This document shows, one piece after another, positions 1 to 64,000 of a stretch of DNA of 64,000 bases. A model generated the notes under the pieces. That model was not told the origin of the DNA and made no database searches. It worked only from the letters and a program-made list of their open reading frames with translations. Positions within the stretch are counted from its first letter, which is position 1; each line of letters begins with the position of its first letter. The position numbers were made by a program, and so were the translations under genes. This DNA is from an uncultured Candidatus Saccharibacteria bacterium (GTDB taxonomy: Bacteria; Patescibacteriota; Minisyncoccia; UBA6257; WO2-44-18), in contig CAZDBT010000001.1 of the NCBI GenBank assembly GCA_964503795.1, positions 4,518-68,517 of the forward strand, in the 5' to 3' direction.

Positions 1-383
1 CGACCGGCCCAACAATCGCGTCTCCAACCAAGTAATAAATCTGGTAGTTAAGATCGGGGCGAATGGCCAGGAGAGCAGGCGGAGAAGTCTGGCTCGCTTG
101 TCTTTCTGAAAAACCGAACTGGCATAATAAAACTGCAAACTCGGCACGGAATCAAATTCGTGGATGCAATTAGTTCTCAAGAACTTCGTCAGCATTAGAA
201 GCCGAGAATTTTGAACGGACCAATTCACATACTCAACATTCTTAGAAATAAAATAATCTCCCCGTAAGGCGTCAACGGAGCTACTGAAAACAACTACCCG
301 ATATTTGCTGGCAAGATATTCAATGTACTTTCCGCGCAAAATGTCCGATATAAATATAGGATTCTTTACGAATAAAAAGACGG
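1..383 (-). CDS. Hypothetical protein, 5' part only (3' end beyond window start). Not in the supplied ORF track because it is at the window edge.
   Basis: Manual reverse-complement translation from ATG at 383-381 gives MKTVFLFVKNPIFISDILRGKYIEYLASKYRVVVFSSS... with no stop before position 1. It sits directly upstream of the polysaccharide locus. No family recognised. Confidence 0.35.
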
Positions 384-389
384 TCTTCA

Positions 390-1547
390 TTAGCGGAAAA
401 GGTCAATAACTTTCTGGTTAAGTTTTTCCAGAATTACCCTCTGCTCCGCGATGGAGGCCGGAAGGGCAGTTTTGAATTTTTTGTCGGCAAGGCAGTCGGT
501 TATCCTTTTGAAGATGGCCTCTTCGGTGTCTACTGCCCGATCAACAAATCGGATAGTGTAATCCGGAACACCAGTATCCTGAACAAAATGTTTGATCTTG
601 TCCTGATCGCCAAGAGGAATGAAGGGGGTGCCGGCGCCGTAAGCAAAGATACAGCCGTGCAGTCTCATAGACATCATCAGATCTAGTTTTCGGTAAATAT
701 TAGTGAAGAAAGGAACGTGGGGGTGCAAAAGTTCTCCCGGCGGGGCGTACAAGAACGGCAACTCCTGGTGGAGACTGTAAATACTGCCGGCCGGGAAGGG
801 CGCGGCAAAATCCGCATAAGCTTCAAAGTCCACGATAGAAAGATGCGGCAGATAAAGTATCTGGGCATTTAATTCTTTGACGCACCTTAACAAGGCCGAT
901 TGCAAAGCTTTACGGAAATGCTTTTCATTTTCTGCTCCCGGCTCGGGATAACGATAATGCGGGCGATCACCGGCCAGGTTGAAAGCGATAAGCGGGCCGG
1001 ATGTGCGTTTCATCGGCAGATCAATATCCCGATCATGCAAAAACATTCCGGTATCCGGAGTAACCTCGATCTTGCTCGGATCCAGTCCGAAATCCTTCAC
1101 CAAGTCGCTCTTAACACCGGCGCCGCGAACGGTAAATATCGCAGCCTGCCTTTGTAGTTGGGCGATGTGCGGAGCAGTATAAGCCGGGAACTCATTGCCG
1201 CCATAGCTGAACTTATTATTTCCCAAACTGTAAACTACTATCGGTTTTTTTATCCTGGCAAGATTTTCCGGAGAAATATTAAATCCCCATCCGGAAACGC
1301 TTTTATCTTCCGGGCGGTGGAAGATCAGGCCGCCCCCACCGATCATCACTAAGTCCGCCTCCTCATTCATCTGATCAACTAATTTGTCGTGGAAAAAAGT
1401 CCGCTGACCATCGACCGGATAGAACTTGAAATATAAACCCGCCGACTCGGCCTGTTTATTCAACAGCCGGTGCAAATGATAGGTCAATGCCCAATCGCCG
1501 ATATTGCGATTCCAGCCGGCAACCTGCCAAACATTAATAATTTTCAT
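390..1547 (-). CDS. Polysaccharide pyruvyl transferase family protein (CsaB/WcaK-like)
   Basis: 385 aa. The N-terminus MKIINVWQVAGWNRNIGDWAL matches the N-GD motif at the start of pyruvyl transferases. It lies in the glycan locus. Assignment is from memory of the family, not a search. Confidence 0.45.
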   Translation of the reverse strand: MKIINVWQVAGWNRNIGDWALTYHLHRLLNKQAESAGLYFKFYPVDGQRTFFHDKLVDQMNEEADLVMIGGGGLIFHRPEDKSVSGWGFNISPENLARIKKPIVVYSLGNNKFSYGGNEFPAYTAPHIAQLQRQAAIFTVRGAGVKSDLVKDFGLDPSKIEVTPDTGMFLHDRDIDLPMKRTSGPLIAFNLAGDRPHYRYPEPGAENEKHFRKALQSALLRCVKELNAQILYLPHLSIVDFEAYADFAAPFPAGSIYSLHQELPFLYAPPGELLHPHVPFFTNIYRKLDLMMSMRLHGCIFAYGAGTPFIPLGDQDKIKHFVQDTGVPDYTIRFVDRAVDTEEAIFKRITDCLADKKFKTALPASIAEQRVILEKLNQKVIDLFR

Positions 1548-1558
1548 TTGATTAATAA

Positions 1559-2248
1559 CTAATTTTTTTCGGAAAGTCTCGCCAACTTTTCGGCATAAAT
1601 GAAATCTTCCTCGGTATCAATATCTACCGCCTCAAATTTATTGACCGGATAACCCATCGGCTGACCATACTGAAAAGTTTTATTTTTCAAAAGAGCCTCC
1701 ACCGGCGCGCACTGCGCCGTACCCACTAGATAAAATAGCGAAGGGGCATCCTGGGTCTGGAAATTATAAACCGTATCAGCCGCCACATTATTTAGCAGGC
1801 CGTTTTCGGATAAAGTCCTCAAATGATTCACGGTGCACCCCAGATCCGCCACCGTCAGAACGTTCTTCTTATTTTTTTGAGAAAGCTTTATAACCGCATC
1901 GATCGTGGCCTCGCCTCGTACCGGAGAAGTGGGAAGCAACTTTAAACAATAGTCATATTTTTCCGCTCCGCCGATCTTTTCCAAAAGATCTAACACCGGA
2001 ACCGATGAATGAACCTCCGTGCCGGATTGATCCTGGGGGCGCAGGAATGGCACCTTGGCGCCTTCCTGCTCGGCGTATTTCTTGATCTCGGGATCGTCGG
2101 TGCTGACATAAACTTCATCAACAAGGGCGCTCTTTAGAGCGGCCTGAATGGTATAGGAGAGCAAAGGCTTCCCGTTGAATAACCTCATATTTTTCCCAGG
2201 CACCCGATTGGAGACACTTTTGGCCGGGATGATCGCAACGGTTTTCAT
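1559..2248 (-). CDS. CMP-nonulosonate (acylneuraminate) cytidylyltransferase, NeuA/PseF/LegF-like
   Basis: 229 aa. MKTVAIIPAKSVSNRVPGKNMRLFNGKPLL matches the IIPAR-S-R-KN motif of CMP-NeuAc/CMP-KDO synthetase-type cytidylyltransferases. A NeuB-like gene lies 4 kb away in the same operon direction. Confidence 0.7.
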   Translation of the reverse strand: MKTVAIIPAKSVSNRVPGKNMRLFNGKPLLSYTIQAALKSALVDEVYVSTDDPEIKKYAEQEGAKVPFLRPQDQSGTEVHSSVPVLDLLEKIGGAEKYDYCLKLLPTSPVRGEATIDAVIKLSQKNKKNVLTVADLGCTVNHLRTLSENGLLNNVAADTVYNFQTQDAPSLFYLVGTAQCAPVEALLKNKTFQYGQPMGYPVNKFEAVDIDTEEDFIYAEKLARLSEKN

Positions 2249-2295
2249 ATTAAATAAGCGCGAACACTATAGGCATATAATAAAAAATCACGCCC

Positions 2296-3309
2296 TTATT
2301 GTAAAGACGTGATCTGATTTTTCAGCAAGGAACTTTTGATCGCCAGGATCGTCTGCAGTACCTTCTTCCCTTCCGACAAAGGACCAGCAAGCGCGCTATT
2401 CATACCCTGGATCATCAAGCGAAATTCCCGAAGCTCGTTCAAAAAAGTCTCGTTGCGTTCAAACCCCTCGGGCTCCAAATTGATCATCGGCTTCTTGGAG
2501 CTGTCCAGCGGAATGAACTCCAGTTTTTGCCCGAAGTAATCCCAGCAGATCCGCCCCTTGGTGGTGACGATCTCCAGGCTCCGCTTCGGCGGACTCTTGA
2601 GGTAATCAAGATCCAGCGAACCGACGAGGCCTGACTTGAACTTCATCAGAACCTTCGCCACATCTTCCACCTGGATCTGCAGGCCGCCCAGCGATCCACC
2701 GATCGCCATCACGTTTGCGGGCTGGCCGAAAAGCCAATGCAGGTAATCCACTTCGTGACTCTGCGTAAGCACCACTCCGCCTCCCAGATCTTTCCTGGAG
2801 GCGTAGCTGTCGCGGTAGTCTTCCCAGGGATGCCAGCCGGTAACTCTTTCCGCCATCTCGGCATGAAAAGAGATCGCCTCCCCGAACCTCTCACTGCACT
2901 TGGAGAGCCTCTCCCTGATTATCCATATGAATGGATGGAATCGGAGATTGTAAGCCACGTAAGCGATCCGTCCCTGTCGGGTAACTTCCTGCTCCAATTC
3001 ATCCACGCCTTCCATACTGTCGGAAAGCGGCTTTTCGATGAAGAGGTGGCAGCCGGCCCGAGCGGCCTCCAAAGCCACAGGAATATGCAACGAGGTCGGA
3101 TTGGCGACTAGCGCGACATCGGGCTTCTCGGCCAAAGCCTCCTTGAGATCGGTAAAGATCTTGGGCTGATGTTCGGCGATGAACTTCTCAACAAATTCCG
3201 AAGATCCCTTACCCGTCCGAAAGACGATCAGGTCTTTTTCACCCAGCGTGAGCAGGTTGCGATAGTGTCTCTGCCCGATGGAACCCAATCCGCAGATCAG
3301 AAACTTCAT
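2296..3309 (-). CDS. Gfo/Idh/MocA family NAD(P)-dependent oxidoreductase
   Basis: 337 aa. N-terminus MKFLICGLGSIGQRHYRNL is a Rossmann GxGxxG motif with the Gfo/Idh/MocA signature. GGAGGA SD lies 6 nt upstream of the ATG. Confidence 0.7.
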   Translation of the reverse strand: MKFLICGLGSIGQRHYRNLLTLGEKDLIVFRTGKGSSEFVEKFIAEHQPKIFTDLKEALAEKPDVALVANPTSLHIPVALEAARAGCHLFIEKPLSDSMEGVDELEQEVTRQGRIAYVAYNLRFHPFIWIIRERLSKCSERFGEAISFHAEMAERVTGWHPWEDYRDSYASRKDLGGGVVLTQSHEVDYLHWLFGQPANVMAIGGSLGGLQIQVEDVAKVLMKFKSGLVGSLDLDYLKSPPKRSLEIVTTKGRICWDYFGQKLEFIPLDSSKKPMINLEPEGFERNETFLNELREFRLMIQGMNSALAGPLSEGKKVLQTILAIKSSLLKNQITSLQ

Positions 3310-3347
3310 CTTTTGTCCTCCGAATTTGACTATCAGGAACTGCCAGT

Positions 3348-3376
3348 ACTTTAGAATAATTTTTGAAGATTGTCAA
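3348..3376 (-). promoter_or_regulatory. Sigma70-like promoter for the minus-strand sugar-modification operon
   Basis: Minus-strand reading gives TTGACA, a 17-nt spacer, then TAAAGT, about 35 nt upstream of the ATG at 3309. It overlaps a TTGACtttttGtCAA inverted repeat. Confidence 0.35.
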
Positions 3377-3380
3377 AAAG

Positions 3381-3417
3381 TCAAAAAAATAAAAACACCC
3401 CGTAGAACGGGGCGTTA
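3381..3417 (-). terminator. Rho-independent terminator after the cupin gene
   Basis: Minus-strand CGCCCCG-ttcta-CGGGGTG stem followed by TTTTTATTTTTTT. Confidence 0.55.
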
Positions 3418-3422
3418 AGAAG

Positions 3423-4169
3423 CTAGTCAGTCGGCCGAATCTTGGCTTCGGCGAACGGCTTGGCGATGATGCCAAGCATGATGTGATCGTTGAGGTAATA
3501 GTCCCAGTAAAGGTGGGTGCGAAGCTCGTTGCCATCGTTGGCCACTCCGTGCAAACAGGACTGGTTGAAGGTGTAAACCCAGCCAGCCTCCATCGTATAC
3601 GGCTTCTCGTCCATTAGGAACTTAACTCCGGGGTTGGTGAAGATCGGGAGATGGAACCGCAGCTTCCAGTTGTGTTCCCGTCCCGGGATAGCGATGATCT
3701 TCTCACGGTGCTTGCCAAGCGTACCACCGCCGGTGATGGACTGCATCCGAACGTTCTGCAGTTCGGAATCTCCGAAATAACGCCGGAAGAACTCCGGGAT
3801 GTGGACCAGTCGGCTGTTAAACTTCCGCTCCACCGCGCTCCAGTGGTGATCATCCTTGAAATACAACACGTCGTCCTTGGAGTTGTAGAGACTATGTTGC
3901 ATCAGACTGTTCGGCTTCGGCTTCCAGGAAGGGTCCTCGCGAGAAACGAATTTGTAGGTCGGGTGATCGCCGTCAACCATCTGGCCGGGATCGCTGGACA
4001 GAATACCCCGCACCTCGGCCTGGATCTTGGCGAACAGCTCCGGATCACACCGGAACAAGCGAAGGATAGAAATTTCTCCATGAATCAGCTTCGGAATCAT
4101 AGCATTGGCTTCCGGCGAATTCCGGCACAAGTCATCACTAAGTGGGGTAAATGGCTGTTCGGGCGTCAT
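3423..4169 (-). CDS. Cupin-fold protein, aspartyl/asparaginyl beta-hydroxylase-like family
   Basis: Start chosen at MTPEQPF (ATG 4169, AAAGGAGA SD). The C-terminal half has His/Asp spacing (HLPIFTNPG..., CLHGVANDGN...THLYWDYY) reminiscent of PF05118. Assignment is tentative. Confidence 0.4.
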   Translation of the reverse strand: MTPEQPFTPLSDDLCRNSPEANAMIPKLIHGEISILRLFRCDPELFAKIQAEVRGILSSDPGQMVDGDHPTYKFVSREDPSWKPKPNSLMQHSLYNSKDDVLYFKDDHHWSAVERKFNSRLVHIPEFFRRYFGDSELQNVRMQSITGGGTLGKHREKIIAIPGREHNWKLRFHLPIFTNPGVKFLMDEKPYTMEAGWVYTFNQSCLHGVANDGNELRTHLYWDYYLNDHIMLGIIAKPFAEAKIRPTD

Positions 4170-4265
4170 TTGAGTCTCCTTTGAAAGTCCTGCCCGTAAA
4201 TTAACGAAAAATAACCCAAAAGTCAACATAGAAAAAACCCGAGCGCGAGCTCGGGATTAATTTGT

Positions 4266-5108
4266 TTACATCGACCGGTAAATGTCCCGGATGAATTGAA
4301 TGTTCCTTTTGGCGTTGGCGACGACCAGATCCTGCTCGCCGCGGGCTGCCTGAAGGATCAAGGGGTTCCGGTAATTGATCGCCTTCAGCGCGGCGAACAC
4401 CGCAGGGAAATTGGCAGCTCCGGTTCCCAGCGGAACCGAGGAACCTCCCAATTTCCTATCCTTGACGTGGACGCCAACGATCAGATCTTTCAGCAGCAAG
4501 ATCTCTTTAGGCACATCAAATCCCATAGAGGCGGCATTGCCGACATCATAGTACACCTTCACCCGAGGATGCCGGAAATTTTCTATCAACTCCTTCAACT
4601 CTACCGCCGGCAGAGACGACTCAAAGGCAATGTCTACTCCGGCCGCATTAGCCTGAACCAAAAAAGGCGTCAAGTTGTTGATCAGTTGCGTCTTTTCATT
4701 ATCGCCGACGACCTCCGATCTTTCCAAGATCGGGATCAGGATCGTCTTGATCCCGATCCGCCGGCAGTTCTTAATAAGCAACGCCAGCACCACCTGCGCC
4801 AGCGCCAGCTTATCTCCAACGGAACGATGCAGGGTGTAATCCATGAAAAAATCTACGCACACCGAACGGATGGCGACCGAATTTTTTTCCGCCAACAGTT
4901 TCATTTCTTCCAACTCTAGGCCGCCGAGGATCGGATTGTCGGGGTAGTCTTCCGTGTGGAAGATCGGCTCGATCAACTGCAGTCCGATCTGGTGAGCCAG
5001 CGAAAATTCCGCGCGCCAGTTGTTCTTAGGGAAAAATTGCAGTCGGCCATCCGGAGAAGGCGTGAGTCTGCCCTGGATAATGCCGATGGGCGGATGATCA
5101 TTTACCAT
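4266..5108 (-). CDS. Sugar phosphate isomerase/epimerase (xylose isomerase-like TIM barrel)
   Basis: Start at MVNDHPPIGIIQGRL (ATG 5108, GGAGGGAGGA SD). The IGIIQGRL-type N-terminus and overall layout fit the AP-endonuclease-2/xylose-isomerase-like TIM barrel family. Confidence 0.55.
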   Translation of the reverse strand: MVNDHPPIGIIQGRLTPSPDGRLQFFPKNNWRAEFSLAHQIGLQLIEPIFHTEDYPDNPILGGLELEEMKLLAEKNSVAIRSVCVDFFMDYTLHRSVGDKLALAQVVLALLIKNCRRIGIKTILIPILERSEVVGDNEKTQLINNLTPFLVQANAAGVDIAFESSLPAVELKELIENFRHPRVKVYYDVGNAASMGFDVPKEILLLKDLIVGVHVKDRKLGGSSVPLGTGAANFPAVFAALKAINYRNPLILQAARGEQDLVVANAKRNIQFIRDIYRSM

Positions 5109-5863
5109 GCTGTCCTCCCTCCGTCCACGTGCAAGCACGCGCCGGTTACGAACGCCGAAGCGTCCGAAGCCAGGAATAACATCGGTCCGTTAAATTCGCC
5201 TGGCTGCGCCATCCGGCCCAGCATGTTCAGAGCGCCGTTCTTCTTGGCAAACTCTTCGGAATGATTGTTGTTCATCCCGCCGGGCGCCAAAGCGTTGACG
5301 CGAACGTTGTATTCGCCCAAGCGGGCCGCCCAAAATCTCATCATCCCGAGTACTCCGGCCTTGGCTGTTCCGTAGGCAATGTCCTTGAACTGGCCCGGCT
5401 GGTATAGAGAATTGTTCGGACCGATCACTCCCAAGTCGGAAGAAATGAAGATGATGGAACCGAACTTCTGATTCATCATCACCGGCGCCACCGCCTGGGT
5501 GACGAACATCTGGCCGCTCAAGTTCACATCGATCTCTCTGCGCCAGAGCTCGGCCGAAAAATCTTCATAAGCCTCCCACTGACGATGGACGCCCTCTTTG
5601 GCCACTGCCGGATTCAGAGCCGCATTGTTGATCAACGCATCAATCCGGTCGTAGGAATCAGTCACCTCTTCAACGGCTTTTCTGATTGCTGCGGGATTGG
5701 TTATATCCGTTATTACAGTATTGCTACCGTGGAGAGAAATAGCGTCCAAAACAACCGGTTTGCCGCCAGCCTGTTTGACTGCGGCAACATACTGTCGGCC
5801 CAAAAATCCATTCCCACCTGTGATCAGGACCACCTTGCCCTTCAACGAAAACAAGTCGCTCAT
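5102..5863 (-). CDS. Short-chain dehydrogenase/reductase (SDR) family oxidoreductase
   Basis: Start at MSDLFSLKGKVVLITGGNGFLGRQY (ATG 5863, AAAGGAGG SD). TGxxxGxG is the SDR cofactor motif. Confidence 0.7.
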   Translation of the reverse strand: MSDLFSLKGKVVLITGGNGFLGRQYVAAVKQAGGKPVVLDAISLHGSNTVITDITNPAAIRKAVEEVTDSYDRIDALINNAALNPAVAKEGVHRQWEAYEDFSAELWRREIDVNLSGQMFVTQAVAPVMMNQKFGSIIFISSDLGVIGPNNSLYQPGQFKDIAYGTAKAGVLGMMRFWAARLGEYNVRVNALAPGGMNNNHSEEFAKKNGALNMLGRMAQPGEFNGPMLFLASDASAFVTGACLHVDGGRTAW

Positions 5864-5964
5864 AAAGCCTCCTTTAAAAGTCCTGCCCATAAATTACCTG
5901 GAAAATACGTAAATGTCAATAAAAAATCGCCCCGCAATGAGGGGCGATCTAGTTTCATTCTTGG

Positions 5965-6924
5965 TTAACCTTTTCGCCGCAACTTCTTCATGATCGGAAT
6001 TTCGCTCTCCAGCACCCGCTTCACTCCATCGCCGCGCGCCGCTTCGAACTCTCGAATCCTGCCGACCAACTCGGCAAAATCTTTCGGCTCCAGACTGGCG
6101 GCCTGATCGCTGCCCCACATCTTGCGATCCAGGGTGATATGCCGCTCGATCACGCAAGCGCCCATTGCCACCGCGCAGAGAGTGGTATAGAGACCGGTCT
6201 CATGACCGCTATAACCGACGGGGATCCCAGAGTGATGCAGGCTTAGGTGGCGAATGACCTCCAGATTCAACTCCTCAAGTTTGGCCGGATAGGTTGAAAC
6301 GCAATGGAGCAGTACCAACGCCGGCTCTTTCCAAGCCGGCGCCAACACTTTGATGGCCTCCTTGATCTGTGAGTCAGTGCTCATTCCCGTGGAAAGGATC
6401 GCGGGCTTGCCCTTCGAGTAGATATGCCGGAGCAAACCATCATCGGTCAGAGAAGCGGAAGCCACCTTATAGCAGACGGGGTCGAACTCGTCGAAAAAAT
6501 CGACGCTCGCCTCATCCCAACAGGAAGCGAACCACATCATCCCGATCTCCTTGCAGTAGCGATCGATCTCTCGGTACTCATCGCGCGTCAACTCCAAGGC
6601 CCATTTCAGATCACCGTTGGTGGTGTTCCGGTAGCCGGATTTCTCCAAACGCTCGATGGCTTCTGCCGACAAAATACCACGTCGGATAGCATCGTACATC
6701 ATTTCCGCCGGGACTTCTCTGGCTTTTGCCAGCTCTTCCGGAGAATAAACCACCGGAACGGTCCGCTTCTGGAATTTCACCGCCTGGCAACCGGCTGCCC
6801 TTGCGGCATCGATCAGTTGCTTGACCAGCTCCATCCTGCCGTTGTGATTGATGCCGATCTCTGCGATGACAAAGGTCGGACGGTCGCTGCCGAGCTTCAC
6901 CCCACCGATGACGATTTCTCTCAC
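5965..6924 (-). CDS. Nonulosonic acid synthase, NeuB/PseI/LegI family (N-acetylneuraminate synthase-like)
   Basis: 319 aa. FVIAEIGINHNGRMELVKQLIDAARAAGCQAVKFQKR is the hallmark NeuB motif. The start codon appears to be GTG (cac at 6922-6924) with a GAGGAT SD. Confidence 0.75.
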   Translation of the reverse strand: MREIVIGGVKLGSDRPTFVIAEIGINHNGRMELVKQLIDAARAAGCQAVKFQKRTVPVVYSPEELAKAREVPAEMMYDAIRRGILSAEAIERLEKSGYRNTTNGDLKWALELTRDEYREIDRYCKEIGMMWFASCWDEASVDFFDEFDPVCYKVASASLTDDGLLRHIYSKGKPAILSTGMSTDSQIKEAIKVLAPAWKEPALVLLHCVSTYPAKLEELNLEVIRHLSLHHSGIPVGYSGHETGLYTTLCAVAMGACVIERHITLDRKMWGSDQAASLEPKDFAELVGRIREFEAARGDGVKRVLESEIPIMKKLRRKG

Positions 6925-6997
6925 TGTTGATCCTCGCGAATGAAGGTTCTGGTATCAGCTTAGGTACCAGTGGCCGGTTATGTCAAGCTAGAGAAAA

Positions 6998-8185
6998 TTA
7001 AAACCGTTTGAGAAATTCTTCGAAAACTTCCAGTAAATAATCCATATGCTTATTGGTCAGACCGTGATGACAACCCACAACAAAGGAGCTCTTCATTATA
7101 AAGTCGGCCTTGGGATAACCGCTCTTCAATTCAACCCGCTTAACATTGCGGAAACCCGGCTGTTTCAAAATATTTCCGGTAAAGATCGGCCTGGTTTGCA
7201 CATCTTTGTTCTCCAAATAAGTAACGATCTCCGTTCTGGAAAAGGGGGCGTTCGGTTTTATCATCAACGGAAAGGCAAGCCAATTCGTTTCAACATTCTT
7301 CCCCTGCTCCGGAAGGACGAAGAAGCGCTCATAGCGCTGGAAGTAGCTTTTTAAAGTTTTGAAATTCTTTTTCCGGATGGCCGAGAATTTTTTCAATTTT
7401 TTCAATTGCGCCAGTCCGAAAGCAGCGGAAATATCAGTGGTGCGCATATTGTATCCAACTTCATCGAAGATAAATTTGGAATCGTACGGCAGACCGCCAA
7501 GCTTGAACTTTAATCGCTGACGTATGTCTTCGGATTCGTTCAAAGCCGATCGCCTGCCCCAGCCGCTCAAAATACGCGCTCGCTTGTATCGCTCGGGATC
7601 ATTGAAGCAAACCATCCCCCCCTCGCCGGCCGCCGTAACAATGTGGGAAGCGTAAAAGCTGGTAGTGGAGATATCGGAATAAGTACCGGTAGGCTTGCCG
7701 TTGAGGGTCGCCCCCAAGGTATCGCAGGAATCTTCTATGAGAAAAAGTTTATGTTTTTTGGCCAATGCTCTAAGGCGCGGCAGATCCGGAATATTTCCAA
7801 ACAAAGAGGGGGCCATAATGGCTCTGGTTCGGCTGGTGATGGCTTTCTCCACCTGATCGATGTTCAAAATATACTTTCCGAATTCCACATCCACGAATAC
7901 CGGGATCAATCCTTTTTGGATAATAGGAGCGACGGTAGTGGAAAAAGTCAGGATAGGAGTGATCACCTCTGCGCCCCGAGATAAATTCAACGACTCCAAG
8001 GCGAGCAAATTAGCGGAAGATCCCGAATTAACCATCAGGCCGAATTTTTTTCCGAAAATACCGGAGATCTTTTTTTCAAATTCAGCCACATTTTTCCCGG
8101 CCACAATCTGAGGTGTTTTTAAAACCTCATTAACCGCAGCGATCTCTTCTTTTCCAAAAACAGTTAGAGCGTATGGAATTCTCAT
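6998..8185 (-). CDS. DegT/DnrJ/EryC1/StrS-family PLP/PMP-dependent sugar enzyme, RfbH(E1)/ColD-like 3-dehydrase subtype
   Basis: Start chosen at MRIPYALTVFGKEEI (ATG 8185), overlapping the upstream stop as TAATG. SGSSANLLALESL and SFYASHIVTAAGEGG motifs are present. His occupies the position of the usual Schiff-base Lys, as in the PMP-dependent dehydrases E1 and ColD (established knowledge). Confidence 0.6.
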   Translation of the reverse strand: MRIPYALTVFGKEEIAAVNEVLKTPQIVAGKNVAEFEKKISGIFGKKFGLMVNSGSSANLLALESLNLSRGAEVITPILTFSTTVAPIIQKGLIPVFVDVEFGKYILNIDQVEKAITSRTRAIMAPSLFGNIPDLPRLRALAKKHKLFLIEDSCDTLGATLNGKPTGTYSDISTTSFYASHIVTAAGEGGMVCFNDPERYKRARILSGWGRRSALNESEDIRQRLKFKLGGLPYDSKFIFDEVGYNMRTTDISAAFGLAQLKKLKKFSAIRKKNFKTLKSYFQRYERFFVLPEQGKNVETNWLAFPLMIKPNAPFSRTEIVTYLENKDVQTRPIFTGNILKQPGFRNVKRVELKSGYPKADFIMKSSFVVGCHHGLTNKHMDYLLEVFEEFLKRF

Positions 8186-9162
8186 TATTTTTTTGTAGCC
8201 GGAAGGCGGTTTTCCTGATACCAGCGGATGGTTTTCGCTAAAGCGGCTTCTAGGGCGGTCTGGGCTTGCCAACCCAATAGTTTCTTCGCTTTGTCACTAT
8301 TCATATAGAAGCGAGCTACATCCAGGGGCCGATACGGCTCTTTTCCGAAGTTTATCTTGATCGGCTTGCCCATTAACTTATTTATTTTGTTAACAATATC
8401 TTTCACTCGATACTTGGTATTGCTACCAAGATTAATTATTTCACCAATCGCCTTTTTTTCAATGCCGGCAGCCAGAATGCCGCCTATCAGATCTTCTACA
8501 TAAAGGAAGTCGCGCCAGTGTTCGCCGGGATTCATATCGAAATCTTTTTTCGCCAAAGCAGATATGATCAGGTTCGAAACCAGCATTCCCAAGCCCTGCT
8601 TCGGCCCGAATGTAGCGGCGGGACGGATCACGCAGGCCTTCAGACCGACGATCTTATGAAACAACAAAACCAGATTCGTAGCCATGGTTTTACTTAGAGA
8701 ATATGGGGAGATCGGCGACTCTCTCTGTGATTCGGAAAATGGGGACGCCCCGCTCCCGTATTCTTCAATGGTTCCAAAATGAACAAATCTTTCCGGCTGA
8801 ATTTCCGCGGCGGCGGCAAGTAAATTCGCGGTATTTTGAAAATTTTCCTTTACCGCCTCATCAAGAGTCTGAAGCGCGCGTCGATTGTTCATAAAGCTGG
8901 CCAGGTGGAATATCAGCGACGGCCGTTCGGCCAAGATCATTTTCTTCACCGCGGCGGCATCACCCAGATCAGCACTGATGATCTTGATCCTTTTTTGCGT
9001 GCCACGAAGACGCCAGAGATCGGTTCCCGACCGGACCAATACCGCAACCTCAACGCCAAGACGGAAAAGCTCCGCCACCAAAAAGGAACCGATAAAGCCG
9101 GCCCCGCCGGTAACCAAGACCTTTTTGCCGCGATAGGATTTTTTGAGATTAGAGATGGTCAA
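8185..9162 (-). CDS. NAD-dependent sugar epimerase/dehydratase (extended SDR)
   Basis: 325 aa. [20 protein letters not shown] is a Rossmann motif with the extended-SDR layout. It lies next to the RfbH-like gene. Confidence 0.7.
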   Translation of the reverse strand: MTISNLKKSYRGKKVLVTGGAGFIGSFLVAELFRLGVEVAVLVRSGTDLWRLRGTQKRIKIISADLGDAAAVKKMILAERPSLIFHLASFMNNRRALQTLDEAVKENFQNTANLLAAAAEIQPERFVHFGTIEEYGSGASPFSESQRESPISPYSLSKTMATNLVLLFHKIVGLKACVIRPAATFGPKQGLGMLVSNLIISALAKKDFDMNPGEHWRDFLYVEDLIGGILAAGIEKKAIGEIINLGSNTKYRVKDIVNKINKLMGKPIKINFGKEPYRPLDVARFYMNSDKAKKLLGWQAQTALEAALAKTIRWYQENRLPATKK

Positions 9163-9168
9163 AACAAA

Positions 9169-10149
9169 TTAGACGGAGTGATTTTCCAGATACTTAACGT
9201 ACCAGGGGATGGTCTTTTTTATTCCCTGACTGAAAGTGTGCCGAGGCTCCCAATTCAAAAGCTTTTTGGCCAGCGCGTAGGAAGCATATTGATATTTGAT
9301 CTCGCATCCTTTGGTGCGGATTATTTTCGGCGCGATGTCCTGACCCTTTTCTTTGGAAATTGCCACGATCACGTCCTCGGTAGACATCGGCTTATTAGTG
9401 GAAAAGTTGAAGGCCTGGCCATAGATCTTTTCGTTCATCTTCTCGGCCATCTGCATATAGGCCGCGGCCGCGTCTTCCACGTAAAGGTAATCCCGCAGAG
9501 TTTCTTTGCTATCCCGGATCACCGGCGCCTGATTCTCATGCAAATGCTTGATGGTATTCGGAACGATACGGGTCAATTTCAGATCTCCTGGCCCATAAAG
9601 ATTGGTGCAGCGGGTGATACAAACCGGCAAATTAAAGGTTTTCCAATAGCTTTGGGCGATCAGGTCCGCGCAAGTCTTAGAAACTTCATATGGGTAAACC
9701 CCCTTTAAGTGATGGGTGTCCTCTTTATAGGGAAGGTCGGTATGGTGGCCATAAGCCTTATCCGAAGAAGCAATAATAATTCTTTTCACCGTGCCGAGGT
9801 TCCGACTGGCCTCCAAAATATTCCAGGTGCCGGCGACATTGGTCTCAAAAGTCTCTATCGGATCGTCTACCGCCTGATCCACGATAGCTTGGGCGGCCAA
9901 ATGGAAAACTGTGTCTATCTTTTTTTCTTTTAGAATTTTCTTGATCAACTCCCGGTCGCGGACATCACCTCGGATTATATTGGTCTTCTCCGCCAGCCGC
10001 TCTTCATCAAAAACCGAACCCGGATTGTCCTCATAAACCAAAACGAACGGCTTATTGCCGCTCTTGATCAGGGCTTTGACCAAATGAGCTCCCAGAAAAC
10101 CGTTACCCCCGGTCACAAAAACCCTATTATTTGACCAAAATTTACTCAT
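9169..10149 (-). CDS. NAD-dependent NDP-hexose 4,6-dehydratase-like (CDP-glucose 4,6-dehydratase RfbG-like)
   Basis: 326 aa. MSKFWSNNRVFVTGGNGFLGAHL resembles the FW-GKRVFVTG-TGFKG start of RfbG. The exact substrate is unknown. Confidence 0.55.
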   Translation of the reverse strand: MSKFWSNNRVFVTGGNGFLGAHLVKALIKSGNKPFVLVYEDNPGSVFDEERLAEKTNIIRGDVRDRELIKKILKEKKIDTVFHLAAQAIVDQAVDDPIETFETNVAGTWNILEASRNLGTVKRIIIASSDKAYGHHTDLPYKEDTHHLKGVYPYEVSKTCADLIAQSYWKTFNLPVCITRCTNLYGPGDLKLTRIVPNTIKHLHENQAPVIRDSKETLRDYLYVEDAAAAYMQMAEKMNEKIYGQAFNFSTNKPMSTEDVIVAISKEKGQDIAPKIIRTKGCEIKYQYASYALAKKLLNWEPRHTFSQGIKKTIPWYVKYLENHSV

Positions 10150-10837
10150 GCCAAGTTTGAATCCTGCCGTACCAAATTATCATATTTTTCAAAAATTGCC
10201 AAATATGGACCAGGCGCACTGTTGATTTTCCCTTTAACCTGGGTAGGTATTCTATCGGCATTTCTCCGATCGTATAGCCTAATTTTGCCGCCTTGATCAC
10301 TAATTCGGCATCAATGAACCAGTCGGTTGATTCCAAGCGGGCGCGTTTATAAAATTCGCGGCTGAAAATCTTCGGCGCGGCGTTGATGTCGACCGCCTTA
10401 AAACCAAATAAGATCCGGAACAAAAAATTAAATATCCGGCTGATAACTATTCTTTTTAAACCGTCATTGATGCGGCTTTTGCGGATAGCCTTATAGAAAT
10501 GCAGGCTCTCTTTTCGGCAGACCTGATACATCTTCAGCAGATCTTGGGGATCCTCTTGATTGTCCGAACGGATAATTCCCAAAAAATCTCCGCGGGCCGC
10601 CGCCAGGCCGGCCAAAACAGCGTGGCCGTAACCGAGTTTAGGTTCAGAGATCAGCACTAAATTGGGGATGGTCTTTTGAAATTCCGCCAGAACTTCCCGG
10701 CTATTGTCAGTTGAGGCGTTGTCGACGATCACCAGTTCGCAATTGAGCCCGCTAAGGGCGTTTTTTAATTTCGGCAGAAGAATTTTTAGATTCTCGGATT
10801 CGTTGTGGGCCGGTATAACAACTGAGAGATCGGTCAT
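10142..10837 (-). CDS. GT2 glycosyltransferase, polyprenol-phosphate sugar synthase-like (DPM1/GtrB/CsbB-like)
   Basis: 231 aa. LSVVIPAHNESENL...ELVIVDNASTDNS is a GT2 DXD-type N-terminus. A YfhO-like gene lies immediately downstream. Confidence 0.65.
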   Translation of the reverse strand: MTDLSVVIPAHNESENLKILLPKLKNALSGLNCELVIVDNASTDNSREVLAEFQKTIPNLVLISEPKLGYGHAVLAGLAAARGDFLGIIRSDNQEDPQDLLKMYQVCRKESLHFYKAIRKSRINDGLKRIVISRIFNFLFRILFGFKAVDINAAPKIFSREFYKRARLESTDWFIDAELVIKAAKLGYTIGEMPIEYLPRLKGKSTVRLVHIWQFLKNMIIWYGRIQTWHE

Positions 10838-10846
10838 CGCTGTAGG

Positions 10847-13003
10847 CTACAAAATTTGCTTGAACATGTCAAAATAACGAAATTCAAATTTTATCTCATG
10901 CTTACCCTCGGGAACAAAGATGCCCCCGAACACGGAATTAACCCGATACATTGGAGTTTCTTTTCCATCGATAAGGGCTTTCCAGCCGGGAAGGAAGTTC
11001 TGAGAGAACACCAGAAACTGCTGACCGGAAGAGTTGGTGGACACCGCTACGCCACTATTCTTCTGGGAATTTATTTTCACAGCCCCATCGCTCCTTACGA
11101 TCTTCTGGGCGCACTCCGCGCAGGTCACGAACACTCCATGAAAGTCGGCGGCCTTAAAGGATTGATAACCTTCTTCATCGTCTTTAACGAACTTGGTGAT
11201 CGGAGAAAAATAGGCCATCCGCTTCGCGTTCGGATTTTCATAAATGCCGAAAGAGAGTTGATGATTCCCCGCTGTCAATTCCGGTATACTCATCACTCCA
11301 ACCACCGGGAAATTAAAACCGGCGGCGCTAAGATTGAAAGCCGACAACAAATATCGTACCCCAAGAAAATTAAGCAAACCCTCCCGGTCCTTTAGCATAA
11401 GGATCTTCTCCATTTCGGGAACATTAAATTTATGCAGTTTCTTTTCTCCGTACTCTCCCAGCTGACGGCTGCCCAACAGAGCCATAAATCTCCCCATATT
11501 TCGCGGTAGCAACGGGTCAAGGAACTCTATGCTTTGGAGTCCATACCAAAGATTGATGTTCGGCTTAAGGGTATCGATCTCGCTGGCAGAAACAGATCGG
11601 ATGTCGTCCGGCGGAGCCTGATTTAACAAGGAGTAATAGAATACGGACATAGTATTTTCCGGCAGAACGAACAGGATGCGGCCGTCTTTCGCGGTAGCCT
11701 GCAATGTTTTTGTCGCGGAGTTGTCGGTAAAGATGGACGGGGCTACGGTTACCGGTCCGAATTTCCCGATCACGGCCAGTTTATAGTCCAAAACGGTTAA
11801 CCCGATCAAAAGTCCCAGCGCCCAAGATCGCGCCTTGGGATCTTTGAGCTGCTGGAACCTGGCTTCCAGCTTAGGCCATATTTGCGCCAAGCCCAGTCCG
11901 GCCAAAACCGATCCCGCGAAGGAACCCAGGATCATAAACCGGCTTGGGTAGCGGAAATAACGCAGAACCGGCAGATGCTGAAGAAGCCAGAAAAGCGGCG
12001 AACCGTTGAACGCGATAAAGAGAACTACGATGAATACGCAGCCGAAAAATTTAATGTAGGAATTCCGGAAAAAGAACGATCCGATGAAGAAAAGTAGCGG
12101 CAATAATCCCATATATAGAAATGCCTCCGATGAGCGCGGCCAAAACGGATCAATAAATAAAAGAAGGTCGGAAAAAGTTACCGGCTCAGCCGATGCCGCC
12201 TCGGTAAATGAAATCCCGCCCGCCCGGATCGAGTATTGGGTAACCGCAAAAGCGGGAATGAGCTGGAGAGACCCCAAGACGGTGCCGATGCCGCAGATCA
12301 GAATAAAATACCCGGCGATCTTCCATAACTTCTGCTTCATCTTCCAGGCCATAAATAGAGCGAATGCGAAACCGCCGATGATCGTATAGGTCACGAATTG
12401 ATAATTGCTGCTGCCTCCCAACCATCCCAAAAACACCCCCAAACTAAGCAGCCCTCCATACAACCAACGCCTTCTGGAAGAATCGGCTTTAATGAATTTT
12501 ATTATCCCCCAAAAGAAAAACGCCTGAAAAAGAACCGCGATCGCCGTAACCGAGTTGTTCTCATAAACTATCTGACTGATCAGATAACTGACGCCGCCAA
12601 CCCAGGCCGCAACTATTCCGGCATCCAACTCTTGTATGAATAAGACGGCAAAAAACAGAGCGAGAGACAAAACAAGGAAAAGACTTATGTGGTGCGCGGC
12701 CACCGGGGACAGGAAAAGAAGAAGGGCGTGGAGAGGAAAAAATGGATATGGTTGAGATACGAAAGCGGGAAAACCGCCGGCGTTATAGGGACTCCAAAAT
12801 GGACTATCGCCGCTCTGAAAGGCCGATTTTAAGAAAGTGAGATAAGGAATAAAAAGATCGCTCTGGTCTCCTCTGATGATCTTGCCTCCTAAAAAATAAG
12901 GGGAAAAGATCAGTAAAATTACAAAAAAAGACAGGCAGAGAATAAGAGGCGGTTTCTGGAATAAGACTTTCATTGTCAGATATAAAGTAAATATTACCTT
13001 CAA
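10847..13003 (-). CDS. YfhO-like polytopic membrane protein (putative GT-C extracytoplasmic glycosyltransferase)
   Basis: 718 aa. About 12 or more hydrophobic segments, followed by a large soluble C-terminal domain. Size and layout fit the YfhO family, and it pairs with the adjacent GT2 as in CsbB-YfhO systems. Confidence 0.5.
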   Translation of the reverse strand: MKVIFTLYLTMKVLFQKPPLILCLSFFVILLIFSPYFLGGKIIRGDQSDLFIPYLTFLKSAFQSGDSPFWSPYNAGGFPAFVSQPYPFFPLHALLLFLSPVAAHHISLFLVLSLALFFAVLFIQELDAGIVAAWVGGVSYLISQIVYENNSVTAIAVLFQAFFFWGIIKFIKADSSRRRWLYGGLLSLGVFLGWLGGSSNYQFVTYTIIGGFAFALFMAWKMKQKLWKIAGYFILICGIGTVLGSLQLIPAFAVTQYSIRAGGISFTEAASAEPVTFSDLLLFIDPFWPRSSEAFLYMGLLPLLFFIGSFFFRNSYIKFFGCVFIVVLFIAFNGSPLFWLLQHLPVLRYFRYPSRFMILGSFAGSVLAGLGLAQIWPKLEARFQQLKDPKARSWALGLLIGLTVLDYKLAVIGKFGPVTVAPSIFTDNSATKTLQATAKDGRILFVLPENTMSVFYYSLLNQAPPDDIRSVSASEIDTLKPNINLWYGLQSIEFLDPLLPRNMGRFMALLGSRQLGEYGEKKLHKFNVPEMEKILMLKDREGLLNFLGVRYLLSAFNLSAAGFNFPVVGVMSIPELTAGNHQLSFGIYENPNAKRMAYFSPITKFVKDDEEGYQSFKAADFHGVFVTCAECAQKIVRSDGAVKINSQKNSGVAVSTNSSGQQFLVFSQNFLPGWKALIDGKETPMYRVNSVFGGIFVPEGKHEIKFEFRYFDMFKQIL

Positions 13004-13060
13004 TAATACCGCTTTACAACATCATTGAAAGAATGGGGTTTTTATTGTAATCTGGTGCTA

Positions 13061-14035
13061 ATGAATGGTTCCCCAAAAGCCATATTAGTTACCGGTTGCG
13101 CCGGTTTTATCGGCGGCAATTTTGTGGATCATTTCCAACAACAATTTCCCGAAACCGAGATCATCGGGATCGACAACTTCGCCACCGGACGCCGTTCGAC
13201 CGTGAATACTAAAATAACTTTCTACGAAGGTTCGGTTCTCGATCAAGAATTACTCACACAAATATTCGGCCGGCACAAACCGGAATACGTTTTCCATTTC
13301 GCCGCCGTGCCGCGCGTATCTTATTCCGTGGAACACCCGAGAGAAACCACCGAAAACAACGTGATCGGAACAGTAGCCCTGCTGGAATCGGCCAAAACCC
13401 ACGGCGTAAAAAGGTTTATTTACTCTTCCTCGTCGTCCGTATATGGCGGAGCGGCCAAGCTCCCCACAAAAGAATCGGAAAACGCGCCGAACCCGAAGTC
13501 CCCCTATGCTTTTCAAAAATATGCCGGCGAACCTCTCTGCAGGATCTTCAGTGAACTTTACGGACTCGATACGGTCACTCTGCGATACTTCAATGTTTTC
13601 GGACCGGGCCAATACGGAGACTCGCCCTACGCCAGCGTAATTTCCGGCTGGCTTGAAGCGATCTTCCAACCCGATAAAAAACGGAATCCTTTTATTGAAG
13701 GCGACGGCGAGCAATCGCGCGACTTTTGCTACATCAGTAACGTGGTAGAGGCGAATATTCTGGCGATGCGGTATCCGAAGTCGCTCGGCGGAGAAGTGTT
13801 CAATATCGCCTGCGGCGACAGAACCAGCGTGAACCAAGTCCACGACTTAATAGAACAATATTCCGGAAAAAAATTAGATCTGGAAAAGCGCCCCGCCCGC
13901 GCCGGCGATATCAAACATTCTTACGCCGACATTTCCAAAGCCGGGGAATGGCTAGTCTATCAGCCTAAAGTATCGTTCGTAGAGGGACTCAAAAAAACGA
14001 TCGCCTGGCACCAGAGGCGGGCAGATCAACTGTAA
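13061..14035 (+). CDS. NAD-dependent epimerase/dehydratase (UDP-sugar 4-epimerase-like)
   Basis: Start at MNGSPKAILVTGCAGFIGGNF (ATG 13061). Rossmann and extended-SDR motifs are present. It is the only plus-strand gene in this stretch. Confidence 0.65.
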   Translation: MNGSPKAILVTGCAGFIGGNFVDHFQQQFPETEIIGIDNFATGRRSTVNTKITFYEGSVLDQELLTQIFGRHKPEYVFHFAAVPRVSYSVEHPRETTENNVIGTVALLESAKTHGVKRFIYSSSSSVYGGAAKLPTKESENAPNPKSPYAFQKYAGEPLCRIFSELYGLDTVTLRYFNVFGPGQYGDSPYASVISGWLEAIFQPDKKRNPFIEGDGEQSRDFCYISNVVEANILAMRYPKSLGGEVFNIACGDRTSVNQVHDLIEQYSGKKLDLEKRPARAGDIKHSYADISKAGEWLVYQPKVSFVEGLKKTIAWHQRRADQL

Positions 14036-14985
14036 AACTTCAGATTGTCCCGGAACCACTCAACCGATCTTTCAAATCCCTTGGCCGGAGAATAGAGCGG
14101 TTTCCATTTCAGCATTTTTTTTACTTTTCCCAGGTCGGCCTGCCAACGATTGTCGGTATCAAAAGAACGGGACTGTGTCGCGCCCCAAACGATCGGTATT
14201 TCATTCTTAAAAACTTTGGCGGCGATCTTCACCATCTCTCCGATAGAATAGTCCTTTCCATAACCGATATTGAAGATCTCTCCGCCCAGATCGGGGCGCT
14301 GACCGGCCATCTCTAAAGCTCTAACCACGTCATCAATGTGGACAAAATCACGCCGAGGCGTCGGCGAGGAAAGTTTCAGCGGCGTTTTTTTTATGAAACT
14401 GGTCAGGATCGAAGGAAATAAACGCCCCGGTTCTTCGTAGGGTCCGTAGGCCGAAAAAAGACGCAAAGTAATGATCGGCACCCGTCCGAATTTGGAAAAA
14501 TACTGTCCCAATAAAGATTGGGACAGCTTGGCGACCGCATACAAGCTATTGGGCTCCGGCCGGTCACTTTCCTTCATCGGTTTGGTTTTTACTCCGTATT
14601 CGGAAGAACTGCCGGCGCTGACGATCACCTTAATGCTCTCCACCGATTGAGCCGCCCGGAAAAGATTGACGCTGCCGTTAACATTGGTTTTCACGATCAG
14701 ATCTTCATTTTTGTGAGAAGGATAGGTTCCATAGGCCAGGAGATGGTAGACAACCTGCGGCCGAATTTTTTTCAGCGTCGCTTCAACGTTCGCGTAATCA
14801 AAGATATCAACGTTGTGGATCTTGATCTGCCTTCGTAAAGAACCGAATCGCCACAGCTTAGATTCCGGCCTGGAGAAAATATGCACCTCCTGGTTCTTCC
14901 CAACCAGATGTCTGACCAAATTGGCCCCAACGAATCCGGTGGCGCCGGTCACTAAAATTCTTGATCGGTTTCTAATTTTTAACAT
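14026..14985 (-). CDS. NAD-dependent epimerase/dehydratase
   Basis: 319 aa. RILVTGATGFVGANLVRHL Rossmann motif. Confidence 0.65.
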   Translation of the reverse strand: MLKIRNRSRILVTGATGFVGANLVRHLVGKNQEVHIFSRPESKLWRFGSLRRQIKIHNVDIFDYANVEATLKKIRPQVVYHLLAYGTYPSHKNEDLIVKTNVNGSVNLFRAAQSVESIKVIVSAGSSSEYGVKTKPMKESDRPEPNSLYAVAKLSQSLLGQYFSKFGRVPIITLRLFSAYGPYEEPGRLFPSILTSFIKKTPLKLSSPTPRRDFVHIDDVVRALEMAGQRPDLGGEIFNIGYGKDYSIGEMVKIAAKVFKNEIPIVWGATQSRSFDTDNRWQADLGKVKKMLKWKPLYSPAKGFERSVEWFRDNLKFYS

Positions 14986-16000
14986 AAATTTCTCTATATA
15001 ATTTCGCCGCCCTTTCCCAGGTCATCGCGCCGGCAAATTCCAGCGAAGCCCGGGACATCTGCGAACGCAAAGATGAACTGGACAACAGATCGGTCATTTT
15101 AAGGACTGCCTCCTCTGGATCGGATCCGTCCACCAGAAAACCATTCTTGCCATCCAGAACCGCGTCCTCGGCGCTGGTATTCTTAGCGCCGATCACCGGC
15201 AATCCGGCGGCGGCGGCCTCAAGATAGACCAGGCCAAAGCCTTCTATGTCTTTATTGTCATCTTGGGGCAATAAAATAAATAGTTCGGCATTTTTATACA
15301 AAGCGATCAGTTCTTCCTCGGAAAGTCCGCTCAAAAAAGTTATTTGGCCATGCTTTTTCTTAATTTCATCCGGAGGATTGCTTAGGATCAAATAACGAAG
15401 GTCCGGGAGTTTTGTTCTCAAAATATCAAAGGCGGCGATGGAATGCTCGAAACCCTTGCGCCGCTTCCAAGCTCCCACGCTCAAGATGTAGGGCTTAGCG
15501 ATTAGCGGCCGGTGATTAGCGGCCGGCGCCTGAAACTTCTTGAGATCAACTCCATGATTTATCACCTCAATTTTTAGATCGGGCAAGACTTTCAAGATCT
15601 CTTCTTTTGTGTGCCTGCTGACCGCTACTAATTTGTCGGCGCGCCGATAAGCCCAAGAAAGCAAATATTTTTTCCAGGGATGATAAAGGGCCTGCACTCC
15701 ACCGGTGCCCACTGCGGTAATGATCAGCTTTCTGCGCAGTCCCAAGGATGCGAAGGCGGCAATGAATCCGTAAGGCCAGCCATCAAGAGCATGAACCAGG
15801 TCGCTCTTAGCGAAAATGGCGCGGATCTTGCCAAGTTTCATCAATACTCGGAAAAAGCCCGGCCGCAAAACATCCTCCGAGGTCATTACCTCCGCTTCCA
15901 TATCCGCAGATGTTTTCCTCATCGCCAAGATCAGAGAATTATAGAAACGCCCGGCTCCGGTGTTTTCCCGCGTATCATGATTGAGATAACAAATCTTCAT
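14972..16000 (-). CDS. GT4 glycosyltransferase
   Basis: 342 aa. The C-terminal EGFGLVYLEAAAAGLPVI motif (E-x7-E region) is typical of GT4/GT-B. Confidence 0.65.
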   Translation of the reverse strand: MKICYLNHDTRENTGAGRFYNSLILAMRKTSADMEAEVMTSEDVLRPGFFRVLMKLGKIRAIFAKSDLVHALDGWPYGFIAAFASLGLRRKLIITAVGTGGVQALYHPWKKYLLSWAYRRADKLVAVSRHTKEEILKVLPDLKIEVINHGVDLKKFQAPAANHRPLIAKPYILSVGAWKRRKGFEHSIAAFDILRTKLPDLRYLILSNPPDEIKKKHGQITFLSGLSEEELIALYKNAELFILLPQDDNKDIEGFGLVYLEAAAAGLPVIGAKNTSAEDAVLDGKNGFLVDGSDPEEAVLKMTDLLSSSSLRSQMSRASLEFAGAMTWERAAKLYREIYVKN

Positions 16001-17286
16001 TAAAGCCTTTTTTCTCCATCCCTCGTTACAACGTGCGGATAAGGCATTGGGAACATCAGAGCGCCGCCCTTCTCCAAATAATCCTTTTCCCGCTTTAAAA
16101 GCTCATCTTTAAAGAACCAGATCAAGACCAGCATGGCGCTCGGCCGCAACTCTCTGGCTTTTTCTTCAGAAATTAATTCCAGGTCGGTTCCCAAAGTTCT
16201 CAATCCGACTTTTTCCGGATTGCGTTCGCTTAAATATGGGACCATTTGCTTATCAATGCCAAAAAACTGCAATAAAACATTTCCTTTGGTAGAGGCGCCC
16301 AGGCCGATCACCAAACCGCCTTTATTTTTTACCGCGGCAATATAATCCAGGGTGGTCTTTTTCAATTCGGCCACCTTCTTACCAAACTCCCGATAAGGTT
16401 CGGCGGAAAATAAATTTAAAGCGTCTTCTTTTTTATAGAATTCTTTTAAAATGTCAGAGGTAGCCCGGGGGTCGCCATCGTTGGTAACAAATATCCTAAG
16501 ACTCCCGCCATTAACTTCGTTCAAAGAAGCGTCAAAGATCTTCAGGCCGTGACGAGCCATTAAATTCTCCAGCACCCGCAGAGTGTAATATTCCAAATGC
16601 TCATGACAGACATCATAAAAATTCAAAGTTTCCAACGAGGTAGGGAGATAGCTTAATTGGACGCACCAGACACCACCGGGAGCCAAAACCGCCTTCGCGT
16701 CCGCGACAAAGGCGTTAGGATCGTCCAGATCATAGAACATAGCGATAGAAGTAATGGCTTTAAACTGCTTACCACCGCTCAATTCCAAAGCCTTCTTTTT
16801 TGAAAAATAATCAGCGGCAACTTTTATAGACTTATCCAGAGCGCTTCGATCGATATTTTCCGCCGGATCAATGCCGATCCTGTCGGTGAAATCCGGGTAG
16901 TAGGTAAGCATGGTGCCGTCGTTGCAACCAATATCCAAAACAGCGTCCCCCGGCTTCAATTCAACTTTTCCGGTCACCTCGTTAACGATATTTTGCAGCG
17001 CTTCCCGCATCATCGGGTTGGTTCCCGAACGATAGAAGTAACTACGGTACATCAGGTCCCGCTCGGCGGTCTCCCGAAGCTGCACTAATCCGCAAGCCTG
17101 ATCGTTTTTACTACGATCGCACAAGACGACTGTCAGCGGTATTTTGGTTTTTGCCAGTTCATTGTCATCGTTGGTCTTCACAAACGAAGAGGCTAAATAC
17201 TGCGAACCAAAATTCAGAACCTCGGTAAGATCGGGGTTGCCGCAGATCCGGCACTGATCGATCTCTTTATAATGCTTTTCGGACAT
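16000..17286 (-). CDS. SAM-dependent methyltransferase with N-terminal Zn-ribbon and C-terminal C-methyltransferase-like domain (NDP-sugar C-methyltransferase-like)
   Basis: 428 aa. The N-terminal CRICGNPDL...C pattern is a Zn ribbon. LDIGCNDGTML is a SAM motif I. The layout resembles TylC3-type sugar C-methyltransferases. Confidence 0.5.
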   Translation of the reverse strand: MSEKHYKEIDQCRICGNPDLTEVLNFGSQYLASSFVKTNDDNELAKTKIPLTVVLCDRSKNDQACGLVQLRETAERDLMYRSYFYRSGTNPMMREALQNIVNEVTGKVELKPGDAVLDIGCNDGTMLTYYPDFTDRIGIDPAENIDRSALDKSIKVAADYFSKKKALELSGGKQFKAITSIAMFYDLDDPNAFVADAKAVLAPGGVWCVQLSYLPTSLETLNFYDVCHEHLEYYTLRVLENLMARHGLKIFDASLNEVNGGSLRIFVTNDGDPRATSDILKEFYKKEDALNLFSAEPYREFGKKVAELKKTTLDYIAAVKNKGGLVIGLGASTKGNVLLQFFGIDKQMVPYLSERNPEKVGLRTLGTDLELISEEKARELRPSAMLVLIWFFKDELLKREKDYLEKGGALMFPMPYPHVVTRDGEKRL

Positions 17287-17953
17287 TGCTCCGGTTAAAG
17301 AATTCTCGCCCTATTACTTTCAATATCGCCCAGCCGGTCTTGAAAGGACGCATCTTTCTTTCTCCGCCGATCCTGGCCGGCTCATCCGCCCCGATATCGG
17401 CGCAACGCAGTCCGGCCTTCGCGAACTGTATCGGTAATTGCACCGACCAATCCAAGCCGGTGGCGGTAGGATTGATCTTATTAAACGCATCGCGTCGGTA
17501 GGCCCGAAAACCAACCAAAACATCGGTATATTCAGCCCAGAAAAGCAGGTCTACCAACAGAGTAAAGATGCGGTTGCCGATCTTGGTCAGAAAATCATCA
17601 TCAATACTTACCGCGCCATCCTTATATCGGGAGGCGATCACGAAATCATACCCTTCCTGAATTTTATCGATCAGCCTCGGTATCGCCTCCGGCAAAGAAT
17701 TGCCGTCCGGCGGAAACTCAATAACAATATCGGCATCGCTGGTTTCCAAAACCTCTCTTATGCCGGCTCCGTAACCCCGGCTCTTCTGACGGTGTACCCG
17801 ATAGCCATTTTGTTCGCAGTATTCGACGGTGCCGTCTGTTGAATTACAATCCACCACGACGATCTCGTCGAGCCATTTGCGATTAATTTTCGGAAAAACC
17901 GCCCTTAGCGCCACGACCTCGTTGATCGTCGGCGCGATTAAAATTGTTTTCAT
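17267..17953 (-). CDS. GT2 glycosyltransferase (small, polyprenol-P-sugar synthase-like)
   Basis: 228 aa. VVVDCNSTDGT...ADIVIEFPPDGN is a GT2 core. Confidence 0.6.
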   Translation of the reverse strand: MKTILIAPTINEVVALRAVFPKINRKWLDEIVVVDCNSTDGTVEYCEQNGYRVHRQKSRGYGAGIREVLETSDADIVIEFPPDGNSLPEAIPRLIDKIQEGYDFVIASRYKDGAVSIDDDFLTKIGNRIFTLLVDLLFWAEYTDVLVGFRAYRRDAFNKINPTATGLDWSVQLPIQFAKAGLRCADIGADEPARIGGERKMRPFKTGWAILKVIGREFFNRSNVRKAL

Positions 17954-17958
17954 ATTTT

Positions 17959-18957
17959 CTAAATTACTTTCAAGCCGCGAAGTTTTCTCTCCTGGCGATA
18001 CCAGGTGATGGTCTTGGCCAGGCCATCTCTTAAAGAAAAGGACGGTTGAAATCCGATCTTGGCTTTAGCTTTTGAGGTGTCGCAGGTTCTACGAGGCTGT
18101 CCCTCGGGTTTTCCGGTGTCAAAAACCAGATCCGTTTTCGCGCCCGTTAATTCTATCAACAATTTTGCCAGCTCGCCAATGGAAATTTCTTCGCTACTGC
18201 CGATATTCAGAACGTCGGCATTCGGGTACTTTTCACAAACCTCCAGAAGTCCGCGGGCAAAATCCTCAACATATAAAAAGGATCTGGTCTGCTTACCACT
18301 CCCCCAAACCACCAAAGGATTTTCTCCATCAAATATCCTGCGCAATAATCCGGGAATCACATGGCTCGTAGGGGCAAAGAAGTCATCCCGAGGGCCATAA
18401 GCGTTGTAAGGCCGGGCGATTGCCACCTTCATGCCAAACTCCTCCGCGTAGGCAGAACCGAGATACTCTTCCAGCCGCTTAGACCATCCGTAACCGGCAT
18501 TGGCCGGCTCGGGAACATCTTTAAACCCATCCTCCTCCGGAGTCGGATTGGCGGCATTGCGCGAATAGACACAGGCGGAGCTCACTACTAGGAATCGCTC
18601 CACGCCGGCGGCGCGCGCCGAATCTATTACATTCAAAAATACCGAGAGATTGTCACGGCAAAGACTAGCCTGATGAGCAATGCTGTTGGCAATCCCCCCG
18701 CCCTTGGCCGCCGCCAAGTTCAATACTATCTCCTGGCCTTGCATCGCCCGATCCACCGCCGAACGATCGTTAAGATCGGCCTCAACGAACTGCACCTTGT
18801 CTTTTACCGCGCTAAGGAAATCCAACTTGGTTGTCTTACGCACCGGCACGGTAACTTTGGCTCCTTTTTCAACCAACAATTCCACCACATGACTGCCGAT
18901 GAAACCGGCGCCACCGGTAACCAAAACTTTCTTATCCTTGTAAAGGTTTTTGTCCAT
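17959..18957 (-). CDS. NAD-dependent epimerase/dehydratase, likely GDP-4-keto-6-deoxymannose epimerase/reductase partner of Gmd
   Basis: 332 aa. [20 protein letters not shown] Rossmann motif. It is translationally coupled to gmd, with a 26-nt overlap. Confidence 0.55.
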
Positions 18958-19927
18958 GTTCCTTCAAGTCTTCATCCAGCATGATCCGGACCAGATCCTT
19001 AAACTTAACCTTCGGCTCCCAGCCAAGTTTAGTTTTTGCTTTAGTGAAATCACCCTTCAATAAAGGGGTCTCGGACGGACGGTAATAACGCGGATCGATC
19101 TCTACATAATTCTTGTAATCCAAACCGACCAGACGGAAGGCCTCTTCAACGAAGTCTTTGACGGTATGCGCCTCGCCGGTGGCAACGACGAAGTCGTCGG
19201 GTTCTTTGTGTTGCATCATCCGCCACATCGCCTCAACGTATTCCGGAGCATACCCCCAGTCTCGGATAGCATCCAAATTTCCCAAATATAACTTTTTAGC
19301 CAAGCCGGCTTTGATCCTGGCTACCCCTTGAGTGATCTTCTTGGAAACGAAATTCTCGCCACGGCGGGGAGACTCATGATTGAATAAGATACCGTTCACC
19401 GCGAAAAGACCGTAGGCCTCGCGATAATTCTTAGTGATCCAATAAGAATAAACCTTGGCGACCGCGTAGGGGCTGCGGGGATGGAACGGCGTGTCTTCAT
19501 TCTGCGGCGCCTGCTTCGCCAAACCGAACATCTCGGAAGAGGAGGCCTGATAAAATTTGGTGTGAATGCCGCTATCTCTGATCGCCTCCAGGATCCTCAA
19601 GGTACCAAGAGCCGTAACGTCTCCGGTATATTCGGGAATATCAAAACTCACCCGGACATGGCTTTGGGCGCCCAGGTTATAAATTTCATCCGGCTGGATC
19701 TTGCGCAATAAGCGGCTCAAGGCGCTACCATCGGTCAGGTCGCCATAGTGAAGATGCAGCCGGCTTTCCTTGTCTTGTAGCGAGTGCGGAATGTGGTCGA
19801 TCCGCTTGGTGTTAAAGGAGCTGGAACGACGCATTAAACCATGGACTTCATAGCCCTTAGACAGCAAAAGCTCCGCCAAATAGGAACCGTCTTGGCCGGT
19901 AATGCCGGTAATTAAAGCCTTCTTCAT
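18932..19927 (-). CDS. gmd: GDP-mannose 4,6-dehydratase
   Basis: 331 aa. [46 protein letters not shown] is a near-canonical Gmd N-terminus. Confidence 0.9.
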
Positions 19928-19970
19928 ACAAAAAAGATTGTAAACTTTTTGACGAAAATGTCAAAAAATA

Positions 19971-20756
19971 TTAATTTAAATCGTAAAAATTCCTGAACAG
20001 TTCGGCTACTAAAACGGGGCCGGTGCCGCCGGGAGTGGGGGTGTAGAAACTAAGCGACTCGCGACTAGCGACTAGCGAATTGGGATCGAAGTCGCCGCGA
20101 ATTTTTCCGTCCACCATTCCAAACCCGAAATCAATGACTCCGGCGCCGGCCTTCAGCATTTCCTGCTTAATTAATCCCGGTTTCCCCGTTCCACAGATCA
20201 CCAAGTCGCAATCTTTGATACGGACCAGGTCCGTTCCGGTGTGAAAAACAACGACCTCCCGGCACTTCCCGGAAAACCATTCCGCGATCGGGCGGCCGAC
20301 CAACAGACCGCGCCCGACCACTCCCACTACTTTATCGGTGATCGGGAAATTAACCTCCTTTAAAATGTCCAGAACCGCTAAAACCGCCGGCGGCACCGCC
20401 GCTCCTTTTCCAGTCAAAGCATCAACGTCTTTCTCCACAGGCAAAACCGTCAGGATGGCCGCTCGATCATATTTCTCCGGCAGGGGAAGCTGCAAAATGA
20501 ATCCGCCGACATTAGCGTTAGAAATGATTTTTATCAGCTCGGCGATTAATTCGCCCTCCGAAAGATCGGCGCTTAGATTGTGGACAACGAAGCGGATGCC
20601 GAGCTCATCGGCAATTTTCCCTTTTTGTTTCAAAAAACTGGCAGAGGCGGCATTTTCTCCGACCAAAACCGCCGCCAGTTCCTTTGATGGTGTCGGCCGA
20701 CTTTTCAATTCGGCAATTATTTTCCCGGCCAAAATCTTTCCATCTACTTTTATCAT
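19971..20756 (-). CDS. folD: Bifunctional methylene-THF dehydrogenase/methenyl-THF cyclohydrolase
   Basis: Start at MIKVDGKILAGKIIAEL (ATG 20756, 4 nt after the glyA stop). LAAVLVGENAASASFLKQK and GKPGLIKQEM motifs are present. Confidence 0.8.
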   Translation of the reverse strand: MIKVDGKILAGKIIAELKSRPTPSKELAAVLVGENAASASFLKQKGKIADELGIRFVVHNLSADLSEGELIAELIKIISNANVGGFILQLPLPEKYDRAAILTVLPVEKDVDALTGKGAAVPPAVLAVLDILKEVNFPITDKVVGVVGRGLLVGRPIAEWFSGKCREVVVFHTGTDLVRIKDCDLVICGTGKPGLIKQEMLKAGAGVIDFGFGMVDGKIRGDFDPNSLVASRESLSFYTPTPGGTGPVLVAELFRNFYDLN

Positions 20757-20760
20757 TAAA

Positions 20761-22008
20761 TTAAAATTTGTAAGGGAGGGGGAACTTTTTGCAGAGCTTT
20801 TGAACTTCGGCCAAAACATTCTCCTTCTTTATTAAGGATCGCCAGATCAGATCCGCCACGATCTTCATTTCTTTTTCTTTCATTCCCCTGGTAGTCAACG
20901 CCGGAGTTCCCATCCGCAATCCGCTCGGTTTTAGTGGCGAGGGATCGCCCGGAATGGAATTCCGGTTGGCGTTTATATTACTGGCTTCCAAGGCCTTTTC
21001 GGCAGTCTTCCCATCGATCTCCGAGCCTCGTAGATCAACCACTAGAAGATGATTGTCGGTACCGCCGGTCAGCAATTTAAATCCCAGCTTCATTAAAGAT
21101 TCAGCCAGTTTTTTAGAATTCTTCAGGGTCTGCTCCTGATATTTTTTAAATTCCGGCTGACTCGCCTCCCAGAACATCAACGCCCGAGCGGCAGTAGAAT
21201 TATTGTGTGGCCCGCCCTGCATTCCGGGAAAAACCGCCTTATCAATAGCATCGGAAATCAGCAGGTCGGATTTTTCACTTTTCACTTTCAACTTTTTACT
21301 ATAAATAACCGCTCCGCGGGGACCGCGCAGGGTTTTGTGGGTCGTGGTCATCACCACGTCGGCGTAAGGAAACGGGGAGGGATGCAGGTCAGCCAGCACC
21401 AAACCGGCAATGTGGGAAATATCGGCCAGGTGATAGGCGCCGACTCCCTCGGCGATCGCGCCGATCTTCTGGAAATCAATCTTCCGCGGATAAGCCGTTA
21501 GACCAGAAACGATCACTTTTGGCTTGTTGGCCCTAGCCAACTTTTCCAGCTCCGCATAGTTGATCAATCCGGTTTTCTCATCCACGCCATAATGCACGAC
21601 TTTGTAGGCTTTGCCGGAAAAATTAACTTTATGTCCGTGAGTAAGATGACCGCCGGCGTCTAAACGCAAACCCATCAGGGTATCGCCGAACTCCATCAGA
21701 GCGGAGTAAATTTCCAGATTGGCCGGCGAACCGGAATAAGGCTGAACATTCACTGACCACTCATCGGCGTTCAGGCCAAAAACTTCCAAGCCTCTCTGCT
21801 GGGCCAATTTTTCTATCTCGTCATAATAAAAATTTCCGGGATAATATCTTTTGCCAGGATAACCCTCCGAATATTTATTGGCTAACGGGGACCCCATTAG
21901 CTCCAAGATCTCCGACGATGCATAATTTTCCGACGGGATCAGATCCAAAGTTTCGTTTTGCCGCTTGATCTCGGCTTTAACCAAATTATTTAAAATCTTA
22001 TCGGTCAT
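20761..22008 (-). CDS. glyA: Serine hydroxymethyltransferase
   Basis: 415 aa. DLIPSENYASSEILELMGSPLANKYSEGYPGKRYY and VVMTTTHKTLRGPRG are canonical SHMT motifs. Confidence 0.95.
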   Translation of the reverse strand: MTDKILNNLVKAEIKRQNETLDLIPSENYASSEILELMGSPLANKYSEGYPGKRYYPGNFYYDEIEKLAQQRGLEVFGLNADEWSVNVQPYSGSPANLEIYSALMEFGDTLMGLRLDAGGHLTHGHKVNFSGKAYKVVHYGVDEKTGLINYAELEKLARANKPKVIVSGLTAYPRKIDFQKIGAIAEGVGAYHLADISHIAGLVLADLHPSPFPYADVVMTTTHKTLRGPRGAVIYSKKLKVKSEKSDLLISDAIDKAVFPGMQGGPHNNSTAARALMFWEASQPEFKKYQEQTLKNSKKLAESLMKLGFKLLTGGTDNHLLVVDLRGSEIDGKTAEKALEASNINANRNSIPGDPSPLKPSGLRMGTPALTTRGMKEKEMKIVADLIWRSLIKKENVLAEVQKLCKKFPLPYKF

Positions 22009-22687
22009 TTTTTAATACGAAATAAGTATAGCGGCCGAACCACTGATTTGCCGGCAATAACCTCCAAAAAGCTTTCCGGCGATTCAGAAAACGGTATTTG
22101 AACTCCGGCTTGGCATAACCCAGTTCCAGCAATCTGAAATTGTTCAAAAAAGCTTTTTTAAATGTCGCTTTAGTGAAAAAGGTGATGTGATTATCGCTCT
22201 CCAACCAATGATACAAATTTCCACGGAATAAAAATAGCAACCGATTCAAAATATGGAAGGGGTTGGGCATGGAAACAATAAAGATCCCTCCCGGCTTGAG
22301 AACCCGGCTCACTTCTCTGATGAAATAATAGGGGTTTTCCAGATGCTCCACGGTCTGCAGAGAAACCACCGCATCAAAAGAATGATCGGGCCAGGGAATT
22401 GGCTGCAGACAAACATCTCCGGTCTTGAAATCAAATTTTTTGGCCTCCGGCTGCCGGTAATCGTCAATGTCCAAGCCGCTTATATTAGCGTAACCGGCCT
22501 GGGATAGCTGTAACAAAAAACCTCCGCTCGCGGAAGCGCAATCCAAGATCGCGCTCGCGGTATTGGGCGTATATCGCCTCACTAGACCCAAAGCCCGGCC
22601 ACTGCGGATATCCCAGCTGGCATGCTGCTGAAGCCCGGAGAGTTCCGGGCGTGAATTTTTTATTTCTTCCGGAGTTAAATATTTCAT
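21998..22687 (-). CDS. Class I SAM-dependent methyltransferase
   Basis: 229 aa. ILDCASASGGF is motif I and LKPGGIFIVSMPN is motif III. Confidence 0.6.
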   Translation of the reverse strand: MKYLTPEEIKNSRPELSGLQQHASWDIRSGRALGLVRRYTPNTASAILDCASASGGFLLQLSQAGYANISGLDIDDYRQPEAKKFDFKTGDVCLQPIPWPDHSFDAVVSLQTVEHLENPYYFIREVSRVLKPGGIFIVSMPNPFHILNRLLFLFRGNLYHWLESDNHITFFTKATFKKAFLNNFRLLELGYAKPEFKYRFLNRRKAFWRLLPANQWFGRYTYFVLKNDR

Positions 22688-22795
22688 CCCGTTAGAAATA
22701 TTGACCCAATAATGGCCTAGGGCTAAATATTGATTTCCTTTGGATAATTATCATATTTTCTTTATAACTGTGTTGGGTAGAATTTCTAACGGGAT
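22686..22795. promoter_or_regulatory. 14-bp perfect inverted repeat pair bracketing a 110-bp intergenic region
   Basis: ATCCCGTTAGAAAT at 22686-22699 (abutting the methyltransferase ATG) pairs with ATTTCTAACGGGAT at 22782-22795 (abutting the stop of the TagF-like gene). CCTAGG lies between them. Confidence 0.5.
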
Positions 22796-22796
22796 T

Positions 22797-24140
22797 TCAT
22801 AGATTTTTCATAACCAGGTCCGCCAGCCGGGCGCCCGAACGGCCATCAAGACCTGGGCAGAAACTCTCGGCAAGCCCGCGACGGGCATCTCTGCCGATCT
22901 CGGGATGCGCCAGATCTTCTTTAATATACTCTAGCAGTTCTTCGCTATTCCGCGCGATCTTAATGCCTCCGGTCCGGATCGCCGATTCCTGGTGCTCATA
23001 ATCGTAATAACGGCTCAATCTCTGCCAATAGGGCTTAACTTTAGCGCCGTCAAAGCCGATCAATACCGTCGGTTTACCAAAAACTGCCGCGTCCAAAATT
23101 ACACTGGATGGGCCGGTGACCACTAGATCACTATGATAGAGCAGGTCGGCGAAATGAGCGTCATCGTGCCGACTCAACAAAGACTCCTCAAGGCGCGCGG
23201 CATTGCCGGGCCGGTCGAAAACGATATATGGCGGGGCCACAAAATCACCGACGTTCAGCTCTCCGAAAATAGGAAAGCGCACCACTACCTGTTCGCCCGC
23301 GCGGGCAATAGTTTTCAACAGATAAGGATTCAAGGATCTATCGCCGGTCCAAATATCGCTGGGCGGGGCGAAGAATATCAGCTTACGGGTGGGATCGAGC
23401 TTGATCTTCTGAAAAAGATCTTTTCTGGAAATCCGGACGCCGGTAATATAGGCATCGTAATGCGGAACACCCACCACCACTATCCGGTCGGTCGGAACGC
23501 TATGATAAGCAACGGCTTGGCTTTTTATATCCTCGGTTTGGACGGCCAGAATGTCGGGCAGGGTCCTCAATAAACCTTTGGTAGTCATGCTGTCCCAAGA
23601 GCGAGACATACCCACACTAAAAATTCCCCGGCGGCGCGCCGCTCTTATCAAAGCCGCGTCGCTGGATTCCTGGACTCGCAGATCCTGGATATCGGTGGCC
23701 AGAACCGCAGCGGGGCGATAGCGATCAAATAAGTCCTCAAACCCCCCGCTAGAAACCAGTCGGTAATCCAAATACCGGAATATCTTCCTGATCACCGGCC
23801 AGCCGCCCAACCCATTCAGGAATGCGGTCAAAAAATACCAAAAATAATTATGGTCTTTTCTCAATCGAACCAGCCGATGGATCTTTTTGCTGCGCGTGCG
23901 CAACAGATTCCAGGATAAAAGATGGAAGAGAAGGTTGATCTTAGCCATTGGCCGAATCGGCACTTCTTCCACTATGATATTGGGACCGCCGAATTCCTTG
24001 CGGAAGAAATCGCCATTCTTTTCGGGCGCCAGTAAAACTATCCGCAGATCCCGACGGCCGCGTAAGATCCTGAAGAACTCCGTTTCTAAAATGTTACGGA
24101 CCGCCAAATTAAAGAAACAGGTTATGAAAATAGTCTTCAT
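22797..24140 (-). CDS. CDP-glycerol glycerophosphotransferase (TagF/TagB)-like family protein
   Basis: 447 aa. The C-terminal SDLVVTGPSSVILDAAVFGKPTVLIG resembles the conserved TagF C-terminal core. Assignment is tentative. Confidence 0.4.
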   Translation of the reverse strand: MKTIFITCFFNLAVRNILETEFFRILRGRRDLRIVLLAPEKNGDFFRKEFGGPNIIVEEVPIRPMAKINLLFHLLSWNLLRTRSKKIHRLVRLRKDHNYFWYFLTAFLNGLGGWPVIRKIFRYLDYRLVSSGGFEDLFDRYRPAAVLATDIQDLRVQESSDAALIRAARRRGIFSVGMSRSWDSMTTKGLLRTLPDILAVQTEDIKSQAVAYHSVPTDRIVVVGVPHYDAYITGVRISRKDLFQKIKLDPTRKLIFFAPPSDIWTGDRSLNPYLLKTIARAGEQVVVRFPIFGELNVGDFVAPPYIVFDRPGNAARLEESLLSRHDDAHFADLLYHSDLVVTGPSSVILDAAVFGKPTVLIGFDGAKVKPYWQRLSRYYDYEHQESAIRTGGIKIARNSEELLEYIKEDLAHPEIGRDARRGLAESFCPGLDGRSGARLADLVMKNL

Positions 24141-24153
24141 ATAAGAATAGGAT

Positions 24154-25554
24154 TCATAGGTTTGGGGCCTCGGGAGGCGAGCTGCGCCAAAAGAAAATTC
24201 TGGCGATCATTTTGCGCAGGAAATCTCGGTCAGCGCGGTCAAATTTTATAAAATTTTTGAACTTCATCTTAAATTCCGGACGCGCCTTAACCAGGCTGGT
24301 ATAGAAATAGTAGACCCGTTCAATGTAAACAAAAGTATAAACGAGTCCCGCGCCCAGAATTCCGAAGATCGGCAAGAGGATCACCGATCCCAAGGGAGTC
24401 ATCAGAGTTTCATTGATGATCCGCATGGTCAAGATCCGGTACTCCCTAAGAACCGAGAGCAGGGCTTTCAAGATCTTATAGAAACCATAGATCGGCATAG
24501 CCAGAAGCATCAACCGAAAAAGCGGTAGGGCGGGCGCGTACTTGGGGAATAAGAAAACAACGACCGGCGGCACCGCCACCAGCCCGACGATCGTCAGCAA
24601 CACTCCCAACCAGAAAGAATACTTAACCGTCCGCTGGAAAATAAAACCCAGTTCTTCCTTAGCGTCCGCCTTGAGCATAAAAATCGGGGAAAGTCCGTCC
24701 AGCGGAACGGCATTCTGTATAAAAGTTATGAGATTGACCGCCAGAGAATAGAAACCAACCGCCTCGGTATTAACGAAGAATTTTATGAAAAATGGGGCGG
24801 TGTTTTTGGATATCTTCGAGGCGCCGTAACGAATGGCCGCCCATTTTCCGTAACCGCTGAAGACTTTTCCGATCAAATGATCGGCCTGTGGCGCGACCTT
24901 ACCGAAAACGATCCAATATTTTCTCACTACCAACAATAGCCCCAATGCTAGAACCGAGATCGCCTCGGCGGAAACGTGAGCGATGATCACCTGAAGAATT
25001 GTAAATTGATTAGACAGCAGAAAAACAATTATGAAGGCCAGCTTAGCCACTTCCCGGATCGCCCCCAGGCTCCAATGGGCGAACGAGATGACGGATTTAA
25101 GAAACATGGTCTCCAAAGCCTGGATGGCGCCCGTTATCAGCAGCAATCCGGAGATCTTTATAAAAAGGGCGATGTCTTCTCCGTAAAATCCGGAAATTAT
25201 ATGCGCCCCCAGAAAGATTATCAGCGCCGAAAGGAGCGCAATGGGGATCTTGATCATGGCGCTGTCTAAAAATAGCCGCTTAGCGGCGGCTGGATTTTTA
25301 ACGTTGAAGTAACGCCGCATCTCCACGATGACGACGCCATCCACGAATTCCAAATTGAAATTGTCCAAAAGGTTAATGAAAGCCAACACCAGCTGATAAG
25401 AGCCGAATTGGAAGACGCTAAGAGTGTGGATGATGAAATAAGAATTCACCAGACCGAAAACCATCGCTATGTTGTCAAAAAATTTCTTAAGAAACTCGCT
25501 TTTCGCGAAATAGTGGAATAGAGGGTTTTTCTGGTCTTTGAGATCAACGATCAT
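24154..25554 (-). CDS. Polysaccharide/oligosaccharide flippase (Wzx-like, MOP superfamily)
   Basis: 466 aa. About 12-14 hydrophobic helices throughout, and it lies in the glycan locus. Confidence 0.6.
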   Translation of the reverse strand: MIVDLKDQKNPLFHYFAKSEFLKKFFDNIAMVFGLVNSYFIIHTLSVFQFGSYQLVLAFINLLDNFNLEFVDGVVIVEMRRYFNVKNPAAAKRLFLDSAMIKIPIALLSALIIFLGAHIISGFYGEDIALFIKISGLLLITGAIQALETMFLKSVISFAHWSLGAIREVAKLAFIIVFLLSNQFTILQVIIAHVSAEAISVLALGLLLVVRKYWIVFGKVAPQADHLIGKVFSGYGKWAAIRYGASKISKNTAPFFIKFFVNTEAVGFYSLAVNLITFIQNAVPLDGLSPIFMLKADAKEELGFIFQRTVKYSFWLGVLLTIVGLVAVPPVVVFLFPKYAPALPLFRLMLLAMPIYGFYKILKALLSVLREYRILTMRIINETLMTPLGSVILLPIFGILGAGLVYTFVYIERVYYFYTSLVKARPEFKMKFKNFIKFDRADRDFLRKMIARIFFWRSSPPEAPNL

Positions 25555-25555
25555 T

Positions 25556-26623
25556 TTAGGTAGAGAGGATGGCCTTATTCAGCTTATCCATTAAATCATT
25601 TAATCCGTGCTTGGCAATGATCAGCTCGCGCAAAGCTGCGCCGATCTCCCGCCGTTCCTCTTCCGATAAATTAACGAGTTCCGATATCCGGGCCGCCAAA
25701 GCGCCGGCATCGTTCTCCAGAAACATCAGCCGGTCCTGTAATTTCGGCGGCAGGATCTCCCTGAAAGCCAGATTGCTCACCAGCACCGGCAAACCGCATG
25801 CCATTGCTTCCAGCGTGCTCTTATCAAAACTGCCGGTAACGGTGAGATTCACGAATAGATCGTGCTGATTATAGATGGACGGTGTTTGAAAGTTAGGAAC
25901 GGGGGGGTGGAATCTGATCTTGGAGGCTATAACCGGATCTCCGGCCAGTTTTTTTATCTGCTCAAAGTAGGCCGCTTCCGAGTTTTTGCCGGGCGTCGGG
26001 CCGCCGACCACCGATAACTCTATGGCCGACCGGGAGGCGGCCATTTGAAAAGCTCGGATCAGCACATCTAGGTTCTTGACCGGAGAAATTCTCCCCAAAA
26101 AAAGAATTTTTAACGGCGGCTGGCCAGCTTTAAAACGATGCTCGATCGGCCGGAACAGGTCGGTGTCTATGCCCTGTTGAAGCACTAATAATTTTTTGCT
26201 TGGAAAAGGAAAAGCCCGTCGGGTAGAAGTTACAAGACGATCGGCCAACATAGCCGCCAGACGAATTTTCCAGTTAGAAATATAGTGAGCATACCACAAA
26301 ATGATTTTCTTTCCGGTTAACCTCCAAAATATCCCACCAAGCAGCACATATTCGGGATTCATATGAACGAATACCCGGTCGTACTCTTTCCGTAATTTCC
26401 AGATCAGACCTAAAAAACGAAAAATGAACCGGATCCGTGTCCGGCCCGATTCCTTGCCCAAAGAATAAACTGTAACATTGGCCGGCAATTCGGTTTTGCC
26501 CTGATACAGGCAAACAACCGTCACTTTTTCGCAGCGCTTGGCTTGGCCTTCTATCCAGCGATGATAAACTCCCAACACATCATCGTTTTTGTCCGCTTTT
26601 TGGGTGATGAATAATAACTTCAT
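25556..26623 (-). CDS. GT4 glycosyltransferase
   Basis: 355 aa. The C-terminal FDKSTLEAMACGLPVLVSN is a GT4 motif. Confidence 0.65.
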   Translation of the reverse strand: MKLLFITQKADKNDDVLGVYHRWIEGQAKRCEKVTVVCLYQGKTELPANVTVYSLGKESGRTRIRFIFRFLGLIWKLRKEYDRVFVHMNPEYVLLGGIFWRLTGKKIILWYAHYISNWKIRLAAMLADRLVTSTRRAFPFPSKKLLVLQQGIDTDLFRPIEHRFKAGQPPLKILFLGRISPVKNLDVLIRAFQMAASRSAIELSVVGGPTPGKNSEAAYFEQIKKLAGDPVIASKIRFHPPVPNFQTPSIYNQHDLFVNLTVTGSFDKSTLEAMACGLPVLVSNLAFREILPPKLQDRLMFLENDAGALAARISELVNLSEEERREIGAALRELIIAKHGLNDLMDKLNKAILST

Positions 26624-26626
26624 AAG

Positions 26627-27685
26627 TTAGAAAGTTAAACTTTTCTTAAATTGATCAAAGTATTGCTCCTTGGTTGGCCAATTTTTAAAAAATTCATTTT
26701 GTTGTTCAACCAACTTTTTTCTCTTTTCCGGGCTCCGGATCAATTCTTCAATGATCGCGACCGCCTTTTCTTTATCGCCGACCGGGAAAATAGCTCCCAA
26801 CGCCACGCCAACATCGGTCATCACCACTGGCACCACGGCAGCAGCAGCCTCCACTGCAACCATCCCATAACCCTCATAATTTGAGGTTAGTAAAAATAAA
26901 TCAGCAGCTTTATAGTATCGGGCTTTCAAATCCTGATTATCCAAGGCCTCATCTAGCCACTCAGCGCCAACGTCGTTTCTACCATACCCAAAATGAAACC
27001 ATTTAACCCGATTCCCTCGTTTCTTTAGCTCGCCGATTATATCATTCGCTAAAGCCATGTTTTTCTCCGGGCCTTTCCGCGCCACAGTTAATATCAAAAA
27101 ATCTTCGCGGGCAATCTTGAGCGCATCGCGAGATACAGGAGAGGCCAATCTGAAAGTCTCCTTGTCCACAAAGATCGGTAGCACGGCAATCTTACTTTCT
27201 AATTTGGCATCGAGAACAACTAAGGATTTTTTGATGCGCTCCGAAACAACTCGAATCCGATCCGCTTTCCGGACAATTTTTTTTGCGATTACAACTCGCA
27301 ATCGGTTTTTCAAAGATGCCCGGCCAAAATATGAGCTCATAAAATCAGTGTGAATTTGGACCTGGAAAGGGATCCGGAGGGTTTTTTTCAGCCGATAGGC
27401 CACCCAGCCGGTTTCAAATGGATCCTGCGATGAGACCACCCAGCCGCCGCCATCCCCCATTACTTTCCGGCCCAATCGAATCGCGCGCGCGAAATATCCC
27501 ATCCGGAACCGATTGTTGGTCGGGAGAATCGAGACATTACCGATCTCTTCTTTTATTTTTCCCGGTCGCGTATAAACCACGACGCAGAGCTCTTCAAATA
27601 ATTTCCCGTATTCTAAAATTCTAGCGCGCGCCGGGCTCGCTTCGTTGAATATCTGGGAGTCGGTTGATAATAATAGAACTTTCAT
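26627..27685 (-). CDS. GT4 glycosyltransferase
   Basis: 352 aa. YEGYGMVAVEAAAAVVPVVMTDVG is a GT4 motif. Confidence 0.6.
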   Translation of the reverse strand: MKVLLLSTDSQIFNEASPARARILEYGKLFEELCVVVYTRPGKIKEEIGNVSILPTNNRFRMGYFARAIRLGRKVMGDGGGWVVSSQDPFETGWVAYRLKKTLRIPFQVQIHTDFMSSYFGRASLKNRLRVVIAKKIVRKADRIRVVSERIKKSLVVLDAKLESKIAVLPIFVDKETFRLASPVSRDALKIAREDFLILTVARKGPEKNMALANDIIGELKKRGNRVKWFHFGYGRNDVGAEWLDEALDNQDLKARYYKAADLFLLTSNYEGYGMVAVEAAAAVVPVVMTDVGVALGAIFPVGDKEKAVAIIEELIRSPEKRKKLVEQQNEFFKNWPTKEQYFDQFKKSLTF

Positions 27686-27692
27686 TATTTCT

Positions 27693-28331
27693 TTATTTCT
27701 TTAATACAAAAAACCGGTGGTAATGATCCAGTACCGGGCTGATCTCTTTTTCTATACGGAAAAATTTACGGATAGTTCCTCTAACCTTGCTTAGGGGAGT
27801 TTTAAAAAGATCTATCTCCCAATAATGCTGGCCGGAAACCTTGATGCCGCCGAAGGGCAATGGAATCCGGAAATGAATGTCCAAAAACAACCGGCGAAAA
27901 ATTGTCCGGACGAACGGAAACTTCAAAACCATTTCAAAGTAGGTGGACTTATAGGGAACGGAAATGAGAACCCGGCCGCCGGAGACTCGTTTCAATTCCG
28001 CCAGCGCCACCTCCACGTCCGCGAACGGCAGATGCTCTAAAACCTCAAAAGCCGTAACCAGATCAAAACTGTTATCCGGAAAAGGCAATTTGCGGATATC
28101 GGCTACCACATCGGGGCCCAGGTCTTTATCAAAATCACAAGTGGTGACCTGATAGCCCAACTTCTTCAGATAGTCCGAAAAAAATCCATTGCCCTTGCCG
28201 ATCTCTAAAATCTTGGCCCCCGCCTCAACCGCTTCCTGCGAAAGATCTATCTGATAGAAATAGGAAATAAAACGATCCAGGGTATCGTATTTTTTCCGGA
28301 AATAATGGTCTTTTTTAACCTGTATGTTCAT
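27693..28331 (-). CDS. Class I SAM-dependent methyltransferase
   Basis: 212 aa. ILEIGKGNGFF is motif I and FDLVTAFEVLEHL is the post-motif II region. Confidence 0.6.
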   Translation of the reverse strand: MNIQVKKDHYFRKKYDTLDRFISYFYQIDLSQEAVEAGAKILEIGKGNGFFSDYLKKLGYQVTTCDFDKDLGPDVVADIRKLPFPDNSFDLVTAFEVLEHLPFADVEVALAELKRVSGGRVLISVPYKSTYFEMVLKFPFVRTIFRRLFLDIHFRIPLPFGGIKVSGQHYWEIDLFKTPLSKVRGTIRKFFRIEKEISPVLDHYHRFFVLKK

Positions 28332-29400
28332 TGATTAGTTTTACTAGATTATCCACGGTGCGTTCGATGGTGAAATTCTTTGCTTTGTCTCGCGCGGCCA
28401 ACGCAACATGATTACTAAAATTGCTATCTATCTGCATCCTATTTATGGCTGCGAGGATCTGCTCCTTGTTGTTCGGCTCTATCAAGATGCCCTCTTTGCC
28501 GCTTTCTATCAACTCAGGAATACTTCCTATATTGGTAGCAATTACCGGCAAGCCGGCGTTCATTGCCTCAGCGACCGCAAAAGAAAAACTTTCGAAAGCG
28601 GTATTCAAAATGAACAATCCCGCATTGGGCAGGTATTCTTTTAGCATCACTTCACGACTAACATCTCCGGGCAATTCAACGCGATCCTCAAGTTTGAGTT
28701 CCTTGATGATGTTAACTAGCCTGCCTCGATCTGGTCCGTCACCGATAATGACTAGCCGGGAACCGACAAGCTCGGGTTCAGTCATCAAGTGAATTAGAAA
28801 ATCAAAGCCCTTCCAGGGCACAAGACGCCCCACCGATATGAACATCTTTGGATCCCTAGCTGTCATAACCACCGGATCAAATTTGATCCCATTATAAATC
28901 GTTTTCACCCTGTCAGGATTTTTTATCCAACCGCCAACGAGTTTCCGAAAATAGTTGCTTGGCGTGATCACCAGATCCGCGCGACCGACAACGAACCGTT
29001 GGATCGCCCGCAATAACCCGACTCGCCAACCGTATCTTTTATGCTGGAAATCATCTATCGTATCGCCCACGCCGAAACGTTGCGCCGATTGTTCCCAAGC
29101 ATAATCTCCCGCGACGCGAATAAAAAATCTCTTGCCCCGTAGTCGCGCGGCGATCAACGCCGGCAAACCAACGCTCACCGGATCTTGCGCGTAAACGACG
29201 TCGCAATTTTTAGCCTTCCAAAAACAGTCCCACAGATACAAACAATGCCGGATCAACTTCGGCTTCTTCCGATATTCCGTAAAGGCCAGATGATCAACCA
29301 CAAAGCCGCGGCTTGGAAGCTCTTTTTCCATAAGAACCGTGTAAGTGGCCGGACCGCCAATATCCGGAGGATATATTCCGGTAGCAATTAGGATTCGCAT
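28315..29400 (-). CDS. GT4 glycosyltransferase
   Basis: 361 aa. ESFSFAVAEAMNAGLPVIATNIGSIPE is a GT4 motif. Confidence 0.7.
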   Translation of the reverse strand: MRILIATGIYPPDIGGPATYTVLMEKELPSRGFVVDHLAFTEYRKKPKLIRHCLYLWDCFWKAKNCDVVYAQDPVSVGLPALIAARLRGKRFFIRVAGDYAWEQSAQRFGVGDTIDDFQHKRYGWRVGLLRAIQRFVVGRADLVITPSNYFRKLVGGWIKNPDRVKTIYNGIKFDPVVMTARDPKMFISVGRLVPWKGFDFLIHLMTEPELVGSRLVIIGDGPDRGRLVNIIKELKLEDRVELPGDVSREVMLKEYLPNAGLFILNTAFESFSFAVAEAMNAGLPVIATNIGSIPELIESGKEGILIEPNNKEQILAAINRMQIDSNFSNHVALAARDKAKNFTIERTVDNLVKLINEHTG

Positions 29401-30539
29401 AATTTTTGGAAAATATTCCTCATTTTTGCCGCAACAATATCCCAGGTATATTTTTCGGCGATCAATTTTTTGCCATTCGCGATCAGCTTCTCCCGTAAGT
29501 TCCGGTCGCCGGACAAACGGTCTAGCTTTTCGGCTAGATCCCCGGGGTCATCCACTTTAGCGAATAACCCGGTCTCGCCGTCTTTGAGAAAATCCGGTAT
29601 ACCCCCAACATTAGTGCCGATGATCGGCAGACCGATCGCCATCGCTTCCAGAAAAGAATTACCCAGACCCTCCGAACGCGACGCCCGCGCAAAGACAGTA
29701 GACCGTAGCAAGTAGGAGGGTATTTGGTCTGGCTCTATATGACCAAGAAACTGCACCTGATCTCCAATGCCCAGATCTTTAGTCAACAATTCAAGTTTTT
29801 GACGTTCCGGTCCGTCGCCCAGGATCAGTAGCTTGTAACTAGCAGTATGTAACAGTGGTAATGACCTGATCAAAATATCAACGCCATTTTTGTACACTAA
29901 TCGTGAGGTGGTGATAATTATATGAGACTTATTGGTCCTATAAGACTTATCGGTCCTATAATTGGCCAAATCTACCCCATTAGGAATAACTTCGATCGGG
30001 CAACGGGCTCCGTGCCGGCGCGCAAAATCCGCCAAAAAATTGCTGATGACCTGAATATAGTCCGCTTTTTTGAATATTTTTTTCCAGAGCGGATAGAAAA
30101 TGCCGACTTTTCCTAAAATATGCTCCTCGGAGTCCCCCTCTTGCAAAGTAAGCAGAAGAGGCACGCTCGGGTGCCGCAGTTTAAATATCAAGGCGGCTAT
30201 TCCCGCGTAAGAAGCCATCACCGCCCAGATCGCCGAAAAAGGCCGCCCGCGATGGATCTTTTCCGCGACCCGGACTGCCTGAAAAATATAAAGGATCTTT
30301 CCGAAAAGTCCTCCGTAGTAACTGCGCGGGGAGTTTTTCCCCCTGCCGATGCGCAAGATCGAACAATTATCAAAAGATTCCGCCGTAGGCCAGCTTCGGT
30401 CAAATTTCTTAGTAAAAACCACAAAGTCACTGGCCGGAGCGCGCGAGATGATCTCTTTAAGGGCGATCTCCGCCCCTCCGATGAACGGCGGATAAGCCAA
30501 ACTAAAAACCCCGATCGCTTGTTTTGACATCCGTCTCAT
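29388..30539 (-). CDS. GT4 glycosyltransferase carrying an in-frame 18-bp tandem duplication
   Basis: 383 aa. EGLGNSFLEAMAIGLPIIGTNVGGIPD is a GT4 motif. Codons at 29925-29960 encode the tandem YRTDKS-YRTNKS, derived from the duplicated motif AGACTTAT(T/C)GGTCCTATA. Confidence 0.7.
   Translation of the reverse strand: MRRMSKQAIGVFSLAYPPFIGGAEIALKEIISRAPASDFVVFTKKFDRSWPTAESFDNCSILRIGRGKNSPRSYYGGLFGKILYIFQAVRVAEKIHRGRPFSAIWAVMASYAGIAALIFKLRHPSVPLLLTLQEGDSEEHILGKVGIFYPLWKKIFKKADYIQVISNFLADFARRHGARCPIEVIPNGVDLANYRTDKSYRTNKSHIIITTSRLVYKNGVDILIRSLPLLHTASYKLLILGDGPERQKLELLTKDLGIGDQVQFLGHIEPDQIPSYLLRSTVFARASRSEGLGNSFLEAMAIGLPIIGTNVGGIPDFLKDGETGLFAKVDDPGDLAEKLDRLSGDRNLREKLIANGKKLIAEKYTWDIVAAKMRNIFQKLCES
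29925..29960. repeat. Tandem 18-bp direct duplication of the GGTCCTATAAGAC motif family (copy 1 of 3 loci)
   Basis: agacttattggtcctata immediately followed by agacttatcggtcctata, 17 of 18 identical. Confidence 0.8.
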
Positions 30540-30571
30540 AGTATCGTATAAATTGTAAAACTTAAAGACTT

Positions 30572-31681
30572 ATGAAGAAGCAAAAAATACTCTACTTGGT
30601 CACTAAAGATGATGTGGGCGGCGCGCAGAAATACGTCGCCGACCTCTCCGGCGGCCTAGATCCCGAGCAATTTGACATCAAGGTGATCACCGGCGGAAAA
30701 GCCGGAGCGCGGTTTTTATCTAATTCCTTTTGGCCTTTCCTGCTGTTCATCAATGACTGGCTGGCGTTGGGAGGATTATTCCTGATCTTCCGGAGAGAGC
30801 GGCCGGCGATAGTCCATCTTAACAGCTCTAAGGCAGGAGTGATCGGCGCTATAGCGGCGAAGCTGGCCGGAGTGCCTAAGGTGGTCTTCACGGCCCATGG
30901 CTGGGTTTTTAATCCGGACAATTACCTAAGCCTCTCCCGACGCTGGACCTATATCGCCTTTCATAAATTCGCCGGCTATTTTCAAAATAAGATCATCAAC
31001 GTTTCCGAATATGACCGCCAGCTGGCGCTAAAATATCACATTGCCGATCCCGCCAAACTGGTCACCATTCACAACGGCCTGGACTGGCAGAATCTGAAAT
31101 TTCTGGATAAAAAAACCGCCCGCAAAGCGCTGGCGACTCTGGCGCGAACCAGATCCGATAATGAAATTTGGATAGGCTCGATCGGCCGACTGGTCGCCGA
31201 AAAAAGTCATGAGGATTTTATTGAGGCCGCCGCCCTGGTAGAAAATCCACAAACCAAGTTTTTTGTTATCGGCGACGGATCTTTAAAAACAAAATTGGAA
31301 CGCCGGATCAAAGCAGTCGGATTAGAGAACCGGTTCTTCCTGATCCAAAACATTTCACCAGCCGCTCCTTATCTGAAGGCCTTTGATCTGTTCCTGCTCT
31401 CCTCGATCAAGGAAGGACTGCCGTACACTTTATTGGAAGCAATGACCGCCCAGCTGCCGATCATCGTCACGCGCGTCGGAGGGATGCCGGAAATAATTTC
31501 CGACCGGGGATTGATAATGCCGCCCCGCGAACCGGAGGAGTTGGCTCGCGCCATCAATCATCTGATCTCCAAACCGGAAGAGGCCAAAAAAATAGCGGCG
31601 GCGGGTAACGAATTTCTCAAAAAGAAACTGGGGATCGAGCAAATGTTGGCCGCCACCAGAGAAATTTATCTTAACGACTAA
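30572..31681 (+). CDS. GT4 glycosyltransferase
   Basis: 369 aa. KEGLPYTLLEAMTAQLPIIVTRVGGMPE is a GT4 motif. Transcribed divergently from the upstream GT4. Confidence 0.7.
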   Translation: MKKQKILYLVTKDDVGGAQKYVADLSGGLDPEQFDIKVITGGKAGARFLSNSFWPFLLFINDWLALGGLFLIFRRERPAIVHLNSSKAGVIGAIAAKLAGVPKVVFTAHGWVFNPDNYLSLSRRWTYIAFHKFAGYFQNKIINVSEYDRQLALKYHIADPAKLVTIHNGLDWQNLKFLDKKTARKALATLARTRSDNEIWIGSIGRLVAEKSHEDFIEAAALVENPQTKFFVIGDGSLKTKLERRIKAVGLENRFFLIQNISPAAPYLKAFDLFLLSSIKEGLPYTLLEAMTAQLPIIVTRVGGMPEIISDRGLIMPPREPEELARAINHLISKPEEAKKIAAAGNEFLKKKLGIEQMLAATREIYLND

Positions 31682-32471
31682 GAGCGTCCACTTCGTTCTG
31701 GACCTGCTGTTGCTGGAGCCCGGTAATTCCCGATAACTTCAAGAACCGGTTGAAATATTCCAACGCCTGCTCTTTATTCTGGACGGACTTATAATAAAAC
31801 CCGAGCTGAAGAAGCAAATTGGGATCGGCAGGTAAAACTTTCAGACCAGCCAGCAGAACATCATCTATCTGGTCGGATTTTGCTTTGTAGAAATCACGGT
31901 AGAATTCCGCCAAACCAAGGTAAGTATAATCGGAATTAGGGTCAAGCTTTAAAGCTCCTAGAAAATTTTGCTCCGCCTTTTGATTATCCCCCAAGTAAGA
32001 GGCGTACAAATTTCCGAGGTTGTAACAGTTGAGGGCGTTGCTGGGGTTGAGTAATTTGGCATACTCCCAAGCATCCCGGACACCGAAAAAATTATCAAAA
32101 TTCTTCTTCACTAATCCGATGTCCATCCAATTGGTTTCATCGGTCGGATCGGCCTCAACCAATTTGATGATGTCAGCCAGTTGATTCCGTTTCTGCTCCA
32201 CAAACTCGGCGGGGTATTTGGCTAAAATTTGCGGATCGCCTAAAAATTTCAAAGCCTGCCCACTATATTTTTTAGTGGTGGCGGGTTTGATAGAACCTTG
32301 GCTGACTGGCGGCGGCGCGAGCAAAGATCCGGTAGATGGCGTAGCGGAAGCAAGGTCGTCCGGATTACTTCCGGCAACTGGAGAACTTCCACGATGAACC
32401 ACCGAATAGACCGCAGTCGCGGTTACGGCCAATAATCCAAAAACGCCGACGGAAAGTAAGATTTTCTTCAT
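31671..32471 (-). CDS. Secreted tetratricopeptide-repeat (TPR) protein
   Basis: 266 aa. An N-terminal hydrophobic signal/anchor (LLSVGVFGLLAVTATAVYSVV) is followed by TPR-like repeats (NALNCYNLGNLYASYLGDNQKAEQNFLGALKLDPN...). Confidence 0.6.
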   Translation of the reverse strand: MKKILLSVGVFGLLAVTATAVYSVVHRGSSPVAGSNPDDLASATPSTGSLLAPPPVSQGSIKPATTKKYSGQALKFLGDPQILAKYPAEFVEQKRNQLADIIKLVEADPTDETNWMDIGLVKKNFDNFFGVRDAWEYAKLLNPSNALNCYNLGNLYASYLGDNQKAEQNFLGALKLDPNSDYTYLGLAEFYRDFYKAKSDQIDDVLLAGLKVLPADPNLLLQLGFYYKSVQNKEQALEYFNRFLKLSGITGLQQQQVQNEVDALSR

Positions 32472-32572
32472 AGATTTAAAAACATAGAAATCTTAACCCA
32501 ATTCAAAACCCCCCGCAAGGGGGGTTTTGAATTCCTAACAGATCTCAAGATGTCGGTTGCCCGACAAACCCG

Positions 32573-35500
32573 TTAGAGACCGAGTACGACCGCAAGACCA
32601 GTGTCGCCGTTGGACAGTCCAGGGACTAAGAATCCGTTGAACCAGTCGTAGTCAACAATGCTCTGTGAGGTATTAGTGGCGTTACCGGACCAGATGAAGT
32701 CATCATCATCTCCAGCATCCACATTGGCAGCCGTGGTTGCGAAGATATAACGACCAGAGGACCAGTCATCACCACCCGAGGTCAGATCTAAGCCGCCTTC
32801 ACTGACGCCCGTTGTTCGATCACCCAAGCTTCCAGTTGAATTATTCAAGCTGGAGAAGGTCGCATCGCCGTCCATCTTGGTAGAGATAGATGGGGTGCTC
32901 GTGCCACCAGTTGCATCTGCGATCAGAGCAAAATACTTGGTAGTACCAGCCGAGACGCGGATAGCTTCAGCGGTAGAACCGCCGGTAGCATCAGTTGGAT
33001 TGAACAAGACGCTTACCCTCGGCGAAGTAGAGCTGTACACCGGGGCATTGGCGTTATCAGCTCCTAGCCGATCGTGAGACGCATTGGCCAAGCCTCCTTG
33101 GTTCAAGAGACCAGAGTTATCAAACGTGTTGCAAGACGGAGAGGAAAATCCGGAATCCGAATAGCAATACAGTCTGAAGTTGGTCACCTTGAAGTTCGCT
33201 GGATGCTGAGCGCCGTCGTTAAGCTCGGTGCTGCTAGTAGCAACCTCAAAAGTCATCTTGTATAAGCTCACACCGTTGCCGCTCGAAGGAGCAGATACGG
33301 AGAACTTGTATAAGGTTTGATTGGTGTTATTAGCAAACTTGCTCGTCCCTAAATCAAGTTTAGAGATAGTCGGAATGCTTCGGGCAATTCTTGCGCCATT
33401 GGAAGCCGAGTCCGAACCACCAGAACCGATCGTGAGACCGGAAGATAGTCCTACGCCGACAGCGCCAGTATTGGTTTTGTCGGAGCTGTTATCCGCGTCG
33501 TAGTTCACGACCACTAAGTGGCCAGGTCGAGCAGCCAATCCGATGCCGATGTTCCCAATGTCACCCTTGATCGTCAAGAGCACTTGGTCATCCTTCGGAA
33601 CAGTCACGCCAGTCAGGGTAGCAGTCGCGAAATCGCTCGCGCTAAAGACTGCTTCGCCGACTTTAGTAGAACCATTCCAAACAGTGACCTTGCTCAAGTC
33701 GTTCGGGGTGTTGGAAGCCATACCTCCATAAGCAACACCGTTGCCGGTGGAAGTAGCGATCTGCAAACCAAGGGTGTTCACGCTGATCGCCTCATTAGTG
33801 GCATTCAATCGCAGGACAGCCAAGGTGTTATCCGTGGTGCCGGCTTGGAGCCACTTCAAGGACGGACTGGAAGAATCCAGGCTTATAGCCAAACTACCAC
33901 CGCTGGCAGCCGTAATTATGCGGCCGTTGTCAGTAGTGCCGGTTTCGGTAATAGATTGACCGGAAACCGCGCCATTACTGGACACGTTGGTGGCAATGCT
34001 CGCAATACCCCAAGACCACTGGCCGCCAAGCTTAGCGCCGGAGATCAAGTTACATTTCATAGAAAGTATCTTGATGGTGCCCTTTGCAAGGGTCATCGGC
34101 GTATCAAGCGAGAAGGTAGAGTCTAATGGAGAAGTGTCGGAGTTGGTCGGATTAATGGTGTTAGTACCAGTAGTCAAAGCAGTCGCGCCATCCCACAGCT
34201 GACAATTAGTTAGGTCATCAGCTGAATTGGAGCCGCTGAAAGTGAGACGAAGCTTCATTGAATTCAGCTTCACATCTTCACCGGAACCGCTAGCATCTAG
34301 GACGTACCTGGTAAACTCATAGCCGTTGACTCCAGCTACCACGGTCTGGGCAGTAGAACTGCCAGTGCCAGAATTGGTGTTGGAATCCAAAGTAACAACC
34401 AATGCGGCGGCCCGAACAGTCATCGTGTTGGTAGTTACGGCGCTGGCCGGGGTCGGAGTAATGCTTACTCCGGAAACCGTACCTCTAACCGTAGTCCAAT
34501 CAGAACTTGGTGTCGTGGAAGCAGCTACAGTGTCGCCATTCGAGAAGTCGGTGTTGTACTTACCTTTTAAGGTGTAGGTATGACGGCCAACTTTGAAGGT
34601 AACAGTGTCGCTGAAGCGGATGGCATTATTGCCACCAGCTACTCCATCAACCGGACCAGCTACTACGGCGCCATTTTCGTCTACCAAAGTGATATTGGTG
34701 ACATCGTTGGTGTCGATAGTACCGCCAGTTCCGGCAGACTCAATGGTAGCCGCATCAAAATTCATTGCAGCAACGGTGATATCTTCACCTTTTACGTCAA
34801 CGACGATGCCCCCCAAAGGCTGGTTAGGCAAGTTGATGGCTACATTTTGAGCGCCGACAGTTGTGGCGTTCTGAACGCTGATGCTGCCAGTGCCGATCTG
34901 CACCTGATAAGCATCAAACCGAGGCTCGGACGCATGGAACAAACCATCATCAGCCGCTGAGCCAGTTTCACTAGCCGTCGGAGAGAGGGAATATCCATAA
35001 GTCAGACCGGTAACCTGAAGATCCTCGTAGCGGTACAGATCAAAGTCAACAGTTCGGTTAGAACCATTAACCACATCGCCCTGTACGTGGAGCTCCTTGT
35101 TGAGGCCTTTCTCGATCTTTATGCCAGAACCGAATTTGGCAGTGTAGTACTTACCATCGGCGCTAACCATGGTGTCATAACTGACGCCATCGAGAACGAT
35201 CTTAACATTAGCCAAGTCGCTAGCCGCGGCAGAACCGGATTGGTTCAAACGGATAGACTTAACCAATACATCTTCATTGGTACCTGCATTTAATCTCAAG
35301 CCGGTAAAGCGATATCCCACGGTGCCGACTTCTTTAGTCTGGCCGGATCCTGGGTCATAAGCGCCTCGAGCAAGAGTTACGCTGCCGATAGACAATGTAG
35401 AATTCACGGTCATTAAGTTGCCTACCATCGGGTAGGAAGCGTTAACCGCGGAAGAACCAGAGACTTCCACGCCTACCAAAGCCAAAGAAACTAATTGGCC

Positions 35501-36331
35501 AGCATAAGCGTCTTGGTCACTGTCGGAATCGCCGGCAAGAGTGATCGTACGGGTCTGGCCAGCTTTCACGACAAAGGAGTCGGTCAAGCGGGCGCGGTGA
35601 TCCGAACCGAAGGTCTTGGACGAACCAAGCCGAATGCCATCTTCATCCAGGTCTACGACTCCGGAGAAAGCGGCATCAGCGCCTTGGCCCTGTCTTTCCA
35701 CTGTCAAAGCTTTGACGGTTACGTCTCCATCAGCGGAAGCGCGGAACACCAACTTGGTGAACGGCCGGCTGGCGAAGGATTCGCCGAAAAGACCCGCAGC
35801 GGGTTGATCAGATGCTAAGGAAACGGTCAAACCAGAACCAACCGGAGTTGGAGCCGGAGTACCAGGAGGAACCGGAACGGCAGAGGCTGATAAAGCTGCA
35901 TATTTAGCCCGAGACTTCGGACCAAAATATCCTACTGCCGGAGCAACTCCATTGGCGGCTTGCCAAGAGGCAACCGCAGCGCTGGTTTTTGCACCAAAGT
36001 AGGTAGTTTCATAGCCAGAAGAACCAGCAGTGCCGGCAACGCCGACGATAGCATGGCCTCCATCATTCAAATACTTTTGCAAGCACATTACGTCATCTCC
36101 TTTTACACCCACGGTGAGGTCGCGAGTGAAATTGCAGGCAACGAAAGAAGGATTGCTACCACCAGCCAATTGTGACTGCAAGGCGGCAATCTGTGCTAAC
36201 AAAGCATTGATTTGGGCTTGCAAGTCGGTCTGCGCGTGAGCGACAGGAACCAACAGGGCAAAACCCGAAAGTGATGCAACGGTCGCCACTGAAATGGCGA
36301 TCGAGGCAAATTTCTTTGTTATATTTCCCAT
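32573..36331 (-). CDS. Giant secreted cell-surface protein: signal peptide, coiled coil, PG_binding_1-like domain, then about 1000 aa of Thr/Ser/Gly-rich beta-rich sequence (S-layer-like)
   Basis: 1252 aa. The N-terminal signal is MGNITKKFASIAISVATVASLSGFALLVPVAHA, and QTDLQAQINALLAQIAALQSQL is a coiled coil. LTVGVKGDDVMCLQKYLN matches the peptidoglycan-binding-domain motif. The remainder is low-complexity T/S/G/V/A-rich. Confidence 0.7.
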   Translation of the reverse strand: MGNITKKFASIAISVATVASLSGFALLVPVAHAQTDLQAQINALLAQIAALQSQLAGGSNPSFVACNFTRDLTVGVKGDDVMCLQKYLNDGGHAIVGVAGTAGSSGYETTYFGAKTSAAVASWQAANGVAPAVGYFGPKSRAKYAALSASAVPVPPGTPAPTPVGSGLTVSLASDQPAAGLFGESFASRPFTKLVFRASADGDVTVKALTVERQGQGADAAFSGVVDLDEDGIRLGSSKTFGSDHRARLTDSFVVKAGQTRTITLAGDSDSDQDAYAGQLVSLALVGVEVSGSSAVNASYPMVGNLMTVNSTLSIGSVTLARGAYDPGSGQTKEVGTVGYRFTGLRLNAGTNEDVLVKSIRLNQSGSAAASDLANVKIVLDGVSYDTMVSADGKYYTAKFGSGIKIEKGLNKELHVQGDVVNGSNRTVDFDLYRYEDLQVTGLTYGYSLSPTASETGSAADDGLFHASEPRFDAYQVQIGTGSISVQNATTVGAQNVAINLPNQPLGGIVVDVKGEDITVAAMNFDAATIESAGTGGTIDTNDVTNITLVDENGAVVAGPVDGVAGGNNAIRFSDTVTFKVGRHTYTLKGKYNTDFSNGDTVAASTTPSSDWTTVRGTVSGVSITPTPASAVTTNTMTVRAAALVVTLDSNTNSGTGSSTAQTVVAGVNGYEFTRYVLDASGSGEDVKLNSMKLRLTFSGSNSADDLTNCQLWDGATALTTGTNTINPTNSDTSPLDSTFSLDTPMTLAKGTIKILSMKCNLISGAKLGGQWSWGIASIATNVSSNGAVSGQSITETGTTDNGRIITAASGGSLAISLDSSSPSLKWLQAGTTDNTLAVLRLNATNEAISVNTLGLQIATSTGNGVAYGGMASNTPNDLSKVTVWNGSTKVGEAVFSASDFATATLTGVTVPKDDQVLLTIKGDIGNIGIGLAARPGHLVVVNYDADNSSDKTNTGAVGVGLSSGLTIGSGGSDSASNGARIARSIPTISKLDLGTSKFANNTNQTLYKFSVSAPSSGNGVSLYKMTFEVATSSTELNDGAQHPANFKVTNFRLYCYSDSGFSSPSCNTFDNSGLLNQGGLANASHDRLGADNANAPVYSSTSPRVSVLFNPTDATGGSTAEAIRVSAGTTKYFALIADATGGTSTPSISTKMDGDATFSSLNNSTGSLGDRTTGVSEGGLDLTSGGDDWSSGRYIFATTAANVDAGDDDDFIWSGNATNTSQSIVDYDWFNGFLVPGLSNGDTGLAVVLGL

Positions 36332-36462
36332 TGTTTAATTTAACTTTTTTACTATCTTAATGTTTTTAATTGCTACTAAAAATTGTTTCCCGTCCCTTCC
36401 CAAGCGCTGATGCGCAGGAGAATCGACCACGAACCGAAAACCAATCTTTATTTCAAACCTTA

Positions 36463-36500
36463 TGGGACTTATAAGTCTTATAGGACCTATAGGTCTTAAG
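36463..36500. repeat. Overlapping perfect palindromes GACTTATAAGTC and GACCTATAGGTC (motif family copy 2), 5' of the giant surface protein gene
   Basis: gggacttataagtcttataggacctataggtcttaag. Both 12-mers are perfect palindromes and share the TATAGGACC core with the 29925 locus. Confidence 0.75.
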
Positions 36501-36602
36501 TAATAACTGGGGATCTTTTTACTGTGAGGAATAAAAAAACTCTCCCAATTGTGGGAGGGCTGAAAATTACGGATTATAAGCAAACAGAACGTAAACTTAC
36601 CC

Positions 36603-36655
36603 GTAAATGACTCAGCCTCACACAAAGTCATTACACTAGTTATAACGAGGCTGTT
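36603..36655 (+). terminator. Plus-strand rho-independent terminator-like hairpin in the intergenic region
   Basis: CAGCCTC, a 27-nt loop, then GAGGCTG followed by TTTTTGTTTT on the plus strand. Both flanking genes are on the minus strand. Confidence 0.4.
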
Positions 36656-36664
36656 TTTGTTTTA

Positions 36665-37306
36665 TTACGCCCTATTTTTGGCTGAATAATAGCTACCGGG
36701 ACCACCGCTACCAATGCGTTCAATTAGGCCTTGAGCGCAAAGTTTTTGCAGGTCATAACGCATTGTTCGCTCGCTGATATCCGGGAATGCGGCAAGGATA
36801 TCTTTTAGCGGCGCCCGCCCCTTGTCTGATTGCCGGATCTTTTCCAAAATTGCCGATTGCCGCATTGTTGCCGAAAACCCATTGCCGCTTCCGCTTTCTT
36901 CCGTGATCAAGAGCTCGGATGCGGCAATTCCAGAGGAATGCCGGATGTCCGCAAAGGTCTTTGCCGGATAATTTGCCGCATTTCCGGCATTTTGAAAAAC
37001 TTTGTCCAAATTCGGCAATCCATCGATTCCCAGTGTTTGCCGCATTGCCGCATTAACAGATTCCAACTCTCCTAAGATAACCTTGGCATTCACCGGCTCA
37101 ATTTCATAAAGCGCCTGACCGATCTTCAGAACGGCATCAATAGCAGACGACGTTTTTATAGCGACGTCAAAATTCTCGGAAGCAACTTCTTCCATGAAAC
37201 GAAAGGCCAGACTTTCAATGCTTTGTTTGAGTTGTTGACGACGGATCTGCGCCGCCACTCGCAAGAGGGCATAACAGATCTCTATGGATTTCTGGTTTGC
37301 AAACAT
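36665..37306 (-). CDS. Putative transcriptional regulator with C-terminal winged-HTH (DeoR/Fic-associated type)
   Basis: 213 aa. The C-terminus ILEKIRQSDKGRAPLKDILAAFPDISERTMRYDLQKLCAQGLIERIG looks like a wHTH DNA-binding module. Divergent from galU-like. Confidence 0.45.
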   Translation of the reverse strand: MFANQKSIEICYALLRVAAQIRRQQLKQSIESLAFRFMEEVASENFDVAIKTSSAIDAVLKIGQALYEIEPVNAKVILGELESVNAAMRQTLGIDGLPNLDKVFQNAGNAANYPAKTFADIRHSSGIAASELLITEESGSGNGFSATMRQSAILEKIRQSDKGRAPLKDILAAFPDISERTMRYDLQKLCAQGLIERIGSGGPGSYYSAKNRA

Positions 37307-37332
37307 TAAAAATTATATTAAGCTTTTGCTAT

Positions 37333-38172
37333 ATGAAAGTCAAAAAGGCCATCGTGCCGGTAGCCGGGTTGGGGATCAGAGTTATGCCTCTCACGTTGCA
37401 TCAGCCAAAAGCGATGATCGGTATTGTGGACCGACCGATCATTCATTACGTGCTGGATGAAATAGTAGCCGCCGGAGTCAGAGAAATAATCTTCGTTACC
37501 GGCCCTAATCAGCCAGAGTTTAAAAAATATATTAGCTACCTGGAAAGCAACCCCGAATGGCAAAAGCTAAAAGTGAAGTTTGAATTTGTCGTGCAGCAAG
37601 AACCATTGGGAAATGGCGACGCCGTTTATGCCGCCCGCTCCTTCATTAAAAATGAGCCCTTTTTGGTCTGCTTCGGCGATGACCTGCTGGCGGATAAAAA
37701 TCCCCCATTAAAAACCTTGGTCGGTTTGTTTCAAAAAACCGGAGCGCCGATAGTGACATTGGAACCGGTGCCCGGCCAATTGGTTTCCAGCTATGGCGTG
37801 GTCAGATCCATTCCATCCCCGTTGGCTAAAGACTTACACCTGATCACGGACGTAGTGGAAAAACCCGAGATCGGCAAAGCGCCTTCAAATCTGACGATCA
37901 TCGGAAGATATATACTGACACCGGCCATTTTTCAAGAGATCAAAGCGCTCTACCCATACCAAGGAAAGGAGATCGCGCTGGCCCACGCCCTGAAAAATTA
38001 CGCGGCCGGGGGAGATAAGTTGTATGGGTGGCATTTTCGGGGAAAAAGATTTGATGCCGGATCAAAGATCGGCATTTTAAAAGCCCAGGTGTATTTCGGC
38101 CTGCGACATAAAGACTTCGGACCGGAATTCCAGAAATATCTAAAGGCCCCAGCGGGAAAAGGCCAGAACTAA
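37333..38172 (+). CDS. Sugar-1-phosphate nucleotidyltransferase, UTP-glucose-1-phosphate uridylyltransferase (GalU)-like
   Basis: Start at MKVKKAIVPVAGLGIRVMPLT (ATG 37333). The AIVPVAGLG-R--P-T motif is typical of GalU/RmlA-type nucleotidyltransferases. Confidence 0.7.
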   Translation: MKVKKAIVPVAGLGIRVMPLTLHQPKAMIGIVDRPIIHYVLDEIVAAGVREIIFVTGPNQPEFKKYISYLESNPEWQKLKVKFEFVVQQEPLGNGDAVYAARSFIKNEPFLVCFGDDLLADKNPPLKTLVGLFQKTGAPIVTLEPVPGQLVSSYGVVRSIPSPLAKDLHLITDVVEKPEIGKAPSNLTIIGRYILTPAIFQEIKALYPYQGKEIALAHALKNYAAGGDKLYGWHFRGKRFDAGSKIGILKAQVYFGLRHKDFGPEFQKYLKAPAGKGQN

Positions 38173-38850
38173 AACCAGGAGCAGAACGAATATATTGATC
38201 AGGATCAGCGCCGATCTCTTGTTTAGTTCGCCCCGCAAATATTGGTCGCAAAAAGAAATAACCACGGCGTAAAACAGCATAGAGATGTTGGAGGCGCTGA
38301 CAAAACCAACCGGCAGAAAATTCGCCGCCCAAGCTATCTGGGAACTAAGAAAAGCGGTCAGCCAAAAAGCCAGCCGTTTTTTTAGAAAATCCTTGGACAA
38401 AAAAAGCAAAACGGAAAAAAGAAGCGGCAATGTCCACCAAAGGCTTCCTTGATCGTAATAAAAGAACATCAGGAAGGACGGGTAGGCCAAAGCGAAACTT
38501 AAGAACACGCGCCAGCCGCCTCTTTGGATAAGGATCAGGTCTTTAATGCCGATCAAGACATAGAAAAGGAAGGGAAAATAGACGACCGCAAAATAAAAAT
38601 CGATCGTATCCGTGAAGGTCCGGATGAACAAGATTGCGCTAAGTAATAACACAAAAAAGGTCCCGGCGAGCTCCAAAGTCCGGAAAAACGGCCTAAGATA
38701 GAGGAAGATGGAAACCGCTAAGAAAAACAGGATCGGAAGAGTAGAAAAACCACCCAGTTTTGCAAGAGCAAAAAAAGCGGCAAAAACGAGCGCCTTAAGC
38801 GCTAACGCTGATTGCGGATTCCGAAAAACCGATTTTAACTTTGTCACCAT
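38140..38850 (-). CDS. Hypothetical polytopic membrane protein
   Basis: 236 aa, 6-7 hydrophobic segments. No family recognised. Confidence 0.4.
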   Translation of the reverse strand: MVTKLKSVFRNPQSALALKALVFAAFFALAKLGGFSTLPILFFLAVSIFLYLRPFFRTLELAGTFFVLLLSAILFIRTFTDTIDFYFAVVYFPFLFYVLIGIKDLILIQRGGWRVFLSFALAYPSFLMFFYYDQGSLWWTLPLLFSVLLFLSKDFLKKRLAFWLTAFLSSQIAWAANFLPVGFVSASNISMLFYAVVISFCDQYLRGELNKRSALILINIFVLLLVLVLAFSRWGL

Positions 38851-41410
38851 CTTTAATTTCCCCGCCGATTATCTTATCGGCGAGCTTATCAAGGATCGTC
38901 TTTTGTATCAAACGGCGGATCGGCCGGGCTCCATATTCAGGATCAAATCCATTCTCCACGATATATTTACGGGCCGCCGCGTCTACATTAATAGTGATCC
39001 CCCGCTCTTTCAGGCGATCTTTCACCTCCTCTATCTGTAGATCGACTATCCTTTCTATTTCCTTTTTCGTCAAAGCATTGAAGATCACCACTTCGTCCAG
39101 TCGGTTCAAGAACTCCGGCTTGAAAGTGCGCTTCAATGATTCCGTAACCTTACTTCGGAAACCTTCCTCGGCCGTTTCCTGATGATTTTCATTGACCGAC
39201 GAAAATCCGATGTTCGACATAGCTTTAAAATACTGGCTACCAACATTCGAAGTAAGCAAAATTATCGAATTCTTGAAATTCACCATCTTGCCCTTACTGT
39301 CGGTCAGACGGCCATTATCAAGTATTTGAAGGAGAATATTAAATACTTCCGGATGAGCTTTCTCGATCTCATCAAACAAAATAAGACTATATGGACGGTG
39401 GCGCACCAACTCGGTCAACTGGCCTCCATCTTCAAATCCAACATAACCCGGCGGCGATCCGATCAATCGGGAAACCGAGTGCTTCTCCATATACTCGGAC
39501 ATATCGATCCGGATCAACGCCTTTTCATCGTTGAACATGAACTCCGCCAAAGCTTTGGCAAGCTCGGTTTTACCGACACCGGTCGGACCCAGGAACATAA
39601 ATGATCCGAGCGGGCGATCTTCATCGGAAAGTCCCGCGCGCGCGCGTCGCAAAGAACTGGCTACCGCCTTGATCGCCTCTTGTTGACCGATGACCCGTCC
39701 CTCCAAGGCATCTTCTATTCTAACCAACTTTTTGGCCTCGGATTCCAACATCCGACTGACCGGAATTCCGGTCCAGCGGGAAACCACCGCCGCGATATCT
39801 TCGGCATCCACCATTTCCTTGATAAAACCGGAGGATTTGGCGTGTTTCTTGGTAAAACTCTTATAATCTTTTTCCGCCTGGGGCAAACTGCCGTAAACGA
39901 TCTGCGCTACCGACTCCAGATCCCCCTCTCGTTCCGCTAATTCCGCCTGACGTTTCAGATCCTCAATTTTTTTCCGCAGGTTGTGCAAATTTTCAAAAGT
40001 TATTTTTTCCGCATGCCAACCAGCCGACAACTCGTCGTTCTTTTCCTTTAATTTTACGACTTGAGAATCAATGGCCTTCATTCGGCTTTTGCTTTTAGCG
40101 GAAGTTTCCTGGGCAATAGCCGATTTCTCTATCTCCAGCTTGGTGATCTCCCTTCTTATTTTATCCAGTTCCGCTGGCAGGCTTTCGGTCTCCAAGCGGC
40201 GGGCCGCGGCGGCTTCATCCATAAGATCAACGGCCTTGTCCGGCAAAAAGCGGTCGGTGATATAACGCGCGGCCAGATTGACTGCGGCCGTGATCGCCTC
40301 ATCACTGATCTGCAAACCATGATGCATCTCATATTTTTCCTTCAAACCGCGCAAGATCGAAACCGCGTCATCAGAGGTCGGCTCCTCAACCATGATCGGC
40401 TGAAAGCGCCTTTCCAGTGCCGGGTCCTTCTCAATATGACGCTGGTATTCCCGGATCGTAGTCGCTCCGATAGCGTGCAGCTCGCCCCTAGCCAACGGCG
40501 GCTTCAGCAGATTGGAAGCGTCGATTGCCCCTTCGGCGGCGCCGGCGCCTACTATCATATGTATCTCATCTATGAACAAAATGAGGCGGCCAGCCGAATT
40601 CTGGATCTCCTTAACGAAGGCCTTCAGGCGGTCTTCAAATTCACCTCGGAATTTCGTACCGGCGATCAGCGAACCAAGGTCCAACATGATTATTTCCTTG
40701 TCCTTCAAAGTTTCCGGCACATCCCCAGCCACAATTCTTTGGGCCAAACCCTCCACTATCGCGGTCTTGCCAACGCCGGATTCACCGATCAAAACCGGAT
40801 TATTTTTGGTGCGGCGACTTAAGACCTGGATCAGGCGGCGCAATTCTTCCTGCCGGCCGATCACTGGGTCCAGCTTTCCCTCTTTGGCGCGCTCGGTCAG
40901 ATTTACCGCGTATTTTTCCAAAACCTGGAATTTGCTTTCTGGAGTCTCGTCGGTGATCCGGGTTGATCCGCGAAGTTGCGCCAAAGCCCGGAAAGCCAGG
41001 TCCCGTTTCAGACCGGTCTTTTCCAACATTTTTTGAGCGGACGAGGTGGCATCAAGAATGCCCAACAGCAAATGTTCGCAGGAAATATATTCGTCTTTTT
41101 GAGAAATAGCGATCTTGCCGGCTTTTTCCAAAACCTGCATCAATTCCGGAGAAAGATAAAGTTGCCCGACATTGGAGGCGGTGAAGATCTTGGGCATCTT
41201 TTTCATTTCTGCCTCAACGTCACGCAAAAGATTTTCTACGTTCAAGCCGGCCTTGATCAACATCGGACGAACTAAAGTTTGCTCGTCTTGTAAAAGAGTA
41301 TGGAGAAGGTGAAGCACGCGAAATTCTCCATGATTCCGCTGCGCCGCCAGTTCCTGGGCGTTCTGAAGAGCCTCTTGGGCTCTGATAGTGAATCTATTAA
41401 AAGAAGGCAT
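38795..41410 (-). CDS. clpB: ATP-dependent chaperone ClpB (Hsp100)
   Basis: 871 aa. Two AAA+ modules (GESGVGKTAIVEGLA and GPTGVGKTELAKALA Walker A motifs), a coiled-coil middle domain and a Clp N-domain. Confidence 0.95.
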   Translation of the reverse strand: MPSFNRFTIRAQEALQNAQELAAQRNHGEFRVLHLLHTLLQDEQTLVRPMLIKAGLNVENLLRDVEAEMKKMPKIFTASNVGQLYLSPELMQVLEKAGKIAISQKDEYISCEHLLLGILDATSSAQKMLEKTGLKRDLAFRALAQLRGSTRITDETPESKFQVLEKYAVNLTERAKEGKLDPVIGRQEELRRLIQVLSRRTKNNPVLIGESGVGKTAIVEGLAQRIVAGDVPETLKDKEIIMLDLGSLIAGTKFRGEFEDRLKAFVKEIQNSAGRLILFIDEIHMIVGAGAAEGAIDASNLLKPPLARGELHAIGATTIREYQRHIEKDPALERRFQPIMVEEPTSDDAVSILRGLKEKYEMHHGLQISDEAITAAVNLAARYITDRFLPDKAVDLMDEAAAARRLETESLPAELDKIRREITKLEIEKSAIAQETSAKSKSRMKAIDSQVVKLKEKNDELSAGWHAEKITFENLHNLRKKIEDLKRQAELAEREGDLESVAQIVYGSLPQAEKDYKSFTKKHAKSSGFIKEMVDAEDIAAVVSRWTGIPVSRMLESEAKKLVRIEDALEGRVIGQQEAIKAVASSLRRARAGLSDEDRPLGSFMFLGPTGVGKTELAKALAEFMFNDEKALIRIDMSEYMEKHSVSRLIGSPPGYVGFEDGGQLTELVRHRPYSLILFDEIEKAHPEVFNILLQILDNGRLTDSKGKMVNFKNSIILLTSNVGSQYFKAMSNIGFSSVNENHQETAEEGFRSKVTESLKRTFKPEFLNRLDEVVIFNALTKKEIERIVDLQIEEVKDRLKERGITINVDAAARKYIVENGFDPEYGARPIRRLIQKTILDKLADKIIGGEIKDGDKVKIGFSESAISVSA

Positions 41411-41456
41411 TGTAGTTTTAACGGATTATACCACTAAAATATGAAATTTCAAGAAC

Positions 41457-42629
41457 CTATACTATCTTAATTATAGCAGAAATCACGGAATCAATATCCT
41501 TCTTTGTGGTTTGTCTGCCCAGACTAAATCTTAAACTGCCTGAAGCGCGATCAGCCGAGAAGCCCATCGCCTCTAAGACGTAAGAGGCTTTGGAAACTCT
41601 GGTGGAGCAGGCGGCACCCGGAGAAACCGCGATTCCCACCAAATCAAGCCGGATCAGCAGGTCATGAGCCTTATGGCCGGGAAAATAAAGATTAAGATTA
41701 TTCGGCAATCTTTCGGTCATAGAGCCGTTCAACAGAACTCGCTTTTTCTCCAATGACTTTTGGATCTTGGCTAAGAAATAATTCCTTAATTCCGCAACCC
41801 GCTTCGACTCCCTGGTTCGCAAAACGCCGGCCAGCTCTACTGCCTTTGCAAAACCAACCATCAATGGAACGTTTTCCGTTCCGGAACGCAGACCGTTCTC
41901 CTGTTTACCGCCGGTAATCACCGGCTTCATCAACGGACTCACTGTCTTATTCACATAAAGAGCGCCGATCCCCTTCGGACCGTAGATCTTGTGGGCCGAT
42001 AGGGTCATCAGATCCACGCCCAACTTTTGGACGTTGCAATCCAAATATTGAAAGGATTGCGCCGCGTCGGTGTGAAAATACGGAAAGCTGGTTTTATTTT
42101 TAGAACGATGCCGTTGGATGATCTCGGAAATTTGCCTGATCGGTTGGATAACGCCGATCTCATTGTTGGCGTGCATCACCGAAACTAAAACAGCGCGGTC
42201 ATTGATCGCCGCCTCCAGCTTCACCAGATCGATCACGCCTTCTTTGTCCACCGGAATAATAATCGTTTCGGCCTCCGACTTCAGATCTGCGCAGGTATTT
42301 AAAACCGACTCATGCTCAATGGCAGAAATAATTATTCTTGGCTTTAAAGATCTCCGGCCAACCGACGCTCCCCCAACCAGACCACGGATCGCCAAATTAT
42401 TCGCCTCTGTCGCCGAGCCGGTAAAAATTATCTCTTCATAATCGGCGCCGATCGCCTTCGCGATCTTTTGGCGAGACTCAAAGACCGCCCGGGAGGCTTT
42501 TTGGCCGAAACGATGCAAAGCTTGAGCGTTACCATAGATATCGGTAAAGTACGGTCCCATAGCGGCCAGCACCTTCGGGTCAACCGGGGTTGAAGCTGCG
42601 TGATCCAAATAGATCTCTTTCATCCTCAT
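41457..42629 (-). CDS. Cysteine desulfurase (IscS/NifS/SufS class V aminotransferase)
   Basis: Start chosen at MRMKEIYLDHAASTPVDP (ATG 42629). The longer upstream extension lacks homology. SAHKIYGPKGIGALYV has the PLP lysine. Confidence 0.85.
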   Translation of the reverse strand: MRMKEIYLDHAASTPVDPKVLAAMGPYFTDIYGNAQALHRFGQKASRAVFESRQKIAKAIGADYEEIIFTGSATEANNLAIRGLVGGASVGRRSLKPRIIISAIEHESVLNTCADLKSEAETIIIPVDKEGVIDLVKLEAAINDRAVLVSVMHANNEIGVIQPIRQISEIIQRHRSKNKTSFPYFHTDAAQSFQYLDCNVQKLGVDLMTLSAHKIYGPKGIGALYVNKTVSPLMKPVITGGKQENGLRSGTENVPLMVGFAKAVELAGVLRTRESKRVAELRNYFLAKIQKSLEKKRVLLNGSMTERLPNNLNLYFPGHKAHDLLIRLDLVGIAVSPGAACSTRVSKASYVLEAMGFSADRASGSLRFSLGRQTTKKDIDSVISAIIKIV

Positions 42630-42699
42630 GATCAAGTATATATAGTAGGACCAGTCGGACTTCTTTACAAATCCGGCTAAAAGGGCTAGTTTATAACCA

Positions 42700-43182
42700 A
42701 TGAATACTTTCTTCAACAGCAATTTAGGCGTCCAGCTTAGCGCCGAACAGGTCAGTCGGCATATTGTGGACTTCATGAAGGCCGACCCTTTCCGGGAATA
42801 TAAGATCACCATCGGCACCGATTCGGAAAAAGACTCCAATGATGAAGCTGATTTCGTCACCGCGATCGTTATTCATCGCGTGGGCAACGGCGCCCGATAC
42901 TTTTGGCGCCGGATCTCCGGAAAAACCAAATTCCATACTCTGCGCGACCGCATTACCCAGGAAGTTCTGATATCGCTGGATATAGCCAAAGAATTCCTTG
43001 AGGCTATCTCCAAGTTTGACGCGCCTAAATATGATTTTGAGATCCATTTGGATATCGGCCAGAACGGCGCGACCAAGGTGATGATCCAAGAACTAGTAGG
43101 AATGGTGCGCGCTCATAACTTTGAGGCCAAAACCAAACCGGACAGCTACGCCGCCACTAATGTCGCCGACAAACACGTATAA
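42700..43182 (+). CDS. YkuK-like (DUF458) RNase-H-fold protein
   Basis: 160 aa. YKITIGTDSEKD and FVTAIVIHRVGNGARYF resemble the YkuK family. Assignment is from memory and tentative. Confidence 0.4.
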   Translation: MNTFFNSNLGVQLSAEQVSRHIVDFMKADPFREYKITIGTDSEKDSNDEADFVTAIVIHRVGNGARYFWRRISGKTKFHTLRDRITQEVLISLDIAKEFLEAISKFDAPKYDFEIHLDIGQNGATKVMIQELVGMVRAHNFEAKTKPDSYAATNVADKHV

Positions 43183-43209
43183 GACCTATTGGTCCGATAA
43201 GGCTTATAA
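43178..43209. repeat. Imperfect palindrome TATAAGACCTATTGGTCCGATAAGGCTTATAA (motif family copy 3)
   Basis: Overlaps the stop codon of the YkuK-like gene. Shares the TAAGAC/GGTCC/GATAAG elements with the 29925 and 36463 loci. Confidence 0.6.
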
Positions 43210-43220
43210 AAAAATAATTT

Positions 43221-43787
43221 ATGGATAAACTCGTATTAGACATTGAGACCAAAAACAGCTTCGCCGACGTCGGCGGGCAACAGAACATCGACAAGCTCGA
43301 GGTTTCTTTTGTCGGAGTTTATTCCTACGACCAGAACAAATACTTGTCTTTTTTTGAAAAAGATCTGGATCAACTTGGGCCCCTGTTGCAAAAAACCGGC
43401 CTACTGATCGGCTTTAGCATGAACCGTTTCGATCTGCCGGTGCTGGAAAAGCATTGCAAGTTCAACCTTTTCGCTCTACCCCGACTGGATCTGCTCGACG
43501 AGATCGAATTGGCGCTCGGCCACCGCATCAGCTTGGATATACTTGCCAAGACTAACCTGGGTATCGGAAAAACCCATTCCACCGGCCTGGAGGCGATCCG
43601 TCTTTATAAAGAAGGGAGGTTTGATGAACTGGAACATTACTGCCTAAATGATGTGAAGATCACGAAAGAACTCTATGATCTGGCTAAAAAGCAGGGGCAT
43701 CTGATGGTGCCGAAAAAATATTCGGAAGAAGTAGTGAAAGCGCAATTTAATTGGAAGGAGGAGGTTCTGCCCGCTACGCTTTTCTAA
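43221..43787 (+). CDS. DEDDh-family 3'-5' exonuclease (DnaQ/RNase T-like)
   Basis: 188 aa. Exo I LVLDIETKN, Exo II GFSMNRFDLPVL and Exo III HYCLNDVKITKELYD are present. Confidence 0.6.
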   Translation: MDKLVLDIETKNSFADVGGQQNIDKLEVSFVGVYSYDQNKYLSFFEKDLDQLGPLLQKTGLLIGFSMNRFDLPVLEKHCKFNLFALPRLDLLDEIELALGHRISLDILAKTNLGIGKTHSTGLEAIRLYKEGRFDELEHYCLNDVKITKELYDLAKKQGHLMVPKKYSEEVVKAQFNWKEEVLPATLF

Positions 43788-43817
43788 AATAAAAGACCCC
43801 TCGTCGCCGAGGGGTCT
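43783..43817 (-). terminator. Bidirectional hairpin terminator
   Basis: AGACCCCTCG-tcgc-CGAGGGGTCT perfect 10-bp stem, with TTTTATTTT on the minus strand. Confidence 0.55.
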
Positions 43818-43824
43818 AGTTTAC

Positions 43825-44292
43825 CTACTTGTCATCGCCATGACCATGATGGTCATCACTGTGATCATCGCCATTCTTATCGGGATCATCACCGTGTCCA
43901 TGGCCGTGCGGCGGCTTGCCATCACCGTCGCCAGGAGGCCCGGTCTGCGTCTGGCTCTGCGACTGATCCTGATTTTGAGTTTGACTCTGCGTTGCAGAGC
44001 TCGTAGAACTCGCTGAACTCGTCGAAGAGCTGGAACCGTCATTGTTGATCTTGATGTCATTCCGATACATTGAGGGCGGATTGACCACCGCCGGCGCGCC
44101 CGGATACTGATTGAACAGGGTGAGTGAAAGCCCGGCCTGCCAGTGCATTCCCCGCTCATAACTCGAATCGGTATTGCCGCTAAAACCTCCATACGGGGTT
44201 ACGCTCCAGCCGATACCTCCGCCTCCGCCCATACAACCCGAACAGAGAACCACAGAAAGAACGACCAGCACGACCGCCAGGAAACGACCCAT
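43825..44292 (-). CDS. Small secreted/lipoprotein-like protein with Ser/Gln-rich linker and His/Asp/Gly-rich C-terminal tail (putative metal-binding)
   Basis: 155 aa. The signal is MGRFLAVVLVVLSVVLCSGC. The tail is GKPPHGHGHGDDPDKNGDDHSDDHHGHGDDK. The gene is visibly GC-richer than its neighbours. Confidence 0.5.
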   Translation of the reverse strand: MGRFLAVVLVVLSVVLCSGCMGGGGGIGWSVTPYGGFSGNTDSSYERGMHWQAGLSLTLFNQYPGAPAVVNPPSMYRNDIKINNDGSSSSTSSASSTSSATQSQTQNQDQSQSQTQTGPPGDGDGKPPHGHGHGDDPDKNGDDHSDDHHGHGDDK

Positions 44293-44358
44293 TGCTTTCT
44301 CCTTGAAAAGGGACCGTTGATATATTAGATTATTCTCTTACTTCTGTCAACCCCGTCA

Positions 44359-45291
44359 CTAAAACAAGCCGTAAAACCAAATGAGCTTTTTCAGCTCCGC
44401 GAGCCGCCGATCTAAAACTTTCTTATCCTGGGCTTCCATCACCAAACGCAATAAATTTTCCGTGTTGGAGGGACGCAACGCAAACCACCATCCGCCAGCT
44501 GGCGGACCGAATTCCATTTTCAATCCATCGATCTTGGAAACCCGCTCGGCGACCGAACTGTATTTTTTTTCTATCATCGCCATCACCCCTTCCTTATCTT
44601 TCACCTCAAAATTCAATTCTCCCGACCGATAAAATACCGGCAAACCGTCCAGCCAACCGGAGAGCCTCTGACCGGCAGCCTTCATTTCCGCTACCGCATT
44701 CATCAGATAAATAGCCGCCAAAATTCCTGAATCAAAATAAGAAGCGCCTAGCGGAAAATAATAATGGCCGGAAAATTCACCGCCGAAGTCGGCTTTTTTT
44801 ACTTTCATCGTATTTTTAATGAAATAGTGGCCCACCCGAGATTCGATCAGCTTCTTCTTGGCCTTTTTAAAAAGATCGGCGGCCAGATATCCCGCTAGGA
44901 TGTTAGTCACTACCGGTCCGTGGAAATTCTTGCTCAATAGATACAAGATGGCATCGGCCGGAACTACCCTGCCCAGATCATCAACAAAAAACGCCCGATC
45001 GCCATCCGCGTCAAAGATCGCTCCGAAATCCGCCTTGTTTTTGACAACCGTTTTTTGCAAATCGCCGATCGCCCCTTCCGCCAGCGGATTGGGTCCGTGC
45101 GCCGGGAAGTTGCCGTCCGGTTTTTCATTGATCAATACATACTTAATACCGGATACTGAATACTTAATACTAAAAAGTTTTTCCAGAACTTTTCCCGTCG
45201 TTCCATTAGAACAATCAAAAACCACGCTCACCGTTTCGGCCAATTTAACTTTGCTTTTTAAAAAATCGACGTAGGACTTTAAATAATCCAT
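44359..45291 (-). CDS. Phosphomannomutase/phosphoglucomutase, C-terminal fragment (domains II-IV)
   Basis: 310 aa. GAIFDADGDRAFFVDD is the DxDxDR metal-binding loop of alpha-D-phosphohexomutases. It begins at the domain II start (DYLKSYVDFLKS, VVFDCSNGTTG). Confidence 0.8.
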   Translation of the reverse strand: MDYLKSYVDFLKSKVKLAETVSVVFDCSNGTTGKVLEKLFSIKYSVSGIKYVLINEKPDGNFPAHGPNPLAEGAIGDLQKTVVKNKADFGAIFDADGDRAFFVDDLGRVVPADAILYLLSKNFHGPVVTNILAGYLAADLFKKAKKKLIESRVGHYFIKNTMKVKKADFGGEFSGHYYFPLGASYFDSGILAAIYLMNAVAEMKAAGQRLSGWLDGLPVFYRSGELNFEVKDKEGVMAMIEKKYSSVAERVSKIDGLKMEFGPPAGGWWFALRPSNTENLLRLVMEAQDKKVLDRRLAELKKLIWFYGLF

Positions 45292-45316
45292 CTGTTCAGT
45301 TTACAAAAAACGGTCG

Positions 45317-45349
45317 GAATAAAAAATCCCCCGCTCTGACAAGAGCGGG
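45317..45349 (-). terminator. Rho-independent terminator after paralog A
   Basis: Minus-strand CCCCGCTCT-tgtc-AGAGCGGGG stem followed by ATTTTTTATT. Confidence 0.6.
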
Positions 45350-45360
45350 GAAAAGACTCA

Positions 45361-46125
45361 CTAGCGGGGGAACTTCCGGGAGGCGGCGAGACCGAGGTAG
45401 GAATCGGAGGAGTCGCCGTCGTACCAGTAGTCGACGTGGAGCTGGCCCCCGTAGAAGAGGACGTAGACGCGGCCGCCGTCCGAGGAAAGGGACGAGCTAC
45501 GCACTCCGTCGTTCTTCTCCCAGGTGTAGAGCTTGGTACCGGTCATCATATGATAGATGACCATCAGCTGGGCTAGGACAACGGCGGGCGGGTTCTCTTC
45601 CTGATTGGAGAGAAGCGCCATCTGCTGGCTGTAGGTCTTGTTGGTGGAATTGGGCACCCGATCCTTACGGATCAGGTGCCAGCGGACTTCCGGACGCTCC
45701 GAGTGAGCGAACGAATGGCCGTTGTACCAGGCGTCGGAGTAGGAGTAGAAAAGCTTGTTTGGAGCCTTCTCGCGGGTCTCCAAAATGGAGAGCGGGAAGC
45801 TGGGGAAAAGAATGTGTGTGTCTTTGCATTCCCGAAGGACGGATTCACCGAACGGGATAGTCGCCAGCTTCAGCAGGTCGCTTGAGGAGTATTTCACTGT
45901 GAGCTTGGACATCACGTCGGACGGAAAGATGAAATTCTGTCCCATGATCATCCGAGCCGCTTCCTGCGCGAGACCTTCTCCGACCGGTTGGCTCTGCTCG
46001 AGCTGTTTCACTAACCCGGCAACCTTCTGAAAAAGCGATGAGGTCGAGCTGATCAGCTTCTCTGCTTCGTCCCGGACTTCCACCAGAGCTAGCTTCACTG
46101 CTTCGCTCTTTTCCGCGTCGGTCAT
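45361..46125 (-). CDS. Unknown-family protein, paralog A of a tandem pair flanking hicBA
   Basis: 254 aa. It shares HILFPSFPLSILET, SERPEVRWHLIRKDRVPNSTNKTYSQQMALLS, EENPPAVVLAQLMVIY and LGLAASRKF blocks with the ORF at 46939..47697. GC-rich codon usage. AGGAGA SD. Confidence 0.6.
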   Translation of the reverse strand: MTDAEKSEAVKLALVEVRDEAEKLISSTSSLFQKVAGLVKQLEQSQPVGEGLAQEAARMIMGQNFIFPSDVMSKLTVKYSSSDLLKLATIPFGESVLRECKDTHILFPSFPLSILETREKAPNKLFYSYSDAWYNGHSFAHSERPEVRWHLIRKDRVPNSTNKTYSQQMALLSNQEENPPAVVLAQLMVIYHMMTGTKLYTWEKNDGVRSSSLSSDGGRVYVLFYGGQLHVDYWYDGDSSDSYLGLAASRKFPR

Positions 46126-46193
46126 GGCTTATCTCCTAAAAATTGAGTTTTGAGTTTTTTATCCGCTCATTGCGGATGTTTTGAACTGCCGTA

Positions 46194-46223
46194 AATATAG
46201 CACACTTTAGGCTTATTTGTCAA
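46194..46223 (-). promoter_or_regulatory. Sigma70-like promoter for paralog A
   Basis: Minus-strand TTGACA, an 18-nt spacer, then TATATT, about 60 nt upstream of the ATG at 46125. A 6-bp hairpin ATCCGC/GCGGAT sits in the 5' UTR. Confidence 0.45.
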
Positions 46224-46246
46224 GGGATCATCGGCGCCTCTTCGCT

Positions 46247-46480
46247 TTAGAAATTCAACCACTCTCCTTTCGGAATACCTGACTGCGCGATCATACCTTT
46301 TAAAGTTCGGGGTTTAAAAGTTTTCGATGAATGAAATGGGACGCAAACCTGCATCAATTTTCCCTCATAGACTCCAGTAAAAAAATGATGGCTTCCCTCC
46401 GTATGATTCAGGCGAAAACCGTGTTCTTTTAAAAACTCTGCGACGTCATGAAACGTCCAATTAAAAACCTTTCTAGGCAT
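46247..46480 (-). CDS. hicA: HicA-family toxin (mRNA interferase)
   Basis: 77 aa. FLKEHGFRLNHTEGSHHFFTG...VCVPFHSSKTFKPRTLKGMIAQSGI matches HicA/YcfA (GSHH-F motif). AT-rich compared with its flanks. Confidence 0.7.
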   Translation of the reverse strand: MPRKVFNWTFHDVAEFLKEHGFRLNHTEGSHHFFTGVYEGKLMQVCVPFHSSKTFKPRTLKGMIAQSGIPKGEWLNF

Positions 46481-46814
46481 GCACCAAGCTACGGTTACTC
46501 ATGCTGCCAAAAGTAAACACATTTGACGGCACCTCTTCTTTGTTAGACTTTTTTACCTCCAACGAGTCCCACAGATCTTCATATTCGGGATCAGTTTTTT
46601 GATTCAAGATATGATTGATTCTGGCTTTGGCTTTTTGGGCTGATTTTAAATACCCGCGGGTGGCTTCAAGTAAGAGGAAAAGAGCCTCATCTGGGGTATC
46701 CGCCGATTCAACAATATTGAACTCTAAACCCACTCCGTACCAAACACCCTCTTCGCGAAAGATTATATACCTCAATGACCCTTTTTGAAGAGTATTTTGA
46801 TTTAATTTAGTCAT
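46473..46814 (-). CDS. hicB: HicB-family antitoxin (RNase-H-like fold, UPF0150)
   Basis: 113 aa. YIIFREEGVWYGVGLEFNIVESADTPDEA matches the HicB N-domain. It overlaps hicA by 8 nt. Confidence 0.6.
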   Translation of the reverse strand: MTKLNQNTLQKGSLRYIIFREEGVWYGVGLEFNIVESADTPDEALFLLLEATRGYLKSAQKAKARINHILNQKTDPEYEDLWDSLEVKKSNKEEVPSNVFTFGSMSNRSLVHA

Positions 46815-46938
46815 TGTCTGTTAGAACTATTTTAACAAAAAATCCTCTTCGACGCAACGTCGGAGAGGATTGAGGATCAAGGGGAACAAGGGGTCAAAAG
46901 CTTCATCGGGATCAATCCGCCAGCTGGCGGACCAAAGC

Positions 46939-47697
46939 TCACTTCTGGAACTTCCGGGAGGCGGCGAGACCGAGGTCGGAATTGTAGTAGTCGCCGTTCC
47001 CGTCGCCGACGTCGAGCCGGCCCTCGTAGAAGCCGACGCCGACGCGGTCGCCGTCCGAGGACTTGGAGCAGGAGCGCGCGTAGACCGACTCGAACAACTT
47101 CTTGCCGGTCATCAGGAAATAGATGACCATCATCTGCACCAGCACAACCGCCGGCGGATTCTCTTCCTTGTCGGAAAGCAGAGCCAGCTGCTGATCGTAG
47201 GTCTTATTGGTGGAATTGGGCAGGTGGTCCTTGCGGATCAGATGCCAACGGACTTCCGGACGCTCGCTCTTGGCGAACTTCTCGGTGTTGTACCAGTCCT
47301 GTTCGTAGAACAGGCCGGAAGCTTTCGCCTTCGTCTCCAAGATGGAGAGGGGGAAGGTCGGGAAAAGGATGTGGTTGTCCCGAAGCTCTTGCAGGATTTC
47401 GGGGCTCCAGGGGATCTTCTCCAGCGACTTCAGCTCCTTGTCGGAGTATTTCACTCCAAGTTTGGCCATCACCTCGCCGGGAAGGATGCACTGATCGCCG
47501 AGGATCAGCTTGGCGCCGGACTGGTCGGAGGAATGACCACGACCACCGGAACGGATGAACTCCACCACTCTCTGCGCCAGGGCGTTGCCCTTGCTTTCGA
47601 TCACCGCCTGGGCTTCTTTCTGGCCCAGTCCGGCCGCTTCCAACTTCACCAGAAGCTCATGCTCGCTGTGAACGGAAAGCTCACGATGATTGCTCAT
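46939..47697 (-). CDS. Unknown-family protein, paralog B
   Basis: 252 aa, paralogous to 45361..46125 (about 50% identity by eye). GAAAGGAAG SD. A 29-nt stretch, gaacttccgggaggcggcgagaccgaggt, is identical at the 3' ends of both genes. Confidence 0.6.
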   Translation of the reverse strand: MSNHRELSVHSEHELLVKLEAAGLGQKEAQAVIESKGNALAQRVVEFIRSGGRGHSSDQSGAKLILGDQCILPGEVMAKLGVKYSDKELKSLEKIPWSPEILQELRDNHILFPTFPLSILETKAKASGLFYEQDWYNTEKFAKSERPEVRWHLIRKDHLPNSTNKTYDQQLALLSDKEENPPAVVLVQMMVIYFLMTGKKLFESVYARSCSKSSDGDRVGVGFYEGRLDVGDGNGDYYNSDLGLAASRKFQK

Positions 47698-47780
47698 CGC
47701 ACACTTCCTTTCTTGAAAAGAACTGTTGCTCGAGGCCCGAGCAGGCAGTCAAGCGAACGCTTGATTGCCTAAATTATAAT

Positions 47781-48173
47781 CTATTCCGCAGCTTTTGTCA
47801 ACAAGTCGAGAATTTCGGTTCCACTAATAATTTCGGCGCCTTTTTTCACCACCTTCAGACCGTTGAACTCCTTTGGCGCGTGCGAAGCGGTAACCATTAC
47901 TCCGCCAACCGCCTTCAATTCATTGGCCAGAAAATAAAACATCGGGGTGGTGCAAAGACCCGCCTCTTCAATAATAAAACCGCGATCCTGAAAAACTTCG
48001 CGAATCGCCTCATATATGGAAGGCGAACTCAAGCGTGCGTCGTAGCCAATAATGATCTTGCCCTGCTGGAAACGGTCGGCTAAGACTTCCGCGATCTGCC
48101 TGCCCGCCGCCTCGTTGATCTCATCCGGGTAGCGGCCGCGAATGTCGTAAGCCTTGAAGATCGCCCGGTTCAT
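47781..48173 (-). CDS. Phosphomannomutase/phosphoglucomutase, N-terminal fragment (domain I)
   Basis: Start at MNRAIFKAYDIRG (ATG 48173, forming an ATGA overlap with the HAD gene stop). VMVTASHAPKEFNGLKV is the phosphoserine loop (TASHNP-type). It stops after about 130 aa at the domain I/II boundary. Confidence 0.8.
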   Translation of the reverse strand: MNRAIFKAYDIRGRYPDEINEAAGRQIAEVLADRFQQGKIIIGYDARLSSPSIYEAIREVFQDRGFIIEEAGLCTTPMFYFLANELKAVGGVMVTASHAPKEFNGLKVVKKGAEIISGTEILDLLTKAAE

Positions 48174-48745
48174 AGAAGATGCGGCAGCAGTTCGCTCCAA
48201 GAACGAACTTGATGATCGACAAAAGACAATTTTCCGAATTTATGAAAACGATCGAACAATAACCGGGTGTTAACGTCAGTCAACTTTTCCAAAACGCTCG
48301 GCTGGTCATCCACGTAAAGATCAATGCCTAAACGAACGGCATGCTCATTTTTTTCTTCCGGCTCGCGCACAAAAAAAGCGTTCCGCTCGTTGAAATAAAT
48401 AGGCCAGATCCCGTGTTTTTCCAGAAGCCGGATCGCCATGCCGGGATTGTGACGGCGGGAGATCAGAAAAAAGGGCCGCCCGGAAGCTTTCACCCGCGCC
48501 AGACCCTCTTTGGCTCCGGTAACAGTCCCGGCTTCTAAAGCCAGAACCGGATCATCGTAAAGTAGCGGCCGCATCTTCGCCAAAATTCTCTCCGGCACGA
48601 TTGTTTCAATAAAATCAGCCGGAGTATCTTCCTCTTTCAGGGCAAAACCGAATTTTTTAGCCAGCAGGATCTTGTTTGCGGTGTTATCAATGATAACTCC
48701 GTCCATATCAAAACCAATTATTTTTGAGGTGGCTTTATTTGTCAT
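48170..48745 (-). CDS. HAD-superfamily hydrolase
   Basis: 191 aa. IIGFDMDGVIID is HAD motif I (DxDGV). GIDLYVDDQ is a motif IV candidate. Confidence 0.65.
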   Translation of the reverse strand: MTNKATSKIIGFDMDGVIIDNTANKILLAKKFGFALKEEDTPADFIETIVPERILAKMRPLLYDDPVLALEAGTVTGAKEGLARVKASGRPFFLISRRHNPGMAIRLLEKHGIWPIYFNERNAFFVREPEEKNEHAVRLGIDLYVDDQPSVLEKLTDVNTRLLFDRFHKFGKLSFVDHQVRSWSELLPHLL

Positions 48746-48790
48746 TTAACTTATATTATCCTTTAAAACAGCTGATTGAAAAGAGGCGAT

Positions 48791-49516
48791 ATGAAGAACG
48801 AAAATGTTTTTGAGGAAAAGGCTCAAAAGATACTGAACTATCTGAAAACGGATATCCGGCACAATAATAGCTTCCTGCCCAGACCATTTTTCTTTGAGCT
48901 GACCGGCTCTCCCGATGCGGGTAAAACCACCACCATTAAAGAGTCGTACAACTTTCTCCGTTTGATGAAATTCAAGGTTTTGATGCCCCAGGAAGGAGCA
49001 GAGGTCATCCAGCATATCGAACGCACAACGCCTCTCTACAATATCCGCACCGGTCTCTACGCCCTGACACAACTCATCGACTTTTCTACCAGCCATCTCT
49101 ACGATGTGGTGATCTTCGACCGCTGCATCTTTGATGCTTACTGCTGGATGATGTATTGGAGAGGAAAAGAAAAGTTGTCCGATCAGGAAATGGCCATGAT
49201 CCAATCATTTTTCCTGTCCAGATTCTGGATGGATCGCATTGATCTATCAATATTCATGATCTGCGATCCGGAGGAGGCGATGCGGCGCGGGAAAAGAATC
49301 GCCGTGAGCCAAAAAATGGGTCAGACCTCTAATCCCGGGACTATTCAAACCCTCGTGGACCGCTACCGAACCGCTTTTGCCCAGCTCAAGCCCGATCATC
49401 CGCAGCTCCAGCTTTTGGATACTACGAAGATGAGGGAGCGGGCAGTCATCGAGAAAGTAACCGGCCTGCTGCTGGAAGCAATGGAAAAGAAAGTAGAACG
49501 ATCAACCACTCTCTAA
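48791..49516 (+). CDS. P-loop NTPase, (deoxy)nucleoside/nucleotide kinase-like
   Basis: Start at MKNENVF (ATG 48791, AAAGAGG SD). FELTGSPDAGKTT is a Walker A motif. VIFDRCIFDAY resembles the DRS/DRY region of dNK/dTMP kinases. Assignment is tentative. Confidence 0.45.
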   Translation: MKNENVFEEKAQKILNYLKTDIRHNNSFLPRPFFFELTGSPDAGKTTTIKESYNFLRLMKFKVLMPQEGAEVIQHIERTTPLYNIRTGLYALTQLIDFSTSHLYDVVIFDRCIFDAYCWMMYWRGKEKLSDQEMAMIQSFFLSRFWMDRIDLSIFMICDPEEAMRRGKRIAVSQKMGQTSNPGTIQTLVDRYRTAFAQLKPDHPQLQLLDTTKMRERAVIEKVTGLLLEAMEKKVERSTTL

Positions 49517-49565
49517 AGGGGTGGTTTTTTAATTTCTCGCTGATTTCCGTTATACTATTGAATAG

Positions 49566-51707
49566 ATGTCCAGGAAAGATAAAAAGAAGGCGGACCGCAT
49601 CCATCCGGAAACCAAAAACAGCATCCTGGCTGTTATTTTAGTCGGCGTTGCGGTTCTTTTGTTGCTGGCATCCTTCCACAAAGCCGGGCCGGTTGGTGAA
49701 TTCGTTTATATGGTATTGGAAAAATTATTCGGTTGGGGCTACTACTTGTTGCCGACGATCGCCTTGCTGGTGGCCGGCACATTCCTTCTGGCGAAACGGA
49801 AGATCTTTCTTGCCAACAGCATAATCGGATCGGCGTTATTTATCGTCTCCGGCTTGGGTCTGATGGATATTCTGCTCGACGGGAAAGGCGGGATGGCCGG
49901 AAAGCTAGTGGGCTTCCTCCAAGTTCCCTTCGGATATACCGCTTCTATTATACTGGCCTTCGTTCTGCTGATCACCTCGATCCTCGTCACCTTCAACGCT
50001 TCAATAAAATTCTGGAGAGTTGGGAAGGAGGGACCGGAAAAACTTGCTGGGTCCGCAATGGACGAAGAACCGGACGAGGTGAAGATCGCGGAAGATATGC
50101 CGCCTGCTCCGAAAACTAAAAAAGGCGGGGCCGATGAAGATGAAGAGGAAATTGAAGGGGACGAGGAAGAGTTGGAGCTGAAAGTCGTAGGCGCTTCCGC
50201 TCCGTCCGCTGTCGTAAAAAAAGCCGGTCTGAAAATAAAAGAATATGGAAATTACGTGGCGCCGCCGCAATCTTTATTGAAATCATCGGTAGAAAAACCG
50301 ACCTCCGGCGATCTGCGCGCTAACGCCAATATCATCAAGCGGACTTTGGACAGTTTCGGCATTCCCGTGGAGATGGGCGAGATAAATATCGGTCCCAAAG
50401 TTACCCGCTACACGCTCAAACCGGCAGAAGGAGTGAAGCTGGCTAAGATCCTTGCGTTGAACCAAGACCTTTCGCTGGCCCTCGCCGCTCATCCGATCCG
50501 CATTGAAGCCCCGATCCCGGGCAAATCTCTGGTCGGCATTGAGGTCCCTAATAAATCAGCGGCCGTGGTGCGCTTGGGCAGTCTGATCGCTTATCCGGAA
50601 TTTAAAGACTCCGGTCCGCTGGCCTTCGTTGTCGGGCGCGGCGTCAGCGGTGAACCGATCATGGCGGATATAGAAAAAATGCCCCACTTGCTGATCGCCG
50701 GGGCCACCGGCAGCGGCAAAAGCGTTGGCATCCATTCTTTGATCGTCTCATTGCTTTATAAAAACTCCCCCGCCACATTGCGACTGGCGATGGTAGATCC
50801 AAAGCGCGTGGAGCTGTCGGTTTATGGAGGACTGCCGCACCTGATAGCGCCGGTGGTCGTGGAAGGAAAAAAATCGGTTGGGCTGTTCCGCTGGGCGATC
50901 AAAGAAATGGAAAACCGATATGAGATCCTGCTTAATGCCGGCGCCCGCGATATCCGCTCCTACAACCAAAAAAATTCTCCGCCACTGCCCTACTTAGTGA
51001 TGATCATCGATGAGCTGGCCGATCTGATGGCGTCTTATGGAAAAGAGATCGAAGGTTCTATCGTGCGCCTCGCCCAGATGGCCCGGGCAACCGGTATCCA
51101 TTTGGTGGTTGCCACTCAACGGCCGTCGGTAGAGGTTGTCACCGGTCTGATCAAAGCCAACATCACCTCCCGGATGGCGATGCAGGTGGGAAGCCAAATA
51201 GATTCACGAACGATCCTAGATATGGCCGGAGCGGAAAAACTTTTGGGCGGCGGCGATATGCTTTTCCTTTCTTCCGAATTCTCCAAACCCAAACGTATTC
51301 AGGGCGCCTATATTTCCGAAGAAGAGATCAAAGCGGTGGCTAATTTTATCGAGGAGAATAACGAATTGGCCGATATGACGGCGGAGATCCCAGACAACAA
51401 GAGCCTGCCGATGAAGAACGAACCGTCTGATTTTTTGGAAAACCTGGATGATGGCGACGAGGCCGACGATGAACTTTATCACGAAGCGATCAAGGTGGTT
51501 ACGGAAGCCGGGAAAGCCTCCGCTTCCCTGCTCCAACGCCGATTGAAAGTGGGCTACGCCAGAGCCGCCCGCCTGCTGGATATAATGGAAGACAAAGGAG
51601 TGATCGGCCCGGGAGACGGCGCTAAACCGCGCGAAGTTTACAATGACAATCCCGCCGCTCCATCCGCCGGCGACCCCGGCCCATCCGAACCGGATTCTTT
51701 TGCTTAA
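49566..51707 (+). CDS. ftsK: DNA translocase FtsK/SpoIIIE
   Basis: 713 aa. N-terminal transmembrane helices, Walker A GATGSGKSVGIHSLI, Walker B VMIIDELADL, and a C-terminal gamma winged helix (LLQRRLKVGYARAARLLDIMEDKGVIGP). Confidence 0.9.
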   Translation: MSRKDKKKADRIHPETKNSILAVILVGVAVLLLLASFHKAGPVGEFVYMVLEKLFGWGYYLLPTIALLVAGTFLLAKRKIFLANSIIGSALFIVSGLGLMDILLDGKGGMAGKLVGFLQVPFGYTASIILAFVLLITSILVTFNASIKFWRVGKEGPEKLAGSAMDEEPDEVKIAEDMPPAPKTKKGGADEDEEEIEGDEEELELKVVGASAPSAVVKKAGLKIKEYGNYVAPPQSLLKSSVEKPTSGDLRANANIIKRTLDSFGIPVEMGEINIGPKVTRYTLKPAEGVKLAKILALNQDLSLALAAHPIRIEAPIPGKSLVGIEVPNKSAAVVRLGSLIAYPEFKDSGPLAFVVGRGVSGEPIMADIEKMPHLLIAGATGSGKSVGIHSLIVSLLYKNSPATLRLAMVDPKRVELSVYGGLPHLIAPVVVEGKKSVGLFRWAIKEMENRYEILLNAGARDIRSYNQKNSPPLPYLVMIIDELADLMASYGKEIEGSIVRLAQMARATGIHLVVATQRPSVEVVTGLIKANITSRMAMQVGSQIDSRTILDMAGAEKLLGGGDMLFLSSEFSKPKRIQGAYISEEEIKAVANFIEENNELADMTAEIPDNKSLPMKNEPSDFLENLDDGDEADDELYHEAIKVVTEAGKASASLLQRRLKVGYARAARLLDIMEDKGVIGPGDGAKPREVYNDNPAAPSAGDPGPSEPDSFA

Positions 51708-51736
51708 ACTTTTTTGGAAATAAAAATCCCCCGGCC

Positions 51737-51967
51737 CTAGGTCGGGGGATTTAGATTGGTAAGCAAAGCCTGGATGCAGGCGCGAGACTTCGCGATCTCA
51801 TCGATAACTGCTCGGAGCCCACTTTCCGATCTCGCCAACTCGGCCTCCGCGCTTTTCAGCACCGAAACCGCCAGCTCCCTGGAAACCGAATCATCAATCT
51901 CTCTCTGCAACGCCGCGTTCTCCTCCCGCAACTGCAGCAGCGCCAGATCTTTTAAGTCCTTGAGCAT
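51737..51967 (-). CDS. Small coiled-coil protein, hypothetical
   Basis: 76 aa. Heptad-like LKDLALLQLREENAALQREID. Its 3' end overlaps the ftsK terminator hairpin, so it is uncertain. Confidence 0.3.
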   Translation of the reverse strand: MLKDLKDLALLQLREENAALQREIDDSVSRELAVSVLKSAEAELARSESGLRAVIDEIAKSRACIQALLTNLNPPT

Positions 51968-52095
51968 ACCGAGCTCCTTTGCTTGGGTTCTTGTTAAAGT
52001 CCAAACTTCACTTCCGCGATAATAGCACGACTAAAAAAATTTGCAACCCCGTTGTGCGGGATAAAAAAACTCTTTATAATGCGAGGGAAACAAAG

Positions 52096-52767
52096 ATGGA
52101 GCAGAAAACCCTTAAAGAAATTATTTTGGAACGGATCGACGCCAAAGGGCTGAACCTTGAAAAGGTTTGCATCCTGACCGGCGTGCCAAAACATTACCTG
52201 GACTATATTTTCGCCGGAGAATGGCATCGGTTACCGGCCGCGCCGTACACCCGCGGATATTTTAAAAAATTGGAAATGGCCCTTGACGCGACACCGGGCG
52301 ACCTTTGGGAGTTATACAAAGACGAGGCGGAAATGCGATCCTCCGGAGCCACCGACAAGCTGCCGGAGAACCGCTTTGCGATCAAAAAAGTTAAGCGCGC
52401 CTGGATCTGGCCGGTCGTGCTGGGAGGAATTGCGATCGTCTATCTGGCGATCAATGCCAGCCGGCTGATCGGTATCCCTCCCTTGGATATTCAAAATCCG
52501 CTAAGCGCCACCGTCATATCTCACCTGCCCGGTTTTGAGTTAAGCGGGATGATCGACCCCCGCGACAAAGTATTCGTCAACAACGAAGAGGTTTTTGTTG
52601 ACAAAGACGGCCGATTCCAAGAAAATTATAATCTGCAACCCGGCCTAAACACTTTTGAAGTTCTAGCCAAGCGTTTTCTCGGCCGGGAAACTAAAGTCGT
52701 CAAACAAATAATTTATCAACCGCAGCCGGAAGAGCCGAAAACCACGGCGCCGAATGGCTGGAAATAA
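52096..52767 (+). CDS. RodZ-like HTH-domain membrane protein
   Basis: Start at [13 protein letters not shown] (ATG 52096, GAGGGAAACAAAG upstream). It has an N-terminal XRE-type HTH, one transmembrane helix ([18 protein letters not shown]) and a C-terminal extracellular domain. A TATAAT box at 52072-52077 may be its promoter. Confidence 0.5.
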
Positions 52768-53788
52768 TCCAATGACCAATAAAAAGGAAGATACTAGTAA
52801 GGAAGTGGAAACAAAAAAAGAAGCTACCGCCTTAGACAGTTTGCTGTCTTCGCTGCAGGAAAAATTCGGGGAGGGAGCGATCATGAAGCTTGGGGACGCG
52901 AAAAAGCTGAATGTGGAATCCATTCCCACCGGATCGTTCTCGCTCGATCTGGCTTTGGGGGTTGGCGGACTGCCGAAAGGCAGGATCATTGAGATCTATG
53001 GCCCCGAATCTTCCGGAAAGACCACCTTGGCGCTCAACGTGATCGCTCAAGCCCAAAAAAGGGGCGGTAAGGCGGCTTTCATAGATGCGGAACATGCCAT
53101 GGACCCGGAGTATGCCTCAAAACTCGGCGTGAGGGTTAAAGAACTGCTCATCTCCCAACCTGATAACGGCGAAGAAGCTCTGAATATTCTGGAAAGCCTG
53201 GTACGATCCGGGATTATTGATGTAGTGGTGGTGGACTCTGTTGCCGCACTGACTCCCAAAGTTGAAATAGAGGGCGAGATGGGCGCTCAATATATGGGCT
53301 TGCAGGCGCGTATGATGTCCCAGGCATTGCGAAAATTAACCGCTATCTCCGCAAAATCCAACACCATGGTGATCTTCATCAACCAGCTACGCGAAAAGAT
53401 CGGCATTGTATTCGGCAATCCGGAAACTACTCCCGGCGGCCGCGCTCTGAAGTTCTATTGCTCTGTTCGTATTGACGTTCGCAAGGAAGCAGTAATTAAA
53501 AAAGGAGAGGATGTCGTTGGCAATCGGGTCCGGGCAAAAGTGGTGAAAAATAAAGTAGCGGCGCCGTTTAAGATAGCGGAATTTGATATTATGTACGGAT
53601 CGGGAATGTCTTATGAGGCCGATGTCGCCAATGCCGCTTTAAAATACGGAGTGATCACCAAGGCTGGCGCGTCTTATAGCTTTGATGGAGAAAAATTGGG
53701 TGTAGGGATAGAGAACGTGAAGGCCCGCCTGGTAGAGGACAAAAAACTTCTTCACGCGATAGAACAGAAGGTCCGCGCAGTCGCCTAG
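52754..53788 (+). CDS. recA: Recombinase RecA
   Basis: 344 aa. [19 protein letters not shown] is Walker [10 protein letters not shown] and [10 protein letters not shown] are canonical RecA motifs. The start may be the downstream Met at 52772. Confidence 0.95.
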
Positions 53789-53800
53789 CAATAAGAAACA

Positions 53801-54847
53801 CTAAAGGATCGGGTAAATTAAGCCGACCAAAAATTCAAGAACGCCATCGTACCATCGCTGGCGGAATCCCGCCGCCGAAAAGCGCGCGGACTGCGTTTTC
53901 CATTTATTCAAAATAATTTTAAGATCTCCGATCATGTCTTTGCGCTGAAAAACTACGCTGGCTTCTAAATTAAAATCAAAGCTTTGGGCGTCCACATTGT
54001 TGGACCCAACCAATCCCTCGTGGTCATCCACCAGTAAGACTTTGGCGTGATTCATTTCCGACATAATAAAGAAATTGATCATCGGGCTTAATTTTTTCAA
54101 AATATAACGGTGCGCCAGCTGAACCAGCGCATGATCGGTATCGCCGGGAACGATCACCTCGATCTCAACTCCCCGCTTGGCGGCTTTCTTTAGGGCGTTG
54201 AAAAACCAACGCTGGGGAACAAAGTAAGGAGTAACGATGGTGATCTTATTCCGCGCTTCAGCGCACTTCTTTTTATAATATTTGATCAAAGACCGGCGCC
54301 CATAGAACGGCCAGCGTTCAATTAGCCAGGTTTTCGCTTGATATAATGAGGCGTTCAGTTTTTGCAATTTCCATTTCCGGAACCTCAACACTTCTAGATC
54401 CCTTCCTCCGGAAAGATAATAGATCTTCGCGAAAGAACTCAAAAAGCGTTTCACCAAGATCCCGGTGGCGCGCAAATGCAGATCTAACCAGTCGGCATAT
54501 TCTCCTCGGATATTCACTCCGCCGATGAAGCCAACCTGCTCATCAACCACTAATAATTTTCGGTGGGTGTGGTTGATCCAGCGATTGTAGATCAGGATCT
54601 CCGCTCCGGCTTCGGTGAAAGCTTTCCGATCGATCGTACCGAACCAAAAACTACCGGCTCGATCAATAATAATTTTTACTTTCACCCCATTCCGAGCCTT
54701 GGTTTTGATTGCCTCCAAAAAATGGTGGGTGTCCGGATCGTCGGCGAGAATAAAACTTTCTAAAAAAATGGACTTGGTGGCATGCTCGATCGCCTCAAGC
54801 ATCGCCGCCCAAGCCTTGTCGGATCTTGTGTAGAATTTGTACTTCAT
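53801..54847 (-). CDS. Phospholipase D-family protein (cardiolipin synthase-like), soluble
   Basis: 348 aa. Two HKD motifs: HRKLLVVD and HAKVLLVDD. Confidence 0.7.
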   Translation of the reverse strand: MKYKFYTRSDKAWAAMLEAIEHATKSIFLESFILADDPDTHHFLEAIKTKARNGVKVKIIIDRAGSFWFGTIDRKAFTEAGAEILIYNRWINHTHRKLLVVDEQVGFIGGVNIRGEYADWLDLHLRATGILVKRFLSSFAKIYYLSGGRDLEVLRFRKWKLQKLNASLYQAKTWLIERWPFYGRRSLIKYYKKKCAEARNKITIVTPYFVPQRWFFNALKKAAKRGVEIEVIVPGDTDHALVQLAHRYILKKLSPMINFFIMSEMNHAKVLLVDDHEGLVGSNNVDAQSFDFNLEASVVFQRKDMIGDLKIILNKWKTQSARFSAAGFRQRWYDGVLEFLVGLIYPIL

Positions 54848-54851
54848 CCAA

Positions 54852-55814
54852 TTAGATCAGCATCCGGACCACCTCCGCCACCTTATCTGGATCGTGGCGT
54901 ATGAAACCGGTCTTCCGCAATAAGTCGGCTACGATCGGCACGGGCTTTGCTGAAAAATTATTAACATCTACCTCCACGAACTGCGCCTTTTCTTTAGCAT
55001 AGGGCTTAAACCGCATCAATGTCGGTTGGGTTTTATTGATAACGACATAGTCCAAGACGTTCCTTCCCAAATAATCTTCCACCGTTCTCACGAAGTCCGA
55101 AACGCGGAAACCGTTGGTTTCTCCGAATTTGGTCATGATATTAACAAAGTAGATCTTTTTGCCTTTAGCTTTTTCCAGGGCTTGCTTAACGCCTTTTACC
55201 AACAAATTGGGCAGCAGGCTGGAATAAAGATCGCCCGGACCGATCAAGATCAGATCCGCTTCGATGATGGCTTTCCGGGCGAGTGGATTGATCTGCGCTT
55301 CGGGGCTTAGCCAGACTTTTTTTATTTTAAGATTCCCGTCATGCTTAGGAATATCAATGTTGGTTTCTCCTTTGATGACCTCTCCGTTCTCCAGCTCCGC
55401 CATCAGCGAGCACTTCTTCAGAGTGGCCGGCAAAACCCGTCCCTGTACGGACAAAATTTTCCCCGCTTCCATCACTGCCTTATCAAAACTGCCGGTGATC
55501 CGCTCTAGGGCGGTAATGATCAGGTTGCCGAAGCTGTGTCCCGACAAGCCACTCCCCTCCTGAAAACGATAATTGAAAAGATCGGACAACATCTTATTGT
55601 CAGAAGAAGAAAGCGCGATCAGGGCGCGACGAATATCGCCGGGCGGCAAAATTCCGAACTCTTCCCGCAATATGCCGGAGGACCCTCCTTCGTCCGCGGC
55701 GGTAACCACGGCGGTAATGTCGGGAAATCGGGTTTTTAATCCCAATAACACCGGGAATATTCCCGTGCCACCCCCGATCACCACGATCTTTTTTCCTTTC
55801 TGTTGACCAGTCAT
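54852..55814 (-). CDS. YvcK/CofD-like gluconeogenesis factor family protein (UPF0052)
   Basis: 320 aa. KIVVIGGGTGIFPVLLGLK...AVVTAADEGGSSGILR is the family signature. Confidence 0.8.
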   Translation of the reverse strand: MTGQQKGKKIVVIGGGTGIFPVLLGLKTRFPDITAVVTAADEGGSSGILREEFGILPPGDIRRALIALSSSDNKMLSDLFNYRFQEGSGLSGHSFGNLIITALERITGSFDKAVMEAGKILSVQGRVLPATLKKCSLMAELENGEVIKGETNIDIPKHDGNLKIKKVWLSPEAQINPLARKAIIEADLILIGPGDLYSSLLPNLLVKGVKQALEKAKGKKIYFVNIMTKFGETNGFRVSDFVRTVEDYLGRNVLDYVVINKTQPTLMRFKPYAKEKAQFVEVDVNNFSAKPVPIVADLLRKTGFIRHDPDKVAEVVRMLI

Positions 55815-55886
55815 TTATTGTTATCCATCTTAGCTCTTCGCCCGACTTTGGTCTAGATAGAAAAACCACTCCGAGGGGCAGAGTGG

Positions 55887-56534
55887 TTAAGGATTCCATT
55901 TGAGTGTGGACGGCATACCGAAAGTGGAGCTCCGAACTCCGTTCGCATAAGACAGAAAGGTGCCTTTGTCGGCCCGCATTGCCATTACCTTACTGCTGGG
56001 AACGGGCGGACAACCCAGCAAATAAAGATTGCGCTGGGTTAGGATCTCCGGATCCCAGCACAGAAGCGCGATCGCCTCCTCTACCGTCAGACCGCGGCGG
56101 TCCGCCTCGTTTAGCCTCCTGCGAACATTATTTATATCTTCCCGATACTCTATACCCGGCTCAACATCAAAGATCAGGTAAATGTCGTTCGGAACGGTTG
56201 ATGGAGGCTGGTAGAAGGCGCGGGCTTCTGCGTCGCACTCTCCGGAACGGCTCAACTCTTCAACCTGACCGACAAATACATCCTTCAGCTGCCGGAGCCA
56301 TGAAACGACCTGGTCGGGAATGACGATCAGGCACGGAATGTGATTTTCGTGAAACGTAAGATGTAAAACTTCTTCATTGCTACGCACGAACCTGGCCAAG
56401 AACGAAAGCCTTTTGAGAAAATTCACGCTTTGTTTACCGGCTTTTTGCTCATAGCAAAGATCGAGCAATTTTTTGGCCTGTCGGTCGTAAACTTCTACCA
56501 GCTGATCACGCGCAACCTCCACTATCTCCGCCAT
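55887..56534 (-). CDS. Hypothetical protein
   Basis: 215 aa, no recognisable motifs. GC somewhat above the local background. Confidence 0.4.
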   Translation of the reverse strand: MAEIVEVARDQLVEVYDRQAKKLLDLCYEQKAGKQSVNFLKRLSFLARFVRSNEEVLHLTFHENHIPCLIVIPDQVVSWLRQLKDVFVGQVEELSRSGECDAEARAFYQPPSTVPNDIYLIFDVEPGIEYREDINNVRRRLNEADRRGLTVEEAIALLCWDPEILTQRNLYLLGCPPVPSSKVMAMRADKGTFLSYANGVRSSTFGMPSTLKWNP

Positions 56535-56679
56535 ACAGGCCTCCGCTTTTTCGGTCTCAAGATTCTACCGAGAGCATACCGCTTTTTTAATATTCGTCAA
56601 CAAAAATCCCGGCTCCACGCCGAGACATACAAAACGATCTTAATCAGTCAATGACTTGACTATCTAGTCAAGCAGTTGT

Positions 56680-57051
56680 CTAAAGATTTTCGTAGTGGGA
56701 AATTTGCAGCGGATCCAGACAGATCGCCACCAGATCGATCCGGTATCCCCTTGTTGGGTCTATGATTGCCTCATTGGATCCGGCAAATAATGCGGCAACT
56801 CGTTTTAACTTTGTCAGTTTGGCGCTAGTTAAATTGTCTTCTGGATGTAAATCAGTGTTTGCCGGCAAACGTCGTACGCTTTTTACCTCCACGAAAACCA
56901 GAACTCCTTCATGATCTTTAGCGATAATATCCAACTCGCCCCAGGGCTTCCAATAATTTCTTTCAAGAATCTTGTATCCTTTCTTAATTAGAAAATCACA
57001 TGCGTGACCTTCTCCGATTGCTCCGGTGATAGATGTTTTACTTTTAAGCAT
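56680..57051 (-). CDS. yraN: YraN-family (UPF0102) endonuclease-like protein
   Basis: 123 aa. GAIGEGHACDFLIKKGYKILERNYWKPWGELDIIAKDHEGVLVFVEVKSVR matches the YraN consensus. Confidence 0.75.
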   Translation of the reverse strand: MLKSKTSITGAIGEGHACDFLIKKGYKILERNYWKPWGELDIIAKDHEGVLVFVEVKSVRRLPANTDLHPEDNLTSAKLTKLKRVAALFAGSNEAIIDPTRGYRIDLVAICLDPLQISHYENL

Positions 57052-57058
57052 AATCGTT

Positions 57059-57184
57059 AAGTGATGTTTAGCGTTTTACATTGTACTACGAATTTCCAGA
57101 CTACAAAAGGCCAGATTCTGTGATGGGCATTCTAACTTTGACTGGGCGTAGTTACGAAACGACGTAAAACGCTAAGCATCACTT
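57059..57184. repeat. 126-bp MITE-like element or large stem-loop with 21-bp terminal inverted repeats
   Basis: AAGTGATGTTTAGCGTTTTAC at 57059-57079 pairs with GTAAAACGCTAAGCATCACTT at 57164-57184 (20/21). It starts 8 nt upstream of the yraN ATG. Confidence 0.6.
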
Positions 57185-57396
57185 GTCGCCTTTGGCATAT
57201 CTAAATATGTTTCACACTAAACACTTTTTTTAATTCCCTCACAAAGTTGGTACGGTGTTTAACACTTAAGTGTTAAACAATTCCCCTAATAGCCCCTGTT
57301 AAACAAATTAGTATGTTTCACACTGATTGCCGCATTCTGTCAAGTAGTTGTTTTGCCGCATTATGCGGCAATCCGGCAAAGAAAAACCCCGCTAAA

Positions 57397-57912
57397 CTAA
57401 GCAGGGTCAATTAGACAGTGGAAGCCTCTGTCTAAGGCATCAAATATTGCTTCTCTCATAAGGGCGGCGCAATGCTCTCTGGCGCGAGGCAGGCCAGAGA
57501 GTCTCATCAGGTCTGCTTCTTTTAATGATAGGATCTCTTCGACTCTCTTATGTTCTACATATCCGGAAAACCAACTAGAGGCGGCGATCAGCCAGCTACA
57601 ACCTATTGAGACATGCTTCACGGCCTCAATGTAATAACAGGACCCAAACGCGAGGCAAAAGGAACAGTTAACGAATTCTACGTCAGAACTGCCATAGGCG
57701 GAGTTGGGAGCTTTTCCGGTGGCCGAACACTCCAAGCAGGGAAGCATCTCCCACTTGAAACTCAACGCCAAGAAATCGTTGTACAATTCCTTTTTGGCGA
57801 TCCCGGTCAGGATCCTCGCTTCTCTATCCGGAAAACTTCCCCAGTTACGAGGTTTCCGGTAATGCTCGAGAAGAAGATCATTGGCGTCCTGGGATTCATT
57901 CATGGCCAACAT
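57397..57912 (-). CDS. NifU/IscU-like Fe-S cluster scaffold domain protein (divergent, with insertions)
   Basis: 171 aa. LLEHYRKPRNWGSFPD matches the IscU N-terminus (DHYENPRNVGS). SIGCSWLIAASS matches YGCGSAIASSS, and LPRAREHCAALMREAIFDAL matches LPPVKIHCSILAEDAIKAAI. Confidence 0.55.
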   Translation of the reverse strand: MLAMNESQDANDLLLEHYRKPRNWGSFPDREARILTGIAKKELYNDFLALSFKWEMLPCLECSATGKAPNSAYGSSDVEFVNCSFCLAFGSCYYIEAVKHVSIGCSWLIAASSWFSGYVEHKRVEEILSLKEADLMRLSGLPRAREHCAALMREAIFDALDRGFHCLIDPA

Positions 57913-58219
57913 TTCTCAACTCGCTTCGGATCCTTTCCAAAAGCGCCGCGTAAATATTTTTTTCTATCCAAGCGGCATAAGTCGGGCATTGGGAATCCAG
58001 TGAAAGCGACCGCAAGGAATTCAGGATTCCGAGCGTGCCCTCCTGGAGTAGATCATCAGCCTCGATCCGAGTTTTATGTTCGGCCTGTAGATTGTCCGCT
58101 GTGTCCTTAACATAATTTTGGTAGAGACGGATCAACTCAACTTTCGCGTCACCGTCACCTTGAGCTGCCAAAGAATAAAGGGAGGGGATATCGCCCGGAG
58201 GAGTTTTCGTTTCGCTCAT
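57896..58219 (-). CDS. Sigma-70 region-2-like domain protein (no region 4 detected)
   Basis: Start at MSETKTPPGD (ATG 58219, AGGAAG SD). VELIRLYQNYVKDTADNL...EADDLLQEGTLGILNSL resembles sigma-70 regions 2.1-2.2. Only 107 aa. It overlaps the NifU-like gene by 17 nt. Confidence 0.35.
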   Translation of the reverse strand: MSETKTPPGDIPSLYSLAAQGDGDAKVELIRLYQNYVKDTADNLQAEHKTRIEADDLLQEGTLGILNSLRSLSLDSQCPTYAAWIEKNIYAALLERIRSELRNVGHE

Positions 58220-58449
58220 CACAGAACTTCCTAAATTAAAAAACTGACTACAGCATACTGCGGGAAATAGAAAAACGGAAGAGGTGATGTGCGCTAAGGG
58301 AATTTCGCTTCGCCGAACCACTATCGCCGCACCCCGACCCCCATCTTGGACACCTTCTGGTTTCCAAGTGCCTTCCAACACGGGGTACGGCTGGTTCGAT
58401 TCCTAGAACCTGTAATTTAAAATCACCCTTGTGGGTGATTTTAAATTAG

Positions 58450-58520
58450 TGCGCGCTAAGGGAATCGAACCCCTGTATATCGCGTGTAAGGCGATCGCTC
58501 TGCCATTAAGCTAAGCGCGC
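58450..58520 (-). tRNA. tRNA-Val (anticodon TAC)
   Basis: Manual fold of the reverse complement GCGCGCTTAGCTTAATGGCAGAGCGATCGCCTTACACGCGATATACAGGGGTTCGATTCCCTTAGCGCGCA. It has a 7-bp acceptor stem, D-arm GCTT/GAGC, anticodon stem ATCGC/GCGAT with loop CTTACAC, and T-loop TTCGATT. No encoded CCA. Confidence 0.85.
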
Positions 58521-58524
58521 TCTG

Positions 58525-58595
58525 TGCCCTCACTTGGAATCGAACCAAGGTACTTCGCTTAAGAGGCGAGTGCTTTACCACTAAGCTATGAGGGC
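58525..58595 (-). tRNA. tRNA-Lys (anticodon CTT)
   Basis: Reverse complement GCCCTCATAGCTTAGTGGTAAAGCACTCGCCTCTTAAGCGAAGTACCTTGGTTCGATTCCAAGTGAGGGCA. It has a 7-bp acceptor stem, anticodon loop CTCTTAA and T-loop TTCGATT. It lies 4 nt from tRNA-Val. Confidence 0.85.
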
Positions 58596-58666
58596 GGGTG
58601 TGGATAACTCTGGGATAATTCTAATCGCGATTTGACATTCTGTAAACTCTGACGGCTGATTTAAGC

Positions 58667-59821
58667 TTATTTCGCCAGCTTTTTCAGCTTATTGACCCGG
58701 TCGGTCCGCTCCCAGGGCAAGTCAACATCCGTACGGCCAAAATGACCATAAGCCGCGGTAGGGAGGTAGATCGGGCGCAGTAGATCGAGATCGCGAATGA
58801 TCGCCGCCGGACGAAAATCAAAAACCTCGCTAACAATATCGGCGATCCGATTGTCGGATAGCTTGCCTGTGCCGAAAGTGTTCACATTGAACGCCAGCGG
58901 CCGACTCATACCGATCGCGTAGGCAACTTTCACTTCGGCTTTCTTGGCCAGCCCGGCGGCAACAATATTTTTCGCCGCCCAACGCATCGCGTAGGCCGCG
59001 GAGCGATCCACCTTGCTCGGATCCTTCCCGGAAAAAGCTCCTCCACCGTGCTTGGCCATTCCGCCATAGGTATCAACGATTATTTTTCTCCCCGTGAGCC
59101 CCGTGTCACCGGCCGGACCACCGATCACGAACCTCCCGGTCGGATTCACGAAAATTTCTGTCTCCTTATCAATAAACTTTTTTGGAACAACCGGTTTGAT
59201 GACTTTTTCTATCAAGGCCTTCCGCAGCTGCTCTCCGGAAAAATCCGGATGATGCTGGGTGGAAATTAAAATATTTTTTATCCGATGCGGCGCGCCATCC
59301 CGATACTCAATGGTCACTTGGGTTTTTCCGTCCGGTCGGAGGTTGGGGAGTGTGCCGTCTTTTCTAACTTGAGAAAGTTTCCAGGCCAGTAAATGCGCAA
59401 GCGCGATCGGCAAAGGCATCAAAGTTTTGGTTTCATCCGACGCGTAGCCATACATCATTCCCTGGTCTCCCGCTCCTTGCTCCATCGGATCCTTCCGATC
59501 CACGCCCATCGCGATATCCGGCGACTGACGATTGAGCATCAACGTAACTTTTACGGTTTTATAGTCCAAACCTTTTTCCACACTATCGTAACCGATATTT
59601 TTTATGACCCGCCGAGCAACTTTTTCCGCATCTACTTTCCCTTTGGAAGTTATCTCGCCACCAATTACTAACTGATCATTGCAGGCGAAAGTCTCACAAG
59701 CCACCCGAGATTTTGGGTCCTGCTTCAAATAGGCGTCTAAAATAGCGTCGCTTATCTGATCACAGACCTTATCCGGATGCCCCTCGGTAACCGATTCTGA
59801 AGCCAGGTAATCGATCTTCAT
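58667..59821 (-). CDS. metK: S-adenosylmethionine synthetase
   Basis: 384 aa. [23 protein letters not shown] and [19 protein letters not shown] are canonical MetK motifs. Confidence 0.95.
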
Positions 59822-59904
59822 ACCAGAATTCTAAACCCCATAATCCAAGCTGGCAAACCATTGAAATTGTGTTCAAATAAATACTCTGCTAACATTACTA
59901 GCAA

Positions 59905-60381
59905 ATGACCAATTTCGCAGAGTTCGAAAAAGCCAATGTCCCGGAAGAGGCTGCGGACAAAGCAAAATCCGAGTCGGCGCCGGAAACTAAAGAAGGCGTA
60001 CAGGAACAAATTGCTAAAGAAAGCAAAAAGCTGGAGTTAAACGTCGCCCTGATGGACGCCGGGTTGACCGACCTCAATAAGCAGGCGGAAAAACAAACCA
60101 GCCCGGAAGCCAAGATGACGCGCGAGGAAAAGCTTAAAAAAATTCAGGAAAGCTATGAGGTTGAGAAGACTGGAATAAATGTCTTCCCAATCGTTGGAAT
60201 CGCAATGTCTGTGTTCAGCGGCGCCATGATGCTTTCCCAAGGAAGCCCCGAGGATCTGCCGGGGACTCTCTTAATGTCGGGCGCTATTACAGCGGCAACT
60301 GCGGGCATTTGGGCTTTTGCTAGATTGCATGAATTCTTGAAATTCAAGAAGGAAACCAAGGCTGTGGAGAAAGAAGGATAA
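59905..60381 (+). CDS. Hypothetical protein with charged N-terminal region and two C-terminal transmembrane helices
   Basis: 158 aa. A Lys/Glu-rich N-terminal half is followed by FPIVGIAMSVFSGAMML and LMSGAITAATAGIWAFA hydrophobic segments. Confidence 0.45.
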   Translation: MTNFAEFEKANVPEEAADKAKSESAPETKEGVQEQIAKESKKLELNVALMDAGLTDLNKQAEKQTSPEAKMTREEKLKKIQESYEVEKTGINVFPIVGIAMSVFSGAMMLSQGSPEDLPGTLLMSGAITAATAGIWAFARLHEFLKFKKETKAVEKEG

Positions 60382-60395
60382 AAATCAAAAATTAA

Positions 60396-60593
60396 ATGGA
60401 AAATAGACTAAACGAACTTGCGGAAAAAGCGAAAAATCAGACTCTCTCGCCAGAAGAGCAACAGGAGTTTTTGACGTTATTCAATCAGGAGATGGTAACT
60501 CTAGAAAAAGAGCAGCCGGAAAAATATTTGGAGATCCTCAAGGTTTTGAATAAAACCTTGGATAAAGTTAACGACACGCTCGCCGGTAGATAA
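60396..60593 (+). CDS. Small hypothetical helical protein
   Basis: 65 aa, followed by a strong terminator. No homology recognised. Confidence 0.35.
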   Translation: MENRLNELAEKAKNQTLSPEEQQEFLTLFNQEMVTLEKEQPEKYLEILKVLNKTLDKVNDTLAGR

Positions 60594-60626
60594 GGTTCGG
60601 CTGTTCGATTCCAAAGGCAAGAAATA

Positions 60627-60657
60627 CAAAACAGGGCAATTGCCCTGTTTTGTATTT
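60627..60657 (+). terminator. Rho-independent terminator (bidirectional)
   Basis: AAAACAGGGCAATTGCCCTGTTTT perfect palindromic stem followed by GTATTTG. It lies between the small plus-strand gene and the 3' end of tRNA-Arg. Confidence 0.6.
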
Positions 60658-60658
60658 G

Positions 60659-60730
60659 TGCCCCCGGAGGGAATCGAACCCCCATCTCTTGGTTCGAAGC
60701 CAAGTATTCTAACCATTGTACTACAGGGGC
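60659..60730 (-). tRNA. tRNA-Arg (anticodon TCG)
   Basis: Reverse complement GCCCCTGTAGTACAATGGTTAGAATACTTGGCTTCGAACCAAGAGATGGGGGTTCGATTCCCTCCGGGGGCA. It has anticodon stem CTTGG/CCAAG with loop CTTCGAA, and T-loop TTCGATT. The D-stem has one mismatch. Confidence 0.8.
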
Positions 60731-60900
60731 AAAGCTGTCTAAATCTCCTACATTATACCTTACTTTCCGTCTATTGACAAATTCTTGCGGCCTGCTATAA
60801 TGTGCCTAGAACTTCGTAATCGCTTCTACCTTATAGCTTGCCAATAGGCGGGCGGTAGGAGCACCAAACGGGGGCAACCCCATTTTTACAGGAGGTCGTC

Positions 60901-61797
60901 ATGTTCGATGTGAAAACGATGTTGACCGAAGAGGCCCAGAAATCCTGGACCGAGGGAAGATGGAAGGGCAAAATCACCATTCATGATTTTGTCCCGGCGA
61001 TGAAGTCGCTTGGTCGTCTCGCGACGACCGAAGACATCGACACCTACGTGGCATCGGCGAAGGCCGATGATCTCGACCAGCCGCTGACGCGGCACGATGT
61101 CCGGGAGCGGTTCAGAGGGGCGAAGAGCCTCGATGACTTTCCTGTGACTCGGGCGCTGCTCCGCTGGCTTCGCAGCCAGAAGGTCAACGGCCGGGAAGCG
61201 AACCTGGACTTCACCGTCTGGAAGGCAATGAAGACGCGGGCCAACAAGGAAGGTCGGCAGCTCGACCTCGCTTTGGGACAGGCGCTCTTCGCCACGATCA
61301 CGAAAGTGATCTCGGTGAAGGCGGCCGGTCCGGACACGACGGTCATCGACTACAAAGTCGGCGGCCGGTTCTCCTGCGCCTGGGACGGCTGCATCGGTCA
61401 GAGCATCCCCCAGATGCAGACGCTGACGGACCCGAACGGCCAGGTGCGGACCCATGAGAGCGGACCCCTCGCGGGCCAGGCTCTCCGGGTCGGCGACTTC
61501 CTGATCCGCCGGGGGAAGGACAACAGCTGGGAGATCCAGCCCCTGTGCCACGAGCACCGGAGACTGGCGGTCCAGGCCGGCAACACCACGTATCCCTTCG
61601 GGGACGCGATGGCGATCGTCGACTCTCTCAACGCCGCAGAGGCGGACGAGAAGGCGAGGGAGGCGAAACGTCTGGGCGATCTCGCGGCCATGAAGCAGCT
61701 GGCGGCGAGTTCTCCGGTGGCTGCCCAGCGGCAGCGCAACCAGGAGGTCCGCCAGACGGTCGCCGGAAACCGGATCAATCGTGATCGTCGCCGGTAG
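60901..61797 (+). CDS. GC-rich hypothetical protein with Cys/His cluster (possible HNH-like/zinc-binding motif), likely horizontally acquired
   Basis: 298 aa. Strong AGGAGG SD 7 nt upstream. Codon usage is markedly GC-rich (GAC/CGG/GCG/CTC) compared with the flanks. The motif is CAWDGC...H...C-HEH. A strong terminator follows. The antisense 335-aa ORF on the minus strand is R/L/P-rich, as expected for a GC artefact. Confidence 0.6.
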   Translation: MFDVKTMLTEEAQKSWTEGRWKGKITIHDFVPAMKSLGRLATTEDIDTYVASAKADDLDQPLTRHDVRERFRGAKSLDDFPVTRALLRWLRSQKVNGREANLDFTVWKAMKTRANKEGRQLDLALGQALFATITKVISVKAAGPDTTVIDYKVGGRFSCAWDGCIGQSIPQMQTLTDPNGQVRTHESGPLAGQALRVGDFLIRRGKDNSWEIQPLCHEHRRLAVQAGNTTYPFGDAMAIVDSLNAAEADEKAREAKRLGDLAAMKQLAASSPVAAQRQRNQEVRQTVAGNRINRDRRR

Positions 61798-61803
61798 CAC
61801 TAA

Positions 61804-61854
61804 CCCCCCTGCGGAGGAGAGAGTAGAATCTCTTCTCCCAGGGGTCTTTTTTTG
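61804..61854 (+). terminator. Strong rho-independent terminator
   Basis: CCCCTGCGGAGGAGAGA-gtagaa-TCTCTTCTCCCAGGGG stem followed by TCTTTTTTT. Confidence 0.7.
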
Positions 61855-61931
61855 AAAATTTGATTCTTGGCGCATGCAATGGGCATGTTTCAAGAAACAA
61901 GTTTTTTAAAATCTTTTTGAGGAGCAGAGCC

Positions 61932-62672
61932 GTGAACAAACAAGAAAGAAGGCAGGCGAAAGATCAGATCGTTGCTTTGCTGGCCGAAGCCACAAAGGAC
62001 TTCGAAGACATCTTCGAAGAGCAGCGCCGCAAGCTGGGCATGGCCTTCAGAACACTGAACATCGGGAACCATCATTCCAAGATGGTCTTCCGCAGTTTGG
62101 GCGATGGCGAGCTTGAAGAAGCGAAAAAGCATCTCGACGAATGTCTGGAGAAGTACAACGAACTGAAACAGGCGAACATTCCCAGCATCTTCTTGCGGGA
62201 ACTCGTCAACGATGCCGGCCAGGAGCTTTACGAAGCTGTTCTGGGTTTCGAACTTTACCCTTTTTTGATCGGAAAAAACGATGCTCTTAAGATCAGCCTC
62301 CCCAATGACATGGACTTTGACATCACCCCACAGGCTCTGCTGGCTGGGATGGGGGATGTGGCCAGCGAACTGGGAAAGCTGATCGAGCTCATCTTCTACT
62401 ACCAGGTGAAGCATGGCTCTTTGAAGATCAGCCGCAAGGAACTCTTCGAGCGCCGGATCCTCATCGCCGAAGCAATCCAGGTCTACATGGATCGGTACGC
62501 CAGCGCCTACCCTCTGGTGCTGAGCGCCTCCCGTCGTCCCGGTCAGGGCTTCAGCAACAAGAAGCGTGGCGTGGACATGGGCAAGTTCTTCGGAATCAAG
62601 GACTACAACAACCTGATCGAAAGCGAGGAAGTCGAAGCGGATGAAGAAGTCGATCCGGCTCGGATCGGATAA
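61932..62672 (+). CDS. Hypothetical protein (acidic C-terminus), second gene of the tRNA-Arg-adjacent islet
   Basis: Start chosen at the GTG at 61932, preceded by GAGGAG at 7 nt. The ORF-track start (ATG 61860) lies inside the upstream terminator T-run. No family recognised. Intermediate GC. Confidence 0.5.
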   Translation: MNKQERRQAKDQIVALLAEATKDFEDIFEEQRRKLGMAFRTLNIGNHHSKMVFRSLGDGELEEAKKHLDECLEKYNELKQANIPSIFLRELVNDAGQELYEAVLGFELYPFLIGKNDALKISLPNDMDFDITPQALLAGMGDVASELGKLIELIFYYQVKHGSLKISRKELFERRILIAEAIQVYMDRYASAYPLVLSASRRPGQGFSNKKRGVDMGKFFGIKDYNNLIESEEVEADEEVDPARIG

Positions 62673-62705
62673 CAAGCAACCCCGACGGGAAACCGTCGGG
62701 GTCTT

Positions 62706-63677
62706 TTATTTAGCAAACGGGTTCCTGGCTCCGTGAATTTCAAAATGCAGATGGCAGCCGGTCGGGCCGTGTACCATGCCGGTATTGCCGATCTTGGCGA
62801 TCACATCGCCCTGCAAAACATAATCACCGACCGAGACCGAATTCTTTTCGGTGTGCGCGTATTTAGTAACCACGCCGTTCGGATGTTCTATCTCCACGAA
62901 TCCGCCGTAGCCGTCGTTCCAGCTGCCCGGGTCGCCGATGTGCGCCACTAAGCCTTCGGCGGACGCGTAGATCGGAGTGCCGCAAGCATTCGCGATATCC
63001 ACCGCGTTGAAATTGTGCAGCTGGCCCCAGTTCCAGCCAGTGGTTGGCAGGATGAAATAACCGGGATAATTCGGCAGGTTGGCCAAAGAAGCGCTAGCCA
63101 AAGTTTGTTTCGGTTTCGCGCCGGGAATTACCAATGTGGAACCGACTTTCAAATTTCCGGATGCCTGCTTGTTGTATTGAACGATCTTTGCGGGCGGAAC
63201 CCCGTAAAATTCGGCCAGCGAGTCAGTTGTATCGCCATCTTCCACGTGGTGTAATACTCCGGAGACCGGCAAGATAACCAACTCTTGCCCCAGCCGAAGA
63301 TTATTGCCCAAGCTGCTGTTCGCCCAAAAAATCGTGTTCAGAGAAATGCCGAAGTTGGAGGCGATCTTGGAAAGCGTATCTCCTTTTTGAACCTTATAAG
63401 TCAGCAGGCCGTCGCGGTTCGACAGGATTGTGCTTAATGGATTACCGGCGTTCAACATTGAGTCGCCATCAACCACCACGAACCCGGCGGTCTCATCGGG
63501 GTTACTGGCCACATCAAAGCTATCTCCGAGGATCTGATCGGCCGTCACCGAATCCTGCTGCAGACCAACCGATTCCTGCAGATCGGCAAATGCCTTGGGA
63601 ATCACCGATCCCTCGCCGGCCACCCGGTTACTGCGAGCTAAAACCAAAAAATTCAGGCCAATGCCCATAAGAACCAA
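62706..63677 (-). CDS. LysM-domain M23-family metallopeptidase (peptidoglycan hydrolase)
   Basis: 323 aa. It has an N-terminal transmembrane anchor and two LysM repeats (YKVQKGDTLSKIASNFGISLNTIFWAN and HHVEDGDTTDSLAEFYGVPPAKIVQYN). The M23 core is HPNGVVTKYAHT...GNTGMVHGPTGCHLHFEI. Confidence 0.85.
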   Translation of the reverse strand: MVLMGIGLNFLVLARSNRVAGEGSVIPKAFADLQESVGLQQDSVTADQILGDSFDVASNPDETAGFVVVDGDSMLNAGNPLSTILSNRDGLLTYKVQKGDTLSKIASNFGISLNTIFWANSSLGNNLRLGQELVILPVSGVLHHVEDGDTTDSLAEFYGVPPAKIVQYNKQASGNLKVGSTLVIPGAKPKQTLASASLANLPNYPGYFILPTTGWNWGQLHNFNAVDIANACGTPIYASAEGLVAHIGDPGSWNDGYGGFVEIEHPNGVVTKYAHTEKNSVSVGDYVLQGDVIAKIGNTGMVHGPTGCHLHFEIHGARNPFAK

Positions 63678-63744
63678 AACAACCGGTATAACGGTTGTCA
63701 GCGGAAGCTTATTAAAAATTGTTCTTATCTTACCAATACTGATA

Positions 63745-63750
63745 TAATAT
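63745..63750 (+). promoter_or_regulatory. -10 box TATAAT immediately upstream of the helicase start (near-leaderless)
   Basis: gatATAATATcacgaATG. TATAAT ends 5 nt before the ATG at 63756. No SD. Confidence 0.3.
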
Positions 63751-63755
63751 CACGA

Positions 63756-64000
63756 ATGAGCTCGATTCTCAACAATCTAAATGACAGCCAAAAAGAGGCT
63801 GTTGAGCACGAAACTGGCCCGATCTTGATCGCTGCCGGAGCTGGCTCCGGCAAAACTAAAACCCTCACCGCCCGCCTGGCCCGCCTGATAGAAAAAGGCG
63901 CCAAACCGGAAAGCATTATCGCCATTACCTTTACCAACAAGGCCGCCAAAGAGATGGGCGACCGGGTAGTCAAGCAGCTGGCCGGAGCGCCGTCTCCGTT
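63756..64000 (+). CDS. UvrD/PcrA/Rep-family DNA helicase, N-terminal part (continues beyond window)
   Basis: Manual translation MSSILNNLNDSQKEAVEHETGPILIAAGAGSGKTKTLTARLARLIEKGAKPESIIAITFTNKAAKEMGDRV gives the helicase motifs Q, I (Walker A) and Ia. It is not in the ORF track because it is truncated. Confidence 0.85.
   Translation, partial: MSSILNNLNDSQKEAVEHETGPILIAAGAGSGKTKTLTARLARLIEKGAKPESIIAITFTNKAAKEMGDRVVKQLAGAPSP

Follow-up and report, generated by a model that had tools for sequence, protein, structure and literature searches.

What does a small-genome uncultured bacterium, a relative of the Patescibacteria/Paceibacteria, make with sugar-building genes placed back-to-back over more than 32 kb, and do these genes serve one product? 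The window analysed here (the whole 64-kb stretch of DNA) begins with 31 consecutive genes (positions 1-32471), all glycan-related according to Pfam and NCBIfam except the glyA-folD pair. An initial annotation, made from the letters alone, had described a contiguous surface-glycan locus of about 32 kb. The contiguity and very large size of this locus, in a Patescibacteria-type genome, were borne out; its start at base 1 was not, since a second TagF-like gene crosses the window start. The family calls were reproduced throughout in the Pfam and NCBIfam searches (one, a cupin, is reassigned below), and the sugar-nucleotide, methylation, pyruvylation, GT2/YfhO, TagF-like and GT4 modules named there were all found. 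Reassignment of the NeuB-, NeuA- and RfbH-like genes to unrelated families, set beforehand as the outcome counting against the annotation, occurred for none of them.

The locus is ordinary in kind, with one unusual module, the sialic-acid-like one, which departs from the standard type. Nearly all genes lie on one strand, as first noted, the exceptions among the listed locus genes being 13025-14035 and 30572-31681, and most genes overlap or are separated by less than 15 nt. From the gene content we infer that the product would be a decorated acidic polymer on the cell surface. Scanning of the window ORFs revealed no priming phosphoglycosyl transferase, LCP ligase or oligosaccharyltransferase and no NDP-sugar pyrophosphorylase for CDP or GDP sugars; a GalU-like gene (37297-38172) was the sole gene of the pyrophosphorylase kind seen.

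Conserved frame and the glyA-folD insert

Comparison of synteny among relatives separated a conserved frame from two window-specific cassettes. At least five further contigs show the same arrangement of genes, at a protein identity of 40-70 %. The first part of the frame comprises GT4s, a Wzx-like flippase, a TagF-like gene, a methyltransferase (MT), [glyA-folD], MT/GT4 and an epimerase, and the second part runs NeuB-SDR-TIM-oxygenase-Gfo-CMP-transferase-pyruvyltransferase-TagF-like. The window is collinear with contig L082 except for additional HAD phosphatase and methyltransferase genes in L082 and for the window cassettes Gmd-Fcl-GT2-CMeT and YfhO-GT2-SDR-SDR-dehydrase, which break collinearity. 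In L083 the order is flippase-TagF-MT-GT4 ... NeuB ... CMPtr-PyrT-TagF. In and beside the first part of the frame lie the following genes:

13025-14035, + strand: UDP-hexose/HexNAc(A) 4-epimerase-like SDR (GalE 187 bits, TviC 185 bits)
14026-14985, - strand: extended SDR (PF01370, 163 bits)
14972-16000, - strand: GT4 (PF00534; 49-63 % identity in L001, L003, L082 and L083)
19971-20819, - strand: FolD (PF00763, PF02882)
20761-22008, - strand: GlyA, serine hydroxymethyltransferase (PF00464, 532 bits)
21998-22687, - strand: SAM methyltransferase (PF08241)
22797-24140, - strand: TagF-like GT-B transferase (PF04464, 44 bits, C-terminal part only)
24154-25554, - strand: divergent multi-TM flippase of Wzx/MOP type, 466 aa (at least seven TM segments)
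25556-26623 and 26627-27685, - strand: two GT4 (PF00534/PF13692; a single fused gene in L001 and L082)
27693-28331, - strand: SAM methyltransferase with a partial MftM-like match (PF08241; NF041255, 56 bits)
28315-29400 and 29388-30539, - strand: two GT4 (PF00534, 117 and 142 bits)
30572-31681, + strand: GT4 on the opposite strand (PF00534, 119 bits)

Within the frame, conservation is highest for the 4-epimerase-like SDR (66-71 % identity in L001, L003 and L082). The count of six GT4 genes was confirmed, five at 25556-31681 plus 14972-16000, and both SAM methyltransferases carry PF08241. The flippase has no Pfam match of its own, but homologs 66-72 % identical to it bear PF01943, so that the original call stands through its homologs and not by direct Pfam support.

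The glyA-folD pair had been suspected to mark the junction of two loci. GlyA overlaps the upstream methyltransferase by 11 nt, the arrangement TagF-[MT]-glyA is common to L001-L003 and L085, and the embedding is conserved in this clade, among the closest relatives. L083 shares the frame but lacks the pair, which makes glyA-folD an insert within a conserved operon frame instead of a junction. The association is limited to one clade (2 of 46 NeuB loci, 3 of 80 glyA loci); two relatives have a deacetylase/formyltransferase pair near glyA-folD in the same operon. The pair would be a housekeeping unit fixed in the operon in one clade and may supply one-carbon units.

Two window-specific cassettes

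Cassette A, inserted in the conserved frame, consists of gmd, an fcl-like gene, a GT2 and a 3-C-methyltransferase gene:

16000-17286, - strand: NDP-4-keto-6-deoxyhexose 3-C-methyltransferase with a Zn domain (Methyltransf_13, Methyltransf_23, Methyltransf_14)
17267-17953, - strand: GT2, AglJ/dolichyl-phosphate-hexose-synthase-like (TIGR04182 111 bits, NF041391 95 bits)
17959-18957, - strand: Fcl-like GDP-4-keto-6-deoxymannose epimerase/reductase (GDPFucSynFcl 206 bits, under the 500 cut-off)
18932-19927, - strand: GDP-mannose 4,6-dehydratase, Gmd (TIGR01472 531 bits; equivalog cut-off 415)
19937-19964, - strand: near-consensus sigma-70-like promoter, TTGACA-16-TACAAT, in the FolD/Gmd gap

The methyltransferase gave full-length matches to MtmC (4RV9, 184 bits) and TcaB9, and the cassette is predicted to yield a GDP-derived 3-C-methyl-6-deoxyhexose. 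The promoter, a consensus match only, agrees at 11 of 12 consensus positions and is the best of the locus; the cassette that carries it starts directly after folD.

Cassette B, likewise inserted in the frame, encodes YfhO, a GT2, a 4,6-dehydratase, a reductase and a 3-dehydrase:

6998-8272, - strand: NDP-4-keto-6-deoxyhexose 3-dehydrase of E1/ColD type (DegT/RfbH-like)
8185-9162, - strand: extended SDR, probable 4-ketoreductase/epimerase (PF01370)
9169-10149, - strand: NDP-hexose 4,6-dehydratase of CDP-glucose type (SDK-AYG Asp-Lys motif)
10142-10837, - strand: GT2, probable polyprenyl-phosphate sugar synthase (PF00535; 9 nt to YfhO)
10847-13003, - strand: YfhO-family GT-C membrane glycosyltransferase (PF09586, 42 bits; cut-off 28.5), at least eight TM segments

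The 3-dehydrase probably starts near 8185 (the gene call in L081 has 395 aa) and scored 378 with RfbH (cut-off 423), 279 bits with E1 (3BCX) and 188 bits with ColD. Its diagnostic His (His220 equivalent) is kept, three of the four Fe-S cysteines are lost (E1 C251/C253/C261 replaced by S/L/I), and the scan of the window ORFs revealed no E3 gene; taken together, these features predict ColD-like chemistry. The family of the earlier RfbH/ColD-like assignment holds. The 8185-9162 SDR lacks an Asp-Glu or Asp-Lys dehydratase pair. The top NCBIfam model for 9169-10149 was CDP_4_6_dhtase (197 bits, under the 278 cut-off). Cassette B would provide a 3,6-dideoxyhexose.

The SAF-less NeuB block and the TagF-like genes

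The second part of the frame occupies the start of the window:

1-392, - strand: second TagF-like gene (Glyphos_transf), first 130 aa, running off the window start
390-1547, - strand: polysaccharide pyruvyl transferase (PS_pyruv_trans, PF04230, 73 bits)
1559-2248, - strand: CMP-ulosonate synthetase-like cytidylyltransferase (CTP_transf_3, PF02348, 80 bits)
2296-3309, - strand: Gfo/Idh/MocA sugar dehydrogenase, PtmF-like by family (PF01408/PF22725)
3423-4229, - strand: AspH-like Fe(II)/2-oxoglutarate oxygenase (Asp_Arg_Hydrox, PF05118)
4266-5138, - strand: xylose-isomerase-like TIM barrel (AP_endonuc_2, PF01261, 78 bits)
5102-5890, - strand: classical SDR ketoreductase, FabG/KduD-like, PtmA-like by family (PF13561, 142 bits)
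5965-6924, - strand: SAF-less NeuB-family PEP-condensing ulosonate synthase (PF03102, 245.7 bits)

In the synthase the catalytic, metal and PEP residues are kept and the sugar-site residues altered (F112W, E134S, N184S); it has a 25-aa insertion, lacks the SAF domain and scored below the equivalog cut-offs (NeuB_NnaB 249 against 400, PseI 204 against 340). Scores under the cut-off were also obtained for the cytidylyltransferase (PseF 133 against 205.7; KdsB models cover its N-terminal half) and the pyruvyl transferase (CsaB 38.8 against 213). The TIM-barrel gene matched sugar-phosphate 3-epimerases/isomerases weakly (L-ribulose-5-P 3-epimerase models, 60-64 bits), with a match to UlaE (3CQH). 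The gene at 3423-4229 had been taken for a cupin; PF05118 and an AlphaFold model (pLDDT 94.4) whose best Foldseek matches are 2OG hydroxylases identify it as an AspH-like oxygenase, for which only 37 homologs were found. Its source gene call (P0121, 248 aa) starts about 20 codons inside the ORF.

The locus contains no NeuC and none of the PseBCGH/LegBCGH genes, LegG and PseG included, and it likewise lacks an N-acetyltransferase and any aminotransferase bearing the catalytic Lys; together with the scores of the SAF-less synthase, this leaves the nonulosonic acid of the initial annotation not established. In a survey of 46 related SAF-less NeuB loci with flanks of at least 5 kb, genes were counted within 6 kb: KdsC-like HAD in 78 %, CTP_transf_3 in 63 %, SDR in 50 %, Gfo in 33 %, TIM in 28 %, and GmhA-like SIS and TagF-like genes in 24 % each. 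The HADs belong to the KdsC subfamily (117.5 bits, above the 106.95 cut-off, and 99.1, just under it). In L083 a SIS domain is fused to NeuB (gmhA score 201.5, cut-off 209.45), and two NeuB fusions, P0009 and P0023, share 60-66 % identity with the synthase analysed here. In L084 the SAF-less NeuB adjoins a Capsule_synth (KpsC/S-family) gene, and a canonical NeuC+NeuB-SAF pair lies elsewhere in that contig.

The KdsC-like and GmhA-like partners suggest that the block makes a CMP-ulosonic acid by a Kdo/Kdn-style phosphosugar route, and they speak against the routes through ManNAc or a 2,4-diamino-6-deoxyhexose by which Neu5Ac, Pse and Leg are made. For the window this route is extrapolated from homologous loci, because the whole 64 kb contains no KdsC-like phosphatase or SIS isomerase; a formyltransferase and a deacetylase are likewise absent. 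The SDR, Gfo and CTP_transf_3 trio resembles PtmA/PtmF/LegF of legionaminic-acid loci (PMC4481668), which keeps a Leg-like nonulosonic acid in play as an alternative product.

CDP-glycerol is the classical substrate of TagF-like enzymes. The TagF-like protein at 22797-24140 scored 25 with TarF (cut-off 550) and weakly matched the BFO_1060 family (39.6 bits), to which the TagB/TagF-like enzymes of T. forsythia, proven Pse/Leg transferases, belong (PMC5420450). We propose it as a candidate CMP-ulosonate transferase. The second TagF-like gene is complete on Logan contigs L166/L167 (448 aa, PF04464), with a start identical to the translation of 1-392; the order CMP-transferase, pyruvyltransferase, TagF-like is common to L082 and L083.

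Predicted product and competing explanations

The TPR and PG-binding proteins beside the locus were as first described; a hairpin is listed with them:

31671-32471, - strand: membrane-anchored TPR protein (TPR families; N-terminal TM segment)
32509-32524: terminator-like GC-rich palindromic hairpin with a T-run, after the 1252-aa gene
32573-36331, - strand: secreted 1252-aa PG_binding_1 protein (PF01471, 22.8 bits, just under the 23 cut-off)

The 1252-aa protein has a signal-peptide-like N-terminus and a combined S, T, G and A content of 44 %, and is possibly a glycan acceptor or a wall-anchored surface protein. The glycosylated S-layer system of the initial annotation comes down to this adjacency. 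Scanning of the window ORFs turned up neither an oligosaccharyltransferase nor an SLH domain nor any S-layer family, and a role as S-layer glycoprotein is unproven. Sialic-, Pse- or Leg-like protein glycosylation, in which a glycan capped by a C9 acid decorates this S-layer-like protein, is an unlikely explanation of the locus. It would account for the NeuB-family synthase, the CTP_transf_3 gene, the PtmA/PtmF/LegF-like trio and the abutting secreted S/T-rich protein, a similar one of which adjoins the NulO locus of L084; S-layer proteins of T. forsythia are glycosylated by TagB-like NulO transferases (PMC5420450), and glycosylated S-layer synthesis has been suggested for CPR genomes (PMC5220378). 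Against it stand the missing nonulosonate genes and the SAF-less, low-scoring synthase described above, the lack of PglB/AglB/PglL/Wzy_C among the ORFs scanned, the hairpin separating the 1252-aa gene from the locus, and the fact that this protein is not kept beside the locus in L001-L003 or L082.

Chance juxtaposition, in which genome streamlining packed several glycan loci that have nothing to do with one another next to a housekeeping operon and no common product exists, is improbable: the cassette structure, the promoter following folD, the distinct GC3 and gene-by-gene hairpins of the NeuB-Gfo block and the restriction of glyA to one clade fit it, but the gene order is repeated in other contigs and genes overlap or nearly touch across module boundaries. 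Classical teichoic acid synthesis is judged about as improbable. Here CDP-alditol would be the donor from which the TagF-like enzymes make a glycerol- or ribitol-phosphate polymer, which GT2/YfhO would glycosylate, with the NeuB and deoxysugar modules belonging to a separate polysaccharide. The Glyphos_transf matches, the flippase and the GT2+YfhO pair, established LTA/WTA glycosylation machinery of Gram-positives, are in its favour; TagD/TarD, TarI/J, TagO/TagA/TagB and TagGH are, however, absent from the window and from the Pfam-annotated genes of related loci, the TarF score is far below its cut-off, up to five TagF-like paralogues in relatives accompany CTP_transf_3 as the only cytidylyltransferase seen, and the CMPtr-PyrT-TagF order is conserved.

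The reading that we favour, at somewhat better than even probability, is one large operon system, a frame plus two lineage-specific cassettes, for an anionic, methylated and pyruvylated envelope heteropolysaccharide. The six GT4s, together with the two SAM methyltransferases, would build and O-methylate the repeat unit on a lipid carrier, and the divergent Wzx-type flippase would export it. The sugars of both cassettes would be loaded onto polyprenyl phosphate and transferred extracellularly by YfhO, an addition outside the membrane resembling Gram-positive teichoic-acid glycosylation. The seven-gene block (SAF-less NeuB, SDR, TIM-barrel, 2OG oxygenase, Gfo/Idh/MocA, CTP_transf_3 and pyruvyl transferase) would form a CMP-activated 3-deoxy-2-ulosonic acid following Kdo/Kdn logic, from ketose-P to aldose-P, PEP condensation, dephosphorylation and CMP activation, with the two TagF-like GT-B enzymes as its likeliest CMP-dependent transferases or polymerases. 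A phosphate-free wall polymer with Kdn is known from monoderm Streptomyces (PMC11481543), and the polymer made by this bacterium may be teichulosonic-acid-like.

Organisation of the locus and its conserved frame

On the ORF map, genes follow one another on the minus strand almost without interruption between bases 1 and 36331, with neighbours mostly overlapping or less than 15 nt apart, and Pfam and NCBIfam scans reproduced all the families named in the initial annotation. Among them were a pyruvyl transferase, a CTP_transf_3 cytidylyltransferase, Gfo/Idh/MocA and NeuB; a classical SDR, a 'cupin' of the Asp/Arg-hydroxylase type and a TIM barrel resembling xylose isomerase were also confirmed. 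Several extended SDRs, a three-domain Zn C-methyltransferase and a DegT protein similar to RfbH/ColD were likewise found. Gmd scored 530.8 bits on TIGR01472 (equivalog cut-off 415) and was accompanied by an Fcl-like partner. The transferases were a GT2 with YfhO, a second GT2, six GT4 genes, a TagF-like protein and two SAM methyltransferases, and the scans also found FolD, GlyA, a multi-TM protein and a TPR protein. The genes central to the analysis were:

5965-6924, minus strand, NeuB-type synthase without the SAF domain
6998-8272, minus strand, DegT/RfbH-like dehydrase
22797-24140, minus strand, TagF-like protein
32573-36331, minus strand, secreted PG_binding_1 protein of 1252 aa adjoining the locus

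The glycan locus is contiguous as proposed, but base 1 is not its start. Bases 1-392 belong to a second TagF-like gene, of which they cover the N-terminal part, and the window edge therefore truncates the locus. On two Logan contigs carrying an identical pyruvyl transferase this gene is whole (448 aa, PF04464) and is followed by a gene for a multi-TM protein.

For synteny, the window proteins were compared by tblastn with 80 glyA loci and with 80 loci retrieved through the NeuB-like protein, and the Pfam-annotated contexts of related loci were also used; together these revealed a conserved frame. In the related locus L082 the order is GT4-GT4, flippase, TagF-like, GlyA, FolD, methyltransferase, GT4 and epimerase (on the opposite strand), followed by NeuB, HAD, SDR, TIM, methyltransferase, oxygenase, Gfo, CMP-transferase, pyruvyl transferase and TagF-like. 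The HAD gene and the methyltransferase of this second half are not in the window, and the other frame genes are collinear. Relative to L082, cassette A of the window (Gmd, Fcl-like, GT2 and C-methyltransferase) is inserted between FolD and GT4, and cassette B (YfhO, GT2, 4,6-dehydratase, SDR and 3-dehydrase) between the epimerase and NeuB. The 43-nt gap between FolD and Gmd contains the best sigma-70-like match of the locus (11/12), and a GC-rich hairpin lies between the 1252-aa gene and the remaining locus. The separate GT4 genes of the window correspond to giant multi-GT4 fusions in L082 (1-2423, 1466 aa) and in a second relative, L001 (1056-3206, 716 aa).

GlyA had its best matches, at up to 68% identity, in Patescibacteria MAGs labelled Colwell-, Wolfe-, Brenner- or Paceibacterota, or 'Saccharibacteria' in automated assemblies, a kinship in agreement with the small-genome organism assumed earlier. 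The remainder of the window is housekeeping (ClpB, a class-V aminotransferase, FtsK, RecA, MetK and a GalU-like gene). Rfam at the gathering threshold gave three tRNAs only, all far outside the locus, and no element singling out glyA-folD. A phosphoglucomutase-like gene at 44359-45291 encodes domains II-IV only (310 aa); it was rejected as a truncated pseudogene since three related loci (L004, L009 and L012) share the roughly 300-aa form, which makes it a lineage feature. The 254-aa ORF upstream of it (45361-46125) had no Pfam hit. Long overlapping ORFs on both strands were seen at 60886-62675 (GC 0.54); two of those on the minus strand were scanned, and neither matched a Pfam family. Two envelope-related genes, for a CofD/YvcK-family protein (54852-55814) and a PLD-like protein of the cardiolipin-synthase type (53801-54847), adjoin each other.

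Deoxysugar cassettes

The best alignment of the DegT protein was with E1 (3BCX, 279 bits; ColD, 188 bits), and its RfbH score was 378 against a cut-off of 423. Its SFYASHIVT segment aligned with SFYPAHHIT of 3BCX, placing His in the position of the PLP-binding Lys (His220). An aminotransferase of the PseC/LegC type was rejected on this replacement of the Schiff-base Lys, and the protein is therefore regarded as a dehydrase. The [2Fe-2S] ligands of E1 are presumably C193, C251, C253 and C261; the last three aligned with S, L and I, and C193 alone was kept. No E3 (RfbI) or ferredoxin-reductase-like gene was found in the locus by Pfam. The replacement of three of the four cysteines together with the missing E3 gene implies that this putatively Fe-S-less dehydrase would follow ColD-like, reductase-independent chemistry.

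Both 3,6-dideoxyhexose pathways, to CDP-ascarylose/abequose (RfbF/G/H/I) and to GDP-colitose (Gmd, ColD, ColC), have features in common with the window, namely the CDP-type dehydratase, the His dehydrase, the adjacent reductase and gmd. The dehydrase is nearest to E1 but departs from the E1 pathways in its cysteines and its lack of E3. The active-site His, the mostly replaced cluster cysteines and the presence of gmd in the locus are compatible with ColD, although the neighbouring 4,6-dehydratase has the CDP-type Asp-Lys motif. No gene for a Glc-1-P cytidylyltransferase turned up in the window.

The C-methyltransferase comprises PF08421, PF13489 and PF08484 (Zn N-domain, SAM methyltransferase and C-terminal Methyltransf_14) and aligned with MtmC (4RV9) over residues 9-421 at 184 bits, and with TcaB9 over its full length. 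TDP-mycarose-type pathways (TylC3/MtmC/TcaB9) likewise use a Zn 3-C-methyltransferase; here gmd and the Fcl-like reductase join it in one cassette, a combination that presumably resembles GDP-virenose-type synthesis. Cassette A differs from both types by the addition of a polyprenyl-phosphate sugar synthase-like GT2. Each cassette contains one such short GT2, with YfhO in cassette B, which fits extracytoplasmic decoration. As in the CsbB/GtrB and YfhO glycosylation of teichoic acids, the gene of a GT2 immediately precedes that of a GT-C of the YfhO family, which has at least 8 TM segments; unlike CsbB/GtrB, the window GT2s are short (about 230 aa) and have no TM segment, and no GtrA-type flippase was seen.

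The SAF-less NeuB module and its proposed sugar acid

The window synthase contains the NeuB TIM-barrel domain (PF03102, 245.7 bits), and the metal/PEP residues of NmNeuB (E25, K53, K129, H215, E234 and H236) are all identical in the alignment. The 319-aa protein stops after the barrel and gave no PF08666 hit to the SAF/antifreeze-like C-terminal domain, the source of the sugar-site Arg314 in canonical NulO synthases. It also carries the changes F112W, E134S and N184S and a 25-residue insertion, and it scored below the equivalog cut-offs of NeuB_NnaB (249.4 against 399.65) and PseI (203.7 against 340.25). The SAF-less family, of which 6NCS (290 aa) is a solved example, is abundant in Patescibacteria. 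Such NeuBs occur in environmental bacteria, and a large-scale phylogenetic survey gives them no substrate or product of their own (PMC8208679). Full-text literature searches found no paper joining Patescibacteria/CPR with nonulosonic, NeuB or pseudaminic terms, and Parcubacteria with sialic acid gave irrelevant matches only.

Two close homologs, P0009 and P0023 (60-66% identity to the window enzyme), are SIS-domain fusions; in these and in the related locus L083 (6076-7695) the SAF-less NeuB is naturally fused to a GmhA-like sedoheptulose-7-phosphate isomerase domain, which scored 201.5 bits on the gmhA equivalog in L083 (cut-off 209.45). These fusions hint at a heptose phosphate as the aldose substrate. 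Another relative, L084, has a canonical NeuC and NeuB-SAF pair alongside a SAF-less copy; the latter adjoins CTP_transf_3, and a KpsC/S-family Capsule_synth gene lies close, with a methyltransferase and CTP_transf_3 between.

The surroundings of the SAF-less NeuB, up to 6 kb away, were surveyed in 46 loci having 5 kb of flank or more. The neighbours were a KdsC-like HAD phosphatase (78% of the loci), CTP_transf_3 (63%), a FabG-like SDR (50%), Gfo (33%), TIM (28%), and GmhA-like SIS and TagF-like genes (24% each), and no NeuC homolog was found within this distance. Two of the HADs were assigned to the KdsC subfamily, with 117.5 bits in L083 (cut-off 106.95) and 99.1, slightly under it, in L082. 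These neighbours point to a putative Kdo/Kdn logic of isomerase, PEP condensation, phosphatase and CMP activation rather than to Neu5Ac, Pse or Leg synthesis. The same steps (SIS, synthase, KdsC-family HAD and CTP_transf_3) thus appear in the related loci as in the Kdo pathway (KdsD-KdsA-KdsC-KdsB) and in the Kdn-9-P/Neu5Ac-9-P routes of Bacteroides and animals; in contrast to the Kdo pathway, the synthase is a NeuB-family TIM barrel and not KdsA, and the isomerase partner is GmhA-like (heptose) and not KdsD. The SDR, Gfo, TIM and 2OG-oxygenase steps are extra to both. Against the Kdo/Kdn route, the window has no phosphatase or isomerase of its own: tblastn of the 64-kb window found no KdsC-like HAD, GmhA-like SIS, formyltransferase, deacetylase, NeuC or Capsule_synth, and its isomerase-type gene is the UlaE-like TIM barrel only. 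The sole match, a weak one of 37 bits to the NeuC query inside the TagF-like gene, is consistent with the common GT-B fold.

A further caveat on that route is the SDR, Gfo and CMP-transferase trio, which also resembles PtmA/PtmF/LegF of legionaminic-acid loci (PMC4481668). Leg/Pse/Neu clusters (ptmA/ptmF/legF) likewise combine a NeuB-family synthase and a CMP-transferase with a PtmA-like SDR and a PtmF-like Gfo oxidoreductase. Unlike those clusters, the window has no SAF domain, no NeuC/LegG/PseG hydrolysing epimerase and neither LegB/C/H nor PseB/C/H, and its proteins fall under the NeuB, PseI and PseF equivalog cut-offs; the cytidylyltransferase scored 80 bits on CTP_transf_3 and 133 on PseF (cut-off 205.7). 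As to the precursor enzymes of Neu5Ac, Pse and Leg, Pfam gave no Epimerase_2 above the cut-off and no acetyltransferase family in the locus, and its single DegT protein has His where an aminotransferase would have Lys.

The Kdo/Kdn logic can be extended to a specific scheme, which we consider unlikely. The SAF-less NeuB block would make an undescribed CMP-3-deoxy-2-ulosonic acid by a Kdo-like four-step phosphosugar route, perhaps a C10 acid from D-glycero-D-manno-heptose 7-phosphate. The acid would be hydroxylated by the 2OG oxygenase, pyruvylated, and attached or polymerised by TagF-like proteins into a phosphate-free 'teichulosonic-acid-like' wall polymer replacing teichoic acids, with glyA-folD feeding formyl/methyl decoration. 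Ten carbons are proposed because the GmhA::NeuB fusions suggest a heptose 7-phosphate precursor; the chain length of the acid is not readable from sequence. Literature searches for 'deculosonic' or ten-carbon sugar acids gave nothing. In Magnetospirillum, however long the acid here may be, C10 ulosonic acids activated by CMP have been reported (2026 preprint), and acids beyond C9 are therefore not implausible.

The model of the 'cupin' (pLDDT 94.4) has an AspH-like Fe/2OG hydroxylase fold. The protein belongs to a small family (37 sequences) and had no match among PDB sequences; its model resembles generic Fe/2OG hydroxylases, among them proline hydroxylases, AspH and a nucleoside-antibiotic hydroxylase (TM about 0.5). 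A Kdo-hydroxylase-like identity gained no support, with no Kdo hydroxylase among the matches listed in the model structure search.

The NeuB, SDR, TIM, oxygenase and Gfo genes (2296-6924) have a GC of 0.54-0.56 and a GC3 of 0.65-0.72, compared with a GC3 of 0.49-0.61 in all other genes of the locus, the neighbouring CMP-transferase and pyruvyl transferase among them; NeuB, HAD and SDR of L082 show the same. Another origin or another level of expression may lie behind this composition. A strong terminator-like hairpin on the minus strand lies in every gap of this block (5924-5950, 4238-4255, 3394-3416 and 2285-2315), and promoter-like hexamers come after two of them; in other parts of the locus the genes overlap. 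The hairpins may be terminators, RNA-stability elements or repeat elements.

Proposed wall polymer, one-carbon genes and surface protein

The Glyphos_transf matches of the TagF-like genes are partial and weak; in the window PF04464 spans residues 316-445 only, and the TarF score is 25 against a cut-off of 550. No CDP-glycerol or CDP-ribitol genes (TagD/TarIJ) were found in the window or the related loci, and relatives have up to five TagF-like paralogues round a single CTP_transf_3. The window protein also weakly matched the BFO_1060 family, whose members are the T. forsythia Pse/Leg transferases with a TagB-like domain, proven by genetics (PMC5420450). From these four observations we infer that the TagF-like proteins probably transfer CMP-ulosonate.

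By analogy, the closest known product class would be the phosphate-free, Kdn-containing teichulosonic acid of Streptomyces. This Kdn-Gal wall polymer (SCO4873-4882) of a monoderm is ulosonic, anionic and often methylated (PMC11481543; PMC13011467). Streptomyces NeuBs fall in group I only, the home of the SAF-less branches, and that of S. scabiei has no SAF domain (PMC8208679). The likeness is one of description, the Patescibacteria polymer being a prediction from genes, and pyruvylation and 2OG-oxygenase steps would be extras of the window. The multi-TM protein, a candidate Wzx/MOP flippase, gave no Pfam hit; it has at least 7 hydrophobic segments, and its 66-72% identical homologs carry PF01943/PF13440. 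Pfam scans that covered most of the other window ORFs of 100 aa or more found no priming transferase, LCP ligase or oligosaccharyltransferase.

The glyA-folD pair overlaps the upstream methyltransferase gene and has glycan genes on both sides. The same embedding occurs in L001-L003 and L082, with glyA alone in L085, and is missing from L083, which has the same frame, and from most of the 80 glyA loci. A universal glycan partnership was rejected, as only 3/80 glyA loci and 2/46 NeuB loci show it. In more distant relatives glyA-folD is followed by PGM, an aminotransferase and ClpB, whose window counterparts lie at 38.8-45.3 kb. Orthologous Formyl_trans_N (45% identity) and Polysacc_deac_1 genes occur as part of the glycan operon in L001 (15857-19070) and L085 (5985-7681), within 8 kb of glyA; the window has neither. 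Since a formyltransferase/deacetylase pair has been proposed to make N-formyl CMP-NulO in Kuenenia, a role of glyA-folD in one-carbon supply is plausible in the clade; it is unsupported for this window, where a formyltransferase is missing. Most parsimoniously, the two are housekeeping genes that became fixed in the operon. MetK (58667-59821) lies next to tRNA-Val and tRNA-Lys (58449-58595), about 26 kb from the locus, which places SAM supply for the three methyltransferases in the neighbourhood.

The 1252-aa protein has a near-threshold PG_binding_1 domain (22.8 bits, cut-off 23) and no SLH domain, and no CsaB/SLH anchoring was recognised (CsaB score of the pyruvyl transferase, 38.8 against 213). 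No oligosaccharyltransferase (PglB/AglB/PglL-Wzy_C) was found among the window ORFs scanned, YfhO being the sole GT-C. The glycosylated surface layer suggested initially is linked to this protein by adjacency only. The initial interpretation is partly supported: what stands is an envelope-glycan cluster of mosaic make-up, in itself a familiar kind of locus, in which two features appear from their sequences to be non-standard, namely the E1-like dehydrase with its loss of Fe-S ligands and the phosphosugar-type module of the SAF-less NeuB.

Next to nothing is known of envelope chemistry in the candidate phyla radiation, and since these cells live attached to hosts, the surface is central to their biology. 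Between them, this locus and the related ones establish a conserved frame into which variable cassettes are set, and the frame can serve as a guide for comparison. If the acid is a mere standard Kdn or Leg derivative, the locus would be an ordinary, though large, polysaccharide cluster. The analysis singles out a widespread, uncharacterised family of NeuB-type synthases, whose partners imply a new acidic sugar.

Follow-up and report, generated by a model that had tools for sequence, protein, structure and literature searches.

Three sites in a 64-kb stretch of DNA from an uncultured Candidatus Saccharibacteria bacterium (the window) carry short near-palindromic repeats that resemble one another, and one of these sites lies inside a gene. 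What are these repeats, and do they act on the genes beside them? The original prediction grouped them into one motif family and offered three explanations: an operator family, a restriction or methylase target, or a slippage-prone minisatellite that can insert in-frame into coding DNA. The features concerned are as follows.

29920..29961, no strand assigned: array 1, four good units GACTTATTG GTCCTATAA GACTTATCG GTCCTATAA, with degenerate units on both sides
29388..30539, minus strand: GT4 glycosyltransferase gene, host of array 1 in its inter-domain linker
36457..36501, no strand assigned: array 2, one degenerate unit (36457), then GACTTATAA GTCTTATAG GACCTATAG GTCTTAAGT
36542..36557, minus strand: terminator-like hairpin, CTCCCACAATTGGGAG followed by T7, after the DeoR-HTH gene and kept in relatives
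43174..43209, no strand assigned: array 3, CACGTATAA GACCTATTG GTCCGATAA GGCTTATAA

All three loci consist of 9-nt tandem units (3-5 at each) of the form G[A/T]C-YTAT-NR, in which GAC alternates with GTC. The consensus can be written YTATAR-GWC, and the alternation gives an 18-nt period with a dyad centre at every TATA. In a non-circular test with the 36-mer of locus 1 as query, locus 2 matched at 31/36 positions and locus 3 at 23/36, and everything else in the window at 21/36 or fewer. The repeats were present where they had been predicted, and this cross-locus identity (31/36) bears out the grouping into one family. A position-weight scan for two adjacent units gave 19 matches in the window (shuffles: 0.9), and the three loci accounted for 18. 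We defined an array as at least three head-to-tail 9-nt units of the pattern G-W-C-Y-T-A-T-N-N with at most one mismatch per unit. This GWCYTATNN detector found all three loci and no others in the window, and it is the same detector that picks up the arrays at loci L007-L126. Judged by their sequences, the three window arrays are shown to be members of one family. The signal resides in the tandem arrangement, as the single k-mers GGTCCTATA and GACYTATARGTC, with mismatches allowed, were only marginally enriched. We rejected a CRISPR array, since the units are contiguous 9-mers without spacers and there are no 24-40 nt repeats with unique spacers.

At the Rfam gathering threshold the 64-kb window yielded three tRNAs only, with no match at the arrays; Rfam gave only sub-threshold noise for the locus 2 region, and scans for sigma-70 promoters and intrinsic terminators around the loci revealed nothing specific at the arrays and picked up only the terminator hairpin upstream of array 2. 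The three arrays were identical across the Logan consensus assemblies of four sequencing runs (SRR8931230 for locus 1; SRR8931232 for loci 2 and 3; SRR8931233 and SRR8931234 for locus 3). These assemblies are ~99.96% identical and therefore represent one population.

The placement of the three arrays is typical of the family: locus 3 overlaps a stop codon, locus 2 is intergenic and locus 1 is in-frame coding DNA. Array 1, with good units at 29926-29961, is the predicted tandem duplication within the GT4 coding sequence. It is translated in frame from the minus strand as YRTDKS-YRTNKS (GT4 residues 194-205), and the motif can indeed sit in-frame in coding DNA, as had been proposed. Its coding read, YRTDKSYRTNKS, has the Tyr-(Arg/Lys)-(Ser/Thr) frame typical of coding copies in the family, as in the SYRTYKTY segment within the four-helix-bundle suffix genes described below. 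Residues 194-205 fall between the Pfam matches to Glyco_transf_4 (residues 20-192) and Glycos_transf_1 (residues 202-358), and the array is therefore assigned to the inter-domain linker, which is the most variable block in an alignment of 20 sequences. Array 3 comprises three units at 43183-43209 preceded by CACGTATAA at 43174. It overlaps a stop codon, as predicted: the TAA of an RNaseH_like gene (43180-43182) forms part of the first unit, and 12 nt separate the end of the array from the ATG of a 3'-5' exonuclease gene. The HTH gene's terminator-like hairpin lies ~40 nt upstream of array 2, whose four good units occupy 36466-36501. These units had been placed inside the 5' region of the giant surface-protein gene, an assignment that we correct: the start of that gene, which opens with a signal peptide, is at 36331, and array 2 is intergenic, 135-170 nt upstream of it. 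A 98-aa ORF spanning the array (36335..36631) was rejected as an artefact.

By comparison with relatives, the three window arrays are shown to be recent, lineage-specific gains. Loci 2 and 3 are clean gains of 27-33 nt relative to syntenic relatives. In the closest of these (L003 and L004) the DeoR-type HTH and giant genes are both present, and the intergenic region is 77% identical, with a clean 33-nt gap where array 2 sits. The junction at array 3 measures 38 nt in the window versus 18 or 0 nt, without an array, in relatives of 91%, 83% and 82% identity. Locus 1 is a same-length replacement of the hypervariable GT4 linker with no net length change, and array 1 was not found in GT4 homologues of 84% and 68% identity.

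The three-unit pattern detected arrays at no fewer than 120 loci of species-representative genomes from about ten phyla (those listed are Chlorobi, Bacteroidota, Planctomycetota, Verrucomicrobiota, Lentisphaerota, Acidobacteriota, Nitrospirota, Deltaproteobacteria and several CPR groups). Among the matches listed, arrays had 3-13 units, 3-5 being the commonest size, and several loci held more than one array; 57 arrays were intergenic between co-directional genes, 24 between convergent and eight between divergent genes, and they started at a median of 6-14 nt past the upstream stop codon. Some of the arrays scored as inside an ORF owe this to naive ORF calling, which produced read-through artefacts. 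The specificity of the search pattern is incomplete: its matches in viral contigs were mostly collagen-like Gly-Pro-Ile coding repeats, and no four-helix-bundle suffix genes turned up in that scan. BLAST of one window array against PLSDB gave no match, nor did Rfam on eighteen array-bearing loci. Arrays vary in unit number and have no fixed head, inverted pairs occur (e.g. L041 and L054), and units differ mainly at one position rather than at adenines in general. Relative to transcription, GAC and GTC units numbered 109:108, a strand test that carries no information, as the consensus and its reverse complement are the same. Searches of the searchable literature with array strings plus repeat or family terms found no description of these arrays.

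Among 101 ORFs next to arrays in the matches listed, PF05635 was the sole recurrent Pfam family. The array-linked gene, a four-helix-bundle suffix gene, was assigned to PF05635/TIGR02436 plus TIGR04258 by Pfam and NCBIfam, and the top fold matches of its protein were 2gsc and 2rld. When loci were ascertained by protein similarity, 69 of 80 such genes had arrays, located at a fixed internal site (67), upstream (19) or downstream (19); the farther flanks held only four arrays in 270 kb. The internal site corresponds to an internal loop of the gene. Codon usage shows these internal arrays to be under nucleotide-level constraint: Tyr codons TAT and TAC stood at 78:14 inside the internal array versus 64:70 in the remainder of these genes (Fisher p = 1e-8). 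Variant subfamilies of the gene carry variant 9-mers at the same positions, with matching internal and flanking copies, and at one locus with two paralogues each has its own variant. In Prevotella nigrescens a solo palindromic array, of the variant proper to this species, lies at a distance of 224 kb from the suffix gene, and a perfect 44-nt palindrome is present (the array census of this replicon covered two pieces). We conclude that a linkage between the arrays and the four-helix-bundle suffix family is shown at the level of sequence. Starting from arrays, a suffix gene lay within 8 kb at only ~8% of the loci among the matches listed, and the 64-kb window contains none.

No DNA cut-or-paste enzyme was associated with the arrays. 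Transposase families were not recurrent among the 101 array-adjacent ORFs or the 75 neighbours of linked genes, and RVT families were absent from those 75 neighbours. A mechanism like that of diversity-generating retroelements (DGR; Avd, reverse transcriptase, TR/VR) was rejected because there was no reverse transcriptase and no adenine-specific variation. The only link of arrays to cas genes was through a suffix gene inserted between cas7 and cas4. A phage collection contained no homologue of the linked protein and PLSDB only one, whereas the family as a whole runs to more than 8000 clusters. Unusual locations of PF05635 genes, among them rRNA intervening sequences and cas operons, are on record (PMC3936711, PMC10910872), and their scatter in cas loci was all that the literature searches brought up.

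The reading that we favour, with modest confidence, is that the window sites are solo copies of a REP/RAYT-like dispersed repeat tied to the suffix gene family, and probably passengers. In this account (YTATAR-GWC)n, usually with 3-5 units, would be a dispersed quasi-palindromic repeat with its home in the four-helix-bundle suffix genes. Arrays would have arisen recently in the Patescibacteria lineage as array sequence was copied to new sites; two copies would have ended up at short TA-rich sites, a stop codon in one case and a leader region in the other, and a third would have overwritten a tolerant GT4 inter-domain linker in the Tyr-Arg/Lys-Ser/Thr frame. We infer the copying mechanism, the role of the protein and the neutrality of the window arrays: the suffix protein or its locus would maintain, bind or propagate the arrays, in analogy to REP/RAYT genes, which are likewise flanked by their own scattered repeat, and the window copies would have little or no host function. 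Arrays may also serve the host, e.g. as an RNA hairpin or a protein-binding site.

Like the arrays, REP/BIME and REPIN elements are imperfect palindromes of ~30-40 bp with many scattered intergenic copies, and REP/BIME are usually found shortly after stop codons and between convergent genes. The REP/RAYT system (tnpA-REP, Proteobacteria) shares with the arrays one dedicated gene flanked by the same repeat, and it was through the repeat flanking the RAYT gene that this link was first recognised. However, each REP consists of one imperfect palindrome that begins with a conserved 5' GTAG-type head, whereas the arrays are tandem nonamers lacking one. The arrays also do not flank an IS200/IS605-like Y1 HUH transposase; unlike RAYT, the suffix gene encodes a small four-helix bundle (PF05635) without HUH/Y1 transposase motifs. 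In addition, the array repeat also occurs inside the coding region of its linked gene, and its consensus is common to many phyla, whereas REPs are species-specific. Cyanobacterial STRRs resemble the arrays as dispersed intergenic short non-triplet-neutral tandem units without known function, but their unit is 7 nt and not a quasi-palindromic 9 nt, and the arrays have a far wider phyletic range and a linked gene family. Rickettsia palindromic elements (RPEs), like array 1, are palindromic and can lie in-frame at tolerant surface positions of coding genes. RPEs, however, are 100-150 bp long, genus-restricted and add length, in contrast to array 1 (36-45 nt, no net length change relative to the nearest homologue). 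The array-linked gene shares family and fold with the PF05635/TIGR02436 proteins (23S rRNA intervening-sequence protein, XCC0516, BT_0352, Avd). Unlike DGR Avd, the suffix genes have no accompanying reverse transcriptase or TR/VR pair, and nonamer arrays and their dispersal were not part of any PF05635/TIGR02436 description that we found. The 8-bp met boxes of MetJ and the heptad arrays of ribbon-helix-helix proteins, which are bound cooperatively, also form 3-5 head-to-tail boxes with a dyad at the junctions. In contrast to such operators, the window arrays are not conserved at orthologous promoters, and members of the family lie mostly at the 3' ends of unrelated genes.

The window arrays look like a new kind of dispersed repeat and not like switches for the neighbouring regulator, because the nonamer recurs in many phyla and is tightly linked to one small gene family. 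They should not be read as regulatory sites of surface-glycan or surface-protein genes. If true, the gene-array link would offer a first clue to the function of a very large and so far uncharacterised protein family, whose genes turn up in cas operons, in defence islands and in rRNA intervening sequences, and a repeat system resembling REP/RAYT would exist without a transposase in many phyla, including reduced CPR genomes. Because such arrays disrupt metagenome assemblies, give rise to spurious ORFs and can alter protein linkers, annotation improves when they are recognised.

A more far-reaching proposal, which we put forward tentatively, is that arrays and suffix genes form an undescribed cross-phylum selfish or regulatory system in which an Avd-like bundle, in place of a transposase, recognises a 9-nt-periodic repeat that is copied to new sites. 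The repeat would reside in the protein's own coding loop and at the gene ends and be copied from there, including to protein-coding linkers; protein subfamilies and 9-mer variants would co-evolve, and the window sites would be fresh products.

Rather doubtful in our estimate is that the arrays are DNA or RNA binding sites of the suffix protein and the scattered copies its regulon or decoy set, so that the window copies would modulate the genes for the giant surface protein and the exonuclease, and perhaps also the GT4 mRNA. PF05635 proteins form pentameric helical bundles and the DGR homologue Avd binds nucleic acid, which together with the fold matches would suit such a role, as would the common array size of 3-5 units. 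The internal array is conserved at nucleotide level beyond coding needs, and the co-variation of 9-mer variant and gene subfamily is expected for a co-evolving protein and site. However, the binding itself is putative, the window has no gene for such a protein, and close relatives with the same genes lack the window arrays; any regulation would therefore be new and dispensable. Binding of this kind overlaps our favoured reading of dispersed passenger repeats and is compatible with it.

It is unlikely that the arrays are RNA or DNA hairpins comparable to REP or Correia elements, kept just after stop codons by selection because they stabilise transcript ends, serve as RNase III sites or act as weak terminators. 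Every array is quasi-palindromic, with predicted hairpins of -8 to -15 kcal/mol, and the enrichment behind stop codons and in convergent intergenic regions, the inverted pairs and the P. nigrescens palindrome would all be consistent with this role. Yet the folding z-scores are modest (-1.4 to -2.2), no U-tract accompanies the arrays, a proper terminator hairpin already precedes locus 2, locus 1 falls within coding sequence, and the relatives do without arrays.

The predicted role as operators of the adjacent DeoR-type HTH regulator (36665..37306), or of another local transcription factor, is highly improbable. Its attraction lies in palindromic half-sites spaced 9 nt apart, in the position of locus 2 between the regulator gene and the giant gene, and in that of locus 3 just upstream of a start codon. 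A conserved operator would, however, be expected to persist in relatives, and those that retain regulator, target and intergenic region show the clean gap at array 2 and have no arrays at the other two sites either. The same arrays adjoin unrelated housekeeping genes in about ten phyla, and one copy lies within coding sequence. A restriction or methylase target also failed to account for the motif: GGWCC or GAC-N6-GTC is present in some of the units only, the sequence in many members of the family is TAAGAC or TAAGTC, and no link was seen between the motif and any restriction-modification gene.

We dismiss independent local replication slippage at each array, and likewise chance resemblance or an assembly artefact: tandem 9-nt units can expand by slippage and TATAA-like flanks could have seeded them (GTATAA before array 3, CATAAG after array 2), but identity of 31/36 between loci 6.5 kb apart is impossible by independent slippage, the same consensus recurs across phyla, and independent assemblies of different sequencing runs agree on the array sequences. 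Of the minisatellite idea, the tandem repeats stand, but the length variation in the glycosyltransferase found no support in the one population sampled. The GT4 linker is exactly as long as that of the 84%-identical homologue, and a length insertion was therefore rejected. The same-length replacement at locus 1 is an outcome that a simple insertion model does not predict.

Three stretches of the window had been proposed to carry one dispersed family of near-palindromic motifs, and all three were found in the sequence. They share a common architecture of 9-nt units, G-W-C-Y-T-A-T-N-R, arranged head-to-tail with GAC and GTC alternating, so that the pattern repeats every 18 nt and each TATA is a dyad centre. 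The arrays and the glycosyltransferase gene that hosts the first of them are:

29926-29961, array 1: four units
29388..30539, minus strand: GT4 gene hosting array 1 (the array is residues 194-205)
36466-36501, array 2: four units, with one degenerate unit at 36457
43183-43209, array 3: three units and CACGTATAA

A scan of the window for two adjacent units gave 19 matches, 18 of which were at the three loci (shuffled sequence: 0.9). Because the scan matrix was trained on the loci themselves, we ran the test again, this time querying with the raw 36-mer of locus 1. The match was 31/36 for locus 2, 23/36 for locus 3 and no more than 21/36 for everything else in the 64 kb, confirming that the three loci are a real shared motif family.

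Surface-glycan biosynthesis genes predominate in the window, whose source is a MAG of Patescibacteria (CPR). Positions 1-32000, upstream of the giant surface protein, hold a large surface-polysaccharide cluster with seven epimerase/dehydratase-type genes, several GT4 and GT2 glycosyltransferases, three methyltransferases and one pyruvyl transferase. As originally predicted, array 1 is translated in frame as YRTDKS-YRTNKS. These residues lie exactly between the Pfam matches Glyco_transf_4 (residues 20-192) and Glycos_transf_1 (202-358). Array 2 had been placed in the 5' region of the giant gene, but this gene, which encodes a signal peptide, has its start at 36331 and the array lies outside it, 135-170 nt upstream of the start and ~40 nt past the terminator-like hairpin behind the DeoR-type HTH gene. 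Array 3 does overlap a stop codon: it begins in the TAA of an RNaseH_like gene, and 12 nt separate its end from the ATG of a 3'-5' exonuclease gene. On either strand, nonamer arrays leave two of the three frames open, thereby creating or extending false ORFs; a minus-strand 98-aa ORF (36335-36631) that runs straight through array 2 (...LRPIGPIRLISPIRF...) is almost certainly such an artefact.

We compared the loci with syntenic contigs of related groundwater Patescibacteria, and none of the contigs recovered carried a nonamer array. The intergenic region of locus 2 is 77% identical to that of two relatives (L003/L004), more than the flanking proteins (~68%), and both relatives show one clean 33-nt gap exactly at the position of array 2. 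The RNaseH_like/exonuclease junction is 38 nt long in the window; relatives with 91% and 83% identity have 18 nt there, and at 82% identity the junction length is 0 nt, with no nonamers in any of these cases. At locus 3, GTATAA precedes the 27 extra bases and TTATAA closes them. At locus 1 the GT4 linker has the same length as in an 84%-identical homologue and an unrelated sequence, so array 1 replaced a hypervariable linker rather than being inserted as additional length. This exact match in length speaks against the proposal that the repeat changes the length of the glycosyltransferase, and no copy-number variation was seen between Logan assemblies: the arrays were identical in those of separate runs covering them, at consensus level and in one population. 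The absence of the arrays from relatives shows them to be recent, lineage-specific gains.

Several GT4 homologues (P0003, P0006, P0008, P0015, P0103) often have a 6-7-residue duplication of their own in this linker (columns 221-246 of the GT4 alignment), for instance YENTKK/YESTKN in P0003 and NFQFSIS/NFQSKSK in P0103, encoded without nonamer DNA; short tandem duplications may be a general tendency of the inter-domain linker. The intergenic region 36332-36664, which separates the DeoR-type HTH gene from the giant PG_binding gene, has long stretches that are invariant; its terminator-like hairpin is conserved, and it matches no Rfam family. It could represent a conserved leader or small RNA.

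A degenerate three-unit pattern, for which ~16 chance occurrences were expected, was found at 120 or more loci in a 596-Gb species-representative collection. Among the matches listed, arrays had 3-13 units and occurred in Chlorobium, Bacteroidales/Prevotella, Planctomycetota, Verrucomicrobiota (including Akkermansia), Lentisphaerota, Acidobacteriota, Nitrospirota, Deltaproteobacteria, Cloacimonadota and several CPR groups, in many cases with several arrays per locus and in some with inverted array pairs. Naive ORF calling placed the listed array clusters between 57 co-directional, 24 convergent and 8 divergent gene pairs, with the array starting a median of 6-14 nt past the upstream stop codon. 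GAC-type and GTC-type units were equally frequent relative to transcription (109:108), as expected from a consensus that is identical to its reverse complement. No Rfam family matched the arrays, and a literature search of 8 million full texts by array strings and descriptive terms returned nothing relevant on them. In viral contigs (L213-L332) the pattern mostly reflected collagen-like Gly-Pro-Ile coding repeats of phages and giant viruses, so the three-unit pattern alone is not specific. A few viral arrays were genuine and non-coding, e.g. (GACCGATAA)13 in L231; the viral contigs yielded no four-helix-bundle suffix genes.

Among 101 array-adjacent ORFs, the only recurrent Pfam family was PF05635 (23S rRNA intervening-sequence protein); the remaining ORFs were unrelated housekeeping genes. 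The array-linked PF05635 proteins are ~190 aa long, also match NCBIfam TIGR02436 and TIGR04258 ('four helix bundle suffix domain') and are 40-73% identical across phyla. In a second ascertainment, loci were picked from metagenomes by protein similarity instead of by the repeat, yielding at least 557 relatives. The linkage was tight: in the best 80 of these, canonical arrays occurred at the gene in 69, at one fixed place inside it (~330-370 nt from its start) in 67, immediately upstream in 19 and 0-35 nt downstream in 19, and the farther flanks, 270 kb in all, held only 4 arrays. The family is very large, with at least 8000 clusters in one protein search. Contigs with suffix genes are mostly only 1-3 kb long, which suggests that flanking arrays routinely break short-read assemblies; the family is therefore probably under-represented in MAGs.

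Most tellingly, the repeat variant co-varies with the gene subfamily. At the same three positions, divergent subfamilies have different 9-nt repeats, and within each locus the internal copy agrees with the flanking ones (GTCCGACAN in L200, L204 and L209; GATCGGTCN in L203; CTGTACGTC in L201). One genome (L107) encodes two paralogues 5 kb apart (801-1470 and 6206-6940), one flanked by canonical AGACCTATA arrays and the other by TCAGAATCC arrays, which also encode the Asn/Gln-rich N-terminal extension of that paralogue. On a complete small chromosome of a Prevotella nigrescens isolate (NZ_CP082843.1), the array behind the suffix gene is of another 9-mer variant, the TTCCTAGGA type, and a solo, perfect 44-nt palindromic array of the same type lies 224 kb from the gene in the convergent intergenic region between a MaoC-family gene and pflA (arrays at L336 20654-20689 and L337 36078-36125).

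The internal array encodes a segment ...RSYRTYKTYIE..., which an AlphaFold model (mean pLDDT 77) predicts to be an excursion between helices 3 and 4; the best structural matches of the model were the PF05635 proteins XCC0516 and BT_0352. Tyrosine codons (TAT:TAC) were distributed 78:14 in the internal array and 64:70 in the rest of the same genes (p = 1e-8), and AGG arginine codons persisted in the array even where GC3 exceeded 0.6. By this codon usage the internal array is under constraint at the nucleotide level, as nucleic acid.

The tie between REP sequences and RAYT was first recognised by the same signature, a gene flanked by a repeat that is also scattered genome-wide. Likewise, a short palindromic repeat flanks the suffix gene and has further copies scattered across the genome behind stop codons; in contrast to REP/RAYT, the nonamer also lies inside the linked gene. 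In our reading, which follows from this signature, the window arrays are solo copies of a dispersed, REP-like repeat partnered with the four-helix-bundle suffix gene. The suffix protein or its locus would bind, maintain or propagate the arrays, templated copying into TA-rich sites might give rise to new copies, and the three window arrays would be passengers, probably of little consequence for the host. This reading has three main weaknesses: no suffix gene lies within the 64-kb window, no DNA-processing enzyme was associated with the arrays, and the same-length replacement in the GT4 gene is not explained by a simple insertion model.

The main alternative is that the arrays are binding sites for the suffix protein, acting as a regulon or as decoys, and this fits most of the data. 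It is possible that they act as RNA hairpins, but they fold only modestly better than shuffled sequences (z -1.4 to -2.2). A role of array 2 as operator for the adjacent HTH regulator is unsupported because relatives keep regulator, target and leader and lack the site. Independent slippage or artefact is ruled out by the identity across loci, genomes and independent assemblies. The original prediction recognised a real feature and misassigned its function. The feature does expose a widespread association between repeat and gene, one that appears not to have been described and would merit both a systematic census and a binding study.

The suffix gene often sits between cas7 and cas4 in type I-C operons, in agreement with reports of PF05635 genes scattered in cas loci (PMC3936711; PMC10910872). 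In L137-L176 (e.g. L146 2401-4100) it is repeatedly found co-oriented between cas7 (PF05107) and cas4 (PF01930), which made up 16 and 15, respectively, of 75 neighbouring ORFs. At some loci the start codon and first residues of cas4 come from the downstream nonamer array.

Follow-up and report, generated by a model that had tools for sequence, protein, structure and literature searches.

The phosphomannomutase (PMM) locus of the window, by which the whole 64-kb stretch of DNA analysed is meant, very probably consists of three historical layers: an old fission of the PMM gene, a module derived from a diversity-generating retroelement (DGR) and a hicBA pair acquired later. The two paralogous genes that flank hicBA are target genes of DGRs, and the insert landed at a cistron junction that already existed, the splitting of PMM having come first. 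The six minus-strand ORFs (6/6), the domains, the promoter and the terminators listed for this locus by the original prediction were all found in the places where it had put them; its proposal of an undescribed system could not be upheld, as the paralogs belong to a known class of DGR targets.

Variable Proteins A and B

DGRs are a known class of elements, abundant in Patescibacteria, in which a reverse transcriptase (RT) together with Avd copies the template repeat (TR) RNA, misincorporating opposite adenines, and the resulting cDNA replaces the variable repeat (VR), so that the ligand-binding surface of the protein is rewritten.

Variable protein A (46939..47697, minus strand, 252 aa) and its paralog, variable protein B (45361..46125, minus strand, 254 aa), are 54% identical (6e-79). 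They had been put down as paralogs of an unrecognised family, and neither has a match in Pfam or NCBIfam, but they are DGR variable proteins, with about 35 homologous loci carrying a TR, in most cases followed closely by genes for Avd and RT; mismatches with the VR are confined almost entirely to TR adenines (e.g. 20/20 at L102, 14/14 at L162 and 11/11 at another locus). The fold of the family, which numbers 4149 clusters at 50% identity (E <= 1e-3), is C-type-lectin/FGE-like and is common to the DGR proteins Mtd (Bordetella phage), TvpA (Treponema denticola) and TaqVP (Thermus), all of which are among the matches. At the homologous locus L001, VR and TR differ at 15 sites, 15/15 of them TR adenines, and Avd and RT adjoin; in 80 further metagenome loci Avd lies just downstream in 29 and RT in 24. 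In having Avd and RT, the homologous loci resemble the cellular DGRs of Patescibacteria (clade 2, Roux et al. 2021, PMC8144416). At L120, L121, L141, L161 and L163 two targets lie in tandem ahead of one TR, and such double targets likewise occur in about 13% of DGRs (PMC5758913). Some of the reverse transcriptase genes are broken by (GA)n tracts. No signal peptide or membrane segment was visible by eye in the variable proteins. As in known DGR targets, the VR is positioned at the extreme 3' end, with adenine-specific differences and variable codons of the NNC type, and closes with a conserved tail rich in GC, behind which a hairpin lies. Unlike known DGR variable proteins, those of the window family are small, with about 250 aa, are recognised by no model of Pfam or NCBIfam and are preceded by a conserved structured 5' leader.

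This leader, in the case of gene A (47695..47772, minus strand), comprises a 12-bp P1 stem (GGCAATCAAGCG / CGCTTGACTGCC), a second hairpin and a Shine-Dalgarno (SD) sequence with GTGTGCGATG. It is nearly invariant in the window and in the related loci L007 and L008, the proteins of which are about 75% identical. The leader gives the sole window match to the covariance model, at the expected place (14.8 bits, E 0.023), and looks like a shortened version, with P2 absent, of the leader conserved upstream of the variable-protein family. No match to the covarying 5' leader RNA was found in Rfam, and the family may be under the control of a previously undescribed leader, formed by a covarying P1/P2 stem-loop and a second hairpin before the SD.

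Variable Repeats and the Source of Their Diversity

VR-A (46947..47061, minus strand) forms the 3' end of gene A and ends in the conserved GC-rich tail CTCGGTCTCGCCGCCTCCCGGAAGTTCC, which is identical in genes A and B. It shares the direct repeats D2 and D3 with VR-B (45369..45486, minus strand), the variable repeat of gene B, and is identical in three consensus assemblies. Over 29 codons, the 16 differences between the two VRs are divided evenly between first and second codon positions (8 each), none being at a third position, as compared to 44, 42 and 67 of 153 for positions 1, 2 and 3 of the scaffold. When compared with the TR of another genome, L178, 15 of the 16 sites that differ between VR-A and VR-B are TR adenines; of the 28 adenines of this TR, 13 are changed in VR-A and 16 in VR-B, and seven non-adenine differences from this TR are common to both VRs. 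VR-B is one codon longer than both the L178 TR and VR-A, for which a single TR offers no simple explanation.

Hairpins follow at about 19 nt past VR-A and 22 nt past VR-B, within the spacing of 14-22 nt seen in the family, where their sequences differ. The first of these, TCCGCC[AGCT]GGCGGA (46915..46936, minus strand), occupies the site where the family has a hairpin of varying sequence, and a 22-nt palindrome within the gene for the C-terminal half of PMM (44490..44511, minus strand), which encodes a GPPAGG insertion, matches it at 21/22 positions. The second, a strong 11-bp hairpin with a T-run (45327..45352, minus strand), lies 36 nt upstream of the start codon of the same PMM gene and may be both the post-VR hairpin and an intrinsic terminator. 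The conserved GC-rich 3' end of the VR is IMH-like and, with the hairpin that follows it, may function in homing.

Neither a TR nor Avd nor RT was found in the 64 kb of the window, where a third VR-like copy and tblastn matches were both lacking, which leaves diversification in trans or orphaning as the alternatives for the targets. In L178 the TR lies beside the C-terminus of Avd and 265 nt from a gene for the C-terminal half of PMM that is 74% identical to that of the window, which suggests that a whole DGR was probably once present in or beside the PMM site; it has to be noted that L178 is a contig of 1.8 kb, the assembly of which may be chimeric. A serious alternative, falling somewhat short of an even chance, is that genes A and B are fossil targets, TR, Avd and RT having been deleted from the genome, leaving the VRs frozen and the products persisting as ordinary ligand-binding proteins. 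Consistent with that, besides the 64 kb devoid of the machinery, gene B is separated from the PMM gene by only 69 nt, where the relative has TR and Avd, and many family members have long RT-free flanks (L113, L114, L116, L166). The third codon position speaks against it, however, with no differences between VR-A and VR-B as opposed to 44% in the scaffold. Taken together with the seven non-adenine positions at which both VRs depart from the L178 TR, this points to homing from one TR of the lineage, not long ago. In addition, the conserved tail and hairpin have been kept in both genes, and the documented existence of non-adjacent and remote DGR targets (PMC5758913, PMC8144416) also counts against frozen VRs. 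Genes A and B resemble the non-adjacent targets of Treponema denticola (Wu et al. 2018, PMC5758913) in having VR, tail and hairpin with no local RT. They differ from them in that no TR was found in the 64 kb, so that trans-targeting is a putative mechanism in the window, and remote targets (>100 kb) were earlier reported only near lineage 4, and not for CPR DGRs (PMC5758913). The targets of the window may be subject to DGR activity at the present day.

Gene conversion between the paralogs, or a strong codon-level constraint, acting with no retroelement involved, is a very improbable source of the similarity of the C-terminal tracts: identity is indeed 80-92% in the tracts and about 71-77% elsewhere in the genes, but conversion would have erased first- and second-position differences too, and both the concentration of differences at TR adenines, though A makes up 24% of TR bases, and the bona fide TR of the homologs argue against it.

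The Split Phosphomannomutase Gene

The first PMM ORF, PMM-N (47781..48173, minus strand), encodes domain I alone of an alpha-D-phosphohexomutase, including the phosphoserine loop TASHAP, as had been predicted, and its only Pfam match is PF02878 (PGM_PMM_I, 5e-29). Comparison of the junction with L091, L093 and L007 shows that the final 10 codons, stop included (47781..47810, LDLLTKAAE and stop), are derived from the insert, the C-terminal end in the relatives being GTEIKQWII. The prediction was equally borne out for the second ORF, PMM-C (44359..45291, minus strand), which is intact and runs from domain II onward as stand-alone domains II-IV (PGM_PMM_II 1e-20, III 2e-15 and IV 7e-10; PF02879, PF02880, PF00408), with the DADGDR metal, GEFSGHYYF sugar and RPSNTE phosphate loops, and which retains every invariant column of 20 homologs. 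On the 456 positions of NCBIfam NF007088, PMM-N covers 9-130 and PMM-C 155-452. The halves are thus collinear, and alignment with full-length relatives shows only a variable-length linker to be absent. The two ORFs together hold the four domains and all four catalytic/binding loops of PMM/PGM, in the same order as the single-chain enzymes AlgC, ManB and GlmM, from which the enzyme of the window differs in that two polypeptides are encoded, divided at the linker that joins domain I to domain II. Going by sequence, the halves would work as a two-chain complex.

The original prediction ascribed this split to the insertion. With the joined halves as query, however, 94 of the 120 best matches are proteins of 276-340 aa that comprise domains II-IV only (46-74% identity), so that here and in those matches PMM is not a single chain. 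Furthermore, cassette-free relatives (L091/L092, L093 and L177) carry the N and C halves as separate adjacent ORFs at the same breakpoint and in the same synteny (FtsK-NT5C-PMM...RNaseH-like-exonuclease-aminotransferase-ClpB). In L091 and L093 the two ORFs overlap by 13 nt (ATGGATTATTTAA), the C ORF being in the -1 frame, and this overlap of the N stop with the C start suggests translational coupling; in L177 they are separated by 1 nt. No description of a PMM fission between domains I and II was found in the searchable literature.

That PMM was intact until a mobile or addiction cassette entered it and separated domain I from domain II is accordingly most unlikely. The cassette does sit exactly between the halves, and the last 9 residues of PMM-N come from it, but the identical split position recurs in dozens of Patescibacteria, including the syntenic cassette-free loci. 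The 2.5-kb segment is missing from syntenic L091, L093 and L177, which agrees with the predicted insertion of a cassette, but no transposon-like ends were found in it, neither terminal inverted repeats nor the target-site duplication for which a search had been suggested, and the sequences at 45292 and 47810 share no repeat. There is no transposase, integrase or other recombinase among its four genes, and nothing marks it as a mobile cassette of the transposon, IS or integron type. A reading of the separate ORFs as one protein, through programmed -1 frameshifting or sequencing errors, is scarcely credible, as the -1 frame and the overlap in L091 and L093 would allow for it, but a TAA directly precedes the ATG in the C frame, the overlap has no slippery heptamer, the junction of L177 is different, the arrangement recurs across many independent assemblies, and in the window 2.5 kb separate the two halves.

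The Insert and Its Putative hicBA Pair

The locus is no assembly artefact, two independent Logan assemblies being 100% identical across window positions 45684..57697. The predicted mosaic of GC-rich, AT-rich and GC-rich segments was confirmed, with GC contents of 0.57-0.61 for the paralogs and 0.38-0.42 for hicBA, and of about 0.47 for PMM. Promoter A (47773..47801, minus strand; TTGACA-17-TATAAT) matches the sigma-70 consensus at 12/12 positions, and its -35 box, within the terminal stretch of the PMM-N ORF, is the left limit of the shared cassette, as homology between the window, L007 and L008, the upstream genes of which differ, starts at this box. Promoter B (46194..46223, minus strand; TTGACA-18-TATATT with a TG extension, 11/12) is conserved in L008. 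Gene A is followed by a terminator-like hairpin and T-run (46838..46871, minus strand; CCTCTCCGAC-GTTGC-GTCGAAGAGG ATTTTTT), detected by blastn as an inverted self-match, the L008 homolog of which directly precedes promoter B.

L007 (GCA_030680775.1) has a matching arrangement of PMM-N, promoter, leader and variable protein. In L008, the promoter-leader-A-B unit is located behind a different gene and without hicBA, the paralogs being in tandem, 180 nt apart, with flanking terminator and promoter sequences as in the window, which supports the stepwise assembly that had been predicted. By this comparison, hicBA entered later, between the two variable-protein genes. Of the AT-rich pair named in the prediction, the toxin HicA (46247..46480, minus strand, 77 aa) matches PF07927 at 6.7e-12, above the cut-off. 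Its partner (46473..46814, minus strand, 113 aa, AT-rich) is a HicB-like antitoxin candidate, with a moderate match to the HicB-like N-terminal fold and none to HicB sequence models. The pair resembles HicAB type II toxin-antitoxin modules in its HicA domain, its small upstream partner with a putative HicB-like N-terminal fold and the overlap of the genes (8 nt), and differs from them in its antitoxin-first gene order.

Proposed History and Consequences

In the model preferred here, the oldest layer is the fission, shared by a large group of Patescibacteria, which cut the PMM/PGM gene in the variable linker into adjacent cistrons for domain I (~130 aa) and domains II-IV (~300 aa). In the lineage of the window, a DGR-derived module would then have been inserted at the PMM cistron junction, replacing the last PMM-N codons. 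It comprises a tandem pair of genes for variable proteins of C-type-lectin fold, each with a promoter and each ending in a ~115-nt VR, the conserved GC-rich tail and a hairpin. With TR, Avd and RT absent from the window, A and B would be non-adjacent targets of a distant DGR or recently orphaned. As the third layer, the AT-rich hicB-like/hicA module would have been inserted between genes A and B. The anatomy of the locus, its protein fold, the adenine signature and the age of the split are demonstrated by the analysis, whereas the action of PMM as two chains, DGR activity at the present day and the order in which DGR parts were lost are inferred.

The locus is thus a further example of known DGR targets plus a toxin-antitoxin pair, and no undescribed system. 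Two readings of its present function are put forward jointly and tentatively, and together they are rather unlikely: that the tandem pair is actively diversified in trans, and that the family is controlled by its leader RNA, with the insertion rewiring an obligate two-subunit PMM. PMM-C has lost both the GGAG Shine-Dalgarno sequence and the overlap of start and stop codons, which in the relatives are provided by the terminal part of PMM-N, and no SD or promoter of its own is recognisable in the window, so that it could be heading to loss in spite of its intact ORF. It is located behind a terminator and probably depends on read-through. If the rewiring is real, the large subunit of an obligate two-subunit PMM would owe its expression solely to read-through out of a variable-protein gene.

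Architecture of the region

The region 44359..48173, on the minus strand, is a composite of an anciently split phosphomannomutase (PMM), a pair of variable-protein genes derived from a diversity-generating retroelement (DGR) and a toxin-antitoxin pair, and each of these three elements belongs to a known kind. Its anatomy is as originally predicted in ORFs, domains, GC pattern, promoters and hairpin. The outermost of the six ORFs are the two PMM halves: PMM-N (47781..48173) matches the phosphohexomutase family over domain I only, PMM-C (44359..45291) matches domains II, III and IV, and the two are collinear on the full-length NCBIfam profile (positions 9-130 and 155-452 of 456). Between them lie ORFs of 252 aa (paralog A, 46939..47697), 113 aa (hicB-like), 77 aa (HicA, PF07927) and 254 aa (paralog B, 45361..46125), with GC contents of about 0.6 for the paralogs, 0.4 for the hic pair and 0.47 for PMM. 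Paralog A is preceded by a perfect sigma-70 consensus and paralog B by an 11/12 match, and a strong hairpin with a T-run stands 3' of paralog B.

The identity of HicA is secure. Searches of Pfam, NCBIfam and PDB sequence families returned nothing for the paralogs, which share 54% identity, nor for the hicB-like ORF, and for these proteins structure prediction was the sole informative approach, the AF2 model of paralog A being confident (pLDDT 85.7). The region reads identically in the window and in two independent Logan assemblies; the lookup with P0001 led to Logan contigs inside the window, that with the left-edge protein only to a 3.5-kb Logan contig, and that with the right-edge ORF to no record. 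Beyond PMM-C, at 43825-44292 (minus strand), there is a 155-aa ORF with its own promoter (10/12 match), whose N-terminus resembles that of a lipoprotein (VLCSGC) and whose tail is rich in His, Asp, Ser and Gln; its place is held by FolD and a 158-aa gene in the related loci L091 and L093.

Age of the phosphomannomutase split

The split of PMM is older than the insert and was not caused by it. When the two halves were joined as a query and the best 120 matches were classified, 94 were shorter than 345 aa and comprised domains II-IV only, at 46-74% identity, with only 26 being full length. Three cassette-free relatives share the synteny of the window (FtsK, NT5C-like, PMM, RNaseH-like, exonuclease, aminotransferase, ClpB), and in all three the PMM halves are separate adjacent ORFs, so that the original prediction of a PMM gene divided by an insertion has to be abandoned, and with the old split the mobile element breaking the gene proves a false lead. 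In L091/L092 and L093, where PMM-C is 65-69% identical, the N ORF ends in ...GTEIKQWII* and overlaps by 13 nt (ATGGATTATTTAA) the C ORF, which starts MDYLK..., and a 1-nt gap separates the N and C ORFs of L177 (51% identical). Full-length relatives carry a variable linker of 20-50 residues at the split point.

Programmed frameshifting at the N/C overlap is unlikely, since a TAA stands in the C frame just upstream of the ATG and a slippery site is absent; the layout looks like translational coupling. The closest full-length PMMs, P0030 and P0032 (57% and 54% identical), read ...KKWIPLE-(~25 aa low-complexity linker)-NGMDYLKPY..., with the N-cistron ending 'KxWI' and the C-cistron opening 'MDYLK' both still present, and look like secondary re-fusions of split genes. 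A scan of genome contigs with the PMM-C alignment, for which the peptide patterns were too generic, gave among the matches listed only distant full-length PMMs at 31-42% identity, and the literature searched yielded no relevant account of a split PMM in CPR bacteria.

Limits and movement of the insert

PMM-N is homologous to its relatives up to and including GTEI (window 47811), and the match is regained at the PMM-C ATG (45291) or a few bases 5' of it, which places the insert at about 45292..47810. The last nine codons of PMM-N are thus insert-derived, and they include the -35 box of promoter A. In the relatives, a GGAG just 5' of the C start is supplied by the end of the N ORF; PMM-C of the window, 36 nt behind a terminator hairpin, lacks any recognisable SD or promoter, and its ORF retains all residues invariant among 20 homologs.

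An insertion of the transposon type was rejected because the flanks of the insert show neither inverted repeats nor a target-site duplication. The locus L007 (GCA_030680775.1) has a matching arrangement of PMM-N, promoter, leader and paralog up to its contig end. In L008 the same promoter-leader-A-B unit is found 3' of a nucleotidyltransferase gene, with homology starting from the -35 box, and the presence of the unit behind a different gene indicates that it moved as a block. The paralogs of L008, A' and B', are 180 nt apart without an intervening hicBA, and are separated by the same terminator and promoter sequences that flank hicBA in the window (46247..46814), which implies that the AT-rich hic pair was inserted later; the predicted stepwise assembly is borne out in this respect.

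An association of hicA with variable-protein genes is seen a second time, independently, in L005:3168-3591, where a DUF7387 gene and HicA lie three genes 3' of the family member P0010; the otherwise identical locus L004 (10785-11003) has DUF7387 without HicA.

The paralogs as DGR variable proteins

The two paralogs, initially regarded as an unrecognised family and as part of a candidate undescribed system, are DGR variable proteins forming a target pair. A 120-nt stretch downstream of the gene for P0013, a 46% identical homolog encoded in L001, repeats the 3' end of that gene; all 15 mismatches fall on adenines of the downstream copy, and genes for the accessory protein Avd and the reverse transcriptase (RT) come next. 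A metagenome scan with a 9-member subset of the 24 family members gave 334 relatives, and among the 80 loci kept Avd is immediately downstream in 29 and RT in 24. At about 35 loci a template repeat (TR) lies ~370 nt past the variable repeat (VR), the two repeats being mismatched almost exclusively at TR adenines. Tandem double-target loci were found six times, one TR following within the contig in five of them, and the differences between their two VRs involve all four bases, a pattern to be expected if each copy was rewritten independently. An exhaustive profile search returned 4149 clusters at 50% identity, and a scan of viral contigs with the variable-protein alignment found no relatives.

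The same signature is found in the window itself, in VR-A (46947..47061) and VR-B (45369..45486). Across 29 codons VR-A and VR-B differ at eight first, eight second and no third positions, while third positions differ at 67/153 codons in the remainder of the genes, a background rate that would leave all 29 third positions unchanged with a probability of about 5e-8. A TR was found in another genome, L178 (GCA_041643015.1), whose PMM-C is 74% identical to that of the window and is preceded, just 5', by the C-terminus of an Avd gene and a convergent, AAC-codon-rich TR aligning with the window VRs. Adenines make up 28 of the 115 bases of this TR, and 15 of the 16 sites differing between VR-A and VR-B are adenines in it. 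The codon-position and TR-adenine patterns led to the rejection of gene conversion as an explanation of the VR similarity. The seven non-adenine differences from the L178 TR are common to both window VRs, which fits a single TR of the window's own lineage; a single TR leaves unexplained that the two VRs differ in length by one codon.

The GC-rich tail is the same in both paralogs, a hairpin stands about 19-22 nt past the VR in each, and other family members have a hairpin of different sequence at the matching position. Past the TR end, likewise by 19-22 nt, an 11-bp GC-rich hairpin (GAATGCCCACC[GTAT]GGTGGGCATTC) occurs at L001:9277-9302, L102 ~7460 and L161 ~12468, and probably belongs to the DGR RNA that RT-Avd recognises. 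CTTGA-type motifs recur every 9-10 nt past the VR (..aaCCTTGAatcCTTGAgggCTTGAcccTCTTGAttcCTTG.., e.g. L120:7367-7420), with a weaker version after paralog A (window 46875-46910) and in L008.

In the 64 kb of the window there is no third VR-like copy, no RT and no Avd, and the spacing from paralog B to PMM-C is 69 nt only. Either, then, a DGR acts on the targets in trans, from a distance exceeding 16 kb on one side or 45 kb on the other, or the targets have recently been orphaned. Non-adjacent and remote DGR targets are known, and earlier metagenome surveys would have missed such targets (PMC8144416).

Leader RNA, (GA)n tracts and palindromes

Most family members are preceded by a conserved leader consisting of a 12-15-bp P1 stem around a variable P2 hairpin, a second covarying hairpin and then AGGAGGTRTGCSATG; full versions occur e.g. 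at L100:9891-10003 and L001:7882-8003, and 46 sequences make up the alignment A6. For this leader 95.6% of cells are paired, compared with 36-44% when the partners are slid, compensatory changes are seen in 12 of 20 pairs, and many G-U pairs lie on the sense strand. The window leader (47695..47772, minus strand) is a shortened form without P2 (CM 14.8 bits, E 0.023). An Rfam search of the window and 13 loci found no family for the leader. A LOOT RNA hit (RF03000, 52.7 bits) lies at L130:1-97 on the minus strand, ~170 nt 5' of a variable-protein leader and on the opposite strand to it.

At six loci a (GA)7-16 tract breaks the RT ORF at a single conserved position, immediately 5' of the ...GNLTSQLFANIY motif, and leaves the parts on either side of it out of frame (L001-L003:10208-10225; L132:3835-3848; L142:2484-2501; L162:4353-4384). 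These represent three distinct elements, L001-L003 being the same and L132 and L142 differing only in repeat number, (GA)7 vs (GA)9, with identical flanks. No further tract of at least five repeats was found in about 83 loci. The tracts suggest slipped-strand, phase-variable on/off switching of RT.

A 22-nt palindrome, TTYGGTCCGCCAGCTGGCGGAT, occurs in the window at 46915-46936, as the hairpin after VR-A, and at 44490-44511 within PMM-C (21/22 match), where it encodes a GPPAGG insertion; its 16-nt core is also found in an unrelated locus (L108:4392). In L091 this PMM-C site carries another perfect palindrome, TTCGCCGGCCGGCGAA (about 6770), and in L093 it carries none. The 22-mer could have arisen by short-patch conversion or as a small palindromic insert.

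Implications

Five independent short-read assemblies end inside a paralog, the break falling at the A/B repeat, within the VR or close to it (the ends of L175 and L176 and the contig ends of L007, L008 and L010), and given such breaks the variable-protein family can be expected to be truncated or missing in many MAGs. This family of C-type-lectin-fold DGR variable proteins exceeds 4000 clusters at 50% identity without a Pfam or NCBIfam model, and its conserved leader RNA, together with the (GA)n tracts, bears on the regulation of hypermutation. The two-cistron PMM/PGM is widespread in Patescibacteria, and annotation pipelines expecting one chain would take the domain-I gene for a fragment and might conclude that the pathway is missing. 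In these small genomes a DGR target can be located a long way from its RT or persist after the RT is gone.
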